Part shown: positions 1 to 64,000 of the stretch, in pieces
Layout of the letters: every line of letters starts with the position of its first letter
How positions within the stretch are numbered: the first letter of the stretch is position 1
Origin: Bilabrum cf. latius
Lineage: Eukaryota
Direction of reading: 5' to 3'
NCBI GenBank assembly: GCA_965178125.1
Contig: OZ237742.1
Span: 1,240,001 to 1,304,000, forward strand
Length of the DNA stretch: 64,000 nt
Notes under the pieces: generated by a model
Told to the model about the DNA's origin: nothing
What the model saw: the letters and a program-made list of their open reading frames with translations, nothing else
Databases searched by the model: none
Program-made: the position numbers and the translations under genes

Positions 1-3000
1 GTCCAGGCCACGGGGAATCCCATGGTCAGCGAGTCTCGACCGCTTCCCATGTCCTCTTCCCGGTTCCGCAGCGGGTGGGAGGGGCGCCGCGCATCGGCCC
101 CGCGCGGGGAGCCCGGAGACTCAGACCCGCCCCGGTCATCACTCCGAGAATCGGAATCGGAATCGGAATCGGAATCGCTCCACTCGCCGTCGTCATCGCT
201 GCGGTCTGATGAATAGCTTCCGCGTCGGCCGCGGCTGTCCCTGCCTGTGCCTCTGCGGCTCCGGCTCCTTCTCCCCCTCCTCCTTCCTCTTCCTCTTCCT
301 CTGCTCCTGCTCCTTCTGTTTCTGTTCCTCCGTGCCACCCGGCCCCAGTCCCCGAAGCCTCCGCCCTCCCTCCCGTCCTCCAGCCGCATCCACCTCTCAC
401 GCCTGGACCGCATCCCTCCCGCAGACCTCGGGTCCTCCCCCTCTGCCCTCAGGCGGACCGCTGCAGTGGCGAAATGCCGCGCCACCAGGAGTGCCTCGAT
501 CTCGTTGAGGGGGAGACGGAGCGCCTGCAGGGCCGCGAGGAAGCTCCTGGAGGGCATCTCGCCAGTCTCCGCGGTGTCGTACAGCCGAAAGGTGGACTGA
601 ACCCTGACGTCATACCCTTCGTCTGCGGCCCGCATCAGTGAGGCATGCGATCGGAGCACGTCCGCGACCCGACTGACCTCTTCCTCGTCCAGCTCCACCA
701 GGCTGCACAGATCGTAGTACGACACGGCATCCCTGGGGCGGGCGCCTGAAGAGGAGGATCCAATCCCCCTCGCCCCTCTCCCCAGCCCGCTGTCCTCGTC
801 CTCACCGCCGTCAAAGTCCGTCCCAAAGCGCCTTTTGCCACCGTGCCGATCAGTGCCCTGGTCCCTTCGCCGCGGTGCAAACGACGCCCGCAATCCGAGG
901 CCACCGTCCTCCTCGTCCTCCTCCTCATCGTCGCCCTCCTCGTCCTTGCCGGAAGACCTGCCGCGACCGTTGCCCCTTCTGCCCTTCCCGCTTTCCTATT
1001 TCTACTCCCCTTTCTCCTCCTCGTCCTCCTCCCCACCGCTGGCACCATCCATCCAGTCGCCCTCACCACCACCACCACCAGCATCACCACCACCTCCCTT
1101 GCGCCAAGCCCCGCGCCTGGCCCCCCCGCGACCCGCACCATCCGGACCTCCGTCTTGATATTCATCACCACCTTCGATCCCCGGCCAGCCCCTTTCCTTT
1201 GCCTGCATCGCCAGGCGCGCCGCAAGGCGATCCACCTCCGCTGGTGTCATCTCCACGCCCAGCCTGCGCACGGCCCGGCCCAGCTCAGACCGCGAAAACC
1301 ATCCCTTGCCGGTGGGGTCCAGCTGCCGGAACGCGGCATGCACCACGAGGTCCGCGTGGCCCTGCGCCCACGAGGACTCCCTGAGGCGAGCACGGAGCAT
1401 CTGCTCCGCGGGAGACACCAGGCGCACTCCAGCGGCCCTGGCCTGGTCGCCCCCCAGCACCACCCGGAGGAACATCGAATAGTCCACCCGTCCGGAGCCG
1501 TCCACGAAGCAGCCCACGGCGGCCAGCATCAGGGAACAGTCCGCGGGCGTCATCGGCACGCCTAACACCGCCAGAGCGGCAGCAAGCTCAGACACCAAGA
1601 TCCGGCCCAGCCCCCGCGCAACGCCCTCCTGGTGTTGGACCCTCGGGTCGCTGGCCGTGTCGAACCTGGCGAGGGTCCTCAGGACCTCCCCTTGCTCGAG
1701 CCGGGGGTCCCCCAGCCCGGCCCTCACCCTGGCCGCCAACGCCAGCCCCCTGGCCTCGTCCTCTCCGCTTACCAGCAGCTGGCAGAACAGCAGGTAGTCC
1801 ACAGGTGCGTTGCGGCCAGCTGTTCTAGAGCGCCTTGCCCCACCCTTGCGCCCCTGTTCCCTTTCCTCCTCCTCCTCCTCTCTCTCCCCCAAATACGCCC
1901 GCACAGATGCAGCTCTCCTCAGCTCCTTCACTAGCAGCAGTCCGTCTCCGTGCCGCACCCCTAAAGCCCGCATCCTGCCCCTGACCAGCCGCAGAAAGAC
2001 CCTCGGCTGCACCGTTCCGTCGTCATCCAAGTCGTGGTCCGCGAACAGCACCTCCGGCCGCGCGGGGATGTGGCCACGTTCCCGGGCGCGAGCAAAGCGA
2101 CGGCGCAGGCGGTGCAGCAGCCTGCGGAACCTACCGGAAAGCGCGGCGCCGGCGCGGCTCAGCGCGTAATCTCGAGAGGAGCCGCCCCTGTGCCTGCCGC
2201 CCCGCCCTCGGCCGCGCGGCGACCCGCTGTACTCGGAATCGAAATCCGATTGACCCTCCTCTCCGTATGCGGAGCCATAGTCGTCGTCACCATTGTCATC
2301 ATAGTCCTCGTCATCGTCGAGTTCGTCATAGCTGTCATCGCCGAATCGTCCACCGTGATACCTGCCCCTGCCCCTGCCCCTGCCGCGCCCACCCTCGAAA
2401 TCGTCCTCCTCGTCAAAGCCCGCATCCTCCCCACCGTACTCACCCACCCCGACCAACTCTGCCACCTCCTGTCCCAGCGCACGAGCACCGCCCCCGATCC
2501 CCACCGCGGCGCGAAGCTGCCCCAGACCACCGCCGACTGGATCGCCGCGCCCCCGCGCAGAGACAGCCTCTCCCGCGCTCCGGAGCCCGCCACCTCGCGG
2601 TGGTTCCCTCGCTCCCACGGCCCTGCAGGCCCTGGACACACTCGTCACAGCGATGGCAGACACGAGCAGCCTGTCCCCGCCCTTCCCCCCGGGGCCCAGC
2701 AGGGGCACGGCAGTGGGAGGCAACACGGCAGGAACAGGCCTGTTGCCCCGTCCGCGTCTATGCCTGCGAGATGCCGAGGAGGCGCCGCGCAACACGTCCA
2801 TAAGCGGAACTTCCGCGCGCGCGGCAGGGGGGCTCCTACCCCTGGGCCTGCCGCCGGCGCCGCTCTCCTCCGCGACAGGGCTCAGCTCGATACAGAGGTA
2901 CGGCATGTCCTCGTTTCCACCCTCATCCTCATCCCCCCAGTCGACACCCGTATCCAGGTCCATCTCCTCATCTGTGTAATCGTCACCACGGCTGCCTCTA

Positions 3001-6000
3001 CGTCTGCGATGGGTTCTGCCGCGGCTACGATCCTGAGACTAGCCTCTGCCCCTGCCGCCGCGAGACATCGCACCGCCGCGACCGCGACCCGCCGCAGCGG
3101 CCCGCAGCGCCTCCCCCGCCGCTCGTCCCAAGGACCTGGGGTCCAGCCGCACGCTGGCCACGCTCGGGCCGTGAGATACGCCTGCCACCCATTCTGCGGA
3201 ACCGGCGCCGCGCAATCGGCCGCTCCTGCTCCGATCGCGGCCCTCCTGCTCCACGGACTCGCCCCCCAGCACGCGGAACTTTCCGAGACACGTCCCCGAG
3301 CCATCGCGCCGCTGGCCCCGCCCCCCGCCGCGGGGCCGCCCGCCCCTGCCTTGACTCCTTCTTGTTCTCCCGCGCCTTTCACTGCCCCCAGCAGACCCCA
3401 GTTCCCTCGCGCACTCGCTCAGTGGCCACAGCCGAGCAAACGACGGACCCCCGCACACGAGGTCAGATGCCCCCCCTGGCGCAGCGCCGCGACCACGCCC
3501 CTTCTTCCCCGGTATCCGCAGCGTGACCGTTGCCACCAGCCCCCCGGCCTCACCATGACCCGCCAGTTTGGCCAGTTTGGCTCCGTGGAGGGTCACCAGC
3601 ACCTCCATGGGACTTGATACAAGCGCACCAGCTGTGGCACGCCCGCCCGATGGGCCCACAGCGAGTGCACCCTCCAGCCCGGGAGACACCCTGACCCGGA
3701 ACGGCGAGCCGCCGAGGGCGCCTCCACGCCTATTTTTGCCCCTTCCCCGGTCACCGTCACCGTACAGACCGTCCTCGTCCCAGCCGTCCCCCTCGTCCTC
3801 CTCCTCGCCAGAGAAATCGCCCCGGTTACCTTCGCCCCTGCCACCGCGGCGCCCCCTTCGATTGCGGAACCTGCGACCGTCCTTTCCGTCCAAGTAGTCC
3901 CCATCCTCATCCTCATCCTCATCTTCGTACTCGTACTCTCCCCTCCCCCCGCCCCGTCCACCGCGCATGCGCCCTTGCCCCGCCCCCCTCCCGCCCAGCG
4001 TGGGCCTCGCCCCATCCGCCTCCGCCCCGAGCCTCCCTTGTTCCCCAGAGGCGATGGCCTGCTTCAGACCCACGGCTCGGCCCCCGCCCAGACCCGCCAG
4101 CCGCTGCCGCTGCGTGGCTCGGTCGGGGGGCAGTGCAGTCACCCAGAGGTACAGCCCCCTCGACCCCATGCCGGGGTCACCCAGCCCCTGCATGCCCGGG
4201 GTCCCCATCCCGGGGTCAGCGCGGCCAGCCCCAGACTCGTCCCGGCCGCTCTCACCGCTGCCCCCCCCGTCCCGGCGCCCCCTGGATCTGGATCGTGACG
4301 AGTGTGACGAGTGCTACCGCTCCGAGGGCGGCTGCCAGCCCCCGGCGCACGTCCACCTGTAGTTCTGCAGGGGCAGAAGGTCGCCAGCCGCGTACCTCCG
4401 GGGCCGCTGGGCACCGGGTGCCTGCTGCGGCTGGGGCCGCTTGGGAGGCATCATGTCGAAGGGAGGGGGCAGCGCGGGCGGCAGTGCCCCGCGCACCTGG
4501 GCCGCCTCCACCGCCACCCCCCTCTCTGCGGCCCTCCTGCCCTCGTGGGTCCTCGATGGCCTCTGGATCTGAGGGCCCGGGGTGCAGGCCACCTCCGTGA
4601 TGGCGTCGGCGGCGACACGCACCCACGCGGCGAGTTCCTCGGGGCTGGCGAACGTTCCTCGGCCCCCCGCAGCCGTCCTGCCACGCTCGCCGTCGTGCAC
4701 ACCACGGTCCCTGTCCCTGTCCCTGCTTCCCTGCTCGCCCAGCCTACCGAGAAGTGCGCGCATCCTCTCCCCTGCGCGCAGCACCCACAGCTGCCCGTGC
4801 CCGGGGATCCGGAGCCTAGCCTCGTACCCCTGTCGCTCCAGCTGCTCTGCGCCCCGCGAGTCGCCACCCCTTGCACCGCCACCACCACGGCCATCGGGGC
4901 TCACCGCCAGGCCCACGATCGCGTCCTCAGGGTGGGCCTCCCCGCCACTGGGACTCGTCTCTGCGTCCACGTCCCCGGAGACGCGGGCCGCCCCCGCCCG
5001 CAGCCGGGCGTACCTCGCCCATAGCTTGACGGGGTGCCTAGATGTGCCGTCACTGGCGTCCAGGTCGGGTGCACCGGGGACACCCTCCCCCGCGTCAATG
5101 ACCCCGCCCGGGGGTCCCTCACCGGCGCCCCCCCCCACACCTGCATGCTACAAGCCCATCCCCATTCCCATTCCGAGTCCTTGCCCTTGCGCGGGGTCCC
5201 ACGAGGCACCTGCGCCAGCGCCCAGCTGACCCTGGCCCTGCCCGTAGCCTGGCGGCAGCAGCTGCAGCGGAGCCCATCCCAGCCTCTTCATGTCCTCCTC
5301 ATCCTCCACCCTCCGTGTCCGCGCGATGTCCACCAGCACGGGATGCCTCGGCATCGTCGCGCTCTCCGCACTACCTCCATCCTCCAGCGCCCGCAAGGCA
5401 CCTCGGCCCCCCGGACCACCTCCAGCCCCGTCCCCTTCCTCGTCCAACAGGGGTACGGGGGGCGGCAGCTGGCCCCGTGCCCGCCCCGCGCCCGCCCGCA
5501 GAAACCTCACAAACTCGCTGGCAGACAGCTTGGCCGACCTGTCGGCATCGAAGCGGTTCATGATCGCCTTTGCTTCTCGCACAGTGACGGCCTGCAGCGC
5601 GCCGCCCCCCTCCTCTGCCAACCCGGCCTCCCTGAGCTGCCGCAGCACCCCGTTGACGTACTCTGCCAGCTCCACGGCGGTCACAGACCCAGAGCTGTCG
5701 GCGTCCATTTCTGCGAACGCGTCGTACGGGTGCACCCCCGACGCCACCAGCCTCTCCCCCAGCCAGCACGCCAGGTGCTCCACGCGCACCTGCACAGGGT
5801 CCACGAAGGCCTCGAAGTCTGCCGCCGTGACGAGGACCTCCCTGCCCATCCCAGAGCCCCCATCCCGTCGCAGCCGAGCAGAAGACCCCCTTGTTGCCTC
5901 CTCTGCGCCCCCTTCCTCCTCCTCTCCCCCCTCCTCGTCGATCGTGCCGATCCCGCTGCCGACAGCACCCCCCTTGGAGGACGAGAAGGAGGGGGCAGAG

Positions 6001-9000
6001 GCAGCCTGGGTGCTCGCCCCCGCAGCAGCGAGACCCCCCTGCCCCGCCAGCTCGAGGCACACGGCTCGGAGAAGGCGGTCCGGCAGGTTCCGCACGTCAA
6101 TGCGCGGCGCCGCATCTGCTGTTCCCTCGCCCATGCCCGGTCCTTGGTCGAAGGCGGAAGACGAGGCCGGCGGGGCTGCCATGGGCCCGCCAGAGCCACC
6201 ACCCTGCCCGGCGTCTTGCTGCTGCTGCAGCATCTCCCGGAGCAGCACGCGCACGTCGCTGGTGGTCAGGCACAGCTCGTTCCTCGAGAGCTCGTTGCGG
6301 CCCCGCCCGGAGGACGCGCTCGCGGCTCTACCCCTCCTGGAGCTCCGGTCGAATGCCTCCAGCGCCCGCCTCACCTCAGCCTCGTCGAACCGCATGCCCA
6401 TGGCCCGCCGGCATCGCCCCAGCGTGGCCAGAAAAAAGGCGCGCTGGTCAATCCCCCCGCCCGCACCAGAGCCAGGGCCCTTCCCGTGCTCGCGGCGGGC
6501 CCGTGTGACGAGTGCGGCCCGCAGGCGCACTACGGCGTCCAGCACGGCCTCCTCCTCCTTCTCGATCCCTTCCACCAGCTGCCGCAGCTGCTGCAGGTAC
6601 ACGTAGCCGTGCTCACCGATGCGCATCCGCTGGCACAAACCGTCCAGCTCACCGGGGGACAGCCGGAAGCCGAGGAGGGGCCCAAGCACCGCGGACTTGA
6701 ACTGTTCCCTGGTCACGTACCCCGTCTCCGCGGGGCTCTGCGAGTCGCCTGCCCCGGACCGCCCGCCCCCGTCCAAGTCGTCGCCGAATCTGCTGCCGTA
6801 GCTGCCGCCAGCGCCCGCCCCGCCTCGCTTCATGCCTCCCTACAGCCGGCGAGGGGCTGGCACGCCCCCGTCCCTGCCCCTGCCCCTGCCCACGCCTCGG
6901 TCGATCCCGCTCGATCTCCTGTCCTCCAGCCGGTCGGTCCCCCCCCTGCTGCCCCCAGCTGCTCCCGCGTACCCCCCGTAGAAAGCGGGGTCGAAGATGT
7001 CCTCGAGCTCGTAGCCCTGGGCGAACAGCTGCAGCAGACGCTGTGCCACGTCCCTCGTCAGCTCGTCCAGCTCTATGTCATCCAGAGACACGAACTTCCT
7101 GAACTCGTCGTAGCTGACCCTGCCGTCCCCCGAGGCGTCCACTCGCTCGAACAGAGCTCCAAAGTCCTTCGGTGCCAGCGACACCTTGAAGGGGGCTCCC
7201 CGGATCCCCTCCACGAACTCCTCGCGGGTCAGCCCCTCCCCCGCGACCTCTCTCACCTCCTGGTCCAGGTCGCGACCGCTCGCCTGCATGTGCGCGGCCG
7301 CGGCACCCAGCTCGCGCAGGTCGGCAGGCAGGGTCAGCGGCTCGCCCCTCCTCGACCTGGCCCGGGCACTCCCCCGCGCGCCCCCCCCACGGAGGGGACT
7401 GACCCCACCTTCACCCCCCGAAAACGGCCTGCCCCCGTGCCCCGCCCCAGGGGTCGCCATGGGCGTCCCCGGTCCGTCGCCCATGAAGGAGGGCAGCCGC
7501 GCCAGGCTGCCAGAGGCGTGGGACGCAACACCAGCACCAGCACCAGCACCGGCACCGGCACCGGCGGACCCGCCTGCTCCCCTGCCGCCGTTTCCTCCCG
7601 CCCCGCTCAGTGCCCCCAGTGCGTTCTGCGCGATCATCAGGTACACCAGCCTCAGATCCAGCACGCGGCCCGTGTCCGGGTGGGAGGCTGCCGCCCGGAT
7701 GCGCTGCCTGAGCCTGGCCTCGACGTCAAGGATGGTGGCCTGCTGCCTCGCCTCCACCTCCCCCGCTGCGCCGTCGTCCGCGTAGGATGCCTTCCTATAC
7801 CATAATAGCACGCTACTCCCCAGGGCCCCCTTGTTGAAGTTGCCCGGCATGCGCTTGAAGCCCCTCTGCGGCAAGAGCGCCTTCTCGTCAGTCGTGAGCA
7901 CGACGTCCAGCACCGGCTGCGCTCCCCTGCCCGATTCGCCCACGCGCCGGACCCAAAGAAACTGCCGCGGGGCCGTCATGTTGCCCCCATTGACGTCCAC
8001 GGGACACACCTCCCACCCGTCGGCAGACAGTGCGGCATCCGCGCTCTCCCCGAAGAGGCAGAGGTCAGTCACTGCCCGCCGCATTGCCGCCCTCCGTCGC
8101 TTCTCGTCTTTCACGTCGCACAGTCTCAGGACATACAGGTGCATCGCGTGGCCCTGGTTCATCCTTCCGCTGTTGAGGCTCACTGGGAGCTTCTTGTACC
8201 CCAGCTGCACCAGCCGGTCGCACCTGCTCTGCGCGCTCTCGAGCTCAACCTGCACGTCTACCACGGGCGCCACGTCTGCGGCCGCGACGCCTCCCCTGCC
8301 CGCGGCTCCGGCGCCTTGCCCCTCCCCCCCGCTGCCACCCCCCATCAGGTCCTCTGCCTGGGCCTGGAGGAAGGCGGCGAATTCGTCCACCGACACGAAG
8401 CCGTTCCCGTCGGCATCCAGCAGCTGCATCATGGCGTCGGCTTCCCCATCCGAGAGCGTCAGCCCGCACAGCTTTCGCGTGGCTGCCTTCAGGTCCTCCT
8501 TGTCCAGCTTGTCAGGGTCTGCGCTCCTGTCCCGCGGCCCGAACCAGCCGGCCCCGCCCTCGCCCTTCCTGAGCTCTTCGAGCGTGTTGCGAAACACGGT
8601 CGGGAAGTCCTGCACCTGGTAGAACTGCGTGAGTACCTGCTGCCGCAGCAACAGTGCCACCTGTCGCACTTCCTGGCTGTCGAATGCGACGTACGAAATG
8701 AACTCGGACCAAGCGATATCTCCGCTGCCATCCAGGTCCAAGCGAAGCGCCAGCTCGTCTAGCTGTTCTGCAGACAGCCTGTGCAGCCCCGGCAGGGATC
8801 TGACAGCCCTTTTGAATTCTTCCAGCGTAAGCGTGCCACTTCGGTCGGAATCGAACTCTGCAAGAGTTGAAAGCGTTCAGTCGCCAACAGCAACTCGGTG
8901 AGCAGGGCCCAACAGCGGCAAGAAGGGCACCGGGCGGCTCATGCACAAGCATGTTGCATGATCATGATGCATTGATACATTGCATGATTGTCTCACCTTG

Positions 9001-9165
9001 GAATTTCTTTTGAATCAGTTCAACAAGCTGAGCATCTGTTTTCACAGGTTTTCCGTTGGAGTCTTTCGCACTCTGTCTTATTTGTTGGCGGATCGTCCCG
9101 CTCGCAAGCGAAACATGATCAGCACCGTCAGCGCCTCCAATGGCTGGCCCACCCGAAGCGGCCAT
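1..9165 (-). CDS. Giant multi-EF-hand calcium-binding protein with MABP (beta-prism) domain and a possible C2-like segment; 3' end runs off the window (about 3,000 aa visible)
   Basis: ATG at 9165, intron 8858-8996 (GTGAGA...CAG) joins KFQ-E-FDSDRSGTLTLEEF. ORFs 6840-8741, 5148-6833, 4314-5138, 3039-4208 and 1002-2963 share one frame, separated only by TAG (6840, 5148, 4314, 3039, 1002, 996); the frame stays open towards position 1. EF-hand loops include DLDGSGDIAWSEF, DADGNGFVSVDEF, DASGDGRVSYDEF, DADSSGSVTAVEL and DPTGKGWFSRSEL. MABP-like repeats: GYKKLPVSLNSG, GWEVCPVDVNGG, GFKRMPGNFNKG...LWYRK. Confidence 0.85.
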
Positions 9166-9315
9166 GTTGATTCTGAAAACGAGACCCCAACGTTTCGTGA
9201 ACGTTGGCCCCGACTCGGCGAACCTTCACGAAGGATCCGATTCAGAGACGTTGGCGGAGCCGAGGTGGAACCAAACGTAGCTGTAGCCTACCACGTGCCA
9301 AGGGCAAGCGCTACA

Positions 9316-12300
9316 ATGCAGGCGTCGAGTAGATCAGGAGTTACAACTCGTTCAAGGGCCAAGCGCTCGCGGACCTAGATCACGGAGACGCCGCCAGCCC
9401 TGCGTCGGTCGAGGCGGCGGGCTGGGGCGCGAAAGGAATCCGGGACCGCATCTGCTGCAGAGTCCGGCGCAGAGGGATCCAGGCGCCAAGGTAGAAGCAG
9501 AAAGACATACAAAGCTTCCGACAGCCCGCCTTCCAAGCTCGTTCGGGTGAGCGCTTCCCCGACTGGCAAAGCAGCTGGAGGAGCAGGTGCCGGATCGAAG
9601 GCAGGGAAAAAGCAGCAATAGAAGACAAAAAGAACCGCTCTTGGAGACGCAGATTCATCTATGAATGCAAGCGGGGCTGCCTCCCACTACCAGCAGGATC
9701 AAAGCGAAGACATGCGCGTTCAGACTAGGGTTCGGGTGGTGCGCGCTAGGCCTGCGAAATCCGCCGGCACCGCTGGGGCGTCTGTACCCGCTGGCAGAGC
9801 AACCAGCCGGACTAGAACAGAATCAAGCAAGACCAAGAAACCGGCTGTTTCGGGCACGGCTTCGGCAGCTCCCGCGGAACCGCCGGCCGCAACGGTGGCA
9901 TCCGCATGTCCCTCGCAGCAGCGAGCGCGAGCAGCTGCTCGGTCTTCCGCCCAGAGGAAGCGAGCAGCGGCACCGTCCGCCGCCTCGGCGGTACGGTCAG
10001 GCCGTCACGCCAGCTTCAAGATCTCCTCCGGCCCCGCACGCCGAGCCCGGGGCAGGGCAGGGCCGGGGCACCCAGGCACGCAGCAGACCCCGTCCAACCG
10101 AGCAGCAGGCGGCGCCGCGCCGGGTTCCGCAACCTCGGCATCATCGGCCGCATCGGCTGCATCGGCTGCATCCTCCTCTTCCTCCTCTTCCTCCTCCCGG
10201 CTGCTGCAGCCCACCGCCTCAAGCGCCGCGCGGCGGTCTGCCATCCGAGCCCGGTCTCAGTCCCGGGGGGCCGCTTCCTCCAAGCGACCGGTCTCCATGG
10301 GTGGCACTGGGGGGTCGGGAGCAGGGAAAGGCGGCAGGGCCCGTAGCAGGGCTCATGCGAGGACGTCTGTGGGCGGGAGAGGTGTGACGAGTGCGAAGCA
10401 GGAGCAGAGGCAGCAGGCCGCGGGAGCGTCGTCGTCGTCCTCGTCGTCGTCCTCGGCAGCAGCCGCCCCGGTGGCAGCGACAGGCGATTCCATCACGTCT
10501 CCAGGCGCCGCCCGCCGGCTGGCGGCCTCCATGTCCTCGGCACGGCGGAGCGGTGTGACGAGCGCGGGAGGTCGCGGTGCAGCGGGCCGCACGTCGATCC
10601 GGTCCGCCTCCCGCTCACGGGGAGTGGGGGCACGAGGGGGGAGGTCCGCGAGCAGGTCCCGGGGTGGTGTGACGAGTGTTGGTGCTGCTGGTGTGACGAG
10701 TGCAAGCCGCGTGTCGATCCGGGGGTCTCCTGGCCAGCGGCGCCGGCAGCAGCAGCGGCTGTCGATCCTCAAGGCGGCCTTCTCACCCGCCGGCAGCCTG
10801 CGGCGCGGCAAGCACGTGCGGATGCTGCTCACGAGCAAGATCAAGGAGGCGAGACTGGCTCTGGAGGCGGGCGACCTCCGAGCGGCTCGGGCTGTGTACG
10901 AGGGCCTGCCTGCCGAGCTGCCCGAATGCAGGGGCAAGGCCCTCTACTGGCTGGGCTGGTCCCGCATGGAGGAGGGCGAGGGCCGGCTGCAGGAGGCCGC
11001 CGAGCTGCTGTCCAAGGGGCTGGCGCTGTGCCGGTGTGACGAGTGGGAGCACGACTGCCTCACGCAGGGAGCCACCCAGTTCGCCAGGCGGATGGCCTCT
11101 TCCTCTTCTTCTTCCTTCTCCTCGTCTTCTTCATCGTCCCAGGGCCAGTCAGCGGCTGCAACCGCCAAGGCGCTCGTGGAGAAGGCCGTGCAGGAGGAAG
11201 AGGAAGAGGACGGGCAGGAGGAAGAGGAAGAGGAAGAGGACGGGCAGGAGCAGGGACAGGAAAAAGGACAAGGTCAAGGGGAGCACTCGCCTGCGCCCGG
11301 CAAGTCCCCCGCCGCCCGCCGGCTGGACGAGACGCTGGCAAGGGCGAGGGGCCGGCTGGACAGCCTCAGAGACGTGAGCGACGGGCCGGCGCCGCGCACT
11401 CCCAGGCAAGTTCCGCAATCGGTCGGAGAGGGAGTGCAAGGCAACAGCCCCAGCCAAGGTGCAGCCAAGGTGACAGGCGAGGAAAAGGAGGAGGAATCTG
11501 AGGCGGAATCTGAGGAGGAGGAGGAGGAGGAGGAGGAGGAGGCAGCCACTGGCACCGAGTCAGCGGATGGAGGGGCTGCCTCCTCTACCGACCTGGCGTC
11601 CCCACAGCCCATGCAGCTGACTGCGTCCACTCGAAAGGCACTGCGGAGCCGCAGCGGTGGCAAGCCGTTCGCGATGCGCGGCGCCGCTGACCCGGCGACC
11701 CCTCCAGTTCCGCCGGCCATGGGATCGGACCAGGATCAGGGTGATGACGCGGAGGTATCTCCGCAGCTGCAGCTGGCACGGACGCAGCTGCTGCCCCCCG
11801 AGCTGCCAAGCGAGGAGGAGGAGATGGGTGCAAGCACTGCGCGGCAGCTCTTTTCGGGCGGACAGGCGGCCATGCAGGACGGGGAGGATGTAGGAGCAGA
11901 AGGGGGCGAGGACGGGGACGGGGACGAGGGCGGGCGCGCTGCCGGGAACGGCGCGCTGCCACGCCTCTCGCCCGCAGCCGCGGACGGGCCCGGCTCGCCC
12001 GCGCTGCCCCGACTGAGCGCAGCATCGGCCGCGCTGCTCGCGGGGACGGGGACCCCGGGGATGGTGGGGGGGGAATACCCCCCCCGCCTACGCCTGAGGC
12101 TCGGCGGGGTCGCGGGCGACGAGAACTGCCGGAGGGCAGCCGAGGCTGCGGTGGCTGACCTGGCCGGCGACTTCATCGCGGGGGGCGACTCGCTGGACAG
12201 CACGGCCAACACGAGCGGCACTGGCGGCGCGAGAGGTTCCGCAATGGACGCGGCGCCGCGCGACGACGCCTCGCTGGAGGAGCTGGGCCAATTCGCTGAG

Positions 12301-13713
12301 GAGGACGCGGACATGGGGCCCGTGGGGAGGTATGAGGGGTTCACGGATGACACGGCGGACTGGCCGTTTGGGGGGGCCGGAGCAGGCGAGGGCGAGGACG
12401 GTGATGGAGTCTGGGCGGCCGGTGGAGCGCGGGACGGAGCTCACGGGTCCGGGCGGGGAGCGGCCAGCGGAACCATCCGGGACGGCGCCGCGGCGCCCGT
12501 GCCGGACTCCGCGGGGAGCGGCAGCAGCGGCCGAGGAGGCAGAGGAGGAGGCTCAATGTCTAGTGCGCTGGCAGGGGGCTCTGCGTCCGCCCGAGCGTTG
12601 TCATCGGGGGCGGGCGGCCACGCCCGTGTGCCGCCCTCGCCGGCGCTGCCCACGGCCAGGCGGCTGGGGAACAGCGGGCACGGGGTGGTGGTGCAGCAGC
12701 CGCTGGGATCCGTGGTGGTGCTGCAGCAGGTGAGCGTGCGGCCCTCAACGGCAGAGGCCCTCGGGTCTGCCTGGGCCGTGTCTCCGGTCCGACGGTCTTT
12801 GCGAGTGGTGCAGGGGCACGGCGGGGGGGGGCAGGAGAGGATGCACGACGGAGACAAGGAAGGAGAGGAGGGCAATGAGGAGGAGGAGGAGGAGGAGGAG
12901 GACGAGAATTTCCCAGTGGCCCGGCTGTTCCGCCCGGCCCGCCTCGAAGACGTGGACTACGCCTTCCTGCCCAATAGTGCGGTGGCTGGCATGCACGCGG
13001 GTGTCATCGCGCCGACGGGAACGTCCGCGCTCACACGGAGCGCGGCGAGAGCCATCAATGGTGGCAACGAGCGGAGGAACAAGAGGCAGGAGCAGGGGCA
13101 GCAGCAACGCAGGCTGTGCGCCACGGCGCGCAAGGCCGGTGCGCAAGGCATCGCAGCGGCCGGCACCCCTCGCGCGAGGACGAGGCCAGGGGGGCTGCTT
13201 CTCCAGCGGTCGCAGCAGCAGGCTCTGACCCCCGGCGCTGGTGCTGGGGCCGGGGCCGGGGCTGTAGCAGCGCGACCCCGAGTGCCAATGACCGCGGCAC
13301 CGGCGGGTGCTGGCGCAGGCGCGGTCGTGAGCCGGTCCCGTCTCCCGCTGGGGGGCGCGCCCGGCTCGGGAGCTGCATCTGGGCGCGAGAGACGGGCCCT
13401 TGACTTCGGGGGGGATGGGGGCCGAGGGAACAGCGAAGGTGACGGCGATGAGGCGGGGGGCAGCGGGCCCGTGGGATATGCTGCGGCTCTGCAGGCGGCC
13501 ATGGATCGGAGGGAACAGCGCAAGCCCAGGTTCATGGGGGGCCGCAGGGGGCTGGCGGGGGCCTTGAGGAACAGCAGCATCGGCGGCGGCGGTGGTGTGA
13601 CGAGTGGCGGGAAGGTGGCTGCGGCGGGACCGCAAGGGGCCAAGGGGCTGAGCGCAGGGGCTGGGGCTGTCGGGACGAGCGCGTTCCAGCCGCAGGCGCG
13701 TGCGGGGCTGTGA
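9316..13713 (+). CDS. Large low-complexity protein (1465 aa) with CKAP2/CKAP2L C-terminal-like motifs; putative microtubule/spindle-associated protein
   Basis: Listed ORF 9661-13713 extends in frame to ATG 9316 through two TAGs (9376; 9619 in the context CAG CAA TAG) and ends in TGA. Motifs LPECRGKALYWLGWSRME, VSPVRRSLR and YAFLPNSAV resemble CKAP2_C (KYW..LA, TPVRRS.R, PN.AL). Family call is from motif recall only. Confidence 0.6.
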
Positions 13714-14106
13714 CCTGGGCTCAGCTAACCTGGGAGGCGCTGGTGTGAGCACGGGCATGGGCATGGGCATGGGCATGGGTTCGGGTTTGTGGCTGTGTGA
13801 ACTGAACGGTGAGTGGTTTTTGCAAACTGGATAGATCTAGCGACAGCTAGATGTTAGCTCGTTGCAACCGACCAGTCCAGCATGAGTCCAGAGTATCCTA
13901 TCCGGTCTAGACCAAGGGCCCTCCAAGCTCGAGCTTGCCACGAGGCAGGGAGGACAGATCAACTGGTCAATGAAGGCCCCAGATCCGGAGCCGACATCAC
14001 TCATCCGGAGTCGATACGCGGCTGGCCCCCGGCGCGCCGGATGCCACAACTAGCACCCAGTCAAGCCAAGCAACCGCGCTCGAGAGCAAAAGCAAGGACT
14101 AAAGCC

Positions 14107-14361
14107 ATGATCACTGTAAGCGGAGAAATCAACCCAGAAGATGTAGGCGTCTACAACTCTTCAAACAACACGCTGGTCGTCAGTGACCACGTGGAGATCT
14201 ACGGTGGATACACCTTCACCAAGCCAGTGGACAACTTGATGCCGTCGACACCGGGCACGTACAACCTCACCACGACAGGCGATGCCAGTGTACGGCTGCC
14301 TTCCGGGTTCATGTCGGGCTGGAAGAGCCTGAACATCAACACGGACACTCAACTCGGTTGA
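14107..14361 (+). CDS. Small hypothetical protein (84 aa; the in-frame upstream ATG at 13882 would give 159 aa), copy 1
   Basis: AAAGCCATG start, C/G-ending codon bias, protein-like T/N/G/V-rich sequence MITVSGEINPEDVGVYNSSNNTLVV..., ends in TGA. The only difference I see from copy 2 is synonymous (AAC/AAT). Confidence 0.5.
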   Translation: MITVSGEINPEDVGVYNSSNNTLVVSDHVEIYGGYTFTKPVDNLMPSTPGTYNLTTTGDASVRLPSGFMSGWKSLNINTDTQLG

Positions 14362-14883
14362 TCTGCCCGAGACTGAACAGTCCCGCCGGATTTTGTCCAC
14401 CGGCACCGAGGGAGCGAAGGCGTGATTTCCGCCAGGGAAATTAATTGGAGACGATCTGGCAGCATCACACGCATGCACTATGAGCCATTGGTTGAGCTCG
14501 TGATGCTGCAAGAGCGTAGATTCAACCATGGCCTATTGTCGGAGGCAGTTGCAGTTGGCGCAGCTGGTGGTGAATCCGGTCGGGCTGCCTGTTTGCATGT
14601 CAAAAGTACTTAGTATTACCGCTATCAGCATTTCAATCGTTTGGGCTATCACGCAATGTCGGCGAGGGTAACCTTTCATTGCACGGCTTCTTGTCAGGAA
14701 GTTACAATCACCGTGTGGAGTGAGGCCAAGGCGCCAGGCCTAGATTGTCTCAGCAGTGAGCCGAATGGTGCGACTTGCTGCCATTCACGAGAGATTGCCG
14801 CGTACCTAGTTTTGCAAGCACGCACTCAATCTGCCGTTGCGCTCGCTGGTAGCGCGCCGATCCCAGTCCCCACACAAGCAGGT

Positions 14884-15478
14884 TCAGTCGTCGTCGAGAT
14901 CGTCGTCATCACCGTCCAAATCCCCCTCCGCATCATCGCCTAGAAATAAGGAAGCATCCACCGTGGCCGCAACAACGGCCGCAGCGGCCGCTGCCGGCGC
15001 CGCCCCTGCCTCTGTCTCGCCGCCCACCGCCGCCCCAGACCCGGACGCACTGCTGCTGCCGCCACCCGCTGGCGCTTCCTTGCTCGCTTTTTTGCTCTTC
15101 TTCTTCTTCTGTTTCTTCTTCTTCTTGCCATCCGCGGCCCCGGGATCCGCCCCACCGGAAGCACCAGCCGCCGCCGCAGCGCCACCCCCGGCGGCCTCCT
15201 CCTCACCCTCCTCCTCCTCCTCGGCGCCTGTCATTGGCGTGCCCGACGGCTTCCCGCCCGCCTGGATCCGCTTGTGCTCCGCCATGGCCCTGGCTGCCAT
15301 GGTCTTCGCCCTTCGGCTGAGGGCGTCTCCGTCACCGGAAGACCCAGCCAGCATGGCCTTGAACTGCTCCTCGAGCGTCATGGCGCCGCCCAGGCCAGAC
15401 CCGCTGGCTGCAGTGCTGCCCCCCATGGCGGCAGCAGCCTCCTCCTACTCCACCGCATCCGCCAGGAAGACGATGTCC
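14884..15478 (-). pseudogene. Orphan 3' fragment of the DFRP1/ZC3H15-like gene created by the tandem duplication
   Basis: Near-identical to 16610-17192 but lacks the 5' two-thirds of the gene. It carries in-frame 3- and 6-nt indels and a GAG>TAG change. Confidence 0.8.
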
Positions 15479-15831
15479 CGTGTGGGCATGGGCATGGGCA
15501 TGGGTTCGGGTTTGTGGCTGTGTGAACTGAACGGTGAGTGGTTTTTGCAAACTGGATAGATCTAGCGACAGCTAGATGTTAGCTCGTTGCAACCGACCAG
15601 TCCAGCATGAGTCCAGAGTATCCTATCCGGTCTAGACCAAGGGCCCTCCAAGCTCGAGCTTGCCACGAGGCAGGGAGGACAGATCAACTGGTCAATGAAG
15701 GCCCCAGATCCGGAGCCGACATCACTCATCCGGAGTCGATACGCGGCTGGCCCCCGGCGCGCCGGATGCCACAACTAGCACCCAGTCAAGCCAAGCAACC
15801 GCGCTCGAGAGCAAAAGCAAGGACTAAAGCC

Positions 15832-16086
15832 ATGATCACTGTAAGCGGAGAAATCAACCCAGAAGATGTAGGCGTCTACAACTCTTCAAACAACACGCTG
15901 GTCGTCAGTGACCACGTGGAGATCTACGGTGGATACACCTTCACCAAGCCAGTGGACAACTTGATGCCGTCGACACCGGGCACGTACAACCTCACCACGA
16001 CAGGCGATGCCAGTGTACGGCTGCCTTCCGGGTTCATGTCGGGCTGGAAGAGCCTGAATATCAACACGGACACTCAACTCGGTTGA
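15832..16086 (+). CDS. Small hypothetical protein (84 aa), copy 2
   Basis: Duplicate of 14107-14361 with identical translation. Confidence 0.5.
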   Translation: MITVSGEINPEDVGVYNSSNNTLVVSDHVEIYGGYTFTKPVDNLMPSTPGTYNLTTTGDASVRLPSGFMSGWKSLNINTDTQLG

Positions 16087-16609
16087 TCTGCCCGAGACTG
16101 AACAGTCCCGCAGGATTTTGTCCACCGGCACCGAGGGAGCGAAGGCGTGATTTCCGCCAGGGAAATTAATTGGAGACGATCTGGCAGCATCACACGTATG
16201 CACTATGAGCCATTGGTTGAGCTCGTGATGCTGCAAGAGCGTAGATTCAACCATGGCCTATTGTCGGAGGCAGTTGCAGTTGGCGCAGCTGGTGGTGAAT
16301 CCGGTCGGGCTGCCTGTTTGCATGTCAAAAGTACTTAGTATTACCGCTATCAGCATTTCAATCGTTTGGGCTATCACGCAATGTCGGCGAGGGTAACCTG
16401 TTATTGCACGGCTTCTTGTCAGGAAGTTACAATCACCGTGTGGAGTGAAGCCAAGGCGCCAGGCCTAGATTGTCTCAGCAGTGAGCCGAATGGTGCGACT
16501 TGCTGCCATTCAAGAGAGCTTGCGCGCGTACTTAGTTTTGCAAGCACGCACTCAATCTGCCGTTGCGTTCACTGGTAGCGCGCCGATCCCAGTCCACACA
16601 AAAGCAGGT

Positions 16610-18331
16610 TCAATCGTCGTCGAGATCGTCGTCATCATCGTCCAAATCCCCCTCCGCATCATCGCCTAGAAATAAGGAAGCATCCACCGTGGCCGCAACA
16701 ACGGCCGCAGCGGCCGCTGCCGGCGCCGCCCCTGCCTCTGTCTCGCCGCCCACCGCCGCCCCAGACCCGGACGCACTGCTGCTGCCGCCACCCACTTCCT
16801 TGCTCGATTTTTTGCTCTTCTTCTTCTTTTTCTTCTTCTTCTTGCCATCCGCGGCCCCGGGATCCGCCCCACCGGAAGCAGCCGCCGCCGCAGCGCCACC
16901 CCCGGCGGCCTCCTCCTCACCCTCCTCCTCGTCCTCGGCGCCTGTCATTGGCGTGCCCGACGGCTTCCCGCCCGCCTGGATCCGCTTGTGCTCCGCCATG
17001 GCCCTGGCTGCCATGGTCTTCGCCCTTCGGCTGAGGGCGTCTCCGTCACCGGAAGACCCAGCCAGCATGGCCTTGAACTGCTCCTCGAGCGTCATGGCGC
17101 CACCCAGGCCAGACCCGCTGGCTGCAGTGCTGCCCCCCATGGCGGCAGCAGCCTCCTCCTCCTCCGCCGCATCCGCCAGGAAGACGATGTCCTCGTCGGC
17201 GAGGTCTCCGCCCTCCTCCCCGGCCCCGCCCCCCCCGGACTTCTCGAAGATGGAGGGGTCCGCCCGCAGCGCCTCCTTGGCGCCCATGTTCTTTTTAATT
17301 CCGAGTCGTTTGGCCTCCTCCGCGTCGGCCTCCTCGTACGCCTTTCGCCTGGCCTCGTCCCTGCCTGCCTTCCAGACCATAAAGGACAGGAAGGTCATGG
17401 GGGTCAGCTCCACCCTATCGTACTTGCGCAGCAGGTTGGTGCGCTTCTGCTCCAGCTCCTCCTCGAGCGTGAGCTCCTCGGGCTCGGCGGGCTCTGCGGC
17501 GCGGCCGGCGCCTCCCGCGGCGGCCACTGGTGCGGGCGCTGGGGGCGGCGCCAGCTTGGCGAGGTCAGCGGCGTCAGGGAGCTTGGCCCAGTCTTCCTCC
17601 TCTTCTTCCTCCTCCTCCTCGGGCTCCGGGGCGGGCTTGTCTTCCTTCTTTTTCTTCTCTTTCTTGGGTTTGCGTGGGATTGGCATACCGAGGAGTGCGG
17701 CCAGCTCCCTGTCTTGCTTCTCTCTCTGCTTCTTGGAGAGCTTCTTCGGCTTGGGGGGGCCTTCGTCCATCCCGGCCTTCTTGCGGGCGACCTGGAACTT
17801 ATTTTCCACATTCGATTCTACTTGCTTGATGAACTTTTGCACCGCCTTGCTCTTCTTCTTGTTCTTCAAACCAAACGTCTCTGCGAGGCAAACATGCCAT
17901 GCTATCCACGAATACAACAAGGTGGCCCGGGCACAGGTGGTCTGGGGGACACGGCACGCCGTTCGAGTAGTGTCCGGTGCATTAAACAGTCGATGAGCAC
18001 TCGAACCGGTCGTGCGGACTATCCCAGCACGATTCGATGCAGCCAAGCAGGCAGTCCACCGTTCTTGATGTGCCCACATGGCATTCAATGACGGCGATTT
18101 AGGCATCGCAGCAAGATTCCTTCCACAGACAGCACTATTCAGTAGTATAGATTTACATCCAAGACGAGAAAATTCTACAACAGTCTCATGAGCCTCGATC
18201 CAACTGGCAAACACATGTCAATGGCTACAACAGCGTGCATATCATGCGCAGGCTTTCTCACTATCCTCAATGATCCGGGCCTTGGCCTTCGCCACCTACT
18301 TTTTACCAACTTTTGCCTTTTTGGCTGGCAT
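16610..18331 (-). CDS. ZC3H15: DRG family regulatory protein 1 (ZC3H15/Tma46-like), 446 aa, lacking CCCH fingers
   Basis: Exon 1 18262-18331 MPAKKAKVGKK(TAG)VAKAKARIIED; intron 17881-18261 (GTGAGA...CAG) restores the signature IIEDKTFGLKNKK...VQKFIKQV. DFRP-domain motif LTLEEELEQKR...LTPMTFLSFMVWK. Ends in TGA. Confidence 0.85.
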
Positions 18332-18487
18332 GACAGACTTTCGGGTGCTTCAAATTACACTACCAAACGAGCCACATCAATAACCAGTTAATGTGAAAAG
18401 TGCACTCAACTACGATCCGATCACAAATCACCACGAACCGCAACCGTAGCATATACAGGGGTTTACAGGGTCTTTCCTGCAATAATC

Positions 18488-19537
18488 ATGGCTGTGAGTT
18501 CAGATCCATATTAACTTGTATTGTATGCATTCCACCTCTTAGCATGGGGCTGACTGGCGGGTTCAATGACCTGAAACTGGCATACCACGCCGATAGCAAA
18601 TCTCATTTCACCTGATTCTAACCTATTTTGCAAGTTTTACGAATCGCAGGACGTCGAGCCGCAGCGTCTGTCTACCAAGCGCCGTTTCGTTTAGGATGGT
18701 GTGTTCTACGCCGAGCTGAACGAGTTCCTCAGGAACGAGATGATGCCCGAGCACGACATGTGGGCCCAGGAGTTCAAGTCCGAGTCCCGTGGCTACGCCG
18801 GTGTGCACGTGCACCGCGACCTTACTTGCACTCACATCACCATCCGCACCACGCGCATGGACGACGTGATCGGCCAGGACGGCCGCGGCGTGAACGAGCT
18901 GCAGGGACTGATCCAGCAGCGGTTCGGATTCAGCGAGGGCCAGGTCAAGCTCGCCATCGAGAAGGTGGTGAAGCGCGGCCTCGCCGCCGAGGTGCAGGCT
19001 GAGAACGTCCGCACCCGTCTGTTGGAGGGCCTCCCGGCCCGCCGCGCCATCATGGGCGTGCTGCGCAACGTGATCGAGGAGGGCGCGCGCGGGTGCGAGG
19101 TGGTTGTCACCGGCAAGCTCCGCGGCGGCCGTGCCAAGGCCATGAAGTTCCGCCAGGGATACATGATCAAGACCGGCCACGCCCGGAACTTGTATGTGCG
19201 CAGCGCCACCCGCCACGTGATGATGCGCCAGGGCGTGCTCGGCGTGAAGGTCAAGATCATGCTTGACAGGGACCTGACCGGCGTGGACGGTCCCGTGGAG
19301 CCCCTCCCCGACATCGTGGAGATCGTGGACCCCGATGCCCCCAAGGCCAAGCCCGTCGCCAAGTCCGGCGGCGCCGGCTTCCGCCGCGAGCGCCGGGACC
19401 GGGACGACCGGGCCCCCGCCCGCTCGGCCGCCCAGGACGCGCAGGCCGCCGCCGCCGCTGCCCAGGCTGCCGCCGCTGCTGCTGGCGTGCCCGCGGAGGG
19501 CGCCGCTGCCCCTGCCGGAGAGATCGGCGGCCAGTGA
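18488..19537 (+). CDS. RPS3: 40S ribosomal protein S3 (uS3), 297 aa
   Basis: ATG GCT, intron 18494-18649 (GTGAGT...CTAAC...CAG), then DVEPQRLSTKRRFV(TAG 18692)DGVFYAELNEFL...GARGCEVVVTGKLRGGRAKAMKF...RQGVLGVKVKIML...PLPD. Ends in TGA. Confidence 0.97.
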
Positions 19538-20325
19538 ATTGGCCCCTGAGCTCTGCTTCTCCTCCTGCTGCTGCTGACCCCTCCGTCGTGGAGCCGTTTA
19601 AGGACGGAGGGTCGGCACGCATTCTTGATTGGCTGCTCTGCTCGCGGCGCGGTGGGACCACACAAATATTGGCCCGTTGCGTCGCGACACAGAAATTGGA
19701 GTAGTTTTTCGAACTGTACGTTTGCAATCATGGTGCTGTCATTGCTTCACGCATTCAAATTGCCTGGCAATCGTGGCCAACCGTGCTGGGCGGGGTGCGT
19801 CGGCTACGGTGCATTTCAAAACCTTCGACGGCTGTGCCCTTACGTCACATCAGTGTGTCGCCCCGTACTACGGCTCCGTCTTGAGCGTGCGAGTTGCTGG
19901 CGAAGCATCGACCGCGCTGCCGCCGGCACTTTGGCTGCCAGAGCCATGCAGGCTAACTTGTCCCCCCCCCCCCGCCTTCCTCGTGACTGCTTCCGTTCGA
20001 ATGGTGCACACCGGCTGCGTCCCGCTGGGTGCCTGCTTCGGTAGCAACAGACACTCGGTGCTGGTTTAGCCTGGGCCTAGCACCAGCAGGCCTACCAAGC
20101 AGAGGCCCCCAGCACTCGTTGCTCGCCCTCGACAGCCTCAGCCTGTCACAGCCGCGGGAAGGCCAGGCATTCATTCCAGTGCTGCAAAGCGGGCCGTGCG
20201 TTCATGCTTGCTGTCTGCCTCCGTGTGGCCACTGCATGAATCCCCACACCCGCCACCTGCCCGCTCTTTATGCAGCGGAGTTGATGCCACTTTATCCATG
20301 GATATTGCTCCCGCCCAGTCCCGTC

Positions 20326-21769
20326 TCACAGCTTGTGCAGCTTGGTCACGATGAACACCCTGACCTGCTGGTCCAGCGTGGCTGCCACCGCCAGCCCGTC
20401 TTTATCAGGGGACCAGTCGTACGAGACCACTGGCTGGGTGCTCACCACCTTTGAATTCAGCAGCTCGCACGTCCCCACTTTCCCTCTCATCCTGCCCTCC
20501 TCGTCCTTCTCCTGCCTCTTGGCTGGGTTGATGTACTTGTACACGTTCAGCCCGCCGTTGCCCCCGCACGTCATGAAGACGTCTCGGTTCTGCGGCAGGT
20601 GCCTCGCGAGCCACACGGTCGATTTGTGCGCCCTCTCCTTGAGCTCAGCGAATCCCTCCGTTGGGTGCTGCGTCCTGAGGTCGAACAGGTGGAACCGGCT
20701 CTCCAGGGTCGTGCAAACGAGCTTGTTCATCTCAATGTCCTTGCGGTCAAACTGCAGAGACACCACCCCATTGCCCAGGTTGGTCTCCCACCGCAGCGCA
20801 GAGGCCCTCAGGTCGAACAGCTTCACGTCTCCGTTGTCGTAACCAGAGGCGATGCACCTCTCTTCGTCACTGTACGAGTTGCCGAACGCCACACACCAGC
20901 AGTCCCTCGAGGTCTCGCCCTCGGCAGGTTCCAGCGAGAGCACCGCGTCCTTGACCCGCGGGTCCCACAGCTTCACGCAGCCGTCCCGTGACCCCGTGAC
21001 GATCTCCGGGGCGCCCCCTCCGATCCCTAGCCCGCCGCACCCGTCGATCCCGTTGATGAGTTTCTCGTGAGCCTGCACGCTGAACACGGGAGTGGCAGGT
21101 TTCTCGAGGTCCCTGCGGCAGGAAATTAGGAGGCCGGGGGGGGGGGAGGAAGCGGGTGGGGAAAGAGTGGGGGGGGAGGGGTGGAGTTGTCACGCGTGGG
21201 CGAGCACGCGGTGCCGCGAGTGAACCAGGCAAGACCGCATGCAATGGGACTACGCGCTGAGAATCACGCGAGCTGCAGGACGCAGAGAAAGTGACGGTGG
21301 TTCCGGCGAGGCGACTTCAGACTCACCAGATCTGCAGCCCGCCGTTGAATCCACCGGTGGCCAAGTGCCTGTCTTCCAAGAGGGAGGCGCCGAACGTGCC
21401 GCACTTGATGCCTTCTTTCTTCTCTCCGGCGTACAGCTCTTTTATGCCATCGGGTTGCAGCTCGTAAACTTTGAGGGCCCCAGTGCCTTTCGGGTTCACA
21501 CCCAAAGTGACGAAACGAGCGGACGAAGGTATCCATAGGGCCTCATACGGTGTAAAGGTCAAGCTCTAAGTCTGGTGCTCGATAATTTGGGGGGCATCAG
21601 TGGAAAGCATAGTCGATGAAGCTGCATCTGTCACGACAGCGCCGCCACTTTTCGGCTTCGAAGCGTCGCTAGACGCCACAACATCCAAACCGACGGGTGC
21701 GTCTGCATCGCTTCGCTCGCTACGCATTTTTGATTCTACCTCGGTGTCTACGTCACCAACAGCTGCCAT
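20326..21769 (-). CDS. WDR92: WD40 repeat protein WDR92/DNAAF10 (axonemal dynein assembly factor); start at 21769 (409 aa) or 21610 (356 aa)
   Basis: PQIIEHQT(TAG 21566)[19 protein letters not shown]...IKCGTFGAS; intron 21113-21326 (GTGAGT...CAG); [54 protein letters not shown]. Ends in TGA. Confidence 0.95.
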
Positions 21770-22083
21770 TATGTTCGAGTCTGATAGGTCTACGAGATTC
21801 GCGTTCCGTTGCAAGCGTACAACTCGCTCGAAATCAAAATTCGCTGCCTGTTACGCCAATTCAAGCAAATCGACGAAATGCCAAATGCAATGAGTATAAA
21901 ATACTCTAACAACTAAGGGTGATACTTTGTCTACCACTCAGTGCGTGGACCTCAGTTCGAACCCGGCCGCTCAGCCATAACAACACTCTATAATTAATCA
22001 CAAAACAAGATTTCGCGCAGAGGCCTCCTCCACGTTGATCGCACAGACTGTTTCGTGGCAGCTTTTCGAATCGGTCTGCTTCA

Positions 22084-25000
22084 ATGAGTGCTAAAACCTC
22101 TGGTAAATCCGGAGGTGCGGCCCCGGGTGGGGTCTCGGCAACGGTGCTGCAGAGCTCCGAGCCAATCTTGCGGTTCGCTACGCTCGGGCTCATCTGCCTG
22201 CTGGCGTTCTCCATCCGCCTGTTTGCCGTAGTTCGTTGGGAGAGTGTGATCCACGAGTTCGATCCACAGTTTGTGAGTGGGCCTGCCATTGCTTGTTTGC
22301 ACTCGTGCAGCTGTATCATTCCCAAGATATTTGTTGCGATCCACACCGACGCTGGTGGCACCACACTCTGCCCTTGATCCCTGCAGAACTTCCGCACTAC
22401 CAAGTACCTGTCATCGGAAGGATTCTATGATTTCCTGAACTGGTTCGATGACCGCGCATGGTACCCTCTCGGACGTATCGTGGGAGGGACGATCTACCCC
22501 GGGCTGATGGCGACAGCGGCCATCATCCACGGCGCGCTGCACTCCATCAACTTGACCATCAACATCCGAAACATGTGCGTGCTCCTGGCACCCATCTTTG
22601 CGGCCAACACGGCGATCGCCACGTACCTGATGACCTCTGAGGTGAGTGCTTATGACAACTCGTGCTCGGCGCCCTCCTCTTCGTCCAGCTCGCTGCAGCG
22701 GCTCGATTCACGACCCCTCAAGAAGAAGCCATCTGAACGCCCCCATGCCATTATGCTCTCGTTCCCATTTCGCAGGTGACCCGCCGGACGAGCACTGGCC
22801 TGCTCGCCGCCGCCATGGTGGCCATCGTGCCCTCGTACATCTCCCGGTCCGTGGGCGGGTCGTACGACAACGAGGGCGTGGCCATCTTCGCGCTCATCTT
22901 CTCCTTCTACACGTGGATCAAGGCCGTCAACACGGGGTCCATCGGATGGGCCGTTGGTGCTGCACTGGCATACGCCTACATGGTGGCCGCGTGGGGCGGG
23001 TACGTCTTCATCATCAACATCATCCCCATCTACGTGGTGGTCATGACCGTCTCCCAGCGGTTCACCTCCAGGCTGTACGTGGCCTACTCGGTGTTCTACG
23101 TGGTGGGTTCATTGCTGGCCATGCAGGTGCCCTTCGTGGGCTTCAACGTGATCCAGCAGGCCGAGAGCGCTGCCTCCCACGGCGTCTTCGTGCTCGTGCA
23201 GCTGTACGCGCTGGCTCGATTCGTGCAGCACAGGGTGGGCACGGACAAGTTCCGCTCCCTCATCTGGGGCGCCTCCCTACTGGCAATGGGCGCCGTGGCT
23301 GTCCTGCTCCTGATCCTGCAGCTCACCGGCAAGCTCGGGTGGACGGGCCGATCCCTCTCCCTCCTTGACCCTACCTACGCCAAGAAGTACATCCCCATCA
23401 TCGCCAGCGTTAGCGAGCACCAGCCCACCGCGTGGACGTCCTTCTTCTTCGACCTCCACCTCGCCGTGCCCTTCGCGCCCGTGGGGCTGTGGTTCCTGTT
23501 CCAGGACATCAACGACGGCAAGGTATTCCTCATCATCTACGGGACCATCTCGTGGTACTTTGCCGGTGTCATGGTGCGGCTCATGCTCACGCTGGCACCG
23601 GCAGCCTGCATGCTGGCGGCCGTGGGCCTCTCCAACCTCCTCAGCACCTTCGCGGCACACCTCAAGGCCTCCGCGTTCGGCGGGCAGGTACTCACGGCAA
23701 GCGAGGGACTCAGCGACTACGGGAAGCCCCTCCCAGGGCCCGATGGCCTGCCCAAGGCGGCAGCGGCCGCTGAAAAGGACGGAATTTCAGCAGCGAAACC
23801 GCACCCCGGCACGGGCAGCAAGGCGGCAGAGGAAGCCGAGAAGAATCTGCAGCGCACCGTGGTGCCCTCGGTGCTCTCCACGGGCATCACCGTCGGCGCT
23901 CTCATCATGCTCTTCTTCTACTCGATGCACGCCACCTACGTGTCCTCGGAGGCGTACTCCTCCCCGTCCATCGTGCTGGCATCCAGGCGTGCAGACGGCT
24001 CCAAGGTGATCTTCGACGACTTCCGCGAGGCCTACTGGTGGCTGAGGCAGAACACCAAGCCGGACGCGCGTATCATGTCCTGGTGGGACTACGGGTACCA
24101 GATGTCCGTGTTCGCCAACCGGACTGTGCTGGTGGACAACAACACCTGGAACAACACGCACATCGCCACGGTGGGCCGGGCCATGTCTTCCACCGAGGAG
24201 GACGCATACCCCATCATGCAGTCACTGGACGTTGACTACGTACTTGCCATCTTCGGCGGGCTCACGGGGTACCAGTCGGATGACATCAACAAGTTCCTCT
24301 GGATGGTGCGCATCGGCGGCGGCGTGTTCCCCCACATCAAGGAGCCGGACTATTTCGCGAACGGGCAGTACAGGCAGGACGCGGGCGGGAGCCCCACGAT
24401 GCTCAACTGCATGATGTACAAGATGTGCTACTACAGGTTCGACGAGGTCTCCACCGAGTACGGGAGGCCCACGGGCTTCGACCGCGCGAGGAACATCGAG
24501 ATCGGGAACAAGGGGTTCGAGATGGAGCACCTGGAGGAGGCCTTCACCTCGGAGCACTGGATCGTCAGGATCTACAAGGTCAAGCCGCAGGCCAACAGGG
24601 TGCCCACGGGCTCGGCCCCCTCGGAGGTGCGCAGGCTCAAGCGGCAGGCAGCCGCGCCGGGCTCGGGCAAGAAGGGCCCCAAGCCCAAGTTCAGGGGCTG
24701 CGTGGGCAGCGAGTCTTCCTTCGGAGGCGAGAAGGTGTACGGGGGTTCCACCACGGCGGCGCACATCTCGCTGGCGAGGCACCACGCGGTGGCCCACAAG
24801 AAGAGGTTCTTCGCGGTGGCGAGGGTGGGAGGGGACGGGCACGCCTTCGCCTTCGACCGCCTGGAGGGCGCCGACTTCATCACGGGAGGGGGCTGCGAGC
24901 GCCCCTGCATGGACGACAAAAACTCATACTGCGGGTGCGCGGACAACGCGTGCACCGAGGGGCCCGTTGCCGGGGAGGAACACAACCGCCGCTGGGCCGT

Positions 25001-25142
25001 GTACGAGATCCCCTCAGGGCCCGGCTCCGCGCAGCCCGCTGCCGCCCGCTCCTCCGGCAAGAAGGCCGGCAAGAAGGGCAAGAGGAAGGGGGCCAAGAAG
25101 GGCGGCAAGAGGAGGTCCGCCGGCAAGCGGTCCGAGCTCTGA
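22084..25142 (+). CDS. STT3: Oligosaccharyltransferase catalytic subunit STT3, 936 aa, with Cys-rich WSC-like C-terminal extension
   Basis: Introns 22273-22386 and 22642-22775. Motifs [66 protein letters not shown]. Ends ...RSEL TGA. Confidence 0.97.
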
Positions 25143-25438
25143 TTGTGACGATGCCGCGGTATGCTGGTGCCAGTGGGAACTGGCTGCCCAAGTCGAGAGG
25201 TTGCTGCCAGTGAGAGGCGGGCTTGCTGCAGGCCTCCCCAACGCCGTAACACGTTGTGCCGCTAGTTCGCCCCGATTCAAGTGATTCTTGGTGTTACTTC
25301 AACCCAGCACAATTCACGGAGTATATTTCGGAATGTTGCAACATACCCAAGGTCTCCTGGTCCATACAATGCATCACCAAGACCCGCCGAGCACAACAAC
25401 TCCCCCGCAAGGTCCGATTTCTCGACGGCCAGACGCTC

Positions 25439-25969
25439 TTACTCGGACGGGAATGCCACGGCATATCGATTGCCGCGCTCATCAGGAACAGCCTTCATCC
25501 AGATAACGGCAAGCAGAGATTTGCCGGGCTCTCCATCGCGGACTGCGCAGTCCTCACCTTTCTGACCAAGACCCTCCCCGTCCAAGAATGCCTGGAGCTC
25601 ATCATCAGCCATTTCGTCTGGCTTGCCTGGATGCCTGACAGAGCTGTGCTCGTCGTCCTCCTGGGCGACGGCGTAGGGATTGAGGCAGTTCGTTGGTGCC
25701 ACTTCCATCTGAAGCCTGTACTTCATTCCTTGGACCACTTGCTTCGTCCCACCAACCAGCTTTGATGCGATATACCGCATCATCGAATTTGTCCGACGGT
25801 TGTACTGATCCACGGCAACAGCAGCTGCCCGCTTTACCAATGCGTCGTCCCAAGAGGTTATGGGCGATGCACCGCCTGACATTGGCATCTCCCTGGCCAC
25901 ACCGAATCCAGTGCACGAGGTAAGAACGAGCGCAGAAAACAGAGTAGCACTCCACAATCCTGCCCGCAT
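25439..25969 (-). CDS. Secreted cystatin (cysteine protease inhibitor), copy 1, 176 aa
   Basis: Signal peptide, N-terminal GG, AAAVAVDQYN helix, QVVQG (QxVxG) motif. Ends in TAA at a position that is AAA in copy 2. Confidence 0.8.
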   Translation of the reverse strand: MRAGLWSATLFSALVLTSCTGFGVAREMPMSGGASPITSWDDALVKRAAAVAVDQYNRRTNSMMRYIASKLVGGTKQVVQGMKYRLQMEVAPTNCLNPYAVAQEDDEHSSVRHPGKPDEMADDELQAFLDGEGLGQKGEDCAVRDGEPGKSLLAVIWMKAVPDERGNRYAVAFPSE

Positions 25970-26101
25970 GTCCTAACTTCAAGTCGTGGGAAATTGCAGT
26001 GACTTCTCCGGTAGGGGAGATCTGACCAGGTGAGCGCTACACTGGAAGCGCACACTGGCTTTCTTAAATCATTTATAAACCTTACTGTACTTTCAAGGTC
26101 C

Positions 26102-26179
26102 GTAACAAGGGAAGTAACAAGGGTGGTAACAAGGGTGGTAACAAGGGTGGTAACAAGGGTGGCAACAAGGGTGGTAACA
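26102..26179. repeat. 12-bp tandem repeat (GTAACAAGGGTG) x ~6.5, with an inverted unit at 26203-26214
   Basis: Read directly: units start at 26102, 26114, 26126, 26138, 26150, 26162 and 26174 (partial). GTTACCACCCTT at 26203 is the reverse complement of AAGGGTGGTAAC. Confidence 0.95.
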
Positions 26180-27026
26180 TTTGGGGGCCCCGGGGGGATG
26201 GGGTTACCACCCTTCGAAACCATATATTCCCAAATCGACAATTGTAGCCGTAGCACCCGGTAAAGAAAGGATTTAAAAAGTGAAATACAATATTGTTCTC
26301 AAACGGTGGGTCATGCTGCCCTGCCACAGGCGGTCACGCAACCTGCTGCGCTCAGCCCGGGCACGGTGCAGCTCGGCAGGGCACCCTCCACCGGCTTTGT
26401 AGGCGCCGCTACCTGATGTCATTGGCACTGTAGCCGTCACTAATCGTATACAGGTTAAGGCGTATACTTACTTTGTCTGCTAGACTCCTACGCCTGAGGA
26501 CGCCCAGACGATTCTGGGCGGCTGCCCCCCTCGGCTGCCTGGGCGTCGCCTGCGGCTTGACTGCCACGCCTGACTCTACTGAGGCCTTGCAGTTTCAAGA
26601 GTAAGTGCACTTCTTAGTCCACGCCATAGTCTTGGCGCTATGCCATCGCTGTCCTCCCCTCGCCAAGCCCGTCGCATCGCCTTCTCCCGACCTCCCGAGG
26701 AGGAGCTGACAACTTGGAGCCGCTGCCAAGTGCTCCTCTGGCCCCAACAAACAAGGCTCTGAATTTGGACAAAATACACGTTGCCATGCTCAAGGCAGGT
26801 CCTGTTTGGAGTTCCTCTTCGGGACGAAGAAGAGGGGGTTCTTCTTCCTTTTCTTTTTGCTTTCTCTTGAGGCTTTGACCTTTGCTCTAGGGCGGGCTAC
26901 GGGTTATTTGATCGCGTCATTCTCTGAGGTTATCATTAATGGCTCCAACTTGGGGTGTGGTAGCAACTCGTGGTTGCACATTATTCTGCGTGGTTTCTTT
27001 ATCCTAAAAATTATTCTGGTATTCTA

Positions 27027-27168
27027 GTACGAGATCCCCTCAGGGCCCGGCTCTGCGCAGCCCGCTGCCGCCCGCTCCTCCGGCAAGAAGGCCGGCAAGA
27101 AGGGCAAGAGGAAGGGGGCCAAGAAGGGCGGCAAGAGGAGGTCCGCCGGCAAGCGGTCCGAGATCTGA
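27027..27168 (+). pseudogene. Orphan copy of the last ~46 codons of STT3
   Basis: Matches 25001-25142 with two substitutions (RSEL>RSEI); no upstream STT3 sequence. Confidence 0.85.
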
Positions 27169-27440
27169 TTGTGACGATGCCGCGGTATGCTGGTGCCAGT
27201 GGGAACTGGCTGCCCAAGTCGAGAGGTTGCTGCCAGTGAGAGGCGGGCTTGCTGCAGGCCTCCCCAACGCCGTAACACGTTGTGCCGCTAGTTCGCCCCG
27301 ATTCAAGTGATTCTTGGTGTTACTTCAACCCAGCACAATTCACGGAGTATATTTCGGAATGTTGCAACATACCCAAGGTCTCCTGGTCCATACAATGCAT
27401 CACCAAGACCCGCCGAGCACGAGAAAAAAGCGACCATTTC

Positions 27441-28034
27441 TCAAATCTCTTCTGCAAGGTCCGATTTCTCGACGACCAGACGCTCTTTCTCGAACGCGGC
27501 CCGCGGGAATGCCACGGCATATCGATTGCCGCGCTCATCAGGAACAGCCTTCATCCAGACAACGGCATGCAAGGATTTGCCGGGCTCTCCATCGCGGACT
27601 GCGCAATCCTCACCTTTCTGACCAAGACCCTTTCCCTCCAAGAATGCCTGGAGCTCATCATCAGCCATTTCGTCTGGCTTGCCTGGATTCCTGATAGACC
27701 TGTGCTCGTGCTCCTTTGCCTCGTCGTCCTCCTGCGCGACGGCGTAGGGATTGAAGCAGTTTGTTGGTGCCACCTCCATCTGAAGCCTGTACTTCATTCC
27801 TTGGACCACTTGCTTCGTCCCACCAACCAGCCTTGATGCAACATGTAGTACCATCGAATTTGTCCGACGGTTGTACTGATCCACGGCAACAGCAGCTGCC
27901 CGCTTTACCAATGCGTCGTCCCAAGAGAGTATGGGCGATGCACCGCCTGGCATCTCCCTGGCCACACCGAATCCAGTGCACGAGGTAAGAACGAGCGCAG
28001 AAAACAGAGTGGCACTCCACAATCCTGCCCACAT
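27441..28034 (-). CDS. Secreted cystatin, copy 2, 197 aa (retains the original upstream context)
   Basis: Signal peptide, QVVQG motif, ends in TGA; head-to-head with the gene starting at 28133. Confidence 0.85.
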   Translation of the reverse strand: MWAGLWSATLFSALVLTSCTGFGVAREMPGGASPILSWDDALVKRAAAVAVDQYNRRTNSMVLHVASRLVGGTKQVVQGMKYRLQMEVAPTNCFNPYAVAQEDDEAKEHEHRSIRNPGKPDEMADDELQAFLEGKGLGQKGEDCAVRDGEPGKSLHAVVWMKAVPDERGNRYAVAFPRAAFEKERLVVEKSDLAEEI

Positions 28035-28132
28035 GTCCTAACTTGTGGTAAAATGGTCGGAAACGAATGTCGTGGATCCGGAGCAACAAGTGTACTAGGA
28101 ACAAGGCTCCACTGGCTCCAATTCGGACCAAA

Positions 28133-31100
28133 ATGAAAGTTCGCACTTACCGTGCTTTTATAATTGCCCCCTGGGTGGCTTTCATTGCGCTGCTTTGGCT
28201 TGGTTCGTGTGTTACAGCAACCGCTGAGCTTCGCCGGCCGCGACTGGATCGGTGCCAGGCTACTTGGTATACAGTCGCTTCCGTGCGCACCGGCCAGACC
28301 GTGGCTGTGTGTCGTGATCAAAAACTACCGGTTCGCGCGCCTGAGTTGCTTTGGAGTCGAGGTAAGCTTTGCAGCCTATGGCCATCTCAGATTGGACAAT
28401 GCCACTTCATCGTCAACCATTCAGCCGCATTTCTACTCGATTAGCGTCGCAGGGCACGGATATGATGTACATCTGTATGATTTGGAGGATTTTGATCGCG
28501 GTAAAGAGCACTTGATCGAGGACGAGGAGCGTGGGAGCAGCTCAGATGGCGAGCAACGTGGCGACGTGGACCGAGAAGCAGTGTCGAGGCTGCAATTCGG
28601 AACGGATACAAATGCCGAGGGCATGCGCAGAAGTACCGAATCTCGCAGGCAATCGCAGGGTCAAGGCGGCAACCGCGTGGGCACTGACCCTGTCCCTCCG
28701 CCTTACCCCCGGGCCGCCGGGGCCTCCTCGTCGGCTCGCTTGGACAGGCTGCCCACGGGGCCGCCCCTGGACGCCGCTCCCGTGCCCCTCACGGTGCGGC
28801 AGCTCGTCCCCAGGGACTCCCCGGTTGCAACCGCGGGCCTGCATCCGATTTCCTTCGCGTCCCCCTTCCGCCCCGGCATCCCTGCCTCCCTCTCGTTCTG
28901 GGTCTGGCTGTGGCAGGACCCGGCGGGGGGCACGCCGGCAGTGGTTGCGTCCGACTCGCTCAGGTGGCCCACAGCTAGAGCAAGACAGAAAAGGGACACG
29001 AATTCCACTTCCGAGCCTACTAGCACCACACGGGAGCCACCATCTCAGACAGCAACAGAAACACGGAATCGGTATCAGCATCAGTATCAACCGCGGGATG
29101 GCCGCGTGGCCCGGGAGGCAGGCATACGCAGGAAGACCGGACGGCTGCTGGCGCGGGGAATGCGGTCCATTTTCGCCACATAGAACGGGGAGGTAGCGGG
29201 GCAGGCCCAGGTGCTGGCGCCTGCACTCCTCACGGGGGTAGACGCCTCGCCGCCGCCGCGACGCCGATCGGCAGCGCGTCGCAGTGCGATGCAGGAGGCC
29301 CGTGGGTCTAGGCGCCGTTGGTTGAATAAACACGTGCTACCTGCACTGCGCTGCGGCTCCCAGGCCCGCCTGCACGCGCTGCTTGGAGCCAGCCGAGGGG
29401 TGGCGGTGGAGCGGCCGTGGCAACGGGCCACCCGAGGGGTGGATGGGGAACAACAGGGGAGAACAGGGAGGGGCTAGGCAGCGCCAGGCCGTAGAAACGA
29501 GACTGCCATGGGGCCGTGGTGGATGGCTCGGGCCGGCCAGCGGCTAGCTGTGCCTGCGCCTGCGCCTGAGCCTTCCATCGACGAGCATTTGGGGCTTGAT
29601 GGCGGGACGCACGCAAGCGAGCAGTCGAGTGTTGCCAGCGCACGATCGAGAGTGGAGGGTGAAAACTAGGTCGATGGCGATGTGCTGCCTGACACCTCGG
29701 GACCGATCACAGCACGTGCTGCGAATAGCTTGGGGTTCGGTGCATGCCCGGAGGACGAGCGAATCTGGGAGGTGGAGGCGAAGGCGCATGGGGCTTATCA
29801 CGGTGTGACGAGTCCTGGTCCCCTCTTCCACATGGCTCTCCGTCGAGACGAGGCCGAGGAAGCTGCCCTGGCCTCCCCTTGGAAGGGGACTGTCCCTGAC
29901 GGAGCGGGAGACTGGCGGGCCGGTGGCAGTGATGGTGGCACCAGCAGGGGTGGTGGCACCGGCAGGGGTGGTGGTGTTGAGCACCACGCGGGGGGCGGCT
30001 AGCCCAGTGGCCCGTCTGCCGATGTGCTGCCAGAGCCGACTGATGGGGGGCAGCCAGACCCTGGATCGGTTCAGGGTGCACTGCATGGCAGCTCACCCGA
30101 GGCCTGGGTCCCCGGCCCCTCCCGGCGCTGGGGATTGGACGACTTGGACCCACGGCGGGAGGAGGCCCAGTCCGAGGGCAAGAGGCGGTTCTTCCTGGCC
30201 AGCGGGCGGGACGAGCAGGGCAGCTTGCAGGGGTCCTTCGGCGCGGTGGAGGTCCGGCCCCTCCGGTGGACGCACGTGGCGGTAGTGGCCGAGTGGCCAG
30301 AGGGGCAGCTCGAGGGCGTGCTGCGGCTCTTCGTGGACGGAGAGGAGGACGTGACTGTGCGGCTGCAGGGGCGCCCAGGGAACAAGGGGTCAGAGAACAA
30401 GGGGACTGGGTGGAGGGTGGCAGGTGGGCAGTCACAAGAAGACGCCCTGGCGATGCGGAGGGCCGGCGAGGCATGGACGCTGAGGGCGCGGGCGGGGGGC
30501 GAGGGAATCAGGGGGTCCGGGTCGGGAGGTGTAGAGCAGGGGAACGACTGGGGGGATGCGAACGACCCGGAATCGGAATTCAATGCAGGGACGGAGCATG
30601 CATCGGGCGAGGCGGCAGGAGGCGAAAGCGAAGCGTAGAGTGGAGGTGACTACGCCTTTGAGCTTGGGGCCCCGGCCACGGTGGAGTTCGGTGCCAGGGG
30701 CCGGCTGCGGGGGGCGGCGATGATGCTGTCGGGTGCCCTGGCCACCCATGGGGCGGGGCACGGGATCGACTCGGAGTCGAAATCAAGCGGCGAGGGGGTG
30801 CGCGTGCTGGGCGGGGCCATGTCTCGTGGCACGGTGCGCAGGGAGGTCGCGATGGGACCGCCGCCGGTCCCCCCTGCCTGGATGGTGGCCATGGCAGCGA
30901 GGCCGCCGCGCGCCTCAGGACTGCGAGTTGGACCGATCGCGAACAGCGAAAAAGCGGAGGTGATTTCGCACTAGGGTGATTCGCCGCCCCCTGTTGCGAG
31001 CGGGGATGATATTTCGGACGCCATGGTTCACCTGTCTTCCTTCTGCGATGGCGTGCTTGGGGCACCCGCGTGGGAGTGGGGCAAGCGGACGTTCCAAGAC

Positions 31101-34100
31101 GCGATCAATCGGGTGCACAACGCCAGCAGCGCGCCGGATCAGGATAGGTTTCGGATGGTCGGCATGCCCTTGCGCCCTGCGATGCCGGCGTGCGTGCCTC
31201 CGGCCATTCAGTGGGCCTAGGCTGCGAGGACCACGTCCCGAGGGGGCAACTGGACCGCGGTACTCGATTCGATGAAGACGCGTCGCAGCTCTCTGGGCAC
31301 GTGGTACGCTCTGCTCGCAGTCTTGGCCTACTCAGACCAGAAACCTGACCTGGAGGCAATCGGACTTCGTGCCGCATGGCAGGAGGCTATGAGCGAGGAC
31401 GAGGAGGGACACAGCGGCCGGGAGGGCGCTGCAACTACTGGTCAGAGCGGCCAAGGTGAGCCTCTTCGGGACTGCAAGAAAGATGAGAACGCAGTGGCGC
31501 TAACACGAGGTTCCATCCAAGCATCTCAATCATCAGCGAGCGTGCTCGTGTACGGCAGCGACGCGTGGATGGCGCAACACACGGGCTCGCTGCCTTGGAC
31601 ACTCGCCGAGATCGGTCTTCCAGCACCGAACGAAATGGCTTCAGCGGACTCGAGCTGCTGGGGAGATGGATGCAGGGCACTGCCTGCCCCCCACGATGAA
31701 CCTGGCGCCGACGACTTGATCACGGCGGACGAATGGCGCTGGGTCCGCAGGTCGCCGTCCTCTCAGTATCTGCAGGACGTCCTGTGGTACTGGCGCGCGA
31801 TGTGGAACGAACCCGACAGGGCATGGTTCCTCCGCCGAGACGAATCCACAGAGGTGCCCAGAGAGCACGACTGCAGAGCCGTAGTCATGCGCAAAGGCAG
31901 CGCAGTGGCAGCGGGCCCGGCAGACTCAGAGCCTTTGACCAGCCTGGAGGTGACCCCAGCGGGCGGCGTGGCTAGTCCAGCTCTTTCCTAGCCATCTATG
32001 GGGCTCCCTGCCGCATCGGTCAATGTTAAGCATCAAGTCACCGGGCTAGCGGTACGATCGCAGGCGTACCATGCTGATGGCGAGACTGAGGAGGAGGAGG
32101 GTCGGTCGAGGCTTGACACGGTGGTGCCAATGCCGCCTCCCATCGGCGATTCCTGGGCGCTGGCTCGAGTCCTGGCCGCCAACTACGTGCCGAGCGAGGG
32201 TTTATTGCAGTGCGATGCACCCGGTGTGTTCGCTGCAGCGGACAGCTTCCCATTCGTCCAAGCTGGCAACAAGATCGCTGCCAATGGAGCTAGAGCTCGA
32301 CTGCAGCACAGTTTGCCCCGGTGGTGCTACTCTCGGGTCCATGGGCCAAGCAGCAACACGACTAGTACAAACAAGGACAGCGCACGCCCTTTGAATTGGT
32401 CGTATAACGTGAGTACACCAGATGGTGTTGTGCCGCTGCCATTGTATGTGGATCCGTGGCCTCCGCTGTCCAGACGAGGCCGCCTGGTACTGCGGCAGCT
32501 GTGGCCGGGCAGAGACACTGGGGCTGTCCGTGAGGCAAGTGCCGGCGGGGTGCACGCCAAGGATCAAGATGAAGCTGACGCTGGAATATCCAAAGCAAAA
32601 GCGCCGAAATTCTCGATGCTGGCTGGCCGCCTGCTGTCCCGCAAGCAGATGGAGGGGACAGGCGAGGCAGAGTCAGGAGCGGATGCCAAAGATACCCGGA
32701 GTGGGGTGCGAGCTGCCTGTCTGGCCACATGGGCATGGACGCAAGACCCATCGGACAGGGACACGTACTGCCGCCAGTATGCGAGGGTGCATGCCGCTGT
32801 AAATCGTGGCGCGTTCGACGCACATACTCCGGCGCGTGTCGGTGTCTATGGTGGTGGCGTGCATCCCAAAGCATCCGGCGAATCTGACGGCCTACCCCAT
32901 GCTGAATTTTCACATGGCAAGCCGGCGCTAGACCCCCAACTGCACGACTAGCACTCCCGGTTCCTGGCTTGGATAAACGCCGTGACCTCAGCAGACTCCT
33001 CACCTGGATCCGAGCCCGCGCCATAGATGGACCTGCTGCTGCCTGCCGCAGATACAGGGTGCAACAGCGAGCCAGACACGAGCGAGAAGTATTCCAACGA
33101 CAGATCAAGGCGCGACGACGATGCTGATGACGACGACGAGGTGTGCCTCAAGTGGGGCAGGGTGAGGCTCACTGCCGTCCATCTGCAGGCGCTGCAAACA
33201 CTCCGATCCAGACCCCTGGCCATGGAGGCTTTGAATCTGACGCAGGTTCTGCAGCTGCCGATGCTTCCTGTGTCTGGGCAAAGGATGCCAGACGGGTCCA
33301 TCGTGGTAACGGAGGACGCCGCGGCTGCATGGCTCGGCGGACCTGCTGAGACTGGCTTCGGCGGGAACGAGGAGGGCCGCGGTCCGTCACCGAAACATGA
33401 CAGCCACGCCGACCTGGCAGCGCCTCTCGTCACCCTGGTGCCTGACACGGGCCTGGCGCTGGGATACGACCTGGCCTTGGCAGCCGCAGACCGCGCTCGT
33501 CACAATGAAGTCAAAGCGATGTAGGATGGGGCCGTGGAGTCACAGCCCGCGGCTGCAGGTGCCAGGTAGAGCCCCAGCGGCTGGTCCATCTCAGATGGCT
33601 CATCTTCTCTGCGTTATGCCAGTGAGCAGAGGCTGCGGTCCCTTGCAGAGCCGGGGGAGTGGAGCCTAGAGTCTCTAAAGGTGCTGCACCCATCGGGAGC
33701 AGCAGGGTTGGGCGCCAATGAGGGCGGCCGTGCCACTGGCGGCAGGGGTGGGTAGGCGGGCCTTCACGGGGGTGTCCAAACTGGCGGCCACTCTGCCCGT
33801 GTGGGGGACCAAGAGCCGACCGACCAGGCCCTGGCAATGCAGCAGCTGGCCGACAGAGGGGATGCCAGAGCGATGGCGTGGCTTGGCGGGGCGCACTACT
33901 ACGGCACCGGGGGCCTCCCTGTGAACCGCTGGGCCTCGCTGCGGTTCTTCCGGGGGGCCGCGCTCAGAGGCAACGGAGAGGGGATGTTCAACCTCGCCGC
34001 GACCGTGATGAACGTTCGTCGGGAGGTTCGCCAGCGGCTGGCGGCCCGGCACGGGGTGCCTCATCGCCGCGGTGCCGACCTGCTGCTGTGGTGGCGGCGC

Positions 34101-37100
34101 GACGGCAACATGACCTCGCTCTCGGGCCACTTCAAGGGAGGCCGCGGAGGCAACGGTGCGCGGAGGAGGGCAAGGCTGAGTGGAGGCCTGGCCTCTCCCG
34201 CGGCCCACGCGAGTGAGAGCTGGCTGAGGAACAAGGTGGCCGGCATGCAGGCAATGGCCGGGGACTGGGCCGAGAATGCGGCCCCGGTCAAGTTCGGGCA
34301 GCAGTCCGCTGGTGACGGCGTTGCAAGCGGTGAAAGTGGCGGGCATGACTTGTGGGAGGAAGATGACCAGCCGCTGTACTGGTTCGAGCGGGCCGCGGCA
34401 GAGGGATTTGGACCGGCTGCGTAGGGGCTGGCTCATGCGTACCTGAAGGGAGTTGCGCCTGGAGGCAGCGAGGATGATGGCGATGGGGCTGCTGGCGAAG
34501 AGATGGACCACGAGGGTGGTCAATTCGATGATGATGCGTAGGATGACGCGTATGACGAGTGGGACGCGCGGGACTGGTCGCCTGACGATGAGCAAGACCA
34601 GGACCTGGACGGGGATGAGGATGGAGACGATGGGGATGAAGATCATGAGGCCATGCAAGGGGTTGGGGCTCATGTCGCTGGTGCTTATGGAGGTGCACCA
34701 GCCCCGGGTGGTCGCGGGCATGGGCACCGAGGGGCAGGCGATGGTGCAGCGTTGGGGCCAGGCGTACACCCGCAGAATGCCGCAGCAGTGAACGGTGGCG
34801 AAGATGTTCATGGCAATCGAGGGCGTGACCCCGCGCAGGGCGGTAACCACGAACCCGATCCTCAAGAGCCCGGTCATGCACACGAGCCTCAATAGCCCGA
34901 TGAGGCTCGAGGCATGCCGAGGCATGGCATCGAGGCCAGGAGGAGGAGGCAGGCCCAGCGAGGCATGGAGACCGTGTCCCAGCTCACCCGAAATCAAAAA
35001 AGGGCCAATAGGTCCCGGCGGTTTCGGTTGAGCAAGAACGAGACGAGGGCGGTCGAGCTTTTGGAAACGGCGTGCAGTAGCGGGGCAGCGTCTGGATGCG
35101 CCGAGCTGAGCAGTCTGCTTGTTCGGGGGTTCAGGCCGCCAGCCGCGGACGTTCCTAGGATGGTGCAGGCGGCAGCGCAGCGCCTGAGAACAAAGGTGCG
35201 CGAGACTGGAGGCGTCGGTCTCCTCTCTCTCCTTGAAGATCTGGAGAGGGCAGGGGCAGCCAACGGACTGGCTGGCCAGGCCATGGACCGTGCCGTGCTG
35301 CTGCACCCGCGACTGCAATCGCTGCAGGACGAGCCAGCTCTTGCGATGGACGGGCAGCGGTGGGAGTCTCCGAATGCGGCGCATGAGGCGCTGGTGCGGG
35401 CTGCTGGGGCGGGGCACAGGGATGCGAGGCTGGCGCTGGCCCGTGGGCTGGGTCGATCGCATGGCCGGTATGCTCGCGCTTGGGGCAGGCAGGTGGGAGC
35501 CTGGGCCCAGGTTGCACTAGGGCGCGCTGGGGATGCATTGTTGCATGGTGCTGGGAATACGGGGACAGATGAAGGCTCTGGCGGTGTGGCGGTGCCTGTG
35601 AGTCATCGCATTGCGGTGCCATCTATGCTGGGGGCGCCGTGGGCGCTTCCTGCTACTCCGGGCTTGCCCGCGCCCCGACTCGCCAGTGCCAGCACAACCA
35701 GCTGCGCTGACATCCAGCTAGCGAGCCGCACCGGCAGCGGTCCCAAAACCTGTCCTCAGTCTAGCCCCGATGCAGCGACGTGGCACGCCCTGTTGGCGTG
35801 GCTCGGCATCGAGCAGCAGCCAACTTGGCGACCCAGCGACAGCAGCACGAGCCGCGAATTTCCAAAGCAAAACACGGATGGAGCTGGCCCCTCCAGACCG
35901 GTGCCGTTTGCCGTGCACCTGGGGGTAGACGACTCATCTCACTCGTCACACGCGCGTGGCCAGTGGGGCAGCCTTGGTCTGCACCTGATTTCAGGCGGGG
36001 AGACCCTTCTGTCCCCGAATCAGAGATTCGGTGCTGATGCGCTGGATGCGTTTGGACGTGGTGAGCTGCCAGGCGCCGAGGCAGGCCGAGCGTGGGGGCA
36101 TGACCTCTGGCTTGGGGCCCGGGTAGCCGCCGAAGCAGCGGCAGCGGCGTTCAATCAGGACTCGAGGGGGCCGAGTGAAGGCCTGGTTGCTGTCCTTGGG
36201 AAGGGAGGCAAGCCCGATCGCGACGTGGCGGAGCGGCCGCATCTGCGTCCAGGGTCACCACAAGCTACCGGAATGTGGGTTCCTCATGGACTTGACGTCA
36301 GACTCGCCGCAGAGTGGGCCGTGCTCGGCGCTGAGACGAGCGTGCCAGAGTACCTTGCACAGGCGGGCATCGATGCGTTGAGGGGCACTGGGCCCTGGGG
36401 CACCCTGGGGACCCTGTGCAGGGATGCGGTCCGTGGTGTGACGAGTGATGGAGAGGGCGGGTCTGACGATGTAGGCAGAGCTGTGAAGGCGGCCTGCTAC
36501 CCTGCCAGGCCCTGTGATGCCGCATCTCACGGCGATGGACATGCTACTGTGACCGACTCAGGTGCGCATGGCGATGGGCAACCGACTCCGGCTATCTCAA
36601 TGGGGGTACGGGAGGACGCACTGCCCCTGTTTCAACTCGGTGCCTCCCTGGGTAGTCAGACAGCCGCAGCGAATGGGGCTTTCGTGGCTGAAGCGATGGC
36701 CAGGAGCACTGCATCGAGGCAGGTGTGCGTGGCCCGCAGCATGTTTGGTGGTGTGTTGCCAGGGTTCAACTCTCTACGCAATGGGGCGCACCCAGTTGCA
36801 AACAACACTGCAGCAGAACGGGTGTCTTGGGTCCATCCAGTCACCCAGGACCAAGCCGTGCATCTCGCGCTTGTCGAGCAGGATGAGAGGCGAGAGGCCG
36901 CCTGGAGGTTGGGGCTGGGCGCGGCGGACCCCGAGGGTGGTGACTCGAATCCGTCCGAGTCAGAGAGCGACAGGTCGGGGGCTCACTCGTCACACAGAGG
37001 TGGGATGTTTGGTGACGATGGAGACGGCCCCAAAACTCCGAGCGCACCAGGAAGCGATCGGGCGGGCGGTACTGCAGGGTCAGCAACTGGAGCGGCCCCG

Positions 37101-40037
37101 GGAGGTCGCGCGGGTGCTGGTGCCGGCATTGCTCTCGAACAAGAGACTACGCAAGCGGATCGCATGTTTTTCGGATCCCGTGAGGGCATTGATTCCGAAA
37201 CAGGGGGTTTACTAGACGGAGGGAGGCTTGGGGCCTCTGCTTCACCTAGCGGGGCTGCAGGGGGTGGCAGGGGAGGAGGACACGCGCGAGGTAGGGGAGG
37301 TCGCCGTAGGGTCGGCACACGAGCTTCCATGCGGGCGTCGCTTGACCTGGATGAGTCCGGGAGGCCGAAGGACCTTGTCTGGCTCATGCGGAGGATGGGC
37401 CTGCTGAACAACCCGGTGTCTGCGCTGGTGCACCGCGCGGGGGATAGCATTCAGAGGATGCTGGGGCGGGCGGTGCGCGGCGCGGATGCTGCTGGGGCCC
37501 AGCTGGCGGCTGGTGCTGAATCGATCTGGCAGAGCACGGCCCGAATGTTCGCGAAGCTCGGCAGCGTGTTGAATCTCGGCATTGGTTCGAGCTCAGACCG
37601 GCCGAGCTACAACTAGGCTGGTCAACAACAAGAACCTGGGAACGGGGCAGGTCCTAGCGATACAGGAAGGATTGTTGCTGAAGATAAGGTCGACTGGCGG
37701 TCAATTGCAACCGCTGGTGCTCTGCAACTGTACTCCACTTGCAATCGAGGACGGCTGTGGGTGGATGGCCGCTGCGCCAATGAGGCACATCGACTTGCTG
37801 CGTGGGCCACAGCCGCTGGAATCCAGCAGGAGAGCTCGAACAGCAGACATTTGTATAGAAATGGCAGTGCCTGGACCAGAATTGCAAGGCGAGAACTGGC
37901 AATTGCAGCAGCTCGCGGCTCCTCGCCGGAGGCACTGGTGTCTCTCGCGATGGGAGAATATGTATCGTTCCATGCTCTCATTGATGGCTCTGGCTCCGGT
38001 GCCGCGTCCCATGGGGCAGGACTCAGGCCTCGTGCGCCTCACACATCCCATGAGAATCAATCGGGCCCTCCAGTGCTGCGCGACATGGTGGATGCCCTGT
38101 GCCTGCTGGTCAGGGACGCAGCCAGCCGGCACGTGGAGGAACATCTAGGGACCAAGAGTCCCGCGGAGAGCAAAAGAGCCGAGCGAAGGGCCGCGCGCAA
38201 CACGGATTCGACCAAGGAGTAGCATGAAGAAGTGGCCAAGTTGGAGGGGCTGCAGTCAATGCTTGCCACGTGCAGGGCACTGGAGCGGATGGTTCTGCCC
38301 CGCGGCACTAGGGCGTCGGAATACGGGGTGTTGCCGGCGAGCACGGATGTCGGTTCCAGCAGCATGCACATCTCACTGCTGGTGGCAGGTGCAGAGGCGT
38401 CGGTGGGCCGGCGGTTCCTCGGCCACGGCGGAAGGGGTACCCCAACACCCTTGCCAGCTGGCCTTGGCCGCATGTCTCCGCTCTCTCTGGTCGGCTGGAA
38501 CAGGACGCTCGCACTCAGGGTGCTTCACCTGAGCGAGTCAGCCGCACAGTCAACCGATCCGTGGGATGCATGGGCTGCGATTGGTCATGGGAAAAGCCCG
38601 CACGCAGCGCCATCGACACAACGCAATGACGAGCTGGTGCTGCACCTGCGCGAGGATAGAGCCGGACGGATGCCGGTGCTAGGCCTTGCTGCATGGGGAC
38701 TACTGCTGGGCGACCATCGCGATGGTGCTCAGAGCCGGGATCAAGAGGGTGTGAGAGGCTCGTTGCTGGCTGGGATGGTGGGGCCCCGGGAGGCAGAGAG
38801 GTTTGCAGCGTTGGCGCGCGCTGCTCGTGCGTCTGCAAGGGCTAGACGAGCCCATGGGCTGTTCCATGCGGATGGTCACGAGCCGCCAGGGCCCATCGCA
38901 GATGTGCTGGAGATGTCCCGCGATTGGTACAACGTAGTGCCAGAGGATGAGCCGAGCGAGTCTGAGCTTGGGCCTGGGGCTGGGACACGATCAACGAGCA
39001 GGCAGGGAAGGGGGAGCAGAAGGGGCCGGCGTGAGCTGGAGGCATTGAGGCATGGTCTAGATGCCTAGCGGTAGGGCAGGGGGGTATTGGGACGAGGCCG
39101 AGGAGGATAGCACGGGACTGTCTTGGGCAGCTGGATCCGGTATGGGGTCACAACCGGGCAGGGCGTGTATCGGGCGATGGGCCAGGCCTGGCAGTGGCTC
39201 GGTAGTGTTAGCTTGGGGTCCTTTTTATCGAGTGGAAGCAGTACCTTGCCTGGAGATGGGCGGGGCGTGGAAGACGTGACACCGCGGGAGTTGCTGGGTC
39301 GGCTTCCTGAAAGGCACCCGCTTCATGAGGGCGGCCCCATGGGCATGGCTAGGACGATTGCAGCGCTGCTGCGTGAGAGCGAAGGCTCAGGGAAATGCCA
39401 AGGACAGGGACAGGGCCAGGTTGATGGCAACCATGATCATGGGGATCAAAGTAGCCGCGATGATGCAGCTGTAAGGGTGCAGGCATAGCTTCCGTGCAAT
39501 TCGCTGGCCAAGGCACGAGAGGTGCTGCAGGAGGCGAGCCCAGCAGAGGGGCTGCTGCTGCACGCAGCGGCATAGGTGGTAGCAAGGCGTCAGGAGGCCA
39601 CGGAAGAATCAGAGGATAACGAGGCGCAGATCCGCTTGGCAGGACTGCTACTTGCGGATGGTGCTTTGGTCCAGTCCCATGCGGGTGCTGGAGATGATAT
39701 TCGTGCAGACGCCAATGGAGACGGTGCTGGTACTGGTGGGACGAAGAACAAGTATATGTCAGAAGGCCAAGGGCAGAGGCATGGGGCCCGCTCAGGCTAG
39801 CAGCAAACGACTGCACCACTAGCTAGGGCACCCTAGCGCCCACGCATGCACGGTGTGCTGGATGCAGTGCGAGTGCTGCTGATAGACCCAGGCTTTCTGT
39901 CGTCCCAAGCAGAGGTCGGACTGGCTGTACTGCTAGTCGCGCTGCTGTGCATGTTCTGGTACATGCGTGGCAGGGTTCGCGGCATGAGGGAGCAGTTGCG
40001 GCGGATGGGTGGGCAAGAGGCAGGTGCTGGGCACTAA
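28133..40037 (+). CDS. Giant type I membrane protein (~3937 aa): signal peptide, LamG/concanavalin-like domain, Sel1-like repeats, C-terminal TM (SEL1L3/Hrd3-like architecture)
   Basis: Exon 1 28133-28361 (signal peptide MKVRTYRAFIIAPWVAFIALLWLGSCVTA), intron 28362-28452 (GTAAGC...CAG), then one frame to TAA 40037 broken only by 25 TAGs (all gaps read by hand). LamG motifs SLSFWVWL and RWTHVAVV...LRLFVDG. Sel1 motifs LADRGDARAMAWLGGAHYYG, FFRGAALRGNGEGMFNLA, YWFERAAAEG. TM VGLAVLLVALLCMFWYM. Confidence 0.85.
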
Positions 40038-40506
40038 CAAGGTTTATAGACTAGTCTGTCCGGATGACTAGTACGTGCAAATCTCGCAACATCCATCCAG
40101 AATGCACATCAGAAAGGCAGACTTGTCCCTGCAGCGGCTGATGGAGGCTACAGTGGACAAGGTGGGGACAGCGGTGGGTGCATTGGAAGGGTAAAAGGGG
40201 CAGACTAAGGTGCCTATTTTGCCTTCATCAAGTGCGGCGGGGGCGGGGTGGCAGGAGCAGAGGATTCACGACGGGCGGACGAGGGGGACGACGGAGGGGC
40301 CTAGGGAGAAGTCGCGGAAGAGGCAAGCCAAGCTAGCTGTGGCGGTTGAACTGACCTTAATAACGAATGTGCTATTTTATACTACCAATCTTCACACACC
40401 TTTTTCAATTCATCCATTTTGCTGATTTTCCGTTTTTGATTTACTGGTACCCTAGATCCATGGATCCAGATCAGATCCAGGTATACCAGGCCGATGGCCT
40501 AATTAA

Positions 40507-43500
40507 TTACACGTACGTCCCATACCCGCCTGCTGAAGATGTCTTTGCAGCACTGCCTCCCTCTTCATTAGTAGCGTCATGACCGGACTACCCTGTGCCG
40601 TACGCAGCGGCGTAAGGGTCTGTAGCAGCCCACCCGGACACCGCTGTCCCTGCCGCGGCGCCCCCTCCGCCAGCCACCGACAGGTTCCACGCCCCCGCAG
40701 GCGTTGTGGTGCCTCCACTGGACGCAGTTCCACCAGACGGCGAATCAATTGCATACTTGGCGGCATACGGGTCGGCACTTACAACAGCTCTGCCACCGTC
40801 GCGAGCAGCCACGTACGGGTTGACGAAGGCAGGTGCGCTATCCTCCCTGCCAGCACCCGTCACGCCACCAAGGTCCAGCTGCGTCACCTGCACACCGCCT
40901 GCAAAACCCTTCTTCTCGAGAAATGCCCTGTTTCCGGCACCAGACCTACGGGAGCTGAACCCCGAAGAGGGAGGAGGAGGAGGTGCACTCGGTACCGGAG
41001 CAGGCAGGCCGGAGGAGCGACCCGGCTGTCTGGCCAAGGGCACACGTCCACCTAGTGCAGGGGCGCTGGGTGCATGCCCCCTGCGCAGATTCTCGCCCGC
41101 GTCCCTTCTGTCTCGGGCAGGTGTGTCATCTGTACCCACCCTAGGTTCCAAGACACCTTGGCTCGCTCCATAGCGCAGAAGCCGCTGCCCGATTTCGGGC
41201 AGCTTTGATGCAAACGAGCTGTCAGGGTCTGCCATATCCCACATCATGTACACGCGATACGCCCCAGCAACCACCTGCAGACACAGGAGGGCCAGCGTGG
41301 CGTTGATGGCGAGCCAGCCGCCAGTTTGTACAACTACTCGCAGCAGCAACAGCAACGATGGAATTTCGAACACAGCAATTCGCAGCATCCCCACGCGAAA
41401 TACCAGCGAGCGAACCGTCTTCTCTTCTTTCCTCCGATCGGAGCCCAAAAATGCCGAATCTCCCCCCTACAGCCTCGCAGACTGCATACCCCACGACTCC
41501 ACCGCAAATGGCCACAGCCCCAGGCACCCCCCGCGGAGCCGACACTCCTCATCGTCTATGCAGCACGAGTCCGGAAGGGCATCGCAAATGACGCACCCCG
41601 CAACTACATTCAAGATGACGCCCAGTCCCATAACGACCAAGCCAAACGTTCCAGTACCGAGCAAAAATTCAAGACCGTCAATGGAGTACCTGGGGGCCAC
41701 GACCAGCTCCGACTGCGCCGCACCCACAGCCACGAGAACCCCCATCGACTGGAGAGGCGCCAGGCCCATGCAGCAGTACTGCCAACCATCTTCATCCTCT
41801 GGGGCACACTGGCTCACGGCAACCCCCACGATCAGTCCCGCAAGATTGAAGAAGCAGCCTATCCCCACGATGGCCGTCACCGTGATGACAAGAGCTTTTG
41901 CCCCCTGGATTCTGATCTGCATTAAGAACCCATCGCCATACGCGTCATCCGCAAAGTCATCATCCTTGCAGGTGGCCTGAATGCCGTTGAAATCGTGGTC
42001 GCAGTCGGTGGGAAGGCTCTCAAACACGCAGTTGTGGGGCTCATCTAGGGCGGGACAAGTCGGCCCTGTGATGGTAAAGGGGGCCTTGGTCACAACACGC
42101 ACGTTCGTCTCTGTATAGAGTTCCGTCCCGACGTATCCCATCTGGTCGCAGATCATGAAGCCAGCCTCCTCGTTGATTCGCGTGTGGTCGCACACAGGGC
42201 CATACGACCCGCCTGCTGCAGATGCCTCGAGGATCGTGTACTGGAATTGCCGGTGCATGTACGGCGGCGGTTTTAACCCCTGGACAACAAGCCGGAACTG
42301 GAGCTCCCGAAAGAGGAAACCCTCTGTGCTCTCGTCCGACGGCGGTGTAAAGTCCTACGTGGGCCTTGGGCTTCCTCTGGTGTAGGAGAAGTCCCCGCAG
42401 TCAACCCACACCCGCCTGTTGGACTCACAGGTTGCCGCGCCCTCTGCATCAACAGGAGCCGAAATCGTGCAGTCAGCGAGCGTGGTAGCACGAGGCTGGC
42501 ACTATAGCTGGCCCACTGTGAAGCGTTCCATCTCGTCGCGGCCTCTGTAGGAGCCAAACGTGGCCATCGGGTTGCGCTCTCCGAACCCCAGCAGATAGCA
42601 CACAGTGCGGGCGGCCTCAGCGTCGAAACCATTCGCGCACACGTAGCCCCATTCCGACTCGGACTTTGCCGGCGCTCTATCATCGTCTGCGTCCAGCTGC
42701 CTGGCACCTGCGTCCTGTGGGGCCTTGACCCTCGCCCTGAGGATCCCAGCCGAGAGACCTTCCTCCTCCTCAGGGCCGTACTTTTCTCTTTGCAGCGCAA
42801 AGGCGATGGGCTCTGCCGATTGCTCGGGAGGGCCCTCGTCACATAGCACATAAGCAGTACCTCCTCCAGTACAGGTCTGCGTACCCACAGTGGTGCTGCA
42901 GTCTTCCGGCCCATCCGGCTGCATGTTACAGCCCTCCACAAATACGCCGGAATGGGCATTGTACGACTCGAGCGGATACCTGGACCAGCCAATCGTGCGG
43001 TTGAAAAGCGGTGCTCCACCCACAGCCACGTTGCACAGCACGCTCGCGGTGTAGTGGTTGAACTACGAGCCGTAGCAGTACGGCAGGAACGGCTCGTCCT
43101 GACGGTCGCGGACGCCGAAGAAGCCGGAGCCCCCGGTCAGCACCTCGTCCTGGTGCGTGGTGGCAAGGTTGGGAAGCAAGGCGAACTCGATCACTTCGTT
43201 GACCTCCCGCCCTCGATCGACGGATCTCTGGCTGAAAGAGCCGCAGGAGGTGCCCAGGGCCCCGTTGCATCGCGTTGCAGTCGTGGTGTATGTGCACTGC
43301 GAGAGAGACTGCGCCCAGCTTGCGCAATCCAGGTCGGCCATACGGGGAACCACCGACGAGGACACACCGGTGGCAGAAGACCCTTTGGACCACGGCGTGT
43401 TCTAGCCGAAGCCAAGGGTGTAGCACACGAAATCCTGGTAGTCGATGCCGCCAAACAGGTTCCCGCACAGGTACCCAAACTGGCCACTGGCGGCCACGCC

Positions 43501-45594
43501 AGTCGTATCGCGAACCAGGATTGTTCCTCCAGACAACCCCTCGTCCTTAATGGGTTCCCGTTGCTGCGTGAAGGCGAACTCCCACCTCCCCGACTGCTCC
43601 CTGCCGTCGCACCGCAGGTACAGCCCCTGTCCAGACGTGCACCGCCGGGTGCGCTCAAAGCTGCAGTCCGACGACGAGGTCGCATTCGAAGGACATAAAA
43701 GCCGTCTGACGCGGTACGTCGGATCAGTGAACTCGATCAGCTGCCACATGATCTCGACCTGCGGGCCTGAATACCCCATCACGCCGCACGCTCCCACAGC
43801 TGTGCTCAGGTCGAATCCGTCCGCACAAAGGGGATGAAACTCGTTGCCGCTGCGGCTGCTGCTGCCAGCAGACCACGTGGCATTGCGAACTGCAAGGTAT
43901 CCCACGTTGCCTCGCGTAGGATCCCCGTCATGCAGGCTGATCAGGGAAAGCTCTAGGTCCCCACCCCAGTTGAGCTCCGGCGTGCATTGGATGGTTGCAA
44001 CCTGATCGGAGGAACAGCTCGACATTCTCGTGGCCTCGCAGTGGCCTTCATCTGCACCGCTGTCGCACCCGTCCACTTCGACCCAGCTGCTCACCGCAGC
44101 GGAACCGCCCGCGGCCACCCCACCCGTCCATCGAGCCCCAGCTCCTGTGGCCCCCGACTGCACGCACACATCGGCGGCGCTGGCCTGAGAAACACCAGAG
44201 CACACCGGCCGCCACCTGTCGCCTCTTGCCCCGATCTCTCGCGCAACCACCGCCCCCTCGTACACTGACCCGGTCGGCCGCAGCCCCAGATGCACAGCCC
44301 CTGGCCTCACGATACCCACCTCGACGACCAGACTCGTCGGCGGCGCCCCACATGACACCATCACGCCGTCGCTGCTCCCACACCGGGCCGTCCCAGACGC
44401 ATCCTGTCCATTCCACGCGCAATTGTACAGCCCGTCAGCACTGTCAGCGCACCTGAAACCGCTCATGGAGAAACCTCCAATGGCACCCGTGACCCCGCTC
44501 GTGAGGTCCACCGTCTGTCCAGTCCGCACCTCCAGGACCCTGCCCGCGTCCTCGCCGAACATATTCACGCACACTTCTTCTGCCTCGCTCTCCCCAAAGG
44601 AGTCAAAACGATCGCAGACGAAGCCACGTTCGCTGCCCCCTCCCTGCACCGCCAGCCGAGCCTGGCCACCTGCACCCGCTGCCACCCTGCCATCCCGTGC
44701 CACCAGCTCGAACTGCAGCCCCTGGTCTATCCCCACGCCGTCGCGGTCACAGTCAAGCAGGACCGACTTGCCCCCATCGCACTCGTCATCCAAGCGCTCG
44801 GTGCTGGCCCCGATCACCGTCCAGCTGCAGTCGTCCACCGGCAGCAGCCCCCCCCTGATGCCCTCCTCCAAGCCCCCCCTCTGCAGGAGCAATCCGGGCG
44901 AGCACGACAGGTCTTGCATTTCAAATCCTCTGCCTTCTGCTTCGCTTGAGCCCAGTGTGGTGCGGGACCACTCAAACCGAAAGCGGTCGGTGCGATACCC
45001 CATGGCGGTGCAGATGGCTCCCATGAGGTAGGCCTGCACCCCGACGTGGCACAGAGGCCGCCAGGGGTTGCTCTGGTCGGCCGTCACGCTCCGAAGGGAC
45101 ACTATGCCACTGCTACTATTGGCACCGATAGGATCTCCCTGTGAATCCGTTAGGGTGACGTGCAGAGCAGAAGATGATCCGGATGCATTGAGCGGTTGCT
45201 CACCGCAATTCAGCCACACACCACTCATTTCGTCGCATCCAGAAGCGTACACGCTGTAACCACAATCATTTAAATCGATGTCTCGGTGTGAGCACGCGTA
45301 GATCCGCCCAATCACCATGTCTCGCGCATTCAGGTCGATGGGGTAGCCGGAGCGGTAGCCCACCCCAAGCTTCGCAGGAGCCAGACCGAGATGTCGGCAC
45401 GCCGCGCTTGCAGTACTCCAAGCAAACGAATCATCACAAACATATCCATACGCCCCGTCCGAGACTTTCCCCAGCAAAATGCCCTCGGTAGAACCTGGGG
45501 GCAGCAATGCACCACTTGCAGACCCAAGCGCCACATCAATAGCCAGAACGCTTCTGACAAGGAAAGCAACGAACAAGAAAAAATCTGCGCGCAT
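40507..45594 (-). CDS. SRCR (scavenger receptor cysteine-rich)-like domain array fused to a multipass membrane region, ~1695 aa
   Basis: Signal peptide MRADFFLFVAFLVRSVLA at 45594. Repeated G.VCDD.F...A..VC..LG motifs (YGYVCDDSF, RGFVCDRF, FHPLCADGF, FGYLCGNLF, WGYVCANGF, YGPVCDHT). One frame with TAGs at 43402, 43063, 42502, 42355, 41467 and 40588, ending in TAA 40507. Five to six hydrophobic segments near the C-terminus. Confidence 0.85.
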
Positions 45595-45921
45595 ATAGGA
45601 GTGACTAGCCGGACAAGAATGTCCAAAGCGATTCGGAACAAACGAGTGATCCGAAAGAAAAAGTTGAAGAGAAAATATGTCAAAAAGCACACACGTCAAA
45701 AAGCACACACTTTCCACCCCGCCGGCGAGGGGAGCTCGCGCTGGATAGGTCGAAGGGATTAACAGGCTCACGCCGCAAAGTATGCAAGCTTCCAGTGGGC
45801 CACGCCTCCGTGGAGGAGCGGCGCTGCTTGCAGCACACTTGACCTCCAGCTCCTGCTACGGCCGTTCCCTGCGCGCTTGATGCTCCCATCTGTTTCTGTA
45901 GCCCACACACGTTGAGCCTCA

Positions 45922-48900
45922 GAAAATACAGAAATACAGAAATACATTGTTGGGTAAAGATTCCACAAGCACCCAGATGCACCGTTGCCCCCGAAGGAGT
46001 TCGAGTGATCACCTGAATCCAGAGGAGTCCTCAAACAAGGACTACAAGACCCCCGACCCTTTCAGGCCAAAGGCCCCCCAATCTCAGCCTACACCGCCGA
46101 GTCCCCTTTATTCGCCATCAATGTGGTCCCCCACAAGCCCTCAGCCTGATGCCTTCACAAGGAGAAAGCATACAGGTGCGGAGCATGTGCCCGGCACAAA
46201 GCGCGGTCCAGTCCCACATCAGGGTCCCCTGCCGGGACCCACCATTTCCTCCTCCATGACCGTCTCTGCGTCTCACGATCCTTCAGAGAGGCTAGCATGC
46301 ACGCGCTCATGCCTTTGGCCCATTGCCTCTCTATGTCCCTTAGCAAGCCGTGGGGCTTAAACATCCGTCGCTGTAGCCGAGCGTTCGCATTGGTTGCCGC
46401 TATCAGCTCTTGCGTGGCCGTGGCGGCAAGAGCAGCCGCCGCATCGCCTCGCATCCACTGCCTGCACGTCAGCTACTCCTGCTAGCGCAGCTGGTTCCTG
46501 ATCACCTGCACCACTCGGTTGGCCAGCTCCTTGACAGCTGTCCGTTCCGATGACCGCGCAATCGTACGCTCTATCCGAGTGAGTGCGTCTTCGACGATTG
46601 GCTTGGCCCTGCTGGTGCGCTCCAGCTTCTCGTCCCAAGGGTCCTGAGCGAGAGCTGTCTTCGCCCATGCTTTCCGGAGGGAGGCAGGGGACCTCCCTCT
46701 ATTCTGATCCGCATCATCGGGTTGCCACGGTCTCGTTCCGGCATGATGGTCATGCTCGGCCCGCTCCATCTGCTCTACCGCGGTGCCCATCACTTGAAGG
46801 TTGGGCGTGCCCTGTTGCGGGTATTGTCCAGCTCGGATGCGCAGAATTCGTCTTCCTTGGTGGCCGTATTCCTGCACCACCGCTGCTGTTGGCATGGCTC
46901 CTGGTCCGAAGGCATACCGTCCCTTCGTTGCGTACCGGTTAAGCATGACCACTCCGAGCGCAGCTCTCTCCCGGTCCCAATCCGACAGTGCCGGATCGTG
47001 CGAGCATCCCAGGCTCAGGCTTGTGAACGATCGGTCAGCAGCTCCGGATTTGGATTTCCTCCACTTTGTGACTTTTTTTGCAGTCTCCTGGCATCCCAGC
47101 CAGTCCTTCGCGTCATCGATCCGGTGGGTCCCCCCTGCCATCTTGATCCTGAATCCCAGTGCCAGCGCGGCCCCGAGTGGGCCTGTCTGTACTGGTGGTC
47201 CCTGCAGGAATCGGCCCTGGTGGATGAACCTGGCCGCAACATCAAGGCCCTTCTTCGAGGGACACTCGATCAGGTCCAGCAGGCCCATAGCAACACGCCC
47301 TGCTGCCGATGCCGTCAGCAGCTCAGTGTCCATCGCAAGGTTTGGCACGTATCGACCGCCCATGGTGAAGGGCCTTACCTGTGTCGATCCGCTGACAATC
47401 ATCCAGCGCGTATCCAGCAGGAATTTGTCCAGCATCTTGAGCACTTCCAGGTTCAGTTCCATCCCGTAGAAAACTTGGGAACCATATCCTAATCCTGACA
47501 AGGTGTCCCATCCTGTTGCACATGCCGCTGCCTCTGCTCCGTAGAATGCACTCGTGATTGCTCCTGCATGGAGCAGCTGGGCGTGCAGGGAGACCGCCCA
47601 GTTGCCGTTCACCGCCGCTCGTGTGATGTCCCTGGCCGCCCGGTACGCCATCGCAATCCTCCTGCGTACGTGGGGTGCCATATCAATTACCCAGATGTCT
47701 CTCGCCTGCGTCAGCCCAGCTACTTCATCTGGGCTGATCCGTACTGGTTGGGTCGAAATGAGTAGACCGAGGTACAGGTAGGATGAGGCAAGTGGAATGG
47801 TCCACTCCCCATCCGTCTCTCCCGCGTCCGCTGCTCTGCATGCGACGCCCTCTGGCATGTCCCCAGGAATTGAGTCCCGAGCGTAGCCAAAGGCCATGAT
47901 CGCTGTCTTGGTTCCCTGGCCCGATGCTGTCAGGGGCTTGATTCCCAGCTACATGCCCGCAAGTGCAAACAGGCTCTTGACTAGCTTCATGACCGCCACT
48001 GCTTCGTTCCAGTTCGACGTCAGTGCCACGTAGTCGTCTGCGTACCCGACTTGTCCACATTCAACGTATCGTCCGGTGTCGGTCACGATCCTTTGATGGT
48101 GCCCGTGCTGGAGCCTCTCTTTCCGCAGCGTTTCCAGGAGAACCCCCATCAGTACCAGGAAGATGGTGGGAGACAGAATCTCGCCCTAGGGGGTGCCCGC
48201 CGTCTTCTGCACTCTGGTAGAGACCCTCCTGGTGAGTGGGTCTCGAACGCGGATGGCCACCTGCATGCGGGCCATGAGAAAGCGGACCGTCTGGCGTCCC
48301 CATCCTTGCTCCGTCATGATGGCCTCGATGATGTTCAACTTGCAACTGTCAAATGCTCCTTTGATGTCAAAGAATACCAGAAAACCTCCAGCACCCCTTC
48401 GTTGGGTAATCCATTCCATCACCGCTGAGTAGGCCTGCTGGCAGTTCTTGCCGATGCGAAATCCGGCCTAATCCTGGCCGAAGAGTCCGTGGTTTTCGCA
48501 GTACCACATGACCTTCTGGTTTGCGATGGTGCTTACGACCTTCGAGAGAGCCGAGGTCCAGCATATTGGCCTGAATTCGTCGACTCCTGTGACTCCTGTG
48601 CCCTGCTTGCGCTTGGAGACCGGCCGCATGAACCCCTCCTGAAAGGCCTCAGGCTGAATCCCCGAGAAGAGTGTGAGATTATAAATGGCCCTGAGGAGGT
48701 CCAACAGAGCGTCACTTCGCCGCAGACACCCGTCCTCCTCAGAGCATGGCTAGCATTTGGTCAGCAATTCCGCCCTGATCCCATCAGGTCCCACAGCTTT
48801 GTTGTGCTTGAGCTTGTCCAGTGCTTGATCCACCTCTGCGTTCGACCTGCAGAATAGGTTGAGCGGTGTCGCTGCCCTGGGCATGTGCGGCGCAATCCTG

Positions 48901-50257
48901 GCCATAAATCCGCCCACATCCGCACTTCCATTCCCACCTGCGTGAGAGAGCTGCTGTGCGTGTGCCTCTAGGATATCCTCGACGGCCGTAAGCACCTCTC
49001 CGCCTAGGTTCGTGATTGGTTCCAGTCCTGGTGCAGCTCGTTGCCTTCTAGAGATTGCATCAGCGATCTATCGGTGGGCTTCCCTCGGACTTGCTGTTCC
49101 CAGCATGTTCCGCAGTGCGTGGCCCGTCCTGCGTGCCCCTCGCTCGGTGGTCTCGAAGACAGCCCGTCGATCATGGTCCAGGTTGGCAAGGAGCATCGTC
49201 CAGTACTCCTGTCCCTCATGGGCCTACTGGTTCACCTCTGTGCTCCCCCAGAGTGTTGCCTGCATCCGTCCATCTAGCCCCCGCTGTCGCCCTTCGAGGC
49301 GCAGGCTGGCTCGGCGATGTGCAGCCAAGCATGTTCTGGCCTCTGAAAGAGCTTGTTCCGTGGTTGGTCCCGCGATAAGGGCCTTGAGGCTGGCATGGGC
49401 TTTTCCCCACGTTTCAGCCCATCTCGTCCGTGCCGTCCAGGTCCTGCGGTGGCGCTTGCGTGACGCTTCCACGTGCCTGGCCTGGCCGGTGTTTGCCATT
49501 TGTCGGCCTGTAACAGTCTCGGCTGCTGCCGTGAAACATCCTTGCAGAAGCAGTTTGACGGAGGACACGGCCTGCGTAACCGCTTGCCCTGCAGCCTCTC
49601 GGTCAGCCGAGGTTCCCGTCGAGCTTTTGAGGTCGCGAATTGCGTCGAGCACACAATGAGTGATGTCGCGGACTGCACTTGTAGCCTACCCGAATTCCTT
49701 GACGTAATAGTCCCAAACCAGGCGTTCTTGCTGCACATGCATGTCGGACACCCGTGAGTACGCTGCCCTGAAGGGGGCGTCATCGTCCTGCTCCGTTGTT
49801 GCTGGGACTGCAGTTGCTCGCGTTGCCGGGTCCTCCACTTCTGGGACTGTGACCAGCAGGTCTGCAATCACCCCCGTGTGGTCTGAATATGTGCCTGGCT
49901 CTTGAGCCACTTCACTGGACACTAGCTGCAGCTGCGCAGAAGTGGAGATGCAGATGGCATCCAGTGTGTTGCCTCCTCTGTGCGTAGGCCCGCCCCCTGC
50001 AGGTGCTCGGTACATGTCGATCATGCCCATGTCGTTCTCCAGATACCAGCCTCCCCTGATGTTGAAGTTGCGTGTGAAAGCTGCCTTTTGCGTGGCGGCC
50101 ACCATGGCGCTCTCCGAAACCCAGAGCTGAGTCTGGTCAGCCATCGGGTCACGCCCTTCGCCCTGCAGGAAAGAGAATACAAATATTTGAGTCAAAGCAT
50201 ACACTAGTAGACTACCCAAACCGGGGGTAATCGCATTGGGCAGGTCAGCAAACTCAC
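45922..50257 (-). mobile_element. Non-LTR (LINE-like) retroelement or derived gene, single ORF; 5' boundary uncertain
   Basis: Partial endonuclease + RT ORF, structured 3' UTR and (TGTATTTC)x3 tail at 45922-45946. No target-site duplication identified. Confidence 0.7.
46155..50144 (-). CDS. Non-LTR reverse transcriptase with partial APE-type endonuclease, 1329 aa, intact under TAG=Gln
   Basis: Eight listed ORFs lie in one frame joined by 9 TAGs (49686, 49224, 49068, 48750, 48468, 48186, 47949, 46482, 46473), ending in TGA. Motifs PTHRGGNTLD...SDH (APE C-half), KAVGPDGI, FRPI, (TAG)AGFR, FFDIKGAFDS, GTP(TAG)GEILSP, YADD, YLYLG. Confidence 0.92.
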
Positions 50258-50670
50258 ACCACAAGCTGGGCTGCTCCTCGGTGGGGGGGGCTGCGCTGCT
50301 CGCTATCACACCATTTTTCTATCACTGCTTTCCAACACCCGTGCCTCAGCCGGCCAAAAAAACAAAAAACTCGGGAGAGCGCCCCGGTCCGAGCCCAACT
50401 TCCGGCTCAGGTGCCAAGCTGCACCCGAGCCTAGAAGTCCGCTCTGGCGCGATCTCTGAAATAGGGGCAAACCCAGTTTAAACATTAAAATATTCGGCTT
50501 GGGCAAAGTTGCCTCGTGCCGAGCCAAACTTACGGCTCGGGCACGGCCGCCGTCTGCCACAGCCCAAAGTTCCGCTGCGGCGCCGCGGCGCGCGCCGCCG
50601 GAGTCACCATTCAGCTGACGGCCCACCCACTTGTCTCGAACCGATTTCTGCTGTCTAAATAAGCCAACAG

Positions 50671-53600
50671 ATGAAGCTTTTGCAATTATCACTGCTAGGT
50701 GCTGCGATGTGCGTCTGCCGCGCCGACTGGATCGTGCCTACGGAAGCAAGCTCTGAAAGCTACGAAGGAGCTCACGACGGAAGCACGCTCCTGCGGGCCA
50801 AATACGACTTTAACACTGCTCCAACTGCCAATTACGACTTTAGATCGCTCATTTAGGTAGGTGAAGAGGCCGTGGTGGGGTGTATCGAGACGAACATGGG
50901 CAGGGAGGTTGCCATTGCGAGGCTGGCAGCCAACGGCTCGGACACTGCCCGCCGCTTGAGCTTTACTGGGCCTGCCGAGGAAACTGGAACCCTCTTTGAA
51001 GTTCCAACTGACTACTTTCCCGGTGAATCCTCCGGCTGCGTCGTTACGGACTCGTTTATCGACATTGGCCAAGGCCTCGTCGAGTTCGTTTCAACCGGAG
51101 AGTTTGGCGTCCCGTCAACGAACGGAATCCCCGATTTCCGGCGGAATCGCTGGGCCGTCCTGAACATTACTTCTGGAGAGTCCCATCTCATCGGCCTGGA
51201 CAACGCCATGGGCGAAGGGACGGGCCTGGCGGCCTTTGACGCCGACGACGGGCAAGACTACAGAGTCGCTCACCCAAAGTCCAACTCCCACGTCTCGCTC
51301 ATGTCCGGCGCTGTGCGCTGCGTTGGCGTGCAGAGAGTCGACAACAGACTAACGAGTGTCAATTCCAGCTTTTTTTGCTGGGACACGCGCCTGCCCGCCG
51401 GGCAGCAGGTGACCGAGGTGGCTGGGGTGAGCTTCGACGCCTTCGCCCAGACTTGGGCATGGGCCGACCGATACCTCGTGGTGTTCGGCTGGGACGCCAA
51501 CGACGACGCTGAGCTCTACTGGGTGGACCTTCAGACTCCGTCTGCCAGTCTATCATCCTCCAAGCTGTACGACAACCCGAACGGAGCGAGTTTCATGCCA
51601 TCGCGGGGCGCGAGCGTGCTCCTGCTGAGCGACGACGTGCTGTGCTGGCTGGGCGACACCGGTGCAATCGCCAACAACAATGCCAGAGACAGCTATATGC
51701 ACTGCCACATTCTCTCTCAGAGTACCACTCGAGTAGTGGGTGAGGCCTACGGCAGCATCAGCACGATCATCAAGGCTGCACTATCTGACGGCGTTCTGTA
51801 CTTCATGGGAGGCAACACGAACATAATCAGGGCTTGGGACCTCAGCTCGGGCGTGCTCACCAAGTTTGAAGACGTTCGAACCACCTGCACTGGCTATTCT
51901 TACTTCATTTACCCTCTGTCGGACGCCCTTGGGGTGGTATTCAGCTACCAAGAGCAGCAGCGGTCCAATGCCGAAGTGGCCGTACGATGGAAGGTAGGGA
52001 CCACCCCAGTGGAGCTAGACGGCCTGCCCCTCAGCGCCAACCCCCGCTCGCAAGACACGATGGGCACCATGACAGACAGTGGTGACGTCACACCATGGAG
52101 CGCCAACTACGGAACATACCTGTTCAAGAACCTCGGAAAGCCCAACAACCCTGCCGTGCCTGTCGCCGTCGACAGGACCACCGGTACGGCCAGGTTCGTC
52201 GAGGGCACCGTCACGGGCAACGCCGCCCAGGCTAACTACGTCAACGTGAAGAAGATCGCGCAGGTGCAGTACGAAGGTGCGGGTGGAGCAGCCGCTAACG
52301 GAATCCTCTTCTACTGGAACACGGACTCGAGCAGGACCAATTTCGGGGGCAGCTGGCACGAAATCTACTTCTGGGGCGGAGACCCGGCCGTCGCACCCTT
52401 CCCTGTGCTCGACCCCGCTGCAAGTGATAGGTACGCCAGCCTAGCCAACGTTCCGTTCTTTGTGGTGACCGACACCAGCGGAGCAGTCCCCGTGTCTTCC
52501 CTAGCGCTCACGCCACAGCTCTTCGATGACAACGGATACCAAAGGCTGATCGCCTTCCGCCCCGCACTCGCGATTGCGGCCGAGGCGAGGGTGCCGCAGG
52601 AGGAGAAGGTCTACGAGCCCGCTGCTGCGTTTAGCGATGCAGGCTCCATCGGTGGTAGCCAGTTCACGCGCAGCAATGACTCCGCCCTCTGCATGGCCTA
52701 CAGGAACGAGTCCGGCCATCACGACTTCGCGTGCATCGTGGAGGGCCCCCGCAGGCCCGATTCTGCAGTGAGGATTGAGCTGGCCACGGCGATGCCCATC
52801 CACCCTCTCATGACCTCCACCTCCAGCAAGCTGGGCAAGTTCCTGACAGGAAAGGAGCTCACTGAAACGTTCCAGCGGGTGCAACGGCACAGGATGGGCC
52901 AGGGTGTGGGAGCCATACTGTTCGGGCAAGAAGACGGCAACGGTGATGAGCAGATATTCTACTTTGACGGACACCACGCCCCTGTTCTTGTCCAGCACGC
53001 GCAGGACCCAATGGCCCTGAATGATGACAAGGAGCTTGCGGTTGCTGGCGATGGCAGATACGTTCTGTTCCATGTAGAGAGGGATGGCGACAAGGGGTTT
53101 CCAGCCGTCATGGATCTGGGCAACGACGCCACCGTGACGTTTCCCGATGATGGATCCGTATTTGGTGCGGAGAGAGACTCCATGCTGTACAGCAGGGTCA
53201 GCGTGGTGTATGACCGGTATTTTGTGGACATCATGCAGACCGACGGGGAGAGCAACGGCGCCGACCTCGTGGTGTGGGACACTCAAAACTTGGCCGCCGG
53301 TCCCCAGATCTAGGCAGGGGCATCGACGGACATTGGTAACCTGGTGAATGACGACGCTCCGCCGGAAATGTGGCACGCAACTCCCATCATGGGGGGCAGC
53401 ACGGGCGAGCTGCTGTTTGGGATCGTGCACGAGGAAGGCGACGAAGACGATGACACTATAGCAGCGACGTACTTTGCTGGTCGCGTGAAGGCTGCTCAAT
53501 TCGACTCCAACGGCGCCCTGGAGGACATTATTGAGTTTCCGTACAGATTCGCTGGGACAAGCTCTGAGGAGTGGTACCAGGGTGAGGATGGCATGGGGGT

Positions 53601-54714
53601 GGAATCCAGCACCACAGCTGGTGAGGTGGGTGTCCTTTCGGTAGTGGCGCAGGGGCAGCAGGACTGGCAGCAGGCACCGACAGACCGCGCATCTGGAGAC
53701 ACCCTCTCCGTCCGCCTGTGGAACACGAGGGGCCTTGACGAGGAGATTGTGTCTCTGGGCGCCGTGTCGGAGCTGGTGCGCCACGCTTACGTGCTGAACG
53801 GGAGCGAGGTCCTGCTGATCTCGTTCACAGACCTGGACGACGAAGGGCAGGACGAGCTGATCCGGGTGGACATAGCGAACGGCGGGTAGCAGACCCGCAT
53901 CACCTGCCCCAGCACCTCGCTGCCGTTCCTTTCGGGGCCCAAGATGAACCGGGTCGGGAACGAAGGAGTATGCTGGGTGCCCGCTGCAGCCGAGTACAAC
54001 GAAATTGACCAGCACCTGGTGTGCTACTTCAAGGGCAGGGACGCGTGTGACATCTTTGACTTCGCCAGCACAGAGTCCATCGATGGGTCGCAGCCCTTCG
54101 GGACCATCCCTGTGGCGGACCCTGATGACGTCACCTTTGCGATGGTGACCCTCGCAAATGAACCCAGGATGCTGATGGAGCCGGTGGTCATGGCAGTGGT
54201 GCCCCCAGTGCCCGTGGCACTGCCTTCCCCGACCCCCAGCACCACAGCTAGCCCTACCCCCAGCACCAGCGCTAGCCCGACCCCCAGCACCACAGCTAGC
54301 CCGACCCCCAGCACCACAGCTAGCCCGACCCCCAGCACCACAGCTAGCCCTACCCCCAGCACCAGCGCTAGCCCGACCCCCAGCACCTCGTCGGCAGACA
54401 CTGGGGGTGCAGTCACCCAGCCGTCTCCCAGCTCTACAGCCACCAACGGAACGGTCGGGGACCTACTCACTCAGGACACCACAGTCGAGGACGACGACAG
54501 CCTGGGAATTGGTACTGTCGTTGGGATTGCGATTGGTTCTGCCATCCTATCGGCCATCGTGACGGGTATGTGCTGTCTGTTTGGCATGTGTTCGTGCGGG
54601 CGCACCCGCTCCACGAAGGAGAAGGAGAATGAGAAGGACTTGGGGAGGGCGGTCGACGTTGGGCCTCAAGCAAAGGCGAGCACAGGGCAGCCAGCGGGGG
54701 CAGAGGCTGTGTGA
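50671..54714 (+). CDS. Type I cell-surface protein, 1347 aa: signal peptide, beta-rich repeat ectodomain (ELWxxDGT-like), mucin-like PTS stalk, TM helix, Cys-rich juxtamembrane tail
   Basis: ORFs 50671-50856, 50872-53313, 53344-53889 and 53944-54714 share one frame joined by three TAGs; ends in TGA. Recurrent DAELYWVD / WHEIYFWGG / DEQIFYFDG / GADLVVWD / QDELIRVD motifs. TM IGTVVGIAIGSAILSAIVTGMCCLF. Confidence 0.85.
54226..54387 (+). repeat. Coding 24-bp tandem repeat (SPTPSTTA / SPTPSTSA, ~6.5 units)
   Basis: AGCCCGACCCCCAGCACCACAGCT units visible directly. Confidence 0.95.
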
Positions 54715-55905
54715 GGAAAGGTCAAAGACAGAGTCAGCAGGGACACTATTCGGCTGGGCAAGTCGTAGGTGCTGGGTACTGTCGCTGTGCCTGAGTCAGA
54801 GATATGTTGTGCCAGGGCACAGAACATGTGATTATTGCGCCGGTTGTACATCAGCCAGAAGTCTGGTAGAAAGCGCTAGATCTAGCATAGCAAAATCGTG
54901 TTTGAAACAGCAAAGGGCATGTCCTCAGCAGGACGACGCGCCCTGACATAGTCAGTCGCCCTCATCGCTGGCCGACAATTCGCCACTGCGAGCGAGCTGC
55001 ATCTCATCAGCATGAACCAACTTGCCGGCCGCCGTCATCGCAGTCGGATCGTCATACCTCCCTGCGGTGATCGACACCTCTGCTGCGACCCCGGTCTACA
55101 TTGAAGTAGCAGCCGCCACCCGTGTGCGGCTGCAGATGATCTGATCACCACAGCCGCACCACCCACAGACACGAGGGCAACCAACAGCGACTCACCGACG
55201 ACTGCCACGGCCACTGCCAGTGGGGGCAGGGCACTCAGGCCTCCGCCCTGCCCGTCCCCGTTTCCTCCAAGGCCGATGCTCCACTCGCCTTCGTCCTCGC
55301 CTGAACCACCACCACCGGCAGCCGCCCTAAACCATAAGTTCCAGCAGCGCCTCCGGCAGCGCCTCTGGCAGCGCCAGGCGCTGCAGCCACCTGCGCTTTG
55401 CCCAACTCTACCACAGCCACACGGGCGGCGGCGCCCCCCCCCAATGCTCTGATACGCAATCCATTGATCGATAACATGTTGTTTCTAGCTACTTTAAATG
55501 TACGCATTCGTGAAAAGGAGTAAGCATGCATGTGCTTGAAGATGCCCTTCGGTTCGTAGGGCACGCACAACCACCGCAAGCTTGGGTTGGCATAGGATCT
55601 GATGCCGTCTGGTGGGATCGGCGCAACTTCCTTGGGTAACACAGAATCCGGGATCGTGGCAGCTGCAAGCAGACGTGTGCGTGTTTGTGCTAAAAATAGA
55701 ATAATATCATTGATACGGATCGATTAGCATGTGTTACAAGCATCATCATAGCAGAATTGCCAGATCGGCATTTTGCCACCATGCGCACACCCGACGCCGC
55801 GACCAGCCTGCGACGCTGTTCCTGGCCTCGAGCGATGTGCAAAATCTTGGGCGGGAGCCTATCTAGGCATTGGCAGACCGAAAATAGGCATTGGTCCTGC
55901 TGCGG

Positions 55906-56241
55906 TCAGTTCGCCTTCTCCCTTTCCCTCTCTTCTGCGTTCTTCTTGGACTATTCCTCGAACCATTTGTCAAACGACTTGCCGAGCTCTGAGTTGGGAG
56001 CCACGACGGCGATGAGAGACCAGCCACCGAGCGCCGCGCACGCGATCACCACTAGCCCGTAGAGGAGGGTCTGGTATGCGACTGCTGCACCGGAAATGCC
56101 GATCATCGCGAAGAGGGTGCCGCTGGCCGCAGCTGCGTCGGTGTGCAGCACGTAGAGATCGTTGCAGACGTACCCTGCAACACCGATGCCAATCACCACG
56201 AACACCAGCTTCATAAAAAGACTTGGCTTATGATCTTCCAT
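55906..56241 (-). CDS. Small membrane protein, 111 aa (2-3 TM segments, charged C-terminal tail)
   Basis: Listed ORF ends at TAG 55951; reading on gives SKKNAEEREREKAN then TGA at 55906. Confidence 0.7.
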
Positions 56242-56584
56242 GTCCTCTGTCTTTGCTCCTTAAGTCTTGTTCTGGCTGTTTGTATGTGCAAGCATCCTAT
56301 TGCCACCAGTCGCACAACGTGGCACTTTCGGCTCCGATTCGAGAAAGTTCTCGGAATGCTATTGCGTGTTGACGGGATCTTGCCGGGCGACCATTAGCCG
56401 AGAGAGAGCAAGCACCACACGTGACAATAACGGATTGGCAGCAGCTTTCCACTCAGCATTGAAGAAGTAGCAGCACACGACATCACGGAGGCACAGAGGC
56501 TGCCGAGGACAAAATGAGAACGGATTGCGGCTTCAGTAACTTAAAACGTGTGCGCCACAGCGCGACAAGAATCACCAGTGCCCC

Positions 56585-59500
56585 TCACGCGTTGGCTCCA
56601 CCCCCGACACCCCTGGTCCTCCTGAGTACCTGGCTCTCGTGCCCCACAGTGGCATCCCCGGGCCGAAGCACGGGGGCCTCCTGCACCAGGTCGAGAAAGG
56701 CAGCCCCGGACACCTGCCGCCCCTGCCAGTTGGCCCCGACGGCACCGCTTGCCGCTACCGCCTGCAGCTGCGCGCGGCTGAGGGCCCGCAGCATCCCGGT
56801 CCCGTCGTCCGCCCCCAGCTACGGCGCAGCGGCACGGCCCGCCACCCGCGGCACGACCTGGCCGTGGCCTCGCACCAGCACCACGGTGCCCCCCTCCATA
56901 GGGTGCAGCTGATCCGCAGGCACCGTCCCCGCCGGCCCCAGCCCCGCCTCCAGCCGCCCCGAGAGCGCGTGCGCAAGCGCCGCCGCCTGCGTGGCGGGCG
57001 GGCGCACCCACCCCGCCTGTAGCGCCCTTGTCTCCGCCCGCCGACTCAAAGACAGCTGCCTGCTGATGGGCCGGGAGCCAGTGCCCGCCATCACCTCGGG
57101 CCCAGCCAGCGCCTCCCGGCCCGGCCCCTGCAGCGGCGGGACCAGCATCCTGAGGCCCGGCATGTGGGCCATACGCCCGTCCTGCAGCATGTACCCCACC
57201 CGTGGATCGGCCGACCGTGCCGTCACATCAAAACCGGGCTGGTCGATGGACTCGGCTTCGAAACCACTCAACGAACCGCTGCCCATGTCCAAGCCAGGGG
57301 TCGCCAAAGTCCTGCTAGCAGAAGCCCCCGCAGCTCCTTTGGCCTCCTCAACCTCTGCTCCAATGCCTCGGCCCCCTGCCGTCCATTCGAGCTGCAGCTG
57401 CCTGGGTGCACGCACCGTGCTGCGACCGTCCTCGCCCGGCCCTGCCTGCAGCTGCAGCACCATGCTCCCCTCCCTACCCGCGCTGCCCCTCTCCATCCCC
57501 GGGGTGGGCCTTCCCTTCCGGTGCGCCCCGCCGTGCAGCACGTGCTCTGGCTCCTGGAGCCGAAGCACCAGAGGCCCCACCGAATGGGTCAGTCGCCCGG
57601 GGGTCCGCGGGTCCACACCGGCGGCAGAGCCCGCCCACGCCTCCCTAGGCAAGAGGGCTCGGTCCATGGCAGCCTGTGCCTCGTCACCGCGGGGGAAAGC
57701 TGCGGGGGCGGCGCCCACGTCCCGGCGCACCTCCACCCGCCAGAACGACCCCGCTGACGGCGCGATGTTCCTCTGCAGGAAGGCCTTGTAGTGCCCGTTA
57801 CACGCGCGCCCCTGGGGCGTGGGGAACATCAGCACGTGCAGCCTCCTCCTCCCCGACGATTTCTTGCACAGGTCCCCGATGCAGCCAGCGGCCGCAGTGG
57901 GCCTGGCCAGGGCCCGCGGCCTCGCGTCCAGGAGGAACCCCCCGAGCTGCGAGGGAACAACCAGGGAACAACGGGTGTTCCACTCGGCGCCCATGGCCAG
58001 CAGCATGGCCCAGGCAAGGAACTCGACGTGGGTCGAGTCGGGCAGGACCAGCCGACGGGTGCGGCCCAGCATCGGGTCGTGGCATATGCACTCCACCGGT
58101 GGATTGAACTCACGCCAGCGCAGGAGGCTGTCCCTGTCCAGCAAGCCCACCGCCGAGGAGGCCGCCAGTTTGGACGTGTGTGACACGAAGGGCGTCTGGT
58201 CCACCCCGGGCACTGGCCCGCTGCCACTGCTGCTGCTGCTGCTGCCTGGGCGGTTCGATGAGGACGAGGATGAGGGCAAGGAAGGCGCACCGGCGGGTCC
58301 TGCCAGTCCCCCCACGGTGCTGGACGGCACGTCTTTGGCCACCCTCAGGCTGGGCGCCAGGCTCAGAGAGGAGGACCTCAGCACCAGCGGGCCCTTGGGC
58401 ACCTTGGCCAGCCGGGGCTCTGCTGATGGGTCACTATCTGTGCCCCGGTGCTGGTGCTGGTGCTGGGAGCCTGTGTTGGGCTTTCCTGCATTTGGCGTCT
58501 CTGTGTCCGTCCTGGGCGCAGCTCCCATGCTGCTGCGCTTGCCTCCTCCGTGCACTGCTGCCGCACCACCGCGCGATGCACCCCCGGCACCACTGGCCCC
58601 GTGAGTGCTCCGCCTCCTGCTCGCGCGCCTCCGTCCGTGCCCGGGACCCGGCTCGGGCAGCCTCTCCGGGCTTGATCCGAAGGCGTTCCCGATGAGTTCT
58701 TCCAGGGCGTGCGAGGCTGCGTCGGGCAGCTGGGCCGCGGCCTCCTGCGTGCTGGGCGCCTCCGCCCCGCCCAGCCGGGACTTGGGGCGCGCACTCGTCA
58801 CACCAGCGCGCGACGGCACATTCGCCCCGTTCTCCATTCCCTTCTCCGATTCCCCCCCTCCCGGTCCAGTTGCAGCCACCTTGCTGCCCTTGCTCGAGCG
58901 GCGCCTCCCACCTGTCCCGCCTGTCCGGTCCTTGCCTTTGCTCTCGTCCTCGTCCTTGTCATCGTCCTGCAAATCCTCCGGGACGGGCACCCCCAGCACA
59001 CGCGCGAGGCCCACCAATCCCAGGCCAGCCGCCTTGGCCTGCTCCATCGCTGCCTTCACCTACTCGGGACCTGGGGGCACCCTGCTGCCGCCGGTACCAC
59101 TTTCACCCACACCAGCTGAAGCGCCTCCCTCGTTCCCCGATGCTTTCGACTCCGAGTCCCCTAGAACCCCCCCACCCCCCTCCGCCAGCCGCCGCTGCAC
59201 CGCCCTCGCCACCCCTGCCGCCAGCCGCGCCCTGGCGGCATCCCTCTGTTCCCTCCTCGCCTGCGCCGCCTCCTGGTCCTCGTCCACCGCCACGAAGGAG
59301 CCAGCCGCTGCGTGACCCGCCGCGCGGGCCCCCGACCGGTCGAAGGCCGCCACACCCGCGTGCCTCCCGAAGGTGGTCTTGATCCTGCCCCCCGGGGACC
59401 AGCAGGCGGGGCAGCCCACCTCTCCCGTCCCGCAGATCTGGCAGCCCTCCCGCGCCCACAGGGGCCAGTCGGGGCGGGGCGCGGCCGCGGCGGCCGCCTG

Positions 59501-59992
59501 CTGCTCGGCGTCTCGGGCGGCCCGGGCTGCATCCAGTTTGGATTCGGAATCGAGGACCCTGCTCGCCGCGATCGACGAGGCGCCAAGGGTGCTGGCACCC
59601 TGGGAAGCCCGGCGGGAGGCAGGGGCGCCGATGGCAGAGCCTTGCGCACCAGCCGCGATCGGAGGCAGCGCCTATAACCTGTCGTTAGATGTAGCGTCTC
59701 CTTTTGCGACTGGCGAAACGTGGGAGGGCAGAGGCCCGGGAGTTGCCGCAGATCCGTTGATAGCTTCAATCGCTTGCAGCTGCTGCCGGAAACCCCCTTC
59801 TACCGGCATACCGCTAGCTGCCGCCATGCGAGCCTTTCGTCTGAGTGCTTGCAGTTTCCGAAGCCTTTTGTCCCTCTGCCGTCGCTTCTCTTTCTTGGCA
59901 GCCTCCGCAGTTGCAGTCGTCTCCTTGGGATCAGTCTGACCTTCTGCCTGGTGGCCACGAGAAGCGGCCCGACTGCTGGCACCATTCTCCAT
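56585..59992 (-). CDS. Hypothetical protein, 1135 aa, low-complexity, with a CxxC-x5-CxxC motif
   Basis: ORFs 59672-60058, 59060-59419, 56819-59059 and 56585-56794 share one frame joined by three TAGs; ATG 59992, ends in TGA. CQICGTGEVGCPAC motif. Confidence 0.75.
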
Positions 59993-60545
59993 GGCCACAG
60001 AAGCCTTACGAGCACAAAGAATCGAACATGAAATCCTAGTGGGAGGGTTGCGACCCACGAAGCTGAAAATCAGAACTCGACAGTTGCGTGTACCAAGACA
60101 CTGCCATGTAGACCGGACAAGATCGGGCTCATTTTGGCGGCTCTCATCAACGATTTGCTAATAGCTGAGCTGAAACCGTCGAAACTATTCAGTTTAGTTT
60201 CAGCAGACTCGCGTAGCTGTCCCCAAGAGCCTTGTTGAGTGAGATTCGGCCCAGCAAGCTTTTTCGTCGATTGAGGCAGTCAACACGGGAATCCCGCCAC
60301 CAGCGGAGCCCTCAGAGTACCACCAGACCAGTGCATCCCGCTGCAGGAGAGAGCACTAATTAGTAAATATCCAGCTCTCGTGAAAGGGCCTATCGACGGC
60401 ATTTTCACTCCAGGGATTCCGCTGTAGAGATTCGGTCCACCGTTGCGTGGCACCCGAGCTCTGCACTGCCGGATCCAGCCTGAATTTATTCAGTCATACC
60501 AACAGAGCTGGAAGTTCCCCCCCGCTCATATTGGTGGTGCGAGCT

Positions 60546-63500
60546 ATGGAGGCGGAAGATAGGGTAGTGGGGATCAGCTAGTCTCAGCTCGGTAAACTCG
60601 GTGAGGCGGGGCACGTTGCCCCGCTTGGAAGCAGTCACGAAGAGTCAGCGAGTACAGAGCTAATAAGAAGACAAATTAGGCGAGCAAGCTGCTCATTTGT
60701 AGAAGCGTGGAAGGGACAGGAACTAGAATTGCCAAATGTGCCCGCTGATCTTGAGCAAGAGGTTCGCGCTGCAGAACGCGCCGCTGCAGCCGCAGCGAAA
60801 GCGACAAATGCTCCCGCCACACAGCCCAAAGATGCTACAAGGATGGAAACAGCACTGGATGGTGAAGGGTGGGCGCGCGTGGCCGCTGCCTGGGTGCTCG
60901 TGCTCGCCTCATCTCGTGCGCAGGCGGCCATGCTGGCGGCCAGGCATGCCGTGGCCACGGGCGAGCTTGCGACCGGCCAAGCGCCCTCCATTGAGGCGGG
61001 GACGCGCACGGGCGCCCTCCTCCTCGCCCTGCGAGCCGCCACACACTGCCTGCCCTCCCCCTCACCGGAGCAAGCAGCCGTGGAGGCCGAGTGGAGGCGC
61101 ATCGATCGAGCAGGTGGGGAAGGAGGGGCAGCAGGAGGAAGACTCGCTACCCAAGAGCGGCGGCGGGTCCTTGGTGCAGTGGTGGATCTCTGCGGAACCG
61201 GATTGGCGCCGCGCATGAGTGCAGGCGATGCGGTGTGCGCCAAGCAGCGGCCCGGCAGCAGGGGCAGGCCGGGGCTCTCGAGGGTCGCCAGGCTCTCTGC
61301 GAGCGCCAGCGGGCAGGTGCTCCGAGCGCCGCTGTAGCATCTGCTCGGTGGCGGGGGCGAGCACGGAGAAGGGTGGATCGGTGGCGCCGGTGGGGGAGAG
61401 AGCGTGACGAATGCGCTGCTGGCATCGGGCGGGTACTCGCAGGCAGTGGTGCTGCGGGAGTGCGTGTCGGCTTCAGGGAACAAGGGCAGGGGCGCAGCCG
61501 TGCACTCGTCACGCGGTGCGGTGTCTCCGCATGGCCTGTCCCGGCTGCCCCCAGGGGAACTTGCGCTCGCCAGGGGGTGGCAGGCAGGCTCTCCGCTGGC
61601 GGTGGGGCGCAGTGGTGGTGGGGGGGCAGGTGCGTGGGGAGCGCAATCATCGTCTTCGGCCGGGTCTGAGTTTTTGAATTCCTCCTCTTCTTCATCTTCC
61701 TCCTCCTCCGCCTCCGCAAGGGGCGTGGTGCTGGCAGGGAATCCGCTGGGCCGCGTGGATGCGCGTCGGTGGCTTTGGGGGCGGGTCGGGGCGGCCACAC
61801 TGAGCGAGGAACAGGAGGACGCGGCGGGGCTTCGGCGGCAGGCGGGGCTGCTGCTGATGGAAGACCGGCGGAGGGAGGGGCAGGAGGGCAGTGCAGGGAA
61901 CAAGGGCCACAGTGTCCCGGGTGGTGGAGATGCAGGTCAGGCCGGGTCGGAGCGTCGCATGGGGCAGCTGGCAGACCGGCGCGAGCTGGTGTCCATCTCA
62001 CTGGGAGCAGTGCTGGGAGCTGGCAGGCCTGGGCATGGAGACGTCGGGCCGGGGGGTTGGTGGGAGCGTGCTCTGCGCGCGTGTGACGAGTGCGGGGTCT
62101 GGAGCGCCATGCACCGATTGCTTGAGCTGGGTGGCTGGGGACTGTCACGGCGAAAGTTGAAAGCAATCGACTCGCCGAGCGGTGGGGGCAAGGGAGGGCG
62201 CGCCCATTCTACCACTGCCGGTACTGTTGGCAGCGCGGGCCAGCCGGGCGCTGCCAACTCGGCGTCAATCCCCGAAGCCAAGCACGGCAGCCGAGGAGAG
62301 CCCGCCTCGCCCCCCAGGGGTAGCTTGCGCCGCAGCAGCGGGAGGACGCCCAAGCGGTCCCCTCGCGCGCGGTCCGGGACTGGCAGCACCCCTTCCCCTT
62401 CATCGTCCTCGTCTTCAAGCAGCGGCAGTAGTGGCACCCAGGGCACAGGGGCAGACACGGCCGGCAGCAACGGGTCCAAACCACCGGTGGATCGCGCGCC
62501 TTCCCAGCAGCAGCTCCACGAGCTGGAGCCTAGTCCGGCAGAGACCGTGGCCATGCTGCGAAAAGGGCCCGCGCTAGGGGTGCTTCCTTTCTTTGGTCTG
62601 TGCGCCGCGAGTGCGACCTGCCTGGGGCAGGCCCAGCAGCTGGCCGGGGTGCCTCGAGGACCCGGCTCCGAGGCGTTCCCCGGGCTGTTCTCCGTGCAGG
62701 TGTGCTGGCCCGAGCTGCGAAGTGCAGAGGAGCAAGTAGCTCTGCTGGAAGTGGCCCGCGAGTTCGTGCTGGGGCGGGAGGGCATGGGGAAGAAACTGCC
62801 GAGGGGCACCGAGCTGCAGGGCACCGAGCAGCAGGGCAATGGGGAGCTGCTGGGCGCGATTGGGGCTCAGTTGGACCGTGTGGCCGGGAAGATCCTCAGG
62901 AGTGCAGTGCCTCAGGGGTGGGACGGGCGCGCCAGCGGGCCAGGAGCGTCCGTGGATCTTGCGGCCGGCCTTTGGGTCTCACCAGGCCATGGCTTTGGGA
63001 CAGGGCCAGGGACAGGGACAGGGACAGGTGCCGTGTCTGCCGCTCCCTTGGTTGACCGGCGCATGGTGAGGAGGAGGTATCGGGCGAGGCAGTGCCTGTC
63101 TCGGTGGGTGCACCGGAGGGCGCGCGGGCGGGGTGCATCAGCGACCCACGTTGTGGACTAGGGCCAGAGCCAGGATCAGGATCAGGGCCAGGGCTAGAGC
63201 CAGAGCACACCGCTGCTGCAGCCGTCGATCTCCAGCGATGTGGTCGAGCCACAGGAGGGCGACGAGGTCGATCGATCACACTCGATCTCGGCGGAGATGT
63301 CCTCGGACAGCGACGGCGTGGAGTCAGAGTCGGGGAGCGACGCGGATGCCCTTGAGGCGGACCAGGCCGACGACTCGGCCCGCCGCAGGTCCCTGCAGCT
63401 GGCGAGGGCCATGGCGCGGCGGCAGGCAGCCGAGTAGGCAGAGCAACGCAATGCGATGCACCCTTGGGTGCGAGCAGGTAGAGCCGCAGATACCGCCCAT

Positions 63501-64000
63501 CAAATCGGTGGAAGCGAGGATCCGCACACGCCGGACTCTCCGATGGGCAGTCTCGGGCTGCTAGACGCCGCCGGTGTGCTGGCCTCGCTGACCCCAGCGC
63601 GGGGGCACCGTCGTGCGATGCACCCGGGGGGTTCGTAGTCCTTGCAGCGGCCGCCGGGCATGCTCGGAGCCAAGCGGTCCAGGGAACAAGCCCTGGGGCT
63701 CGGCGGGGAGACAGAGGGGGCCGCACCCGTCAGGACACCGCCCCGGGGTCACGCCGGGCACGGCCCGGGGAACAGCCCTGGGTCCGGCAGGGCGGGCACA
63801 GGATCGTCTAGCTCCCTATCGATGAGCAGCCCTGCGCGAGGGGGGCGGGGGCCAGGGGGCCAGCGGCGGGGGGCGCAAGCAAAGGCCCGGGGCTCGCAGA
63901 CAGCGCCCCGCAGCAAGCTGGGCGCAGGCGCGGCCGTGGGCTCCACGGTGCAGCAGCTGCTCTCCCAGACCAGGGAACAGGAGTGGGAGTTCCGGGCCAG
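60546..64000 (+). CDS. Hypothetical low-complexity protein; 3' end runs off the window, start uncertain
   Basis: One frame from ATG 60546 to the window end with six TAGs (60579, 61335, 63159, 63195, 63435, 63636) and no TAA/TGA. Confidence 0.75.

Follow-up and report, generated by a model that had tools for sequence, protein, structure and literature searches.

The 12-mer GTGTGACGAGTG occurs in 12 exact copies, both strands counted, in the window analyzed here (the whole 64,000-nt stretch of DNA from a GC-rich protist), a density of ~1 per 5 kb. Our preferred explanation, which we put forward tentatively, is that selection or molecular drive maintains GTGTGACGAGTG as a genome word specific to this lineage, probably as a site recognized by a protein, and that the word also seeds short tandem duplications.

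Over-representation of an exact 12-base word

The number of copies exceeded every null model. Dinucleotide-preserving shuffles gave a mean of 0.03 copies and at most 1, with none of 100 shuffles reaching 12, and a third-order Markov model expects 0.01. Shuffling synonymous codons within each ORF, which retains every protein and the codon usage of each gene, yielded 0.162 copies on average; the highest count in 2000 runs was 2, and no run reached 12. Simple repeats aside, GTGTGACGAGTG has the highest count of any 12-mer in the window. The excess lies at the exact word: 17 sites match with ≤1 mismatch (0.29 expected) and 25 with ≤2 mismatches (5.73 expected), so that the eight two-mismatch matches are near chance (about 5.4 expected) and the mismatch classes 0, 1 and 2 (12, 5 and 8 sites) form a sharp peak at zero. 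The initial annotation had reported 12 perfect copies plus near-matches; all 12 were recovered at the positions it gave, and five one-mismatch copies accompany them. The 60 bases on each side of the copies are unrelated to one another, and self-BLAST of the window revealed no dispersed repeat family around them. The string itself also turns up in papers on unrelated topics.

The lineage uses TAG as a sense codon, probably read as Gln. With TAG as sense, the "five unrelated genes" to which the copies had been assigned retain their number but not their models: the copies lie in five giant ORFs, 1202 to 3957 codons long and all of low complexity. ORF A (1..8876, − strand; at least 2958 codons) encodes an EF-hand protein and contains six in-frame TAG codons and no TGA or TAA. 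It carries exact copies on the + strand, antisense to the gene, at 4302..4313 (reading HSSH) and 6503..6514 (reading ALVTR), and a one-mismatch copy on the − strand at 2639..2650 (mismatch at position 1). The copy at 4302 joins the preceding bases, 4296-4301, to form GTGACGAGTGTGACGAGTG (4296..4313), 2.1 units of a 9-base period. ORF B (8968..13713, + strand; 1581 codons) has a single conserved block. Its copies are all on the + strand: exact sense copies stand in the GVTS frame at 10382..10393, at 10667..10702 (two copies, with starts at 10667 and 10691, 24 bases apart) and at 13595..13606, another at 11034..11045 reads CDEW in a second frame within the conserved block, and a one-mismatch copy at 10553..10564 (position 11) uses the GVTS frame. 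ORF C (28164..40037, + strand; 3957 codons, 25 of them in-frame TAG) contains a sense copy in the GVTS frame at 36436..36447 (+), flanked by antisense copies reading HSSH at 35940..35951 (−) and 36984..36995 (−), and one-mismatch copies at 29803..29814 (+; position 12, reading GVTSP) and 34550..34561 (+; position 3). ORF D (56585..60193, − strand; 1202 codons) has one exact copy at 58792..58803 (−), sense and in the GVTS frame. ORF E (60384..64000, + strand; at least 1205 codons), which runs off the end of the window, has a sense copy reading CDEC at 62081..62092 (+) and a one-mismatch copy at 61503..61514 (−; position 2). Among the 17 exact and one-mismatch copies, 10 of 11 before 35 kb but only 2 of 6 after it are on the + strand, a pattern that might reflect the direction of replication but is also in line with gene orientation.

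The word is a DNA-level unit

The initial annotation held that protein-level selection cannot explain the word, and codon usage bears this out. Among 16,781 codons, 8 of the 10 VTS tripeptides are encoded GTG-ACG-AGT, even though the shares of GTG, ACG and AGT in their respective codon families are 0.60, 0.34 and 0.08 (AGT is 8% of Ser codons). Because codon identity is exact and rare codons are used, and with the protein-preserving null exceeded as well, selection on the peptide does not account for GTGTGACGAGTG. The four reported translations (GVTS, CDE, HSSH and LVT), the use of two frames in one gene and that of both strands in another were each confirmed. Thus, GTGTGACGAGTG is a DNA-level unit and not a selected peptide, in keeping with the earlier suggestion of a signal of the HIP1, Chi or uptake-sequence kind.

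The word is not, however, frame-independent as had been claimed. When the window and related loci (see below) were pooled, events occupied both strands and five frames, but a single sense frame, reading (G)VTS, took 23 of the 38 in-ORF events (61%). Sense orientation accounted for 27 of the 38 and antisense for 11, compared with 40% sense expected under equal use of the five stop-free frames (P = 1e-4). Four of the 42 pooled events fell outside ORFs. None of the 12 exact copies in the window did so, which is weak evidence because ORFs span 81.5% of the window.

Copies are clustered and lie in GC-rich surroundings. Five adjacent gaps between copies in the window are ≤600 bases, compared with 1.19 expected (P = 0.0016), and GC content within 500 bases on either side of copies is 0.695 versus 0.637, a value as high as this being reached in none of 20,000 random draws. 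At 44 sites, G precedes the word in 26, C follows it in 25 and T stands at −2 in 17, a soft flank preference that resembles that of a binding site.

A metagenomic relative carries the same word

GTGTGACGAGTG is also found at 16 loci of a metagenomic relative, Ga0136560, which shares the TAG-sense code, and there too it is dispersed and clustered and shows the same preference in its flanks. In 97 kb of these loci the mismatch classes 0, 1 and 2 contain 55, 9 and 11 sites. The word forms the shared core of arrays in this relative at spacings of 14, 15, 17, 18, 21, 22, 24, 27, 41 and 42 bases.

Independently built contigs support the window sequence. X4 contigs cover 332-11091, two short gaps apart, with 0 differences, and an X5 contig, from a different study, covers 6048-6740 with 0 differences. 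X5 also carries joints that skip an intron (17880 to 18262) and has very uneven depth, from which we would guess that it is an RNA run. An origin as an adapter, primer or polishing artefact or as a compositional accident is extremely improbable and, as far as contigs can show, refuted: the word stands unchanged in contigs assembled from the runs of two studies, it recurs in those of a metagenome project unrelated to them, and no null accounts for it.

Copies with alignable orthologues arose in place

Two copies could be aligned with orthologues, at the protein level and at 40-60% identity. At 6503, ALVTR aligns with ALVER of P0131, and at 11034, CRCDEWEHDC aligns with CRQHPVEHDC of P0128, QHPV standing opposite the word; both alignments are gap-free. 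Because there is no length change at either copy, we conclude that these two arose in place and were not inserted, although most copies lie in low-complexity DNA and may still have been inserted, since just two were compared and only at this level of identity.

A rival explanation of the word is templated rewriting, in which short patches are overwritten from a template bearing the word without change of length, either by template switching during replication to a nearby copy, anchored on the terminal GTGs, or by a reverse transcriptase that uses a fixed RNA as its template; on this view GTGTGACGAGTG would be no signal but a by-product, mutational or selfish. GTG does stand at both ends of the word, and of the window's 93 GTG-N6-GTG sites, 12 have TGACGA in between. 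At 11034, a run of four residues framed by conserved flanks departs from the orthologue, copies form local clusters in direct and inverted orientation, the 9-base period continues at 4296-4313, and the ratios of exact to one-mismatch copies imply young copies in both organisms. However, four successive differences are unremarkable at 40% identity, and at 6503 the orthologue departs from the copy at just one of five residues. No template was found, template switching is short-range and leaves five genes over 58 kb and two organisms unexplained, and GTG anchoring alone does not predict the soft flank preference. We therefore regard this explanation as rather unlikely.

The strand bias raises the possibility that the word acts in RNA, the sense copies in mRNAs of giant proteins being bound by an RNA-binding protein or small RNA and the antisense copies being by-products. 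The excess of sense events favors this view, as does the unchanged copy at 6503 in X5 if our guess about that run is right. Against it, the antisense copies are equally exact, some events lie outside ORFs, the sense bias is also accounted for by tolerated peptides, and Rfam gave 0 matches at gathering score. An RNA-level element is thus unlikely.

A further possibility is that the word is a minisatellite core or recombination hotspot that promotes breaks and unequal exchange, seeding arrays and raising GC by biased gene conversion. Copies do lie in the most GC-rich DNA, and arrays of the related loci share the word at many spacings, which are multiples of three in 15 of 16 arrays within ORFs and in 1 of 4 outside; these arrays were, however, preselected by the search pattern itself, which demanded two copies within 30 bases. 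Moreover, hotspot motifs are expected to be eroded rather than enriched, and we consider this origin improbable.

The initial annotation had also suggested a telomerase-like or repair-templated insertion scar. Here a 9- or 12-base unit would enter breaks during telomerase-like healing, through abortive target-primed reverse transcription or as a transposon footprint, and would be tolerated in frame because its length is a multiple of three; in the telomeric version, the chromosome-end repeat would be (GTGTGACGA)n. The architecture of a 9-base unit with 3-base redundancy resembles the product of a telomerase template, one copy extends to 2.1 units, the copies are exact, and the window contains an intact LINE. 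Yet neither alignable copy has a gap opposite its orthologue, only 1 of 12 copies exceeds 1.33 units of the period, and runs of TTAGGG or TTTAGGG are absent from the window. The word is not palindromic, and beside the copies in the window there are no target-site duplications, terminal inverted repeats or consistent direct repeats. An insertion scar is therefore quite unlikely. Two particular sources were rejected: a transposon, MITE or excision footprint, given unrelated flanks and the lack of a repeat family, terminal inverted repeats or target-site duplications, and the retroelement 3′ tail of the window's sole LINE, given that this element has (TGTATTTC)n and not GTGTGACGAGTG at its end, and that no reverse transcriptase was found in 120 related loci.

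A proposed genome word kept by selection or drive

The explanation that we prefer, a genome word, would comprise GTGTGACGAGTG flanked by a soft G on its 5′ side and a soft C on its 3′ side, created and retained in place inside pre-existing sequence and not as a piece of a mobile element. Its putative reader would most likely be a protein that binds or processes DNA in a sequence-specific manner, and weak selection or molecular drive, for example biased repair or conversion, would favor exact copies; we infer both the reading by a protein and the maintenance. Coding copies would persist where the protein tolerates them, chiefly in stretches of giant proteins that are disordered and GC-rich, and for the most part in the (G)VTS sense frame, and an existing copy may often be duplicated locally with a short spacer. 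Three observations sit less easily with this explanation. Selection for a DNA site is met most easily in non-coding DNA, yet none of the window copies lies there; the strong bias in strand and frame would fit a role in RNA as well; and the two-mismatch relatives are near chance, so that there are few intermediates of gradual selection.

A more specific form of this explanation, possible but doubtful, is a eukaryotic counterpart of uptake and Chi words: a self-favoring 12-base word written by point changes, the exact form being preferred by a sequence-specific bias in repair or conversion or by a DNA-binding protein that marks "self", with giant proteins reshaped as a side effect.

Comparison with known systems

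In bacteria, uptake sequences, Chi and HIP1 build up because exact copies are favored, by weak selection or drive. The uptake sequences of Haemophilus (USS) and Neisseria (DUS) have an exact 9-12-base core with weaker flank preferences, and perfect copies far outnumber those with one mismatch; they occur in both orientations, with many copies within genes, in less conserved parts and preferred frames, and originate in place by substitution. GTGTGACGAGTG likewise has an exact core over-represented on both strands and weaker flank preferences, and its copies within genes arise in place (2 of 2 alignable copies), in tolerant regions and with a frame preference. Unlike USS and DUS, it resides in a eukaryotic nucleus, in a host in which we know of no competence or uptake machinery, and at ~1 per 5 kb it is clustered instead of standing in inverted pairs behind genes. 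With Chi, which RecBCD reads and whose orientation follows replication, and with HIP1, a cyanobacterial palindromic octamer, it shares being a short exact word held at the DNA level across coding DNA, whatever protein is encoded; unlike HIP1, it is not palindromic, differing from its reverse complement, CACTCGTCACAC.

Among eukaryotes, coding regions of Eimeria contain telomere-like heptamer repeats, and vertebrates have interstitial telomeric insertions. Like the Eimeria heptamers, GTGTGACGAGTG is a short DNA-level motif that runs through protist coding DNA and is translated in several frames; whereas these telomeric runs are tandem insertions of the organism's own telomere repeat, GTGTGACGAGTG stands as single 12-mers with no length change at 2 of 2 copies. 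As in the human minisatellite core, the same core is common to tandem arrays of different unit length across loci, although our arrays were picked by the search pattern. The fission-yeast M26/CRE heptamer (ATGACGT), a hotspot that works inside an ORF in either orientation, shares TGACG with GTGTGACGAGTG, and the human PRDM9 13-mer would be another comparable motif. Unlike GTGTGACGAGTG, the minisatellite core, the PRDM9 motif and M26 are degenerate, and they are not known to be over-represented as single exact copies.

In practical terms, GTGTGACGAGTG provides a ready experimental handle and, together with the TAG-sense code, a simple marker of the lineage in metagenomes; in it, a force acting on DNA can also be seen to write peptides (GVTS) into proteins. 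The keeping of exact oligomers at the DNA level regardless of protein is a classic bacterial phenomenon, and each known bacterial case led to a mechanism, be it uptake receptors, RecBCD, or methylation or repair. A nuclear eukaryotic case, shared by relatives and originating in place, would suggest that protists carry out an unknown DNA transaction that is sequence-specific.

Over-representation of a 12-mer in the window

The word GTGTGACGAGTG occurs in 12 exact copies within the 64 kb window (9 on the + strand and 3 on the − strand), at every position where the initial annotation had placed one. Dinucleotide-preserving shuffles gave a mean of 0.03 exact copies and a maximum of 1, and the word tops the list of 12-mers in the window once simple repeats are left out. 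Allowing one mismatch raised the count to 17 (5 extra copies) compared with 0.29 expected, and allowing two raised it to 25 compared with 5.73 expected, so that the eight two-mismatch copies are close to chance; the mismatch distribution in the window has a sharp peak at the exact form. The 60 bases on either side of the copies bear no mutual resemblance. Trimming the ends of the word gained little, with 9-mers inside it occurring 14–17 times in the window compared with 12 for the full 12-mer. We also addressed the codon- and dipeptide-preserving null that had been put forward as a refuting test, shuffling synonymous codons inside each ORF so that the protein sequences and per-gene codon usage were preserved; the mean was 0.162, the maximum was 2, and none of 2000 runs gave 12 copies.

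The copies are clustered (5 adjacent gaps of ≤600 bases compared with 1.19 expected; P = 0.0016) and occupy the most GC-rich DNA of the window, the GC fraction within 500 bases on either side being 0.695 versus 0.637, which was matched by none of 20,000 random draws. The lack of copies in non-coding DNA of the window is not significant, because ORFs make up 81.5% of it.

A dispersed repeat or MITE was rejected as a candidate, since self-BLAST of the window returned only two local duplications, neither involving the word. A 1.7 kb tandem duplication (13758–15478 and 15483–17192; 98% identity) repeats the 3′ portion of a DFRP-like gene. Contigs of the public sequencing run X4 have zero depth at 14008–14674 and a variant contig over 15483–16567, so one copy of this duplication may be due to assembly or to a difference between strains. 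A second local duplication, of ∼1 kb, lies downstream of STT3 (25001–25979 and 27027–28044; 91% identity) and has a (CGGCAAGAAGGG)n repeat in both copies. Tandem repeats were also present at 26102–26179 (GTAACAAGGGTG, 6.5 units) and at 54228–54387 (a 24-base unit, 6.7 units), the latter encoding, toward the C-terminus of the ORF at 50659–54714, a repeat of PTPSTTAS type.

Host ORFs and the reading of TAG

In every case, the in-frame stop interrupting a large ORF of the window is TAG. When TAG was read as sense the window was tiled by long ORFs without overlap, and nothing comparable was obtained with TGA or TAA as sense. The long ORFs are ORF A, encoding an EF-hand protein (1–8876, − strand, at least 2958 codons); ORF B, of low complexity with one conserved block (8968–13713, + strand, 1581 codons); ORF C (28164–40037, + strand, 3957 codons with 25 in-frame TAG and zero TGA); an ORF at 40507–45918 (− strand, 1803 codons); a LINE ORF (46155–50321, − strand, 1388 codons with 10 in-frame TAG); the ORF at 50659–54714 (+ strand, 1351 codons); ORF D (56585–60193, − strand, 1202 codons); and ORF E (60384–64000, + strand, at least 1205 codons). 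All 17 exact and near copies of the word fall within ORFs A, B, C, D, and E, and neither kind was found in the STT3, DFRP, RPS3, or SRCR genes, the LINE, or the ORF at 50659–54714 of the window. The absence of the word that the initial annotation reported for RPS3, STT3, and the RT holds for exact and near copies. The gene models behind its five host genes call for revision, the hosts becoming giant ORFs once TAG is sense.

Judged from sequence, TAG behaves as a sense codon in the lineage of the window, which leaves TGA and TAA to act as stops. In-frame TAG codons lie on the − strand at 6840–6842, 5148–5150, 4314–4316, and 3039–3041, and the alignment with the homologous protein P0131 continues through the TAG at 6840–6842. 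RPS3 contains one as well (FV-TAG-DGVFYAELNEFL; exon 18650–18790), and an in-frame TAG in the LINE RT lines up with the Q in the QG..SP..F motif of an R2 protein whose structure is solved. This one aligned conserved column suggests that TAG likely encodes Gln, as in NCBI table 15; three TAG positions in the hydrolase of the related metagenome locus L037, where solved homologues have A/E, K/Y, and G/D, are uninformative on the amino acid. STT3 is 55–58% identical to proteins of named oomycetes and ochrophytes and 85% identical to a metagenome protein, and on this protein the organism groups with stramenopiles; the portions of the literature available to us contained no TAG-sense nuclear code in a stramenopile. 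The main frame of STT3 lacks the N-terminal part, so an intron near 22700 is probable.

A DNA-level unit with a preferred frame

Codon spelling bears out the earlier argument that protein-level selection does not explain the word. The tripeptide VTS occurs 10 times in the 16,781 codons of the window ORFs, and 8 of the 10 are spelled GTG-ACG-AGT despite AGT being the rarest Ser codon (8%); since a peptide under selection would vary its synonymous codons, the unit is DNA. To score frame, we counted same-strand copies that form a run within 150 bases as a single event, and pooling the window with 18 related loci gave 42 events, 38 of them inside ORFs of ≥250 codons. The (G)VTS sense frame accounted for 23 of these 38 compared with 20% expected (P = 5×10−8) and the sense orientation for 27 compared with 40% expected (P = 1×10−4), the frame placing TGA in phase being unscorable within ORFs because ORF bounds were set at TGA. 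Thus, the description of the word as frame-independent was overstated.

The word in metagenomes

When metagenome contigs were scanned for the word occurring twice within 30 bases, at least 120 loci were identified. Among the matches listed, most were either unrelated minisatellites or heptamer hairpins of a bacterial type, the string being simply included in them, and in viral contigs the pair pattern gave 2 loci for the word and 1 for a shuffled control word, which shows that chance pairs arise in very large collections. Our evidence is restricted to 16 loci, among the matches listed, from the single metagenome Ga0136560 and to loci L039, L061, and L072; the other listed loci were set aside. 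In the set-aside group, soil-type contigs (L004, L010, L036, L041, L044, L046, L060, L063, L066, L069, L077, L084, L090, and L093) have a 7-base unit, GTGACGN, repeated in runs that include the 12-mer via overlap, often with an inverted partner close by; these look like bacterial intergenic hairpins, a separate phenomenon with the string in common. An AT-richer contig family (L001, L029, L031, L033, L034, L049, L064, L079, L095, L097, L098, L108, L110, and others; GC 0.45–0.56; pairwise 66–99% alike) has GTGACGAGTG/GGTGACAA-type minisatellites adjoining a conserved unit and looks like a repeat family of an animal or protist host.

The 16 Ga0136560 loci contain 55 exact copies of the word in 97 kb, in both orientations and with unrelated flanks, including single copies in addition to the pairs required by the search pattern. 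At 0, 1, and 2 mismatches the counts were 55, 9, and 11. When the window and these loci were pooled, position −1 was G at 26 of the 44 sites and position +1 was C at 25 of the 44, a trend that the window by itself also shows. With TAG as sense, the longest ORF of L099 went from 526 codons to 2708, that of L023 from 377 to 1784, and that of L014 from 372 to 1722, with no such gain for TGA or TAA. In-frame TAG codons occur in SMC (14), HECT (30), TPR, and hydrolase ORFs of related loci (TAG-sense loci include L014, L023, L037, L099, L113, and L119). The behavior of the word and the TAG-sense signature suggest that the Ga0136560 loci belong to an organism related to that of the window. L039 and L061, from another metagenome, have the same appearance. 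L072 and L119, the sole orthologous pair among the TAG-sense loci, are 99.8% identical and too alike to inform.

Possible origins of the word

The word is real, a DNA-level 12-mer whose flanking preferences are soft; it is lineage-specific, mostly exact, clustered, and prone to local duplication, and it favors giant, GC-rich ORFs and one of the sense frames. The explanation that we tentatively prefer is a genome word that selection or a molecular drive would retain, its likeliest role being that of a recognition site for a protein; that something reads it is our inference.

A possible but doubtful alternative is that copies are rewritten in place from a template. It is kept alive by the architecture of the word, in which three redundant bases follow a 9-base unit (GTG...GTG), and by one copy that extends to 2.1 units. 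The word is present at 12 of 93 GTG-N6-GTG sites in the window.

An element acting at the RNA level is improbable, there being no Rfam match; no tRNA was found either. As an intron signal the word was rejected, because the introns for which runs X5 and X9 provide joints (17881–18261, − strand; 18494–18649, + strand), of canonical GTGAG...CAG form and richer in AT than the exons, are ordinary and without relation to it.

Of similarly low probability is the core of a minisatellite or hotspot. In the related loci, short arrays whose spacings range from 14 to 42 bases have the word as their common core, and the spacing is divisible by three in 15 of 16 cases inside ORFs versus 1 of 4 outside, which implies that local duplications of word plus spacer are ubiquitous and that the reading frame acts as a filter on them.

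The initial annotation had also offered an insertion scar, which we consider unlikely from the alignment of orthologues. The ORF at 5151–6839 had 13 matches, of which P0131 alone spans a copy; ORF B had a single weak match, P0128; and no relative of the ORF at 34896–37613 was found. P0131 (60% identity over 154 residues) aligns without a gap across the copy at 6503 (RLRAALVTRARREH in the window versus RLRKALVERGLREH), as does P0128 (40% identity over 104 residues) across the copy at 11034 (ALCRCDEWEHDCL versus AACRQHPVEHDCV). Because an insertion of 9 or 12 bases would give a gap of 3 or 4 residues, the word occupies pre-existing positions at both informative copies, the only two in sequence alignable with relatives, and appears there to arise without change in length; the copies in low-complexity DNA may still be insertions. 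P0128 lacks any VTS, so the six ORF B copies are gains in the lineage of the window. The word is non-palindromic, and neither terminal inverted repeats nor consistent target duplications were found at its copies. It was also rejected as a LINE tail: the only LINE in the window (45930–50700, − strand), an apparently intact non-LTR retrotransposon that has an endonuclease-like N-terminus plus RVT_1 and can be aligned with an R2 protein, terminates in (TGTATTTC)n near 45930–45960 instead. A tblastn search with its protein gave no RT match in the at least 120 metagenome loci listed.

An artefact is scarcely credible, since contigs from runs of two studies carry the word without change. Thirteen public runs cover part of 4000–13999. 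Logan contigs of X4, which may be the source sample of the assembly, have 0 differences from the window at 332–3892, 3963–7520, 7574–11091, and 12913–13741 and take in eight exact and two near copies. X5 comes from a different study and is independent of X4 (we guess that X5 and X9 are RNA runs); one of its contigs spans the copy at 6503 with 0 differences over 6048–6740, and a second covers 4281–5077, where the copy at 4302 is only 21 bases from the contig end.

Comparison with known genome words

In the parts of the literature that we could consult, no description of GTGTGACGAGTG was found, the string turning up under unrelated topics. For a eukaryote, an exact nuclear 12-mer this dense in coding DNA (∼1 copy per 5 kb) is unusual; over-represented genome words are already known as a kind. 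Bacterial uptake sequences have exact cores and soft flanks, perfect copies that far outnumber imperfect ones, and an in-place origin inside genes, and they prefer tolerant regions and frames. Their likeness to the word leads us to favor, tentatively, a genome word: bacterial uptake sequences appear to come closest to it in behavior, followed by Chi and HIP1.

Follow-up and report, generated by a model that had tools for sequence, protein, structure and literature searches.

Twelve gene models, amounting to 16,891 codons between first ATG and stop, were delimited in the window (the whole 64-kb stretch of DNA that was analysed; 64% G+C). Genes with recognisable products encode the ribosomal protein RPS3 (uS3), a DFRP1-like protein, WDR92/DNAAF10 and STT3, and the other frames include those of a giant single-exon gene, a giant EF-hand protein, an SRCR-domain membrane protein and a non-LTR retrotransposon (see Table 1 for details). 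The product of the 11.9-kb giant gene was assigned to no Pfam family; a Sel1-like appearance of the context of one of its TAG codons was dropped, as neither the protein nor its part at 33000-35000 matched a Pfam family. No tRNA was detected in the window (ARAGORN and Rfam), nor in L001, a sequence from a relative of the window species (ARAGORN).

Table 1. Genes, in-frame TAG codons and other features of the window
Feature	Position	Strand	Evidence
RPS3 (uS3); exon 1 18488-18493 (ATG GCT), GT..AG intron 18494-18649, exon 2 18650-19537	18488..19537	+	Pfam KH_2, Ribosomal_S3_C; PDB uS3, E 1e-64
RPS3 stop TGA	19535-19537	+	sequence
RPS3 in-frame TAG, codon 17	18692..18694	+	sequence, RNA contig, shared with L001
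DFRP1-like gene; exon 1 18262-18331, intron 17881-18261, exon 2 16610-17880; stop TGA	16610..18331	-	Pfam DFRP_C, RNA joint
DFRP1 exon-1 TAG, codon 12	18296-18298	-	sequence
WDR92/DNAAF10; exons 21326-21769, 20326-21111; stop TGA	20326..21769	-	PDB 3i2n, E 7e-116
WDR92 in-frame TAG, N-terminal exon	21566-21568	-	sequence, RNA contigs
STT3; exons 22075-22272, 22387-22639, 22774 onward; stop TGA	22075..25142	+	Pfam STT3, 2.5e-67
Giant frame in a single exon; 3957 codons between stops, 3804 counted from first ATG; 25 TAG; stop TAA	28164..40037	+	RNA contigs
Five giant-gene TAGs opposite Gln in relative	33024, 33522, 33567, 33753, 34422 (33024..34424)	+	fragments P0126, P0127 (78%, 90% identity)
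Giant-gene TAG opposite Glu in relative (column 825); one non-Gln case of six	30636..30638	+	fragment P0125
Non-LTR retrotransposon ORF; 9 TAG after first ATG, no frameshift; stop TGA	46155..50321	-	Pfam RVT_1; PDB R2, LINE-1 ORF2p
Giant EF-hand protein, runs off window; 6 TAG, all in low-complexity stretches	3..8876	-	Pfam EF-hand_7, 1e-39
SRCR-domain membrane protein; 6 TAG after first ATG; stop TAA	40507..45918	-	Pfam SRCR, 6.9e-34
Low-complexity ORF; 2 TAG (one in Q-Q-TAG run 9613-9621); stop TGA	8968..13713	+	no Pfam family
Secreted or membrane protein ORF; 3 TAG; stop TGA	50659..54714	+	sequence
ORF; 3 TAG after first ATG; stop TGA	56585..60193	-	no Pfam family
ORF running off window; 6 TAG; 63159, 63195 at Q positions of alternating x-Q repeat	60384..63998	+	sequence

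In-frame TAG codons

A total of 63 TAG, 0 TAA and 0 TGA codons were counted in frame. A reading of the letters alone (hereafter the sequence-only reading) had put the figure at about 64 TAG codons across 12 genes, likewise with no TAA or TGA; TAG was in fact present in 11/12 models, STT3 being the exception, while the positions given for individual TAG codons (in RPS3, WDR92, DFRP1, the reverse transcriptase, the glutamine runs and the x-Q repeat) were right at every site checked. Because TAA and TGA were used to delimit the frames, their absence is true by construction, and the non-trivial part of the observation is the length and continuity of the frames. Shifted by +1 and +2, the same coding sequences contained 79 and 84 TAG, 21 and 25 TAA, and 242 and 306 TGA codons respectively. 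When TAG was treated as sense, the longest stop-to-stop frames in the window, otherwise 1363 aa at most, reached 3957, 2958 and 1803 aa, while treating TAA as sense gave no gain in the length of the longest frame. The giant gene, with 25 TAG codons in one exon as the sequence-only reading had stated, showed 42 and 88 TGA codons in its off-frames compared to none in frame. On the strand opposite STT3 (22751-25276) there is a frame of 841 aa in which the only stop codons are 18 TAG; a TAG-only frame is therefore not by itself proof of a gene.

TAG made up 63/688 (9.2%) of CAG, CAA and TAG codons together, and the most codon-biased genes were poor in it: RPS3 has one and STT3, a highly biased gene of 936 codons (GC3 0.89) which avoids both TAG and CAA, has none. 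The sequence-only reading had also pointed to TAG codons within glutamine runs and in the Q column of an x-Q repeat. The repeat is as described, and TAG codons do lie in glutamine runs at 9619-9621 and 39798-39800; as an argument the runs are anecdotal, given that codons adjacent to TAG encode glutamine in 6/126 cases (4.8%) against a baseline of 4.1%, an enrichment which is not significant.

TAG codons in transcripts

Contigs from two studies (X5 and X6), taken to be RNA because they show splicing, a poly(A) end and an uneven depth and not on the strength of the record, were aligned to the window. An X6 contig of 1150 nt matches 18650-19713 with 0 differences, keeps the RPS3 TAG and ends in a run of A followed by adapter; the same run shows the RPS3 splice joint 18493>18650 with GT..AG ends. 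The 5' leader of this contig (29 letters) is absent from the window and may stem from an exon further upstream, from a spliced leader or from a chimera. The WDR92 TAG is spanned with 0 differences by X5 and X6 contigs which are spliced at 21111>21326, and X5 contigs covering 28451-30343, 31292-33964 and 33947-36000 of the giant gene span 13 of its TAG codons with 0 differences and no joints. Splice joints were also seen in two RNA runs for STT3 (22272>22387 and 22639>22774, GT..AG, in X5 and X6) and for DFRP1 (17880>18262, CT..AC ends). X7, a DNA run of a third study, gave an unspliced contig that matched 20986-24502, the WDR92 TAG included, with 0 differences.

No alternative letter was observed at any TAG in the aligned contigs. 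The TAG codons of RPS3 and WDR92 and 13 of those of the giant gene thus sit in mature mRNA, and since RNA contigs of two studies match the window across them, introns, editing and sequencing error are ruled out as their source; splicing or editing out of TAG, or reads carrying CAG in its place, had been named by the sequence-only reading as what would overturn it.

Residues opposite TAG

Two near-invariant columns lie in the reverse transcriptase of the retrotransposon, where residues were counted over the domains aligned from the 150 best representatives. TAG 48468-48470 (minus strand) falls on the glutamine of the Q-x-G-F motif, a column which is Gln in 163/169 domains, and TAG 48186-48188 (minus strand) falls on that of the P-Q-G motif, which is Gln in 160/162 domains and in 4/4 lineage-specific RT fragments. 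These have the highest Gln fractions of all 421 RT columns (the next highest being 24%), and Gln occupies both positions in the R2 and LINE-1 ORF2p structures (PDB), which bears out the placement of TAG at the conserved Gln of these motifs by the sequence-only reading. Two further RT columns opposite TAG are not of this kind: column 312 (E 6, Q 4, K 3 of 22) is not Gln-dominated, and column 45 is G 19, A 12 and R 11 of 72. In principle, CAG>TAG nonsense mutation in a dead copy might account for the TAG codons of the two Gln motifs, but they lie in a 1329-codon frame without TAA, TGA or frameshift.

An ortholog of the giant gene in the relative covers 6/25 TAG columns, at which it has Q, Q, Q, Q, Q and E; the probability of at least 5/6 Gln by chance is 4e-7 at 3.7% Gln, although six columns from one contig of one relative are a small sample. 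The fragments predicted for this ortholog stop opposite TAG 937, CAG 1893 and TAG 2126 of the window. In RPS3, the exon of which is 88% identical at the DNA level between the two species, the codon-17 TAG is also TAG in L001, and L001 has a second TAG opposite a CAG of the window.

The sequence-only reading had cited the TAG codons within conserved N-termini of RPS3, WDR92 and DFRP1. These show that TAG is read but give no evidence for Gln: the RPS3 column is Ala in 105/120 homologs (Lys 5, Gln 4), the WDR92 TAG lies opposite Lys in human WDR92 and the DFRP1 TAG opposite Asn in the relative. A homolog search with the SRCR protein returned no match at E <= 1e-8 among 7,999 candidates and so added no columns. 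In all, 13/63 TAG columns had any comparator, with Gln at 7, a shared TAG at 1 and variable or other residues (Ala, Lys, Asn, Glu, mixed) at 5. Tabulating residues aligned to TAG, the check proposed by the sequence-only reading, gave conserved columns dominated by Gln, albeit in this small sample. From the invariant RT columns and the five of six columns of the close ortholog, glutamine is the most likely meaning of UAG on sequence comparison.

Gene ends and the meaning of UAA and UGA

Among 12 complete gene ends, 9 were TGA and 3 TAA. It had been claimed from the sequence that every complete gene model ends in TGA or TAA, which holds for these 12 but partly by construction, as the ends were delimited with TAG taken as sense; no TAG terminator was found among them, a number too small to exclude such use. 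Ends anchored by a comparator are those of WDR92, RPS3 and, loosely, DFRP1. The TGA of WDR92 is at the homologous C-terminus, aligning with the last residue (357/357) of the human chain (PDB 3i2n), and RPS3 ends in TGA in the window as well as in L001. UAA is not read as Gln: there are 0 TAA compared to 63 TAG in frame, though CAA accounts for 131/625 (21%) of CAR codons (P = 3.7e-7). UAA is not a sense codon, and UAA and UGA end genes.

Interpretation and alternatives

Taken together, the transcripts, the RT columns, the ortholog of the relative and the lack of in-frame TAA support the core of the sequence-only reading: we are confident that in this nuclear genome UAG is a sense codon, in all likelihood for glutamine, with UAA and UGA as the sole terminators (the pattern of NCBI table 15). 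The code change predates the split of the window species and its relative because the relative shares the trait. Mechanistically, a tRNA-Gln with anticodon CUA would read UAG and not UAA, and eRF1 (its gene lies outside the window) would no longer recognise UAG efficiently; new TAG codons would then arise mainly through CAG>TAG changes, now synonymous.

It is unlikely, yet the strongest of the alternatives, that UAG has a dual meaning, as Gln inside genes and as a context-dependent stop for some of them. Ambiguous stop/sense codes occur in Condylostoma and karyorelict ciliates and, for UAA, in Blastocrithidia. Only 12 ends could be examined here, all delimited with TAG as sense; the last TAG of the SRCR gene is 26 codons before its TAA, so that termination there is conceivable, and the scarcity of TAG in the most biased genes suggests less efficient decoding. 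Against this, none of the comparator-checked ends (WDR92, and RPS3 in two species) is TAG, the giant gene encodes a predicted hydrophobic membrane anchor at its C-terminus, downstream of the last TAG, and a stop at codons 12-17 of DFRP1 and RPS3 would abolish the protein.

That UAG stands for another amino acid is very improbable. Glu, Lys and Asn would be the nearest candidates (Leu and Ser being known from other UAG-only codes), and Glu, Lys, Asn or Ala is indeed found opposite TAG in some comparators, but the only near-invariant columns with TAG are both Gln, the close ortholog has Gln at all but one of its columns, the additional TAG of the relative faces a CAG of the window, and no other residue recurs. 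Least probable of all, to the point of being negligible, is artefact or decay, whether as sequencing or assembly error, pseudogene nonsense, missed introns or RNA editing back to CAG. A single transition turns CAG into TAG, so that such changes would likewise put TAG on Gln columns, and the frame opposite STT3 demonstrates that TAG-only frames arise without coding. However, the RNA contigs and the DNA contig, from three studies, agree fully with the window at TAG codons, with splicing elsewhere and not there; the RPS3 TAG is kept at the DNA divergence noted above; and 25 TAG codons over 11.9 kb that lacks any TAA, TGA or frameshift are not the mark of decay.

Comparison with known codes

Iotanema, Protocruzia and phyllopharyngean ciliates already provide examples of a code in which UAG alone means Gln. 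In the fornicate Iotanema spirale, nuclear UAG is Gln, UAA and UGA are stops, UAG was reported never to be a bona fide stop, and eRF1 has a change in the GTS motif (PMC5304391). As in the window, UAG there makes up a minor share of the Gln codons (about 8%, compared to 9.2%), but gene ends were 104 UAA and 15 UGA, the reverse of the preference seen here, and the species, an anaerobic flagellate of the gut, is known through its transcriptome (PMC5304391), in contrast to the present G+C-rich genome with a code common to a close relative. The marine relatives of Iotanema are described as having the standard code (PMC9161772).

Protocruzia tuzeti and two phyllopharyngean lineages are further independent origins among ciliates, with the same codon table as the window and the same uncoupling of UAG from UAA (PMC11687900). 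Unlike these, the window has GT..AG introns of 114-381 nt and is a 64-kb contiguous stretch with a retrotransposon and a G+C content of 64%. In ciliates, the macronuclear genome is typically AT-rich and its introns are tiny. In addition, the window uS3 scored 167 bits against the Tetrahymena chain in the PDB and 216-222 bits against animal, plant and Euglena chains.

UAG alone has also been reassigned to Leu in the rhizarian exLh (PMC5304391) and to Ser in Scotinosphaera (cited in PMC11687900), UAA remaining a stop in both; these resemble the window in that a tRNA with a CUA anticodon is the predicted reader, but differ in the amino acid. Many ciliates, hexamitin diplomonads and others have UAR = Gln codes (NCBI table 6 type; PMC5304391), in which UAG is Gln as in the window, presumably via tRNA-Gln(CUA), whereas UAA is Gln as well; the window has no in-frame TAA, and TAA ends three of its genes. 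The crAss-like phages using genetic code 15 share TAG = Gln, with support from metaproteomics, but do so with bacterial hosts and release factors (PMC9523058), the window being part of a eukaryotic nuclear genome.

Placement of the lineage and consequences

A tree of RPS3 was built from 23 rows: 20 organism-named matches (of the 120 listed), half of a tandem Symbiodinium protein, P0004 and the window. L002-L018 (30-55% identity) were uS3 genes of other organisms and were left out. The window and L001 share a branch of 1.66 changes per column, with Cafeteria nearest by path and no supported sister. The organism had been called stramenopile-like from its sequence, a placement with which the proximity to Cafeteria is in keeping, though this is a single tree with a long branch and no supported sister. 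A search of STT3 against the Protein Atlas gave just distant glycosyltransferase clusters with no taxonomic signal. For stramenopiles and other non-ciliate protists of high GC, no report of a UAG-only Gln code was found in the literature searched, subscription journals and supplements being outside its scope.

The sequence-only reading had called an independent origin probable. The chances are about even that this is an unreported independent origin of the UAG-only Gln code, in a fast-evolving, high-GC, non-ciliate marine lineage of at least two species, possibly near the bigyran stramenopiles, and, as part of the same evenly weighted reading, that the change is old enough for both species to have kept UAG at one shared site in the gene for an essential ribosomal protein.

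Nuclear codes which split the meanings of UAG and UAA are rare, those named in the literature cited above being Iotanema, Protocruzia and two phyllopharyngean lineages (Gln), a rhizarian (Leu) and Scotinosphaera (Ser). Each new origin tests how eRF1 loses UAG yet keeps UAA and how recruitment of a tRNA-Gln(CUA) comes about; if the present case is true, it would be the first non-ciliate organism with UAG = Gln whose genome would give direct access to the suppressor tRNA, the Gln-tRNA synthetase and eRF1. Annotation of this genome and of its relatives with the standard code will truncate or split genes, and re-annotation with TAG as Gln is needed ahead of comparative work on the lineage. In public protein sets, the RPS3 of the relative begins past the TAG and its giant gene is cut into fragments. 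A genome assembly and transcriptomes are already public for the lineage of the window species.

In-frame TAG codons and gene content

The window (64% G+C) carries eukaryotic nuclear genes. With TAG taken as sense, the longest stop-to-stop frames reached 3957, 2958 and 1803 aa, against 1363 aa otherwise; taking TAA as sense brought no gain. Across 12 gene models (16,891 codons, first ATG to stop) 63 in-frame TAGs were counted, close to the 64 or so in 12 genes of the sequence-only reading, whose quoted TAG coordinates were all correct on re-check. In-frame TAA and TGA are zero by construction, the models being delimited by these codons; in these coding sequences read at +1 and +2 there were 79 and 84 TAG, 21 and 25 TAA, and 242 and 306 TGA, respectively, so TAG is about equally common in and out of frame and TAA and TGA are kept out of the reading frame. 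The giant frame alone holds 25 in-frame TAGs (off-frame TGA, 42 and 88) and under the standard code becomes 26 successive open pieces sharing one frame.

Features of the window
Feature	Position	Strand	Class	Match
DFRP1-like gene	16610-18331	-	housekeeping	Pfam DFRP_C
RPS3/uS3			housekeeping	Pfam KH_2 + Ribosomal_S3_C; PDB uS3, E 1e-64
WDR92/DNAAF10			housekeeping	PDB 3i2n, E 7e-116
STT3			housekeeping	Pfam, E 2.5e-67
Frame opposite STT3	22751-25276	-
Duplicated segment	~25101-25979; ~27126-28043
Secreted protein, copy 1	25439-25978	-
Secreted protein, copy 2	27441-28157	-
Giant EF-hand protein				Pfam
Giant frame	28164-40037	+
SRCR-domain protein				Pfam
Non-LTR retrotransposon (RT segment)	47622-48884	-		RVT_1 domain
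Long low-complexity frames (several)				no Pfam family

CAA accounts for 131/625 CAR codons, so if UAA encoded Gln, TAA would be expected to make up about one fifth of UAR codons; none of the 63 in-frame UAR codons was (P = 3.7e-7). With TAG counted as sense, all 12 complete models ended in TGA (9) or TAA (3), as had been claimed, and the TGA of WDR92 follows the residue aligned to the C-terminal residue of the human chain.

The frame opposite STT3 (841 aa, 18 TAGs, no TAA or TGA) matched no Pfam family, indicating that a frame interrupted only by TAG may be artefactual where DNA is G+C-rich; ORF calling with TAG as sense will yield false antisense genes in such a genome. No tRNA or other Rfam family was found in the 64-kb window. 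The DFRP1-like protein is mostly low complexity, acidic and lysine-rich; DFRP_C was its only match, and its large exon gave no zinc-finger family at E <= 0.01. The tandem paralogous genes encode small secreted proteins, possibly cystatin-like to judge by a Q-V-V-Q-G motif, and lie in a duplication (90.6% match) in which the STT3 3' end is repeated as well. Copy 1 stops at TAA and copy 2 continues 19 codons further, all TAGs of the pair lie 5' of the ATG, and RNA depth in run X5 was high (745) at bin 25339-26005.

Retention of TAG in transcripts

Contigs from four sequencing runs were compared with window positions 16001-36000. Those of X5 and X6, from two different studies, omit 18494-18649, 22273-22386 and 22640-22773 (GT..AG ends) as well as 21112-21325 and 17881-18261 (CT..AC, minus-strand GT..AG), their depth by bin ranges from ~4 to ~4,160, and one RPS3 contig terminates in A's followed by adapter letters; from the spliced gaps, uneven depth and A-tail we infer that both runs are RNA. 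The X6 RPS3 contig had no differences over 18650-19713, and UAG at codon 17 is therefore retained in mRNA. There were likewise no differences in the WDR92 contigs over 19723-21111 and 21326-21932, nor, with no joints, in X5 contigs over 28451-30343 and 31292-36000, which span 13 giant-gene TAGs; retention in mRNA, a check proposed from sequence, was thus borne out in all three genes. X7, from a third study, is unspliced DNA and was identical over 20986-24502, and no alternative letter at TAG sites was listed among the aligned contigs. The TAGs can therefore not be put down to introns, to editing of the bulk RNA or to sequencing error. Translation continues across UAG in essential genes, the codon lying within the first 17 of both RPS3 and DFRP1.

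Ahead of 18465 the X6 RPS3 contig carries 29 letters absent from the window even at <=3 mismatches; a non-coding exon further upstream, a spliced leader and a chimeric assembly are all candidates. No comparable 5' leader was seen in the contigs of WDR92 and STT3. Runs under four coded organism labels, from four studies, held 72-99% of sampled words of 16400-25400, and the RNA contigs identical to the window come from two of these labels; with the same sequence under different labels, the window's organism may have entered some of those runs through co-culture or contamination.

Amino acid assigned to UAG

The reverse transcriptase (RT) segment, with four in-frame TAGs, was searched against 1.84 billion representatives, and the best 150 were aligned (175 domains). 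Among these the column of TAG 48468-48470 was Gln in 163/169 domains and that of TAG 48186-48188 in 160/162, the top Gln fractions across the whole domain (next, 24%). Gln occupies both positions in the R2 and LINE-1 ORF2p structures, and occurs at 48186-48188 in 4/4 lineage-specific RT fragments (40-55% identical). The remaining two columns were variable (E 6, Q 4, K 3 of 22; G 19, A 12, R 11 of 72). These TAGs could be CAG>TAG changes gained by a dead element, which would also place them at Gln columns; against this, the 1329-codon RT frame is free of TAA, TGA and frameshifts.

A shorter-protein search with the giant protein gave four matches at E <= 1e-10 among 8,000 candidates scored, 78-90% identical and all from a single 13,948-nt contig of a relative. 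They span 6/25 TAG columns, with Gln at five and Glu at one (P = 4e-7 for Gln, background 3.7%), and terminate opposite TAG 937, CAG 1893, TAG 2126 and GAG 2932 of the giant gene, as expected from a standard-code ORF caller if the relative too has in-frame TAGs. A 3,768-nt contig of the relative from a metagenome scan (L001) has an RPS3 exon 88% identical in DNA, with the exon structure, codon-17 TAG and TGA stop of the window, and carries in its C-terminal tail another TAG, which faces a window CAG. In its DFRP1, Asn faces the window TAG and its own TAG lies in a poorly aligned stretch.

At RPS3 codon 17 the column of 120 homologs was Ala 105, Lys 5 and Gln 4, and the WDR92 TAG faces Lys of the human chain. 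The RPS3, WDR92 and DFRP1 TAGs cited in the sequence-only reading lie within genes, as stated, but do not speak for Gln. Its Gln argument held at the RT motifs and is anecdotal for Gln runs, Gln not being significantly enriched beside TAG (6/126 neighbours, 4.8%, against 4.1% overall and 7.8% beside true Gln codons). Taken together, Gln is the sole residue recurring at constrained TAG sites. The original observation was confirmed, and the nuclear code of the window very probably has UAG as Gln with UAA and UGA as stops.

UAG makes up 63/688 (9.2%) of Gln-type codons. Genes with the strongest codon bias (GC3 ~0.9) have few (RPS3 1, STT3 0), and those of GC3 ~0.67 have more (giant gene 25, RT 9). 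By analogy with the families involved (PMC5304391), a tRNA-Gln(CUA) pairing with UAG and not UAA, and an eRF1 with weakened UAG recognition, would underlie the change.

Known codes, placement and annotation

The branch that the window and L001 share in the RPS3 tree is very long, at 1.66 changes per column. The stramenopile-like affinity suggested earlier is hinted at by Cafeteria, nearest by path, but no sister was supported. An insertion of ~13 residues past the N-terminal helix of RPS3 (window 18740-18790, L001 ~2080-2130) is common to the window, L001 and the relative's RPS3 protein (P0004) and absent from other aligned uS3 sequences. With introns of 114-381 nt, a retrotransposon and a G+C content of 64%, the window does not look like a ciliate macronuclear genome; such genomes are rich in AT and have very small introns.

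As the one reassigned stop, UAG is reported to encode Gln in Iotanema spirale, Protocruzia tuzeti and two phyllopharyngean ciliate lineages, Leu in a rhizarian and Ser in Scotinosphaera (PMC11687900, PMC5304391). UAG forms ~8% of Gln codons in Iotanema, similar to the window, but its genes end far more often in UAA (104) than in UGA (15), the reverse of the window (PMC5304391); the standard code is found in free-living marine relatives of Iotanema (PMC9161772). No report of UAG as Gln in such a high-GC, non-ciliate protist was found in the main text of openly available articles. The code type is known; the lineage carrying it appears to be new.

In public protein sets (P0004, P0124-P0127, P0128, P0133) genes of the lineage are shortened or split by standard-code calling. 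The relative's RPS3 record runs from an internal Met past the TAG to the gene's second TAG, the relative's giant gene is recorded as at least four pieces, and the RT fragments on record begin at the first Met past the Q-x-G-F TAG.

Follow-up and report, generated by a model that had tools for sequence, protein, structure and literature searches.

Does the long reading frame at positions 46155..50144 of the analysed window (the whole stretch of 64,000 nucleotides) belong to an intact retroelement, kept open by selection and locked into the variant code of its host? The original prediction, which gave no strand, said so. The plus-strand reading of the interval is full of stops and was rejected. 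On the minus strand, with TAG read as a sense codon, an ORF runs from the ATG at 50144 to 46158 (1329 codons) and is closed by TGA; as claimed, it is free of frameshifts, and it lacks internal TGA and TAA. The stop-to-stop frame containing it (46155..50321, 1388 codons, reading P0001) has neither TGA nor TAA in frame, whereas each of the other minus-strand frames has 27-28 TGA and 3-4 TAA codons. The frame is open far beyond chance. TAG occurs nine times inside the ORF and ten times in the stop-to-stop frame; out of frame, TGA outnumbers TAG by a factor of 2-9. Under the standard code the nine TAGs cut the ORF into ten pieces (152, 153, 51, 105, 93, 93, 78, 488, 2 and 105 aa), not into the eight originally counted. 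The element carrying the frame is a non-LTR retrotransposon and is called here the LINE (Table 1).

An interrupted frame of this kind could also be that of a pseudogene decaying under the standard code, in which the TAGs are ordinary nonsense mutations or are occasionally read through. The ten TAGs fit such a reading, and a public gene caller did take them as stops: the databases contain a 317-aa piece of the ORF, protein P0033, which ends exactly at one of them (codon 1280), an instance of the mislabelling by standard pipelines that had been foreseen. Decay, however, predicts TGA, TAA and frameshifts as well, and the 1388 codons contain none. The same TAG-only pattern was found in the nine neighbouring host ORFs (15,400 codons), with 54 in-frame TAGs and no internal TGA or TAA. 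For the ten long ORFs including the LINE the counts are 64 TAG, 0 TGA and 0 TAA, and the eight complete long frames, the LINE among them, terminate with TGA (six) or TAA (two). In the host TAG is a sense codon, with TAA and TGA still serving as stops, the pattern of NCBI table 15. Since, moreover, two TAGs of the LINE fall in columns filled by Gln in over 96% of homologues, and TAG alternates with CAG at codon 791, the pseudogene reading is scarcely credible.

The host sequence is GC-rich (58-72% per 2-kb window). By its STT3 gene the host falls among unnamed sequences next to a branch containing Blastocystis, and by this one gene it appears stramenopile-like. No tRNA gene was found in the 64-kb window. 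A scan of the window for bacterial promoters and terminators was disregarded as irrelevant for a eukaryote.

The meaning of TAG was read from alignments of the reverse transcriptase (RT) core. This core has only two conserved Gln columns, Q618 and Q712, and both are TAG-encoded in the LINE. At Q618 Gln is present in 137 of 142 aligned homologues (12/12 in a smaller alignment), and at Q712 in 142 of 143 (invariant in the alignment of 12 sequences), in agreement with the claim that TAG occupies two highly conserved RT glutamines. The other ten Gln residues of the core are conserved in just 3-35% of the homologues. Four closer relatives spanning the Q712 site (P0154, P0156, P0160 and P0161) have an ordinary Gln there. 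At codon 791 an A>G change at 47951 (plus strand) turns TAG into CAG, and the variant is present in contigs of all four runs. The three sites tested (618, 712 and 791) are all within the LINE, and the assignment is thus drawn from the element itself. Because TAG stands at two nearly universal RT Gln columns and exchanges with CAG between subfamilies, the alignments argue that TAG is a sense codon meaning Gln in the LINE and in the organism.

That TAG encodes another amino acid (e.g. Glu or Leu, as in some lineages) or is ambiguous would be in line with a tandem host duplication, in which TAG at 15,447 lies opposite GAG (Glu) of the paralogue. This one alignable site is uninformative, however: it amounts to one G/T exchange within a stretch of poly-Glu, and the copy concerned may be decaying. 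With Gln filling both conserved columns and CAG replacing TAG in the sister subfamily, a meaning other than Gln is quite unlikely. Given a TAG usage of 12.5% of Gln codons, the probability that both conserved Gln codons are TAG is about 0.016 (a post hoc figure, calculated by hand); we treat the coincidence as chance and not as selection for a 'lock'.

Table 1. Features of the LINE locus (window coordinates)
Feature	Position	Strand	Evidence or remark
LINE element, 4,129 bp, 5'-truncated non-LTR copy	45921..50049	-	contig junctions and depth
Candidate target-site duplication GAGGCT, 3' side	45915..45920	-	6-mer match
3' terminal tail, 8-nt unit x2.9, TGTATTTC on element strand	45924..45946	-	100% matches
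3' UTR, 234 nt	45921..46154	-	
Element-derived part of ORF	46155..50048	-	1297 codons + TGA (46155-46157), 9 in-frame TAG
RT domain RVT_1, residues 580-792	47946..48584	-	E=4.7e-17 (P0001)
YADD catalytic motif, residues 760-763	48033..48044	-	alignment
Putative APE-type endonuclease C-terminal remnant, residues 92-155 of P0001 (..LDAI.., ..SDH..)	49857..50048	-	custom profile
TAG codon 618, conserved Gln of Q-x-G-F-R motif (..QD-Q-AGFR..)	48468..48470	-	homologue alignment
TAG codon 712, conserved Gln of G-x-P-Q-G motif (..GTP-Q-GE..)	48186..48188	-	homologue alignment
TAG codon 791	47949..47951	-	CAG in divergent subfamily
Six further in-frame TAG codons, joint span	46473..49688	-	codons given in the next six rows
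TAG codon 212	49686-49688	-	
TAG codon 366	49224-49226	-	
TAG codon 418	49068-49070	-	
TAG codon 524	48750-48752	-	
TAG codon 1280	46482-46484	-	database protein P0033 ends exactly before this codon
TAG codon 1283	46473-46475	-	
Candidate target-site duplication GAGGCT, 5' side	50048..50053	-	its final 2 nt coincide with the start of the element
Flanking DNA in frame by chance, holds ATG 50144-50142	50050..50321	-	single-copy contig

The RT part of the protein is well preserved. The RVT_1 profile proposed as a check gave a highly significant match, and the predicted intact YADD motif is present; its catalytic residues D762 and D763 are Asp in 63 and 60, respectively, of 65 aligned homologues. 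Among solved proteins only R2 (E=3.4e-6) and LINE-1 ORF2p (E about 2e-4) matched the LINE, over the RT stretch only. The second proposed profile, Exo_endo_phos, gave no Pfam match in the ORF even at E<=10. A custom endonuclease profile of 226 positions, made from 11 relatives, matched residues 112-153 only, with its positions 184-223 (E=0.006, six sequences searched), and positions 1-183 had no match in the six frames of 49,500-51,500. Within the matching segment D121 and the SDH-type H148 are invariant alignment columns. The remnant is consistent with an APE domain, N-terminal to the RT, that has been cut short; no copy showed the domain in full. Most of 31 relatives with about 27% identity to the LINE have both PF03372 (endonuclease) and PF00078. 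In the C-terminal 400 residues of the ORF no CCHC-like cysteine motif is visible.

Assembled contigs of public runs, the source of all the run evidence, located the ends of the element. In run X2 the contigs covering the unique flanks (0 differences, depth 48-49) stop at 45,949 on one side and begin at 50,020 on the other. With 31-letter words, these are the outermost points at which a word still reaches unique DNA if the junctions lie near 45,920 and 50,049/50,050. Two further contigs (X5 rec16 and X7 rec24) match the window up to 50,049 and then continue for 143 and 808 letters, respectively, that are unlike it. Because other copies run on past 50,049, the present copy is 5'-truncated at about this position, inside the claimed ORF. 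The DNA beyond it is covered by a single-copy contig (X2 rec7, 50,020-50,567, depth 47.9): the ATG at 50,144 belongs to the flank and not to the element, as do the frame's first ~90 codons. Open runs of that length are common in this GC-rich window, where TGA/TAA-free runs of at least 90 codons make up 69% of all codons in the six frames. Residues 1-90, which in a MAFFT alignment looked like a decayed endonuclease N-terminus ('RNFN' for 'GDFN'), were rejected as such since the contigs show them to be flank, and a GT..AG stretch resembling an intron, immediately 5' of the ATG, was set aside as falling in the flank too.

These results bear on the reading proposed at the outset, an intact autonomous retroelement whose 1329-aa ORF starts at 50,144 and is kept open by selection on this copy. 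The open 1329 codons under TAG=Gln, the intact YADD and the lack of frameshifts are what it would lead one to expect. The start codon, however, sits in single-copy flank, other copies leave the window sequence at 50,049 and continue for at least 808 letters, and of the endonuclease profile only the last ~40 of 226 positions are matched, about three quarters of the domain being missing together with all that should precede it. As, in addition, a divergence of about 0.2% from high-depth contigs (see below) accounts for an open frame without selection, the word 'intact' has to be given up for this copy and the reading is very improbable.

At the 3' end the element is closed by the tandem tail, and word depth in X2 reaches 68,484 at 45,948 against ~48 in the flanks. 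The 3' UTR had no significant overall fold (z=-1.05) and no Rfam match at E<=0.1. GAGGCT is the only 6-mer common to both junction regions and abuts both contig-defined boundaries; as a candidate target-site duplication it is just 6 bp long. The whole window was searched for long terminal repeats (seed 14, repeats of at least 40 nt); none of the repeats, direct or inverted, had an arm in 45.5-50.8 kb. Two contigs joined 45,916 to 50,061 and 45,835 to 50,069. An empty-site allele was rejected as their source: the GAGGCT duplication predicts a skip of 4,133, and the observed skips were 4,144 and 4,233. In X7 the contig with the skip had a depth of 21 against ~3 for the flank. The joints are probably paralogues of another repeat, which may be uninterrupted copies of a sequence into which the LINE copy inserted.

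The depth of the contigs showed that the element is repeated. In X2 it was 48-49 in the flanks, 643-676 at 48.7-50.0 kb, 790-1420 at 47.0-48.7 kb, 2780-4090 at 46.3-47.0 kb and 7600-10600 at 45.7-46.3 kb. X7 gave the same gradient, with 0-3.2 in the flank bins and ~50 to 576 in the element; its two flank contigs had 0 differences and depths of 3.6-3.9. In these two runs, which cover the flanks, LINE depth was 13 to more than 150 times flank depth, where summed contig depth is a proxy, not a copy number, to which foreign contigs may add. Joints linking 49422 to 45920 and 47007 to 45934 correspond to other truncated copies abutting a 3' end. The family is multi-copy, with many 5'-truncated copies and an excess of copies that grows toward the 3' end; copy numbers are estimated at roughly 14 for the 5' part and more than 150 for the 3' end. 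Within the 64-kb window tblastn recovered only the LINE itself, and the 3'-end pattern, with up to 3 mismatches allowed, occurs once. Scanning JGI metagenome contigs with a protein pattern yielded 28 matches, no relative among them, and an exact 26-nt 3'-end pattern gave 0.

The long open frame, its conserved catalytic residues and its location between two host genes might also suggest a domesticated single-locus gene, derived from a reverse transcriptase and serving a cellular function. A single-locus gene is hard to reconcile with the depth excess and its gradient in X2 and X7, with truncated copies at other loci, or with the tail repeat and the candidate target-site duplication; the frame, furthermore, has no start codon of its own. 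Domestication is extremely unlikely.

How old is the copy, and where has selection acted? High-depth X5 contigs tiling 46,381-50,049 (seven pieces listed) have 0-2 differences each, 7 in ~3.7 kb, so that the copy differs by about 0.2% from the high-depth contigs of its family. At this youth and divergence the open frame needs no selection on the copy. A different picture emerged from a subfamily with ~14% divergence: among the variants listed (40 of 403), 22 of 27 changed codons were synonymous (the TAG/CAG exchange at codon 791 being one of them) and 5 non-synonymous, 22 of 30 differences fell at third codon positions (binomial p=9e-6), and the rough pN/pS between subfamilies was at most 0.12. 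These values support the view that the family evolved under purifying selection in the TAG=Gln code, in which it has clearly been long resident; TAG usage in the LINE is like that of the host, 12.5% of Gln codons. Of the idea of long purifying selection in this code, the part concerning the family therefore stands, on the 22 against 5 codons among the variants listed, and the part concerning this copy does not.

Taken together, the locus is very probably a very young, 5'-truncated, non-autonomous copy of a multi-copy LINE in a TAG=Gln host. The family ORF would encode an APE-type endonuclease followed by the RT, with the 8-nt tandem repeat closing the element; the complete architecture (the whole endonuclease and any ORF1) and present activity are deduced for a family of which a full-length copy was unseen. 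5'-truncated LINE copies usually arise when target-primed reverse transcription stops early, and the present copy would have been inserted in this way. Its frame would be open through lack of time to break and not through selection on the copy. Selection would instead act on active master copies elsewhere in the genome, translated by the TAG=Gln machinery of the host. There CAG to TAG changes would be silent and would accumulate to about the host level. As a by-product, any cell using the standard code would meet nine premature stops in the family ORF, the first of them upstream of the RT domain, and these would block its translation. The 'locked in' consequence follows logically, yet the same is to be expected of every gene residing in a recoded genome. 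It does not show that a lock was selected for, and the present copy cannot move in any host.

The six nearest relatives of the LINE (42-54% identity) are known only as public fragments of 101-410 aa. Two of them stop immediately short of a site at which the LINE has Gln, and two open with a Met that lies a little beyond Q618. P0158, P0160, P0161 and P0192 come from JGI contigs. P0154 may lie on the same 10,228-bp contig as a 99% copy of the LINE. We tentatively consider, as a possibility with the odds against it, that the host is a deep-branching, GC-rich, stramenopile-like organism with a TAG-only-to-Gln code unfound in print, and that the LINE clade diversified wholly in recoded hosts. If this were true, LINE ORFs broken at Gln positions could offer an inexpensive way to spot TAG-recoded eukaryotes that have gone unnoticed in metagenomes, and the family would illustrate in nature how a code can confine a mobile element.

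For annotation, the standard code splits the LINE and every long host gene nearby, or leads to their being called pseudogenes. The two TAG-encoded RT glutamines and the TAG/CAG exchange offer clean, self-contained evidence for TAG=Gln, an asset when neither a tRNA nor an eRF1 gene can be consulted. The family itself appears to be fully equilibrated to a TAG-only reassignment outside the ciliates, and recently active. No stramenopile with a TAG-only-to-Gln code was found in the literature searched, and the host code, if indeed undescribed for the lineage, is a more valuable lead than the LINE.

5'-truncated, 'dead-on-arrival' copies are known for LINE-1 and for CR1/L2-type LINEs. With them the present copy shares the copy excess toward the 3' end, the truncation inside ORF2, a short flanking duplication (a candidate here) and the open frames of young copies without selection. 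CR1-type elements have microsatellite-like tails, which the 8-nt 3' repeat resembles; by sequence, the nearest solved proteins are R2 and LINE-1 ORF2p. Database LINEs outside its own small group are ~27% identical to the LINE. The ciliates from which LINEs are known read standard stop codons as Gln in their nuclear code. In contrast to these hosts, only TAG is reassigned here and TAA stays a stop, in a GC-rich, stramenopile-like host.

UAG to Gln with UAA as stop is described for Iotanema spirale, Protocruzia tuzeti and two phyllopharyngean ciliate lineages (PMC11687900). The window shows the same pattern; none of those lineages is a stramenopile. LINEs in a variant nuclear code have already been described from ciliates, and the LINE reported here is accordingly not the first: 38 Paramecium consensus elements are germline non-LTR retrotransposons, and the Tetrahymena REP family is cited in the same paper as ref. 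19 (PMC5405496). The Paramecium elements have an ORF2 with APE endonuclease and RT, the arrangement proposed for the present family, and, like the LINE, short tandem repeats of a few nucleotides at the 3' end (PMC5405496). The code as a barrier is likewise an established concept, mobile elements having been isolated by a code difference in recoded E. coli (PMC6207430 and PMC12269064). The logic is shared, in that a codon which is a stop or has no meaning elsewhere makes the ORF of an element inexpressible there. The E. coli systems were engineered and tested by experiment, whereas in the present family the isolation would be a natural by-product of residence in a recoded genome.

The open frame predicted at 46155-50144 is present on the minus strand, where 1329 codons, TAG being read as a residue, lead from the ATG to a TGA; the plus strand offers no usable frame in this interval. 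Read from stop to stop, the frame (P0001, whose residue and codon numbers are used here) extends to 1388 codons. It contains no internal TGA or TAA, compared with 27-28 TGA and 3-4 TAA in each of the other two frames of the same strand, and its openness is far from chance. Under the standard code the nine TAG codons would cut the 1329 codons into ten pieces, not eight as had been stated. Pfam matched RVT_1, the reverse transcriptase (RT) domain, to residues 580-792 (E=4.7e-17), with an intact YADD at 760-763. Also as predicted, TAG stands for two conserved RT glutamines, those of Q-x-G-F-R (codon 618) and G-x-P-Q-G (codon 712). Neither column varies across an alignment of 12 sequences, and among 148 homologues retrieved by exhaustive search Gln was found in 137 of 142 aligned sequences at 618 and in 142 of 143 at 712. 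The ten remaining RT-core glutamines are conserved in only 3-35% of the same homologues.

The element itself, described in the original prediction as intact, is 5'-truncated. Unique-flank contigs of the public sequencing run X2 end at 45,949 and start again at 50,020, the points at which 31-letter words would lose contact with unique DNA for junctions near 45,920 and 50,049/50,050. One contig each of runs X5 (rec16) and X7 (rec24) tracks the element to 50,049 and then continues with 143 and 808 letters, respectively, unlike the window. The flank-contig ends and this departure delimit the element as listed in the table. GAGGCT occurs on both sides, a candidate target-site duplication of just 6 bp. 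The ATG at 50,144 was rejected as the start of the element: together with frame codons 1-91 it belongs to the flank. That these flank codons are open is unremarkable, since 69% of all six-frame codons of the window, which is GC-rich, lie in TGA/TAA-free runs of at least 90 codons. No endonuclease (Exo_endo_phos) was detected by Pfam even at E<=10. A 226-position endonuclease profile made from 11 relatives matched through positions 184-223 only (residues 112-153), and positions 1-183 are absent from every frame of 49,500-51,500. Truncated at 50,049 and without most of its endonuclease, the window copy is therefore non-autonomous.

Coordinates of the element and of neighbouring features in the window
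Feature	Position (strand)	Remarks
Predicted frame	ATG 50144 to TGA 46155-46157 (-)	1329 codons
Stop-to-stop frame P0001	46155..50321 (-)	1388 codons, TAG as residue
Element	45,921-50,049 (-)	4,129 bp
Tail of element	45,921-45,956	last ~30 nt
Large SRCR-domain membrane protein	40,507-45,918 (-)	host ORF with in-frame TAG; same strand as element
Secreted/membrane protein	50,659-54,714 (+)	PTPSTTAS repeats; divergent from element
Second repeat, upstream flank	50,350-50,680	loose ends 50,424-50,534; opposite-strand joint 50,520/50,552
Intron-like stretch	50,165-50,215 (-)	GT...polypyrimidine...AG
STT3 oligosaccharyltransferase	22,737-25,142 (+)	zero TAG; GC3 0.91
Other host ORFs with in-frame TAG	28164-40037 (+); 3-8876 (-)	
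Tandem segmental duplication	13,758-17,178	period ~1.72 kb; 98% identity over 1,726 bp
Tandem segmental duplication	25,001-28,044	period ~2.05 kb; 94-99% identity

Relatives of the element, at ~27% identity, are non-LTR retrotransposons, in most of which an endonuclease (PF03372) precedes the RT; the only solved structures matched were R2 and LINE-1 ORF2 proteins. No terminal repeats were found at the element; at its 3' end, an 8-nt unit occurs 2.9 times in tandem. Contigs assembled from four public runs were compared with positions 43,000-53,000 of the window. In X2 the flanks had a word depth of 48-49 and contigs with 0 differences. Within the element the depth was 643-676 (48.7-50.0 kb) and 790-1420 (47.0-48.7 kb), and toward the 3' end it reached 2780-4090 (46.3-47.0 kb) and 7600-10600 (45.7-46.3 kb). 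The depth shape was the same in X7 (flank bins 0-3.2, element ~50 to 576), where two flank contigs with 0 differences had a depth of 3.6-3.9. Such a rise marks a LINE family of many copies with a 5'-truncation gradient; summed over contigs, depth serves only as a proxy of copy number. Two further truncated copies, each adjoining the 3' end of another copy, account for the joints 49422->45920 and 47007->45934. The tail had an X2 word depth of 68,484 against ~48 in the single-copy flanks, well above the rest of the element, which suggests either a very large number of truncated copies that are extremely short or a dependent, SINE-like element with the same tail.

Seven listed high-depth X5 contigs tiling 46,381-50,049 showed 0-2 differences each, 7 in ~3.7 kb, which puts the window copy at a divergence of about 0.2% from the dominant sequence of the family. 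Because of this small divergence, selection on the window copy is not needed to explain its unbroken frame. Contigs of a divergent subfamily are ~14% apart (76/559, 94/691 and 234/1646 letters differ). Among the differences listed for 47,877-48,165, 22 of 30 fall on third codon positions (p=9e-6). Against the ~14% divergent contigs, 22 of the 27 changed codons among the differences listed are synonymous, giving a rough pN/pS of <=0.12; this count is a sample, 40 of 403 variant rows. The purifying selection that had been proposed is thus supported for the family but not for this copy. Overall, the original observation is confirmed in part and its interpretation supported in part. The best explanation, held with high confidence, is that the window contains a young copy, truncated at its 5' end, of a multi-copy LINE family that was recently active and has long evolved in a host with TAG as Gln and TAA and TGA as stops.

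TAG is a sense codon throughout the window, not in the element alone. Neither TGA nor TAA interrupts any of the ten long ORFs, element included, which together contain TAG in frame 64 times; 54 of these TAG are in the nine host ORFs. Out of frame, TGA exceeds TAG 2-9 fold in the ten ORFs. Since, moreover, the eight complete long frames, the element's among them, end in TGA (six) or TAA (two), TAG alone is reassigned, with TAA and TGA terminating. The three indications that TAG means Gln all come from the element: columns 618 and 712, and codon 791, which is TAG in the window copy and CAG in the divergent subfamily (variant 47951 A>G, contigs of all four runs). Comparison of host tandem paralogues yielded a single alignable and uninformative site, with TAG opposite GAG, and no tRNA genes were found within the window. 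Of the Gln codons, 12.5% are TAG in the element and 8.8% in the host ORFs; as the latter vary from 0 to 14% per gene, the element lies inside the host range. The chance that both conserved glutamines are TAG is ~0.016 (post hoc, hand calculation), and this was taken for coincidence rather than for selection for a lock. STT3, the most conserved, GC3-rich gene of the window, avoids TAG; its ORF begins only at position 120 of the 405-position profile, implying one or more exons or introns upstream. In the 13,758-17,178 duplication a DFRP_C-domain gene is duplicated in part; one copy has three TAG, one of them facing a GAG of the other copy.

Among the 12,693 RT homologues (E<=0.001) returned by exhaustive search, just six stand out as closer (42-54% identity); every one is a fragment of 101-410 aa, and the four spanning G-x-P-Q-G have an ordinary Gln there. 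The database proteins P0158 and P0192 end just ahead of positions that are Gln in the element, and P0154 and P0160 start at a Met soon past the Q618 position; these ends were judged partly by eye where MAFFT misplaced tails. Such ends would fit cutting at TAG by a standard-code gene caller. P0033, a public 317-aa protein identical to residues 963-1279 at 314 of 317 positions, stops exactly ahead of TAG codon 1280. P0154 (49%-identical RT fragment) and P0033 (99%-identical C-terminal fragment) come from the same source; for each, the longest contig listed is 10,228 bp, and they are possibly on one contig. If so, a single genome harbours two lineages of this LINE group that separated long ago.

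The host STT3 is ~60% identical to stramenopile proteins and was placed among unnamed sequences beside a Blastocystis-containing branch in a single-gene tree; judged from this protein, the host resembles a deep-branching stramenopile. The pre-insertion intergenic space was ~950 bp. Upstream of the SRCR-domain protein, the element lies 326 bp from the first Met; from the Met of the protein with PTPSTTAS repeats it is 621 bp away. At these distances it may influence either promoter. The second repeat had depths of 336 vs 48 (X2) and 125 vs ~3 (X7). The LINE may have inserted next to or within this repeat, and contigs joining 45,916->50,061 and 45,835->50,069 may be uninterrupted paralogues of the repeat. 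The intron-like stretch is directly upstream of the in-frame ATG, at a place with no definable gene.

The more novel lead is the host code together with the small clade of fragmented relatives. In the literature searched, supplements aside, no report of UAG reassignment in stramenopiles was found. Codes assigning UAG alone to Gln have been reported from Iotanema, Protocruzia and phyllopharyngean ciliates (PMC11687900). Experiments in recoded E. coli show a code difference blocking mobile elements (PMC6207430, PMC12269064). That the family is locked into its host follows logically, yet the same holds for every gene resident in a recoded genome, and the window copy cannot move in any host. Paramecium reads TAA and TAG as Gln. 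Its LINEs, which combine APE and RT with short 3' repeats (PMC5405496), share with the element family the 3' repeats and the RT.
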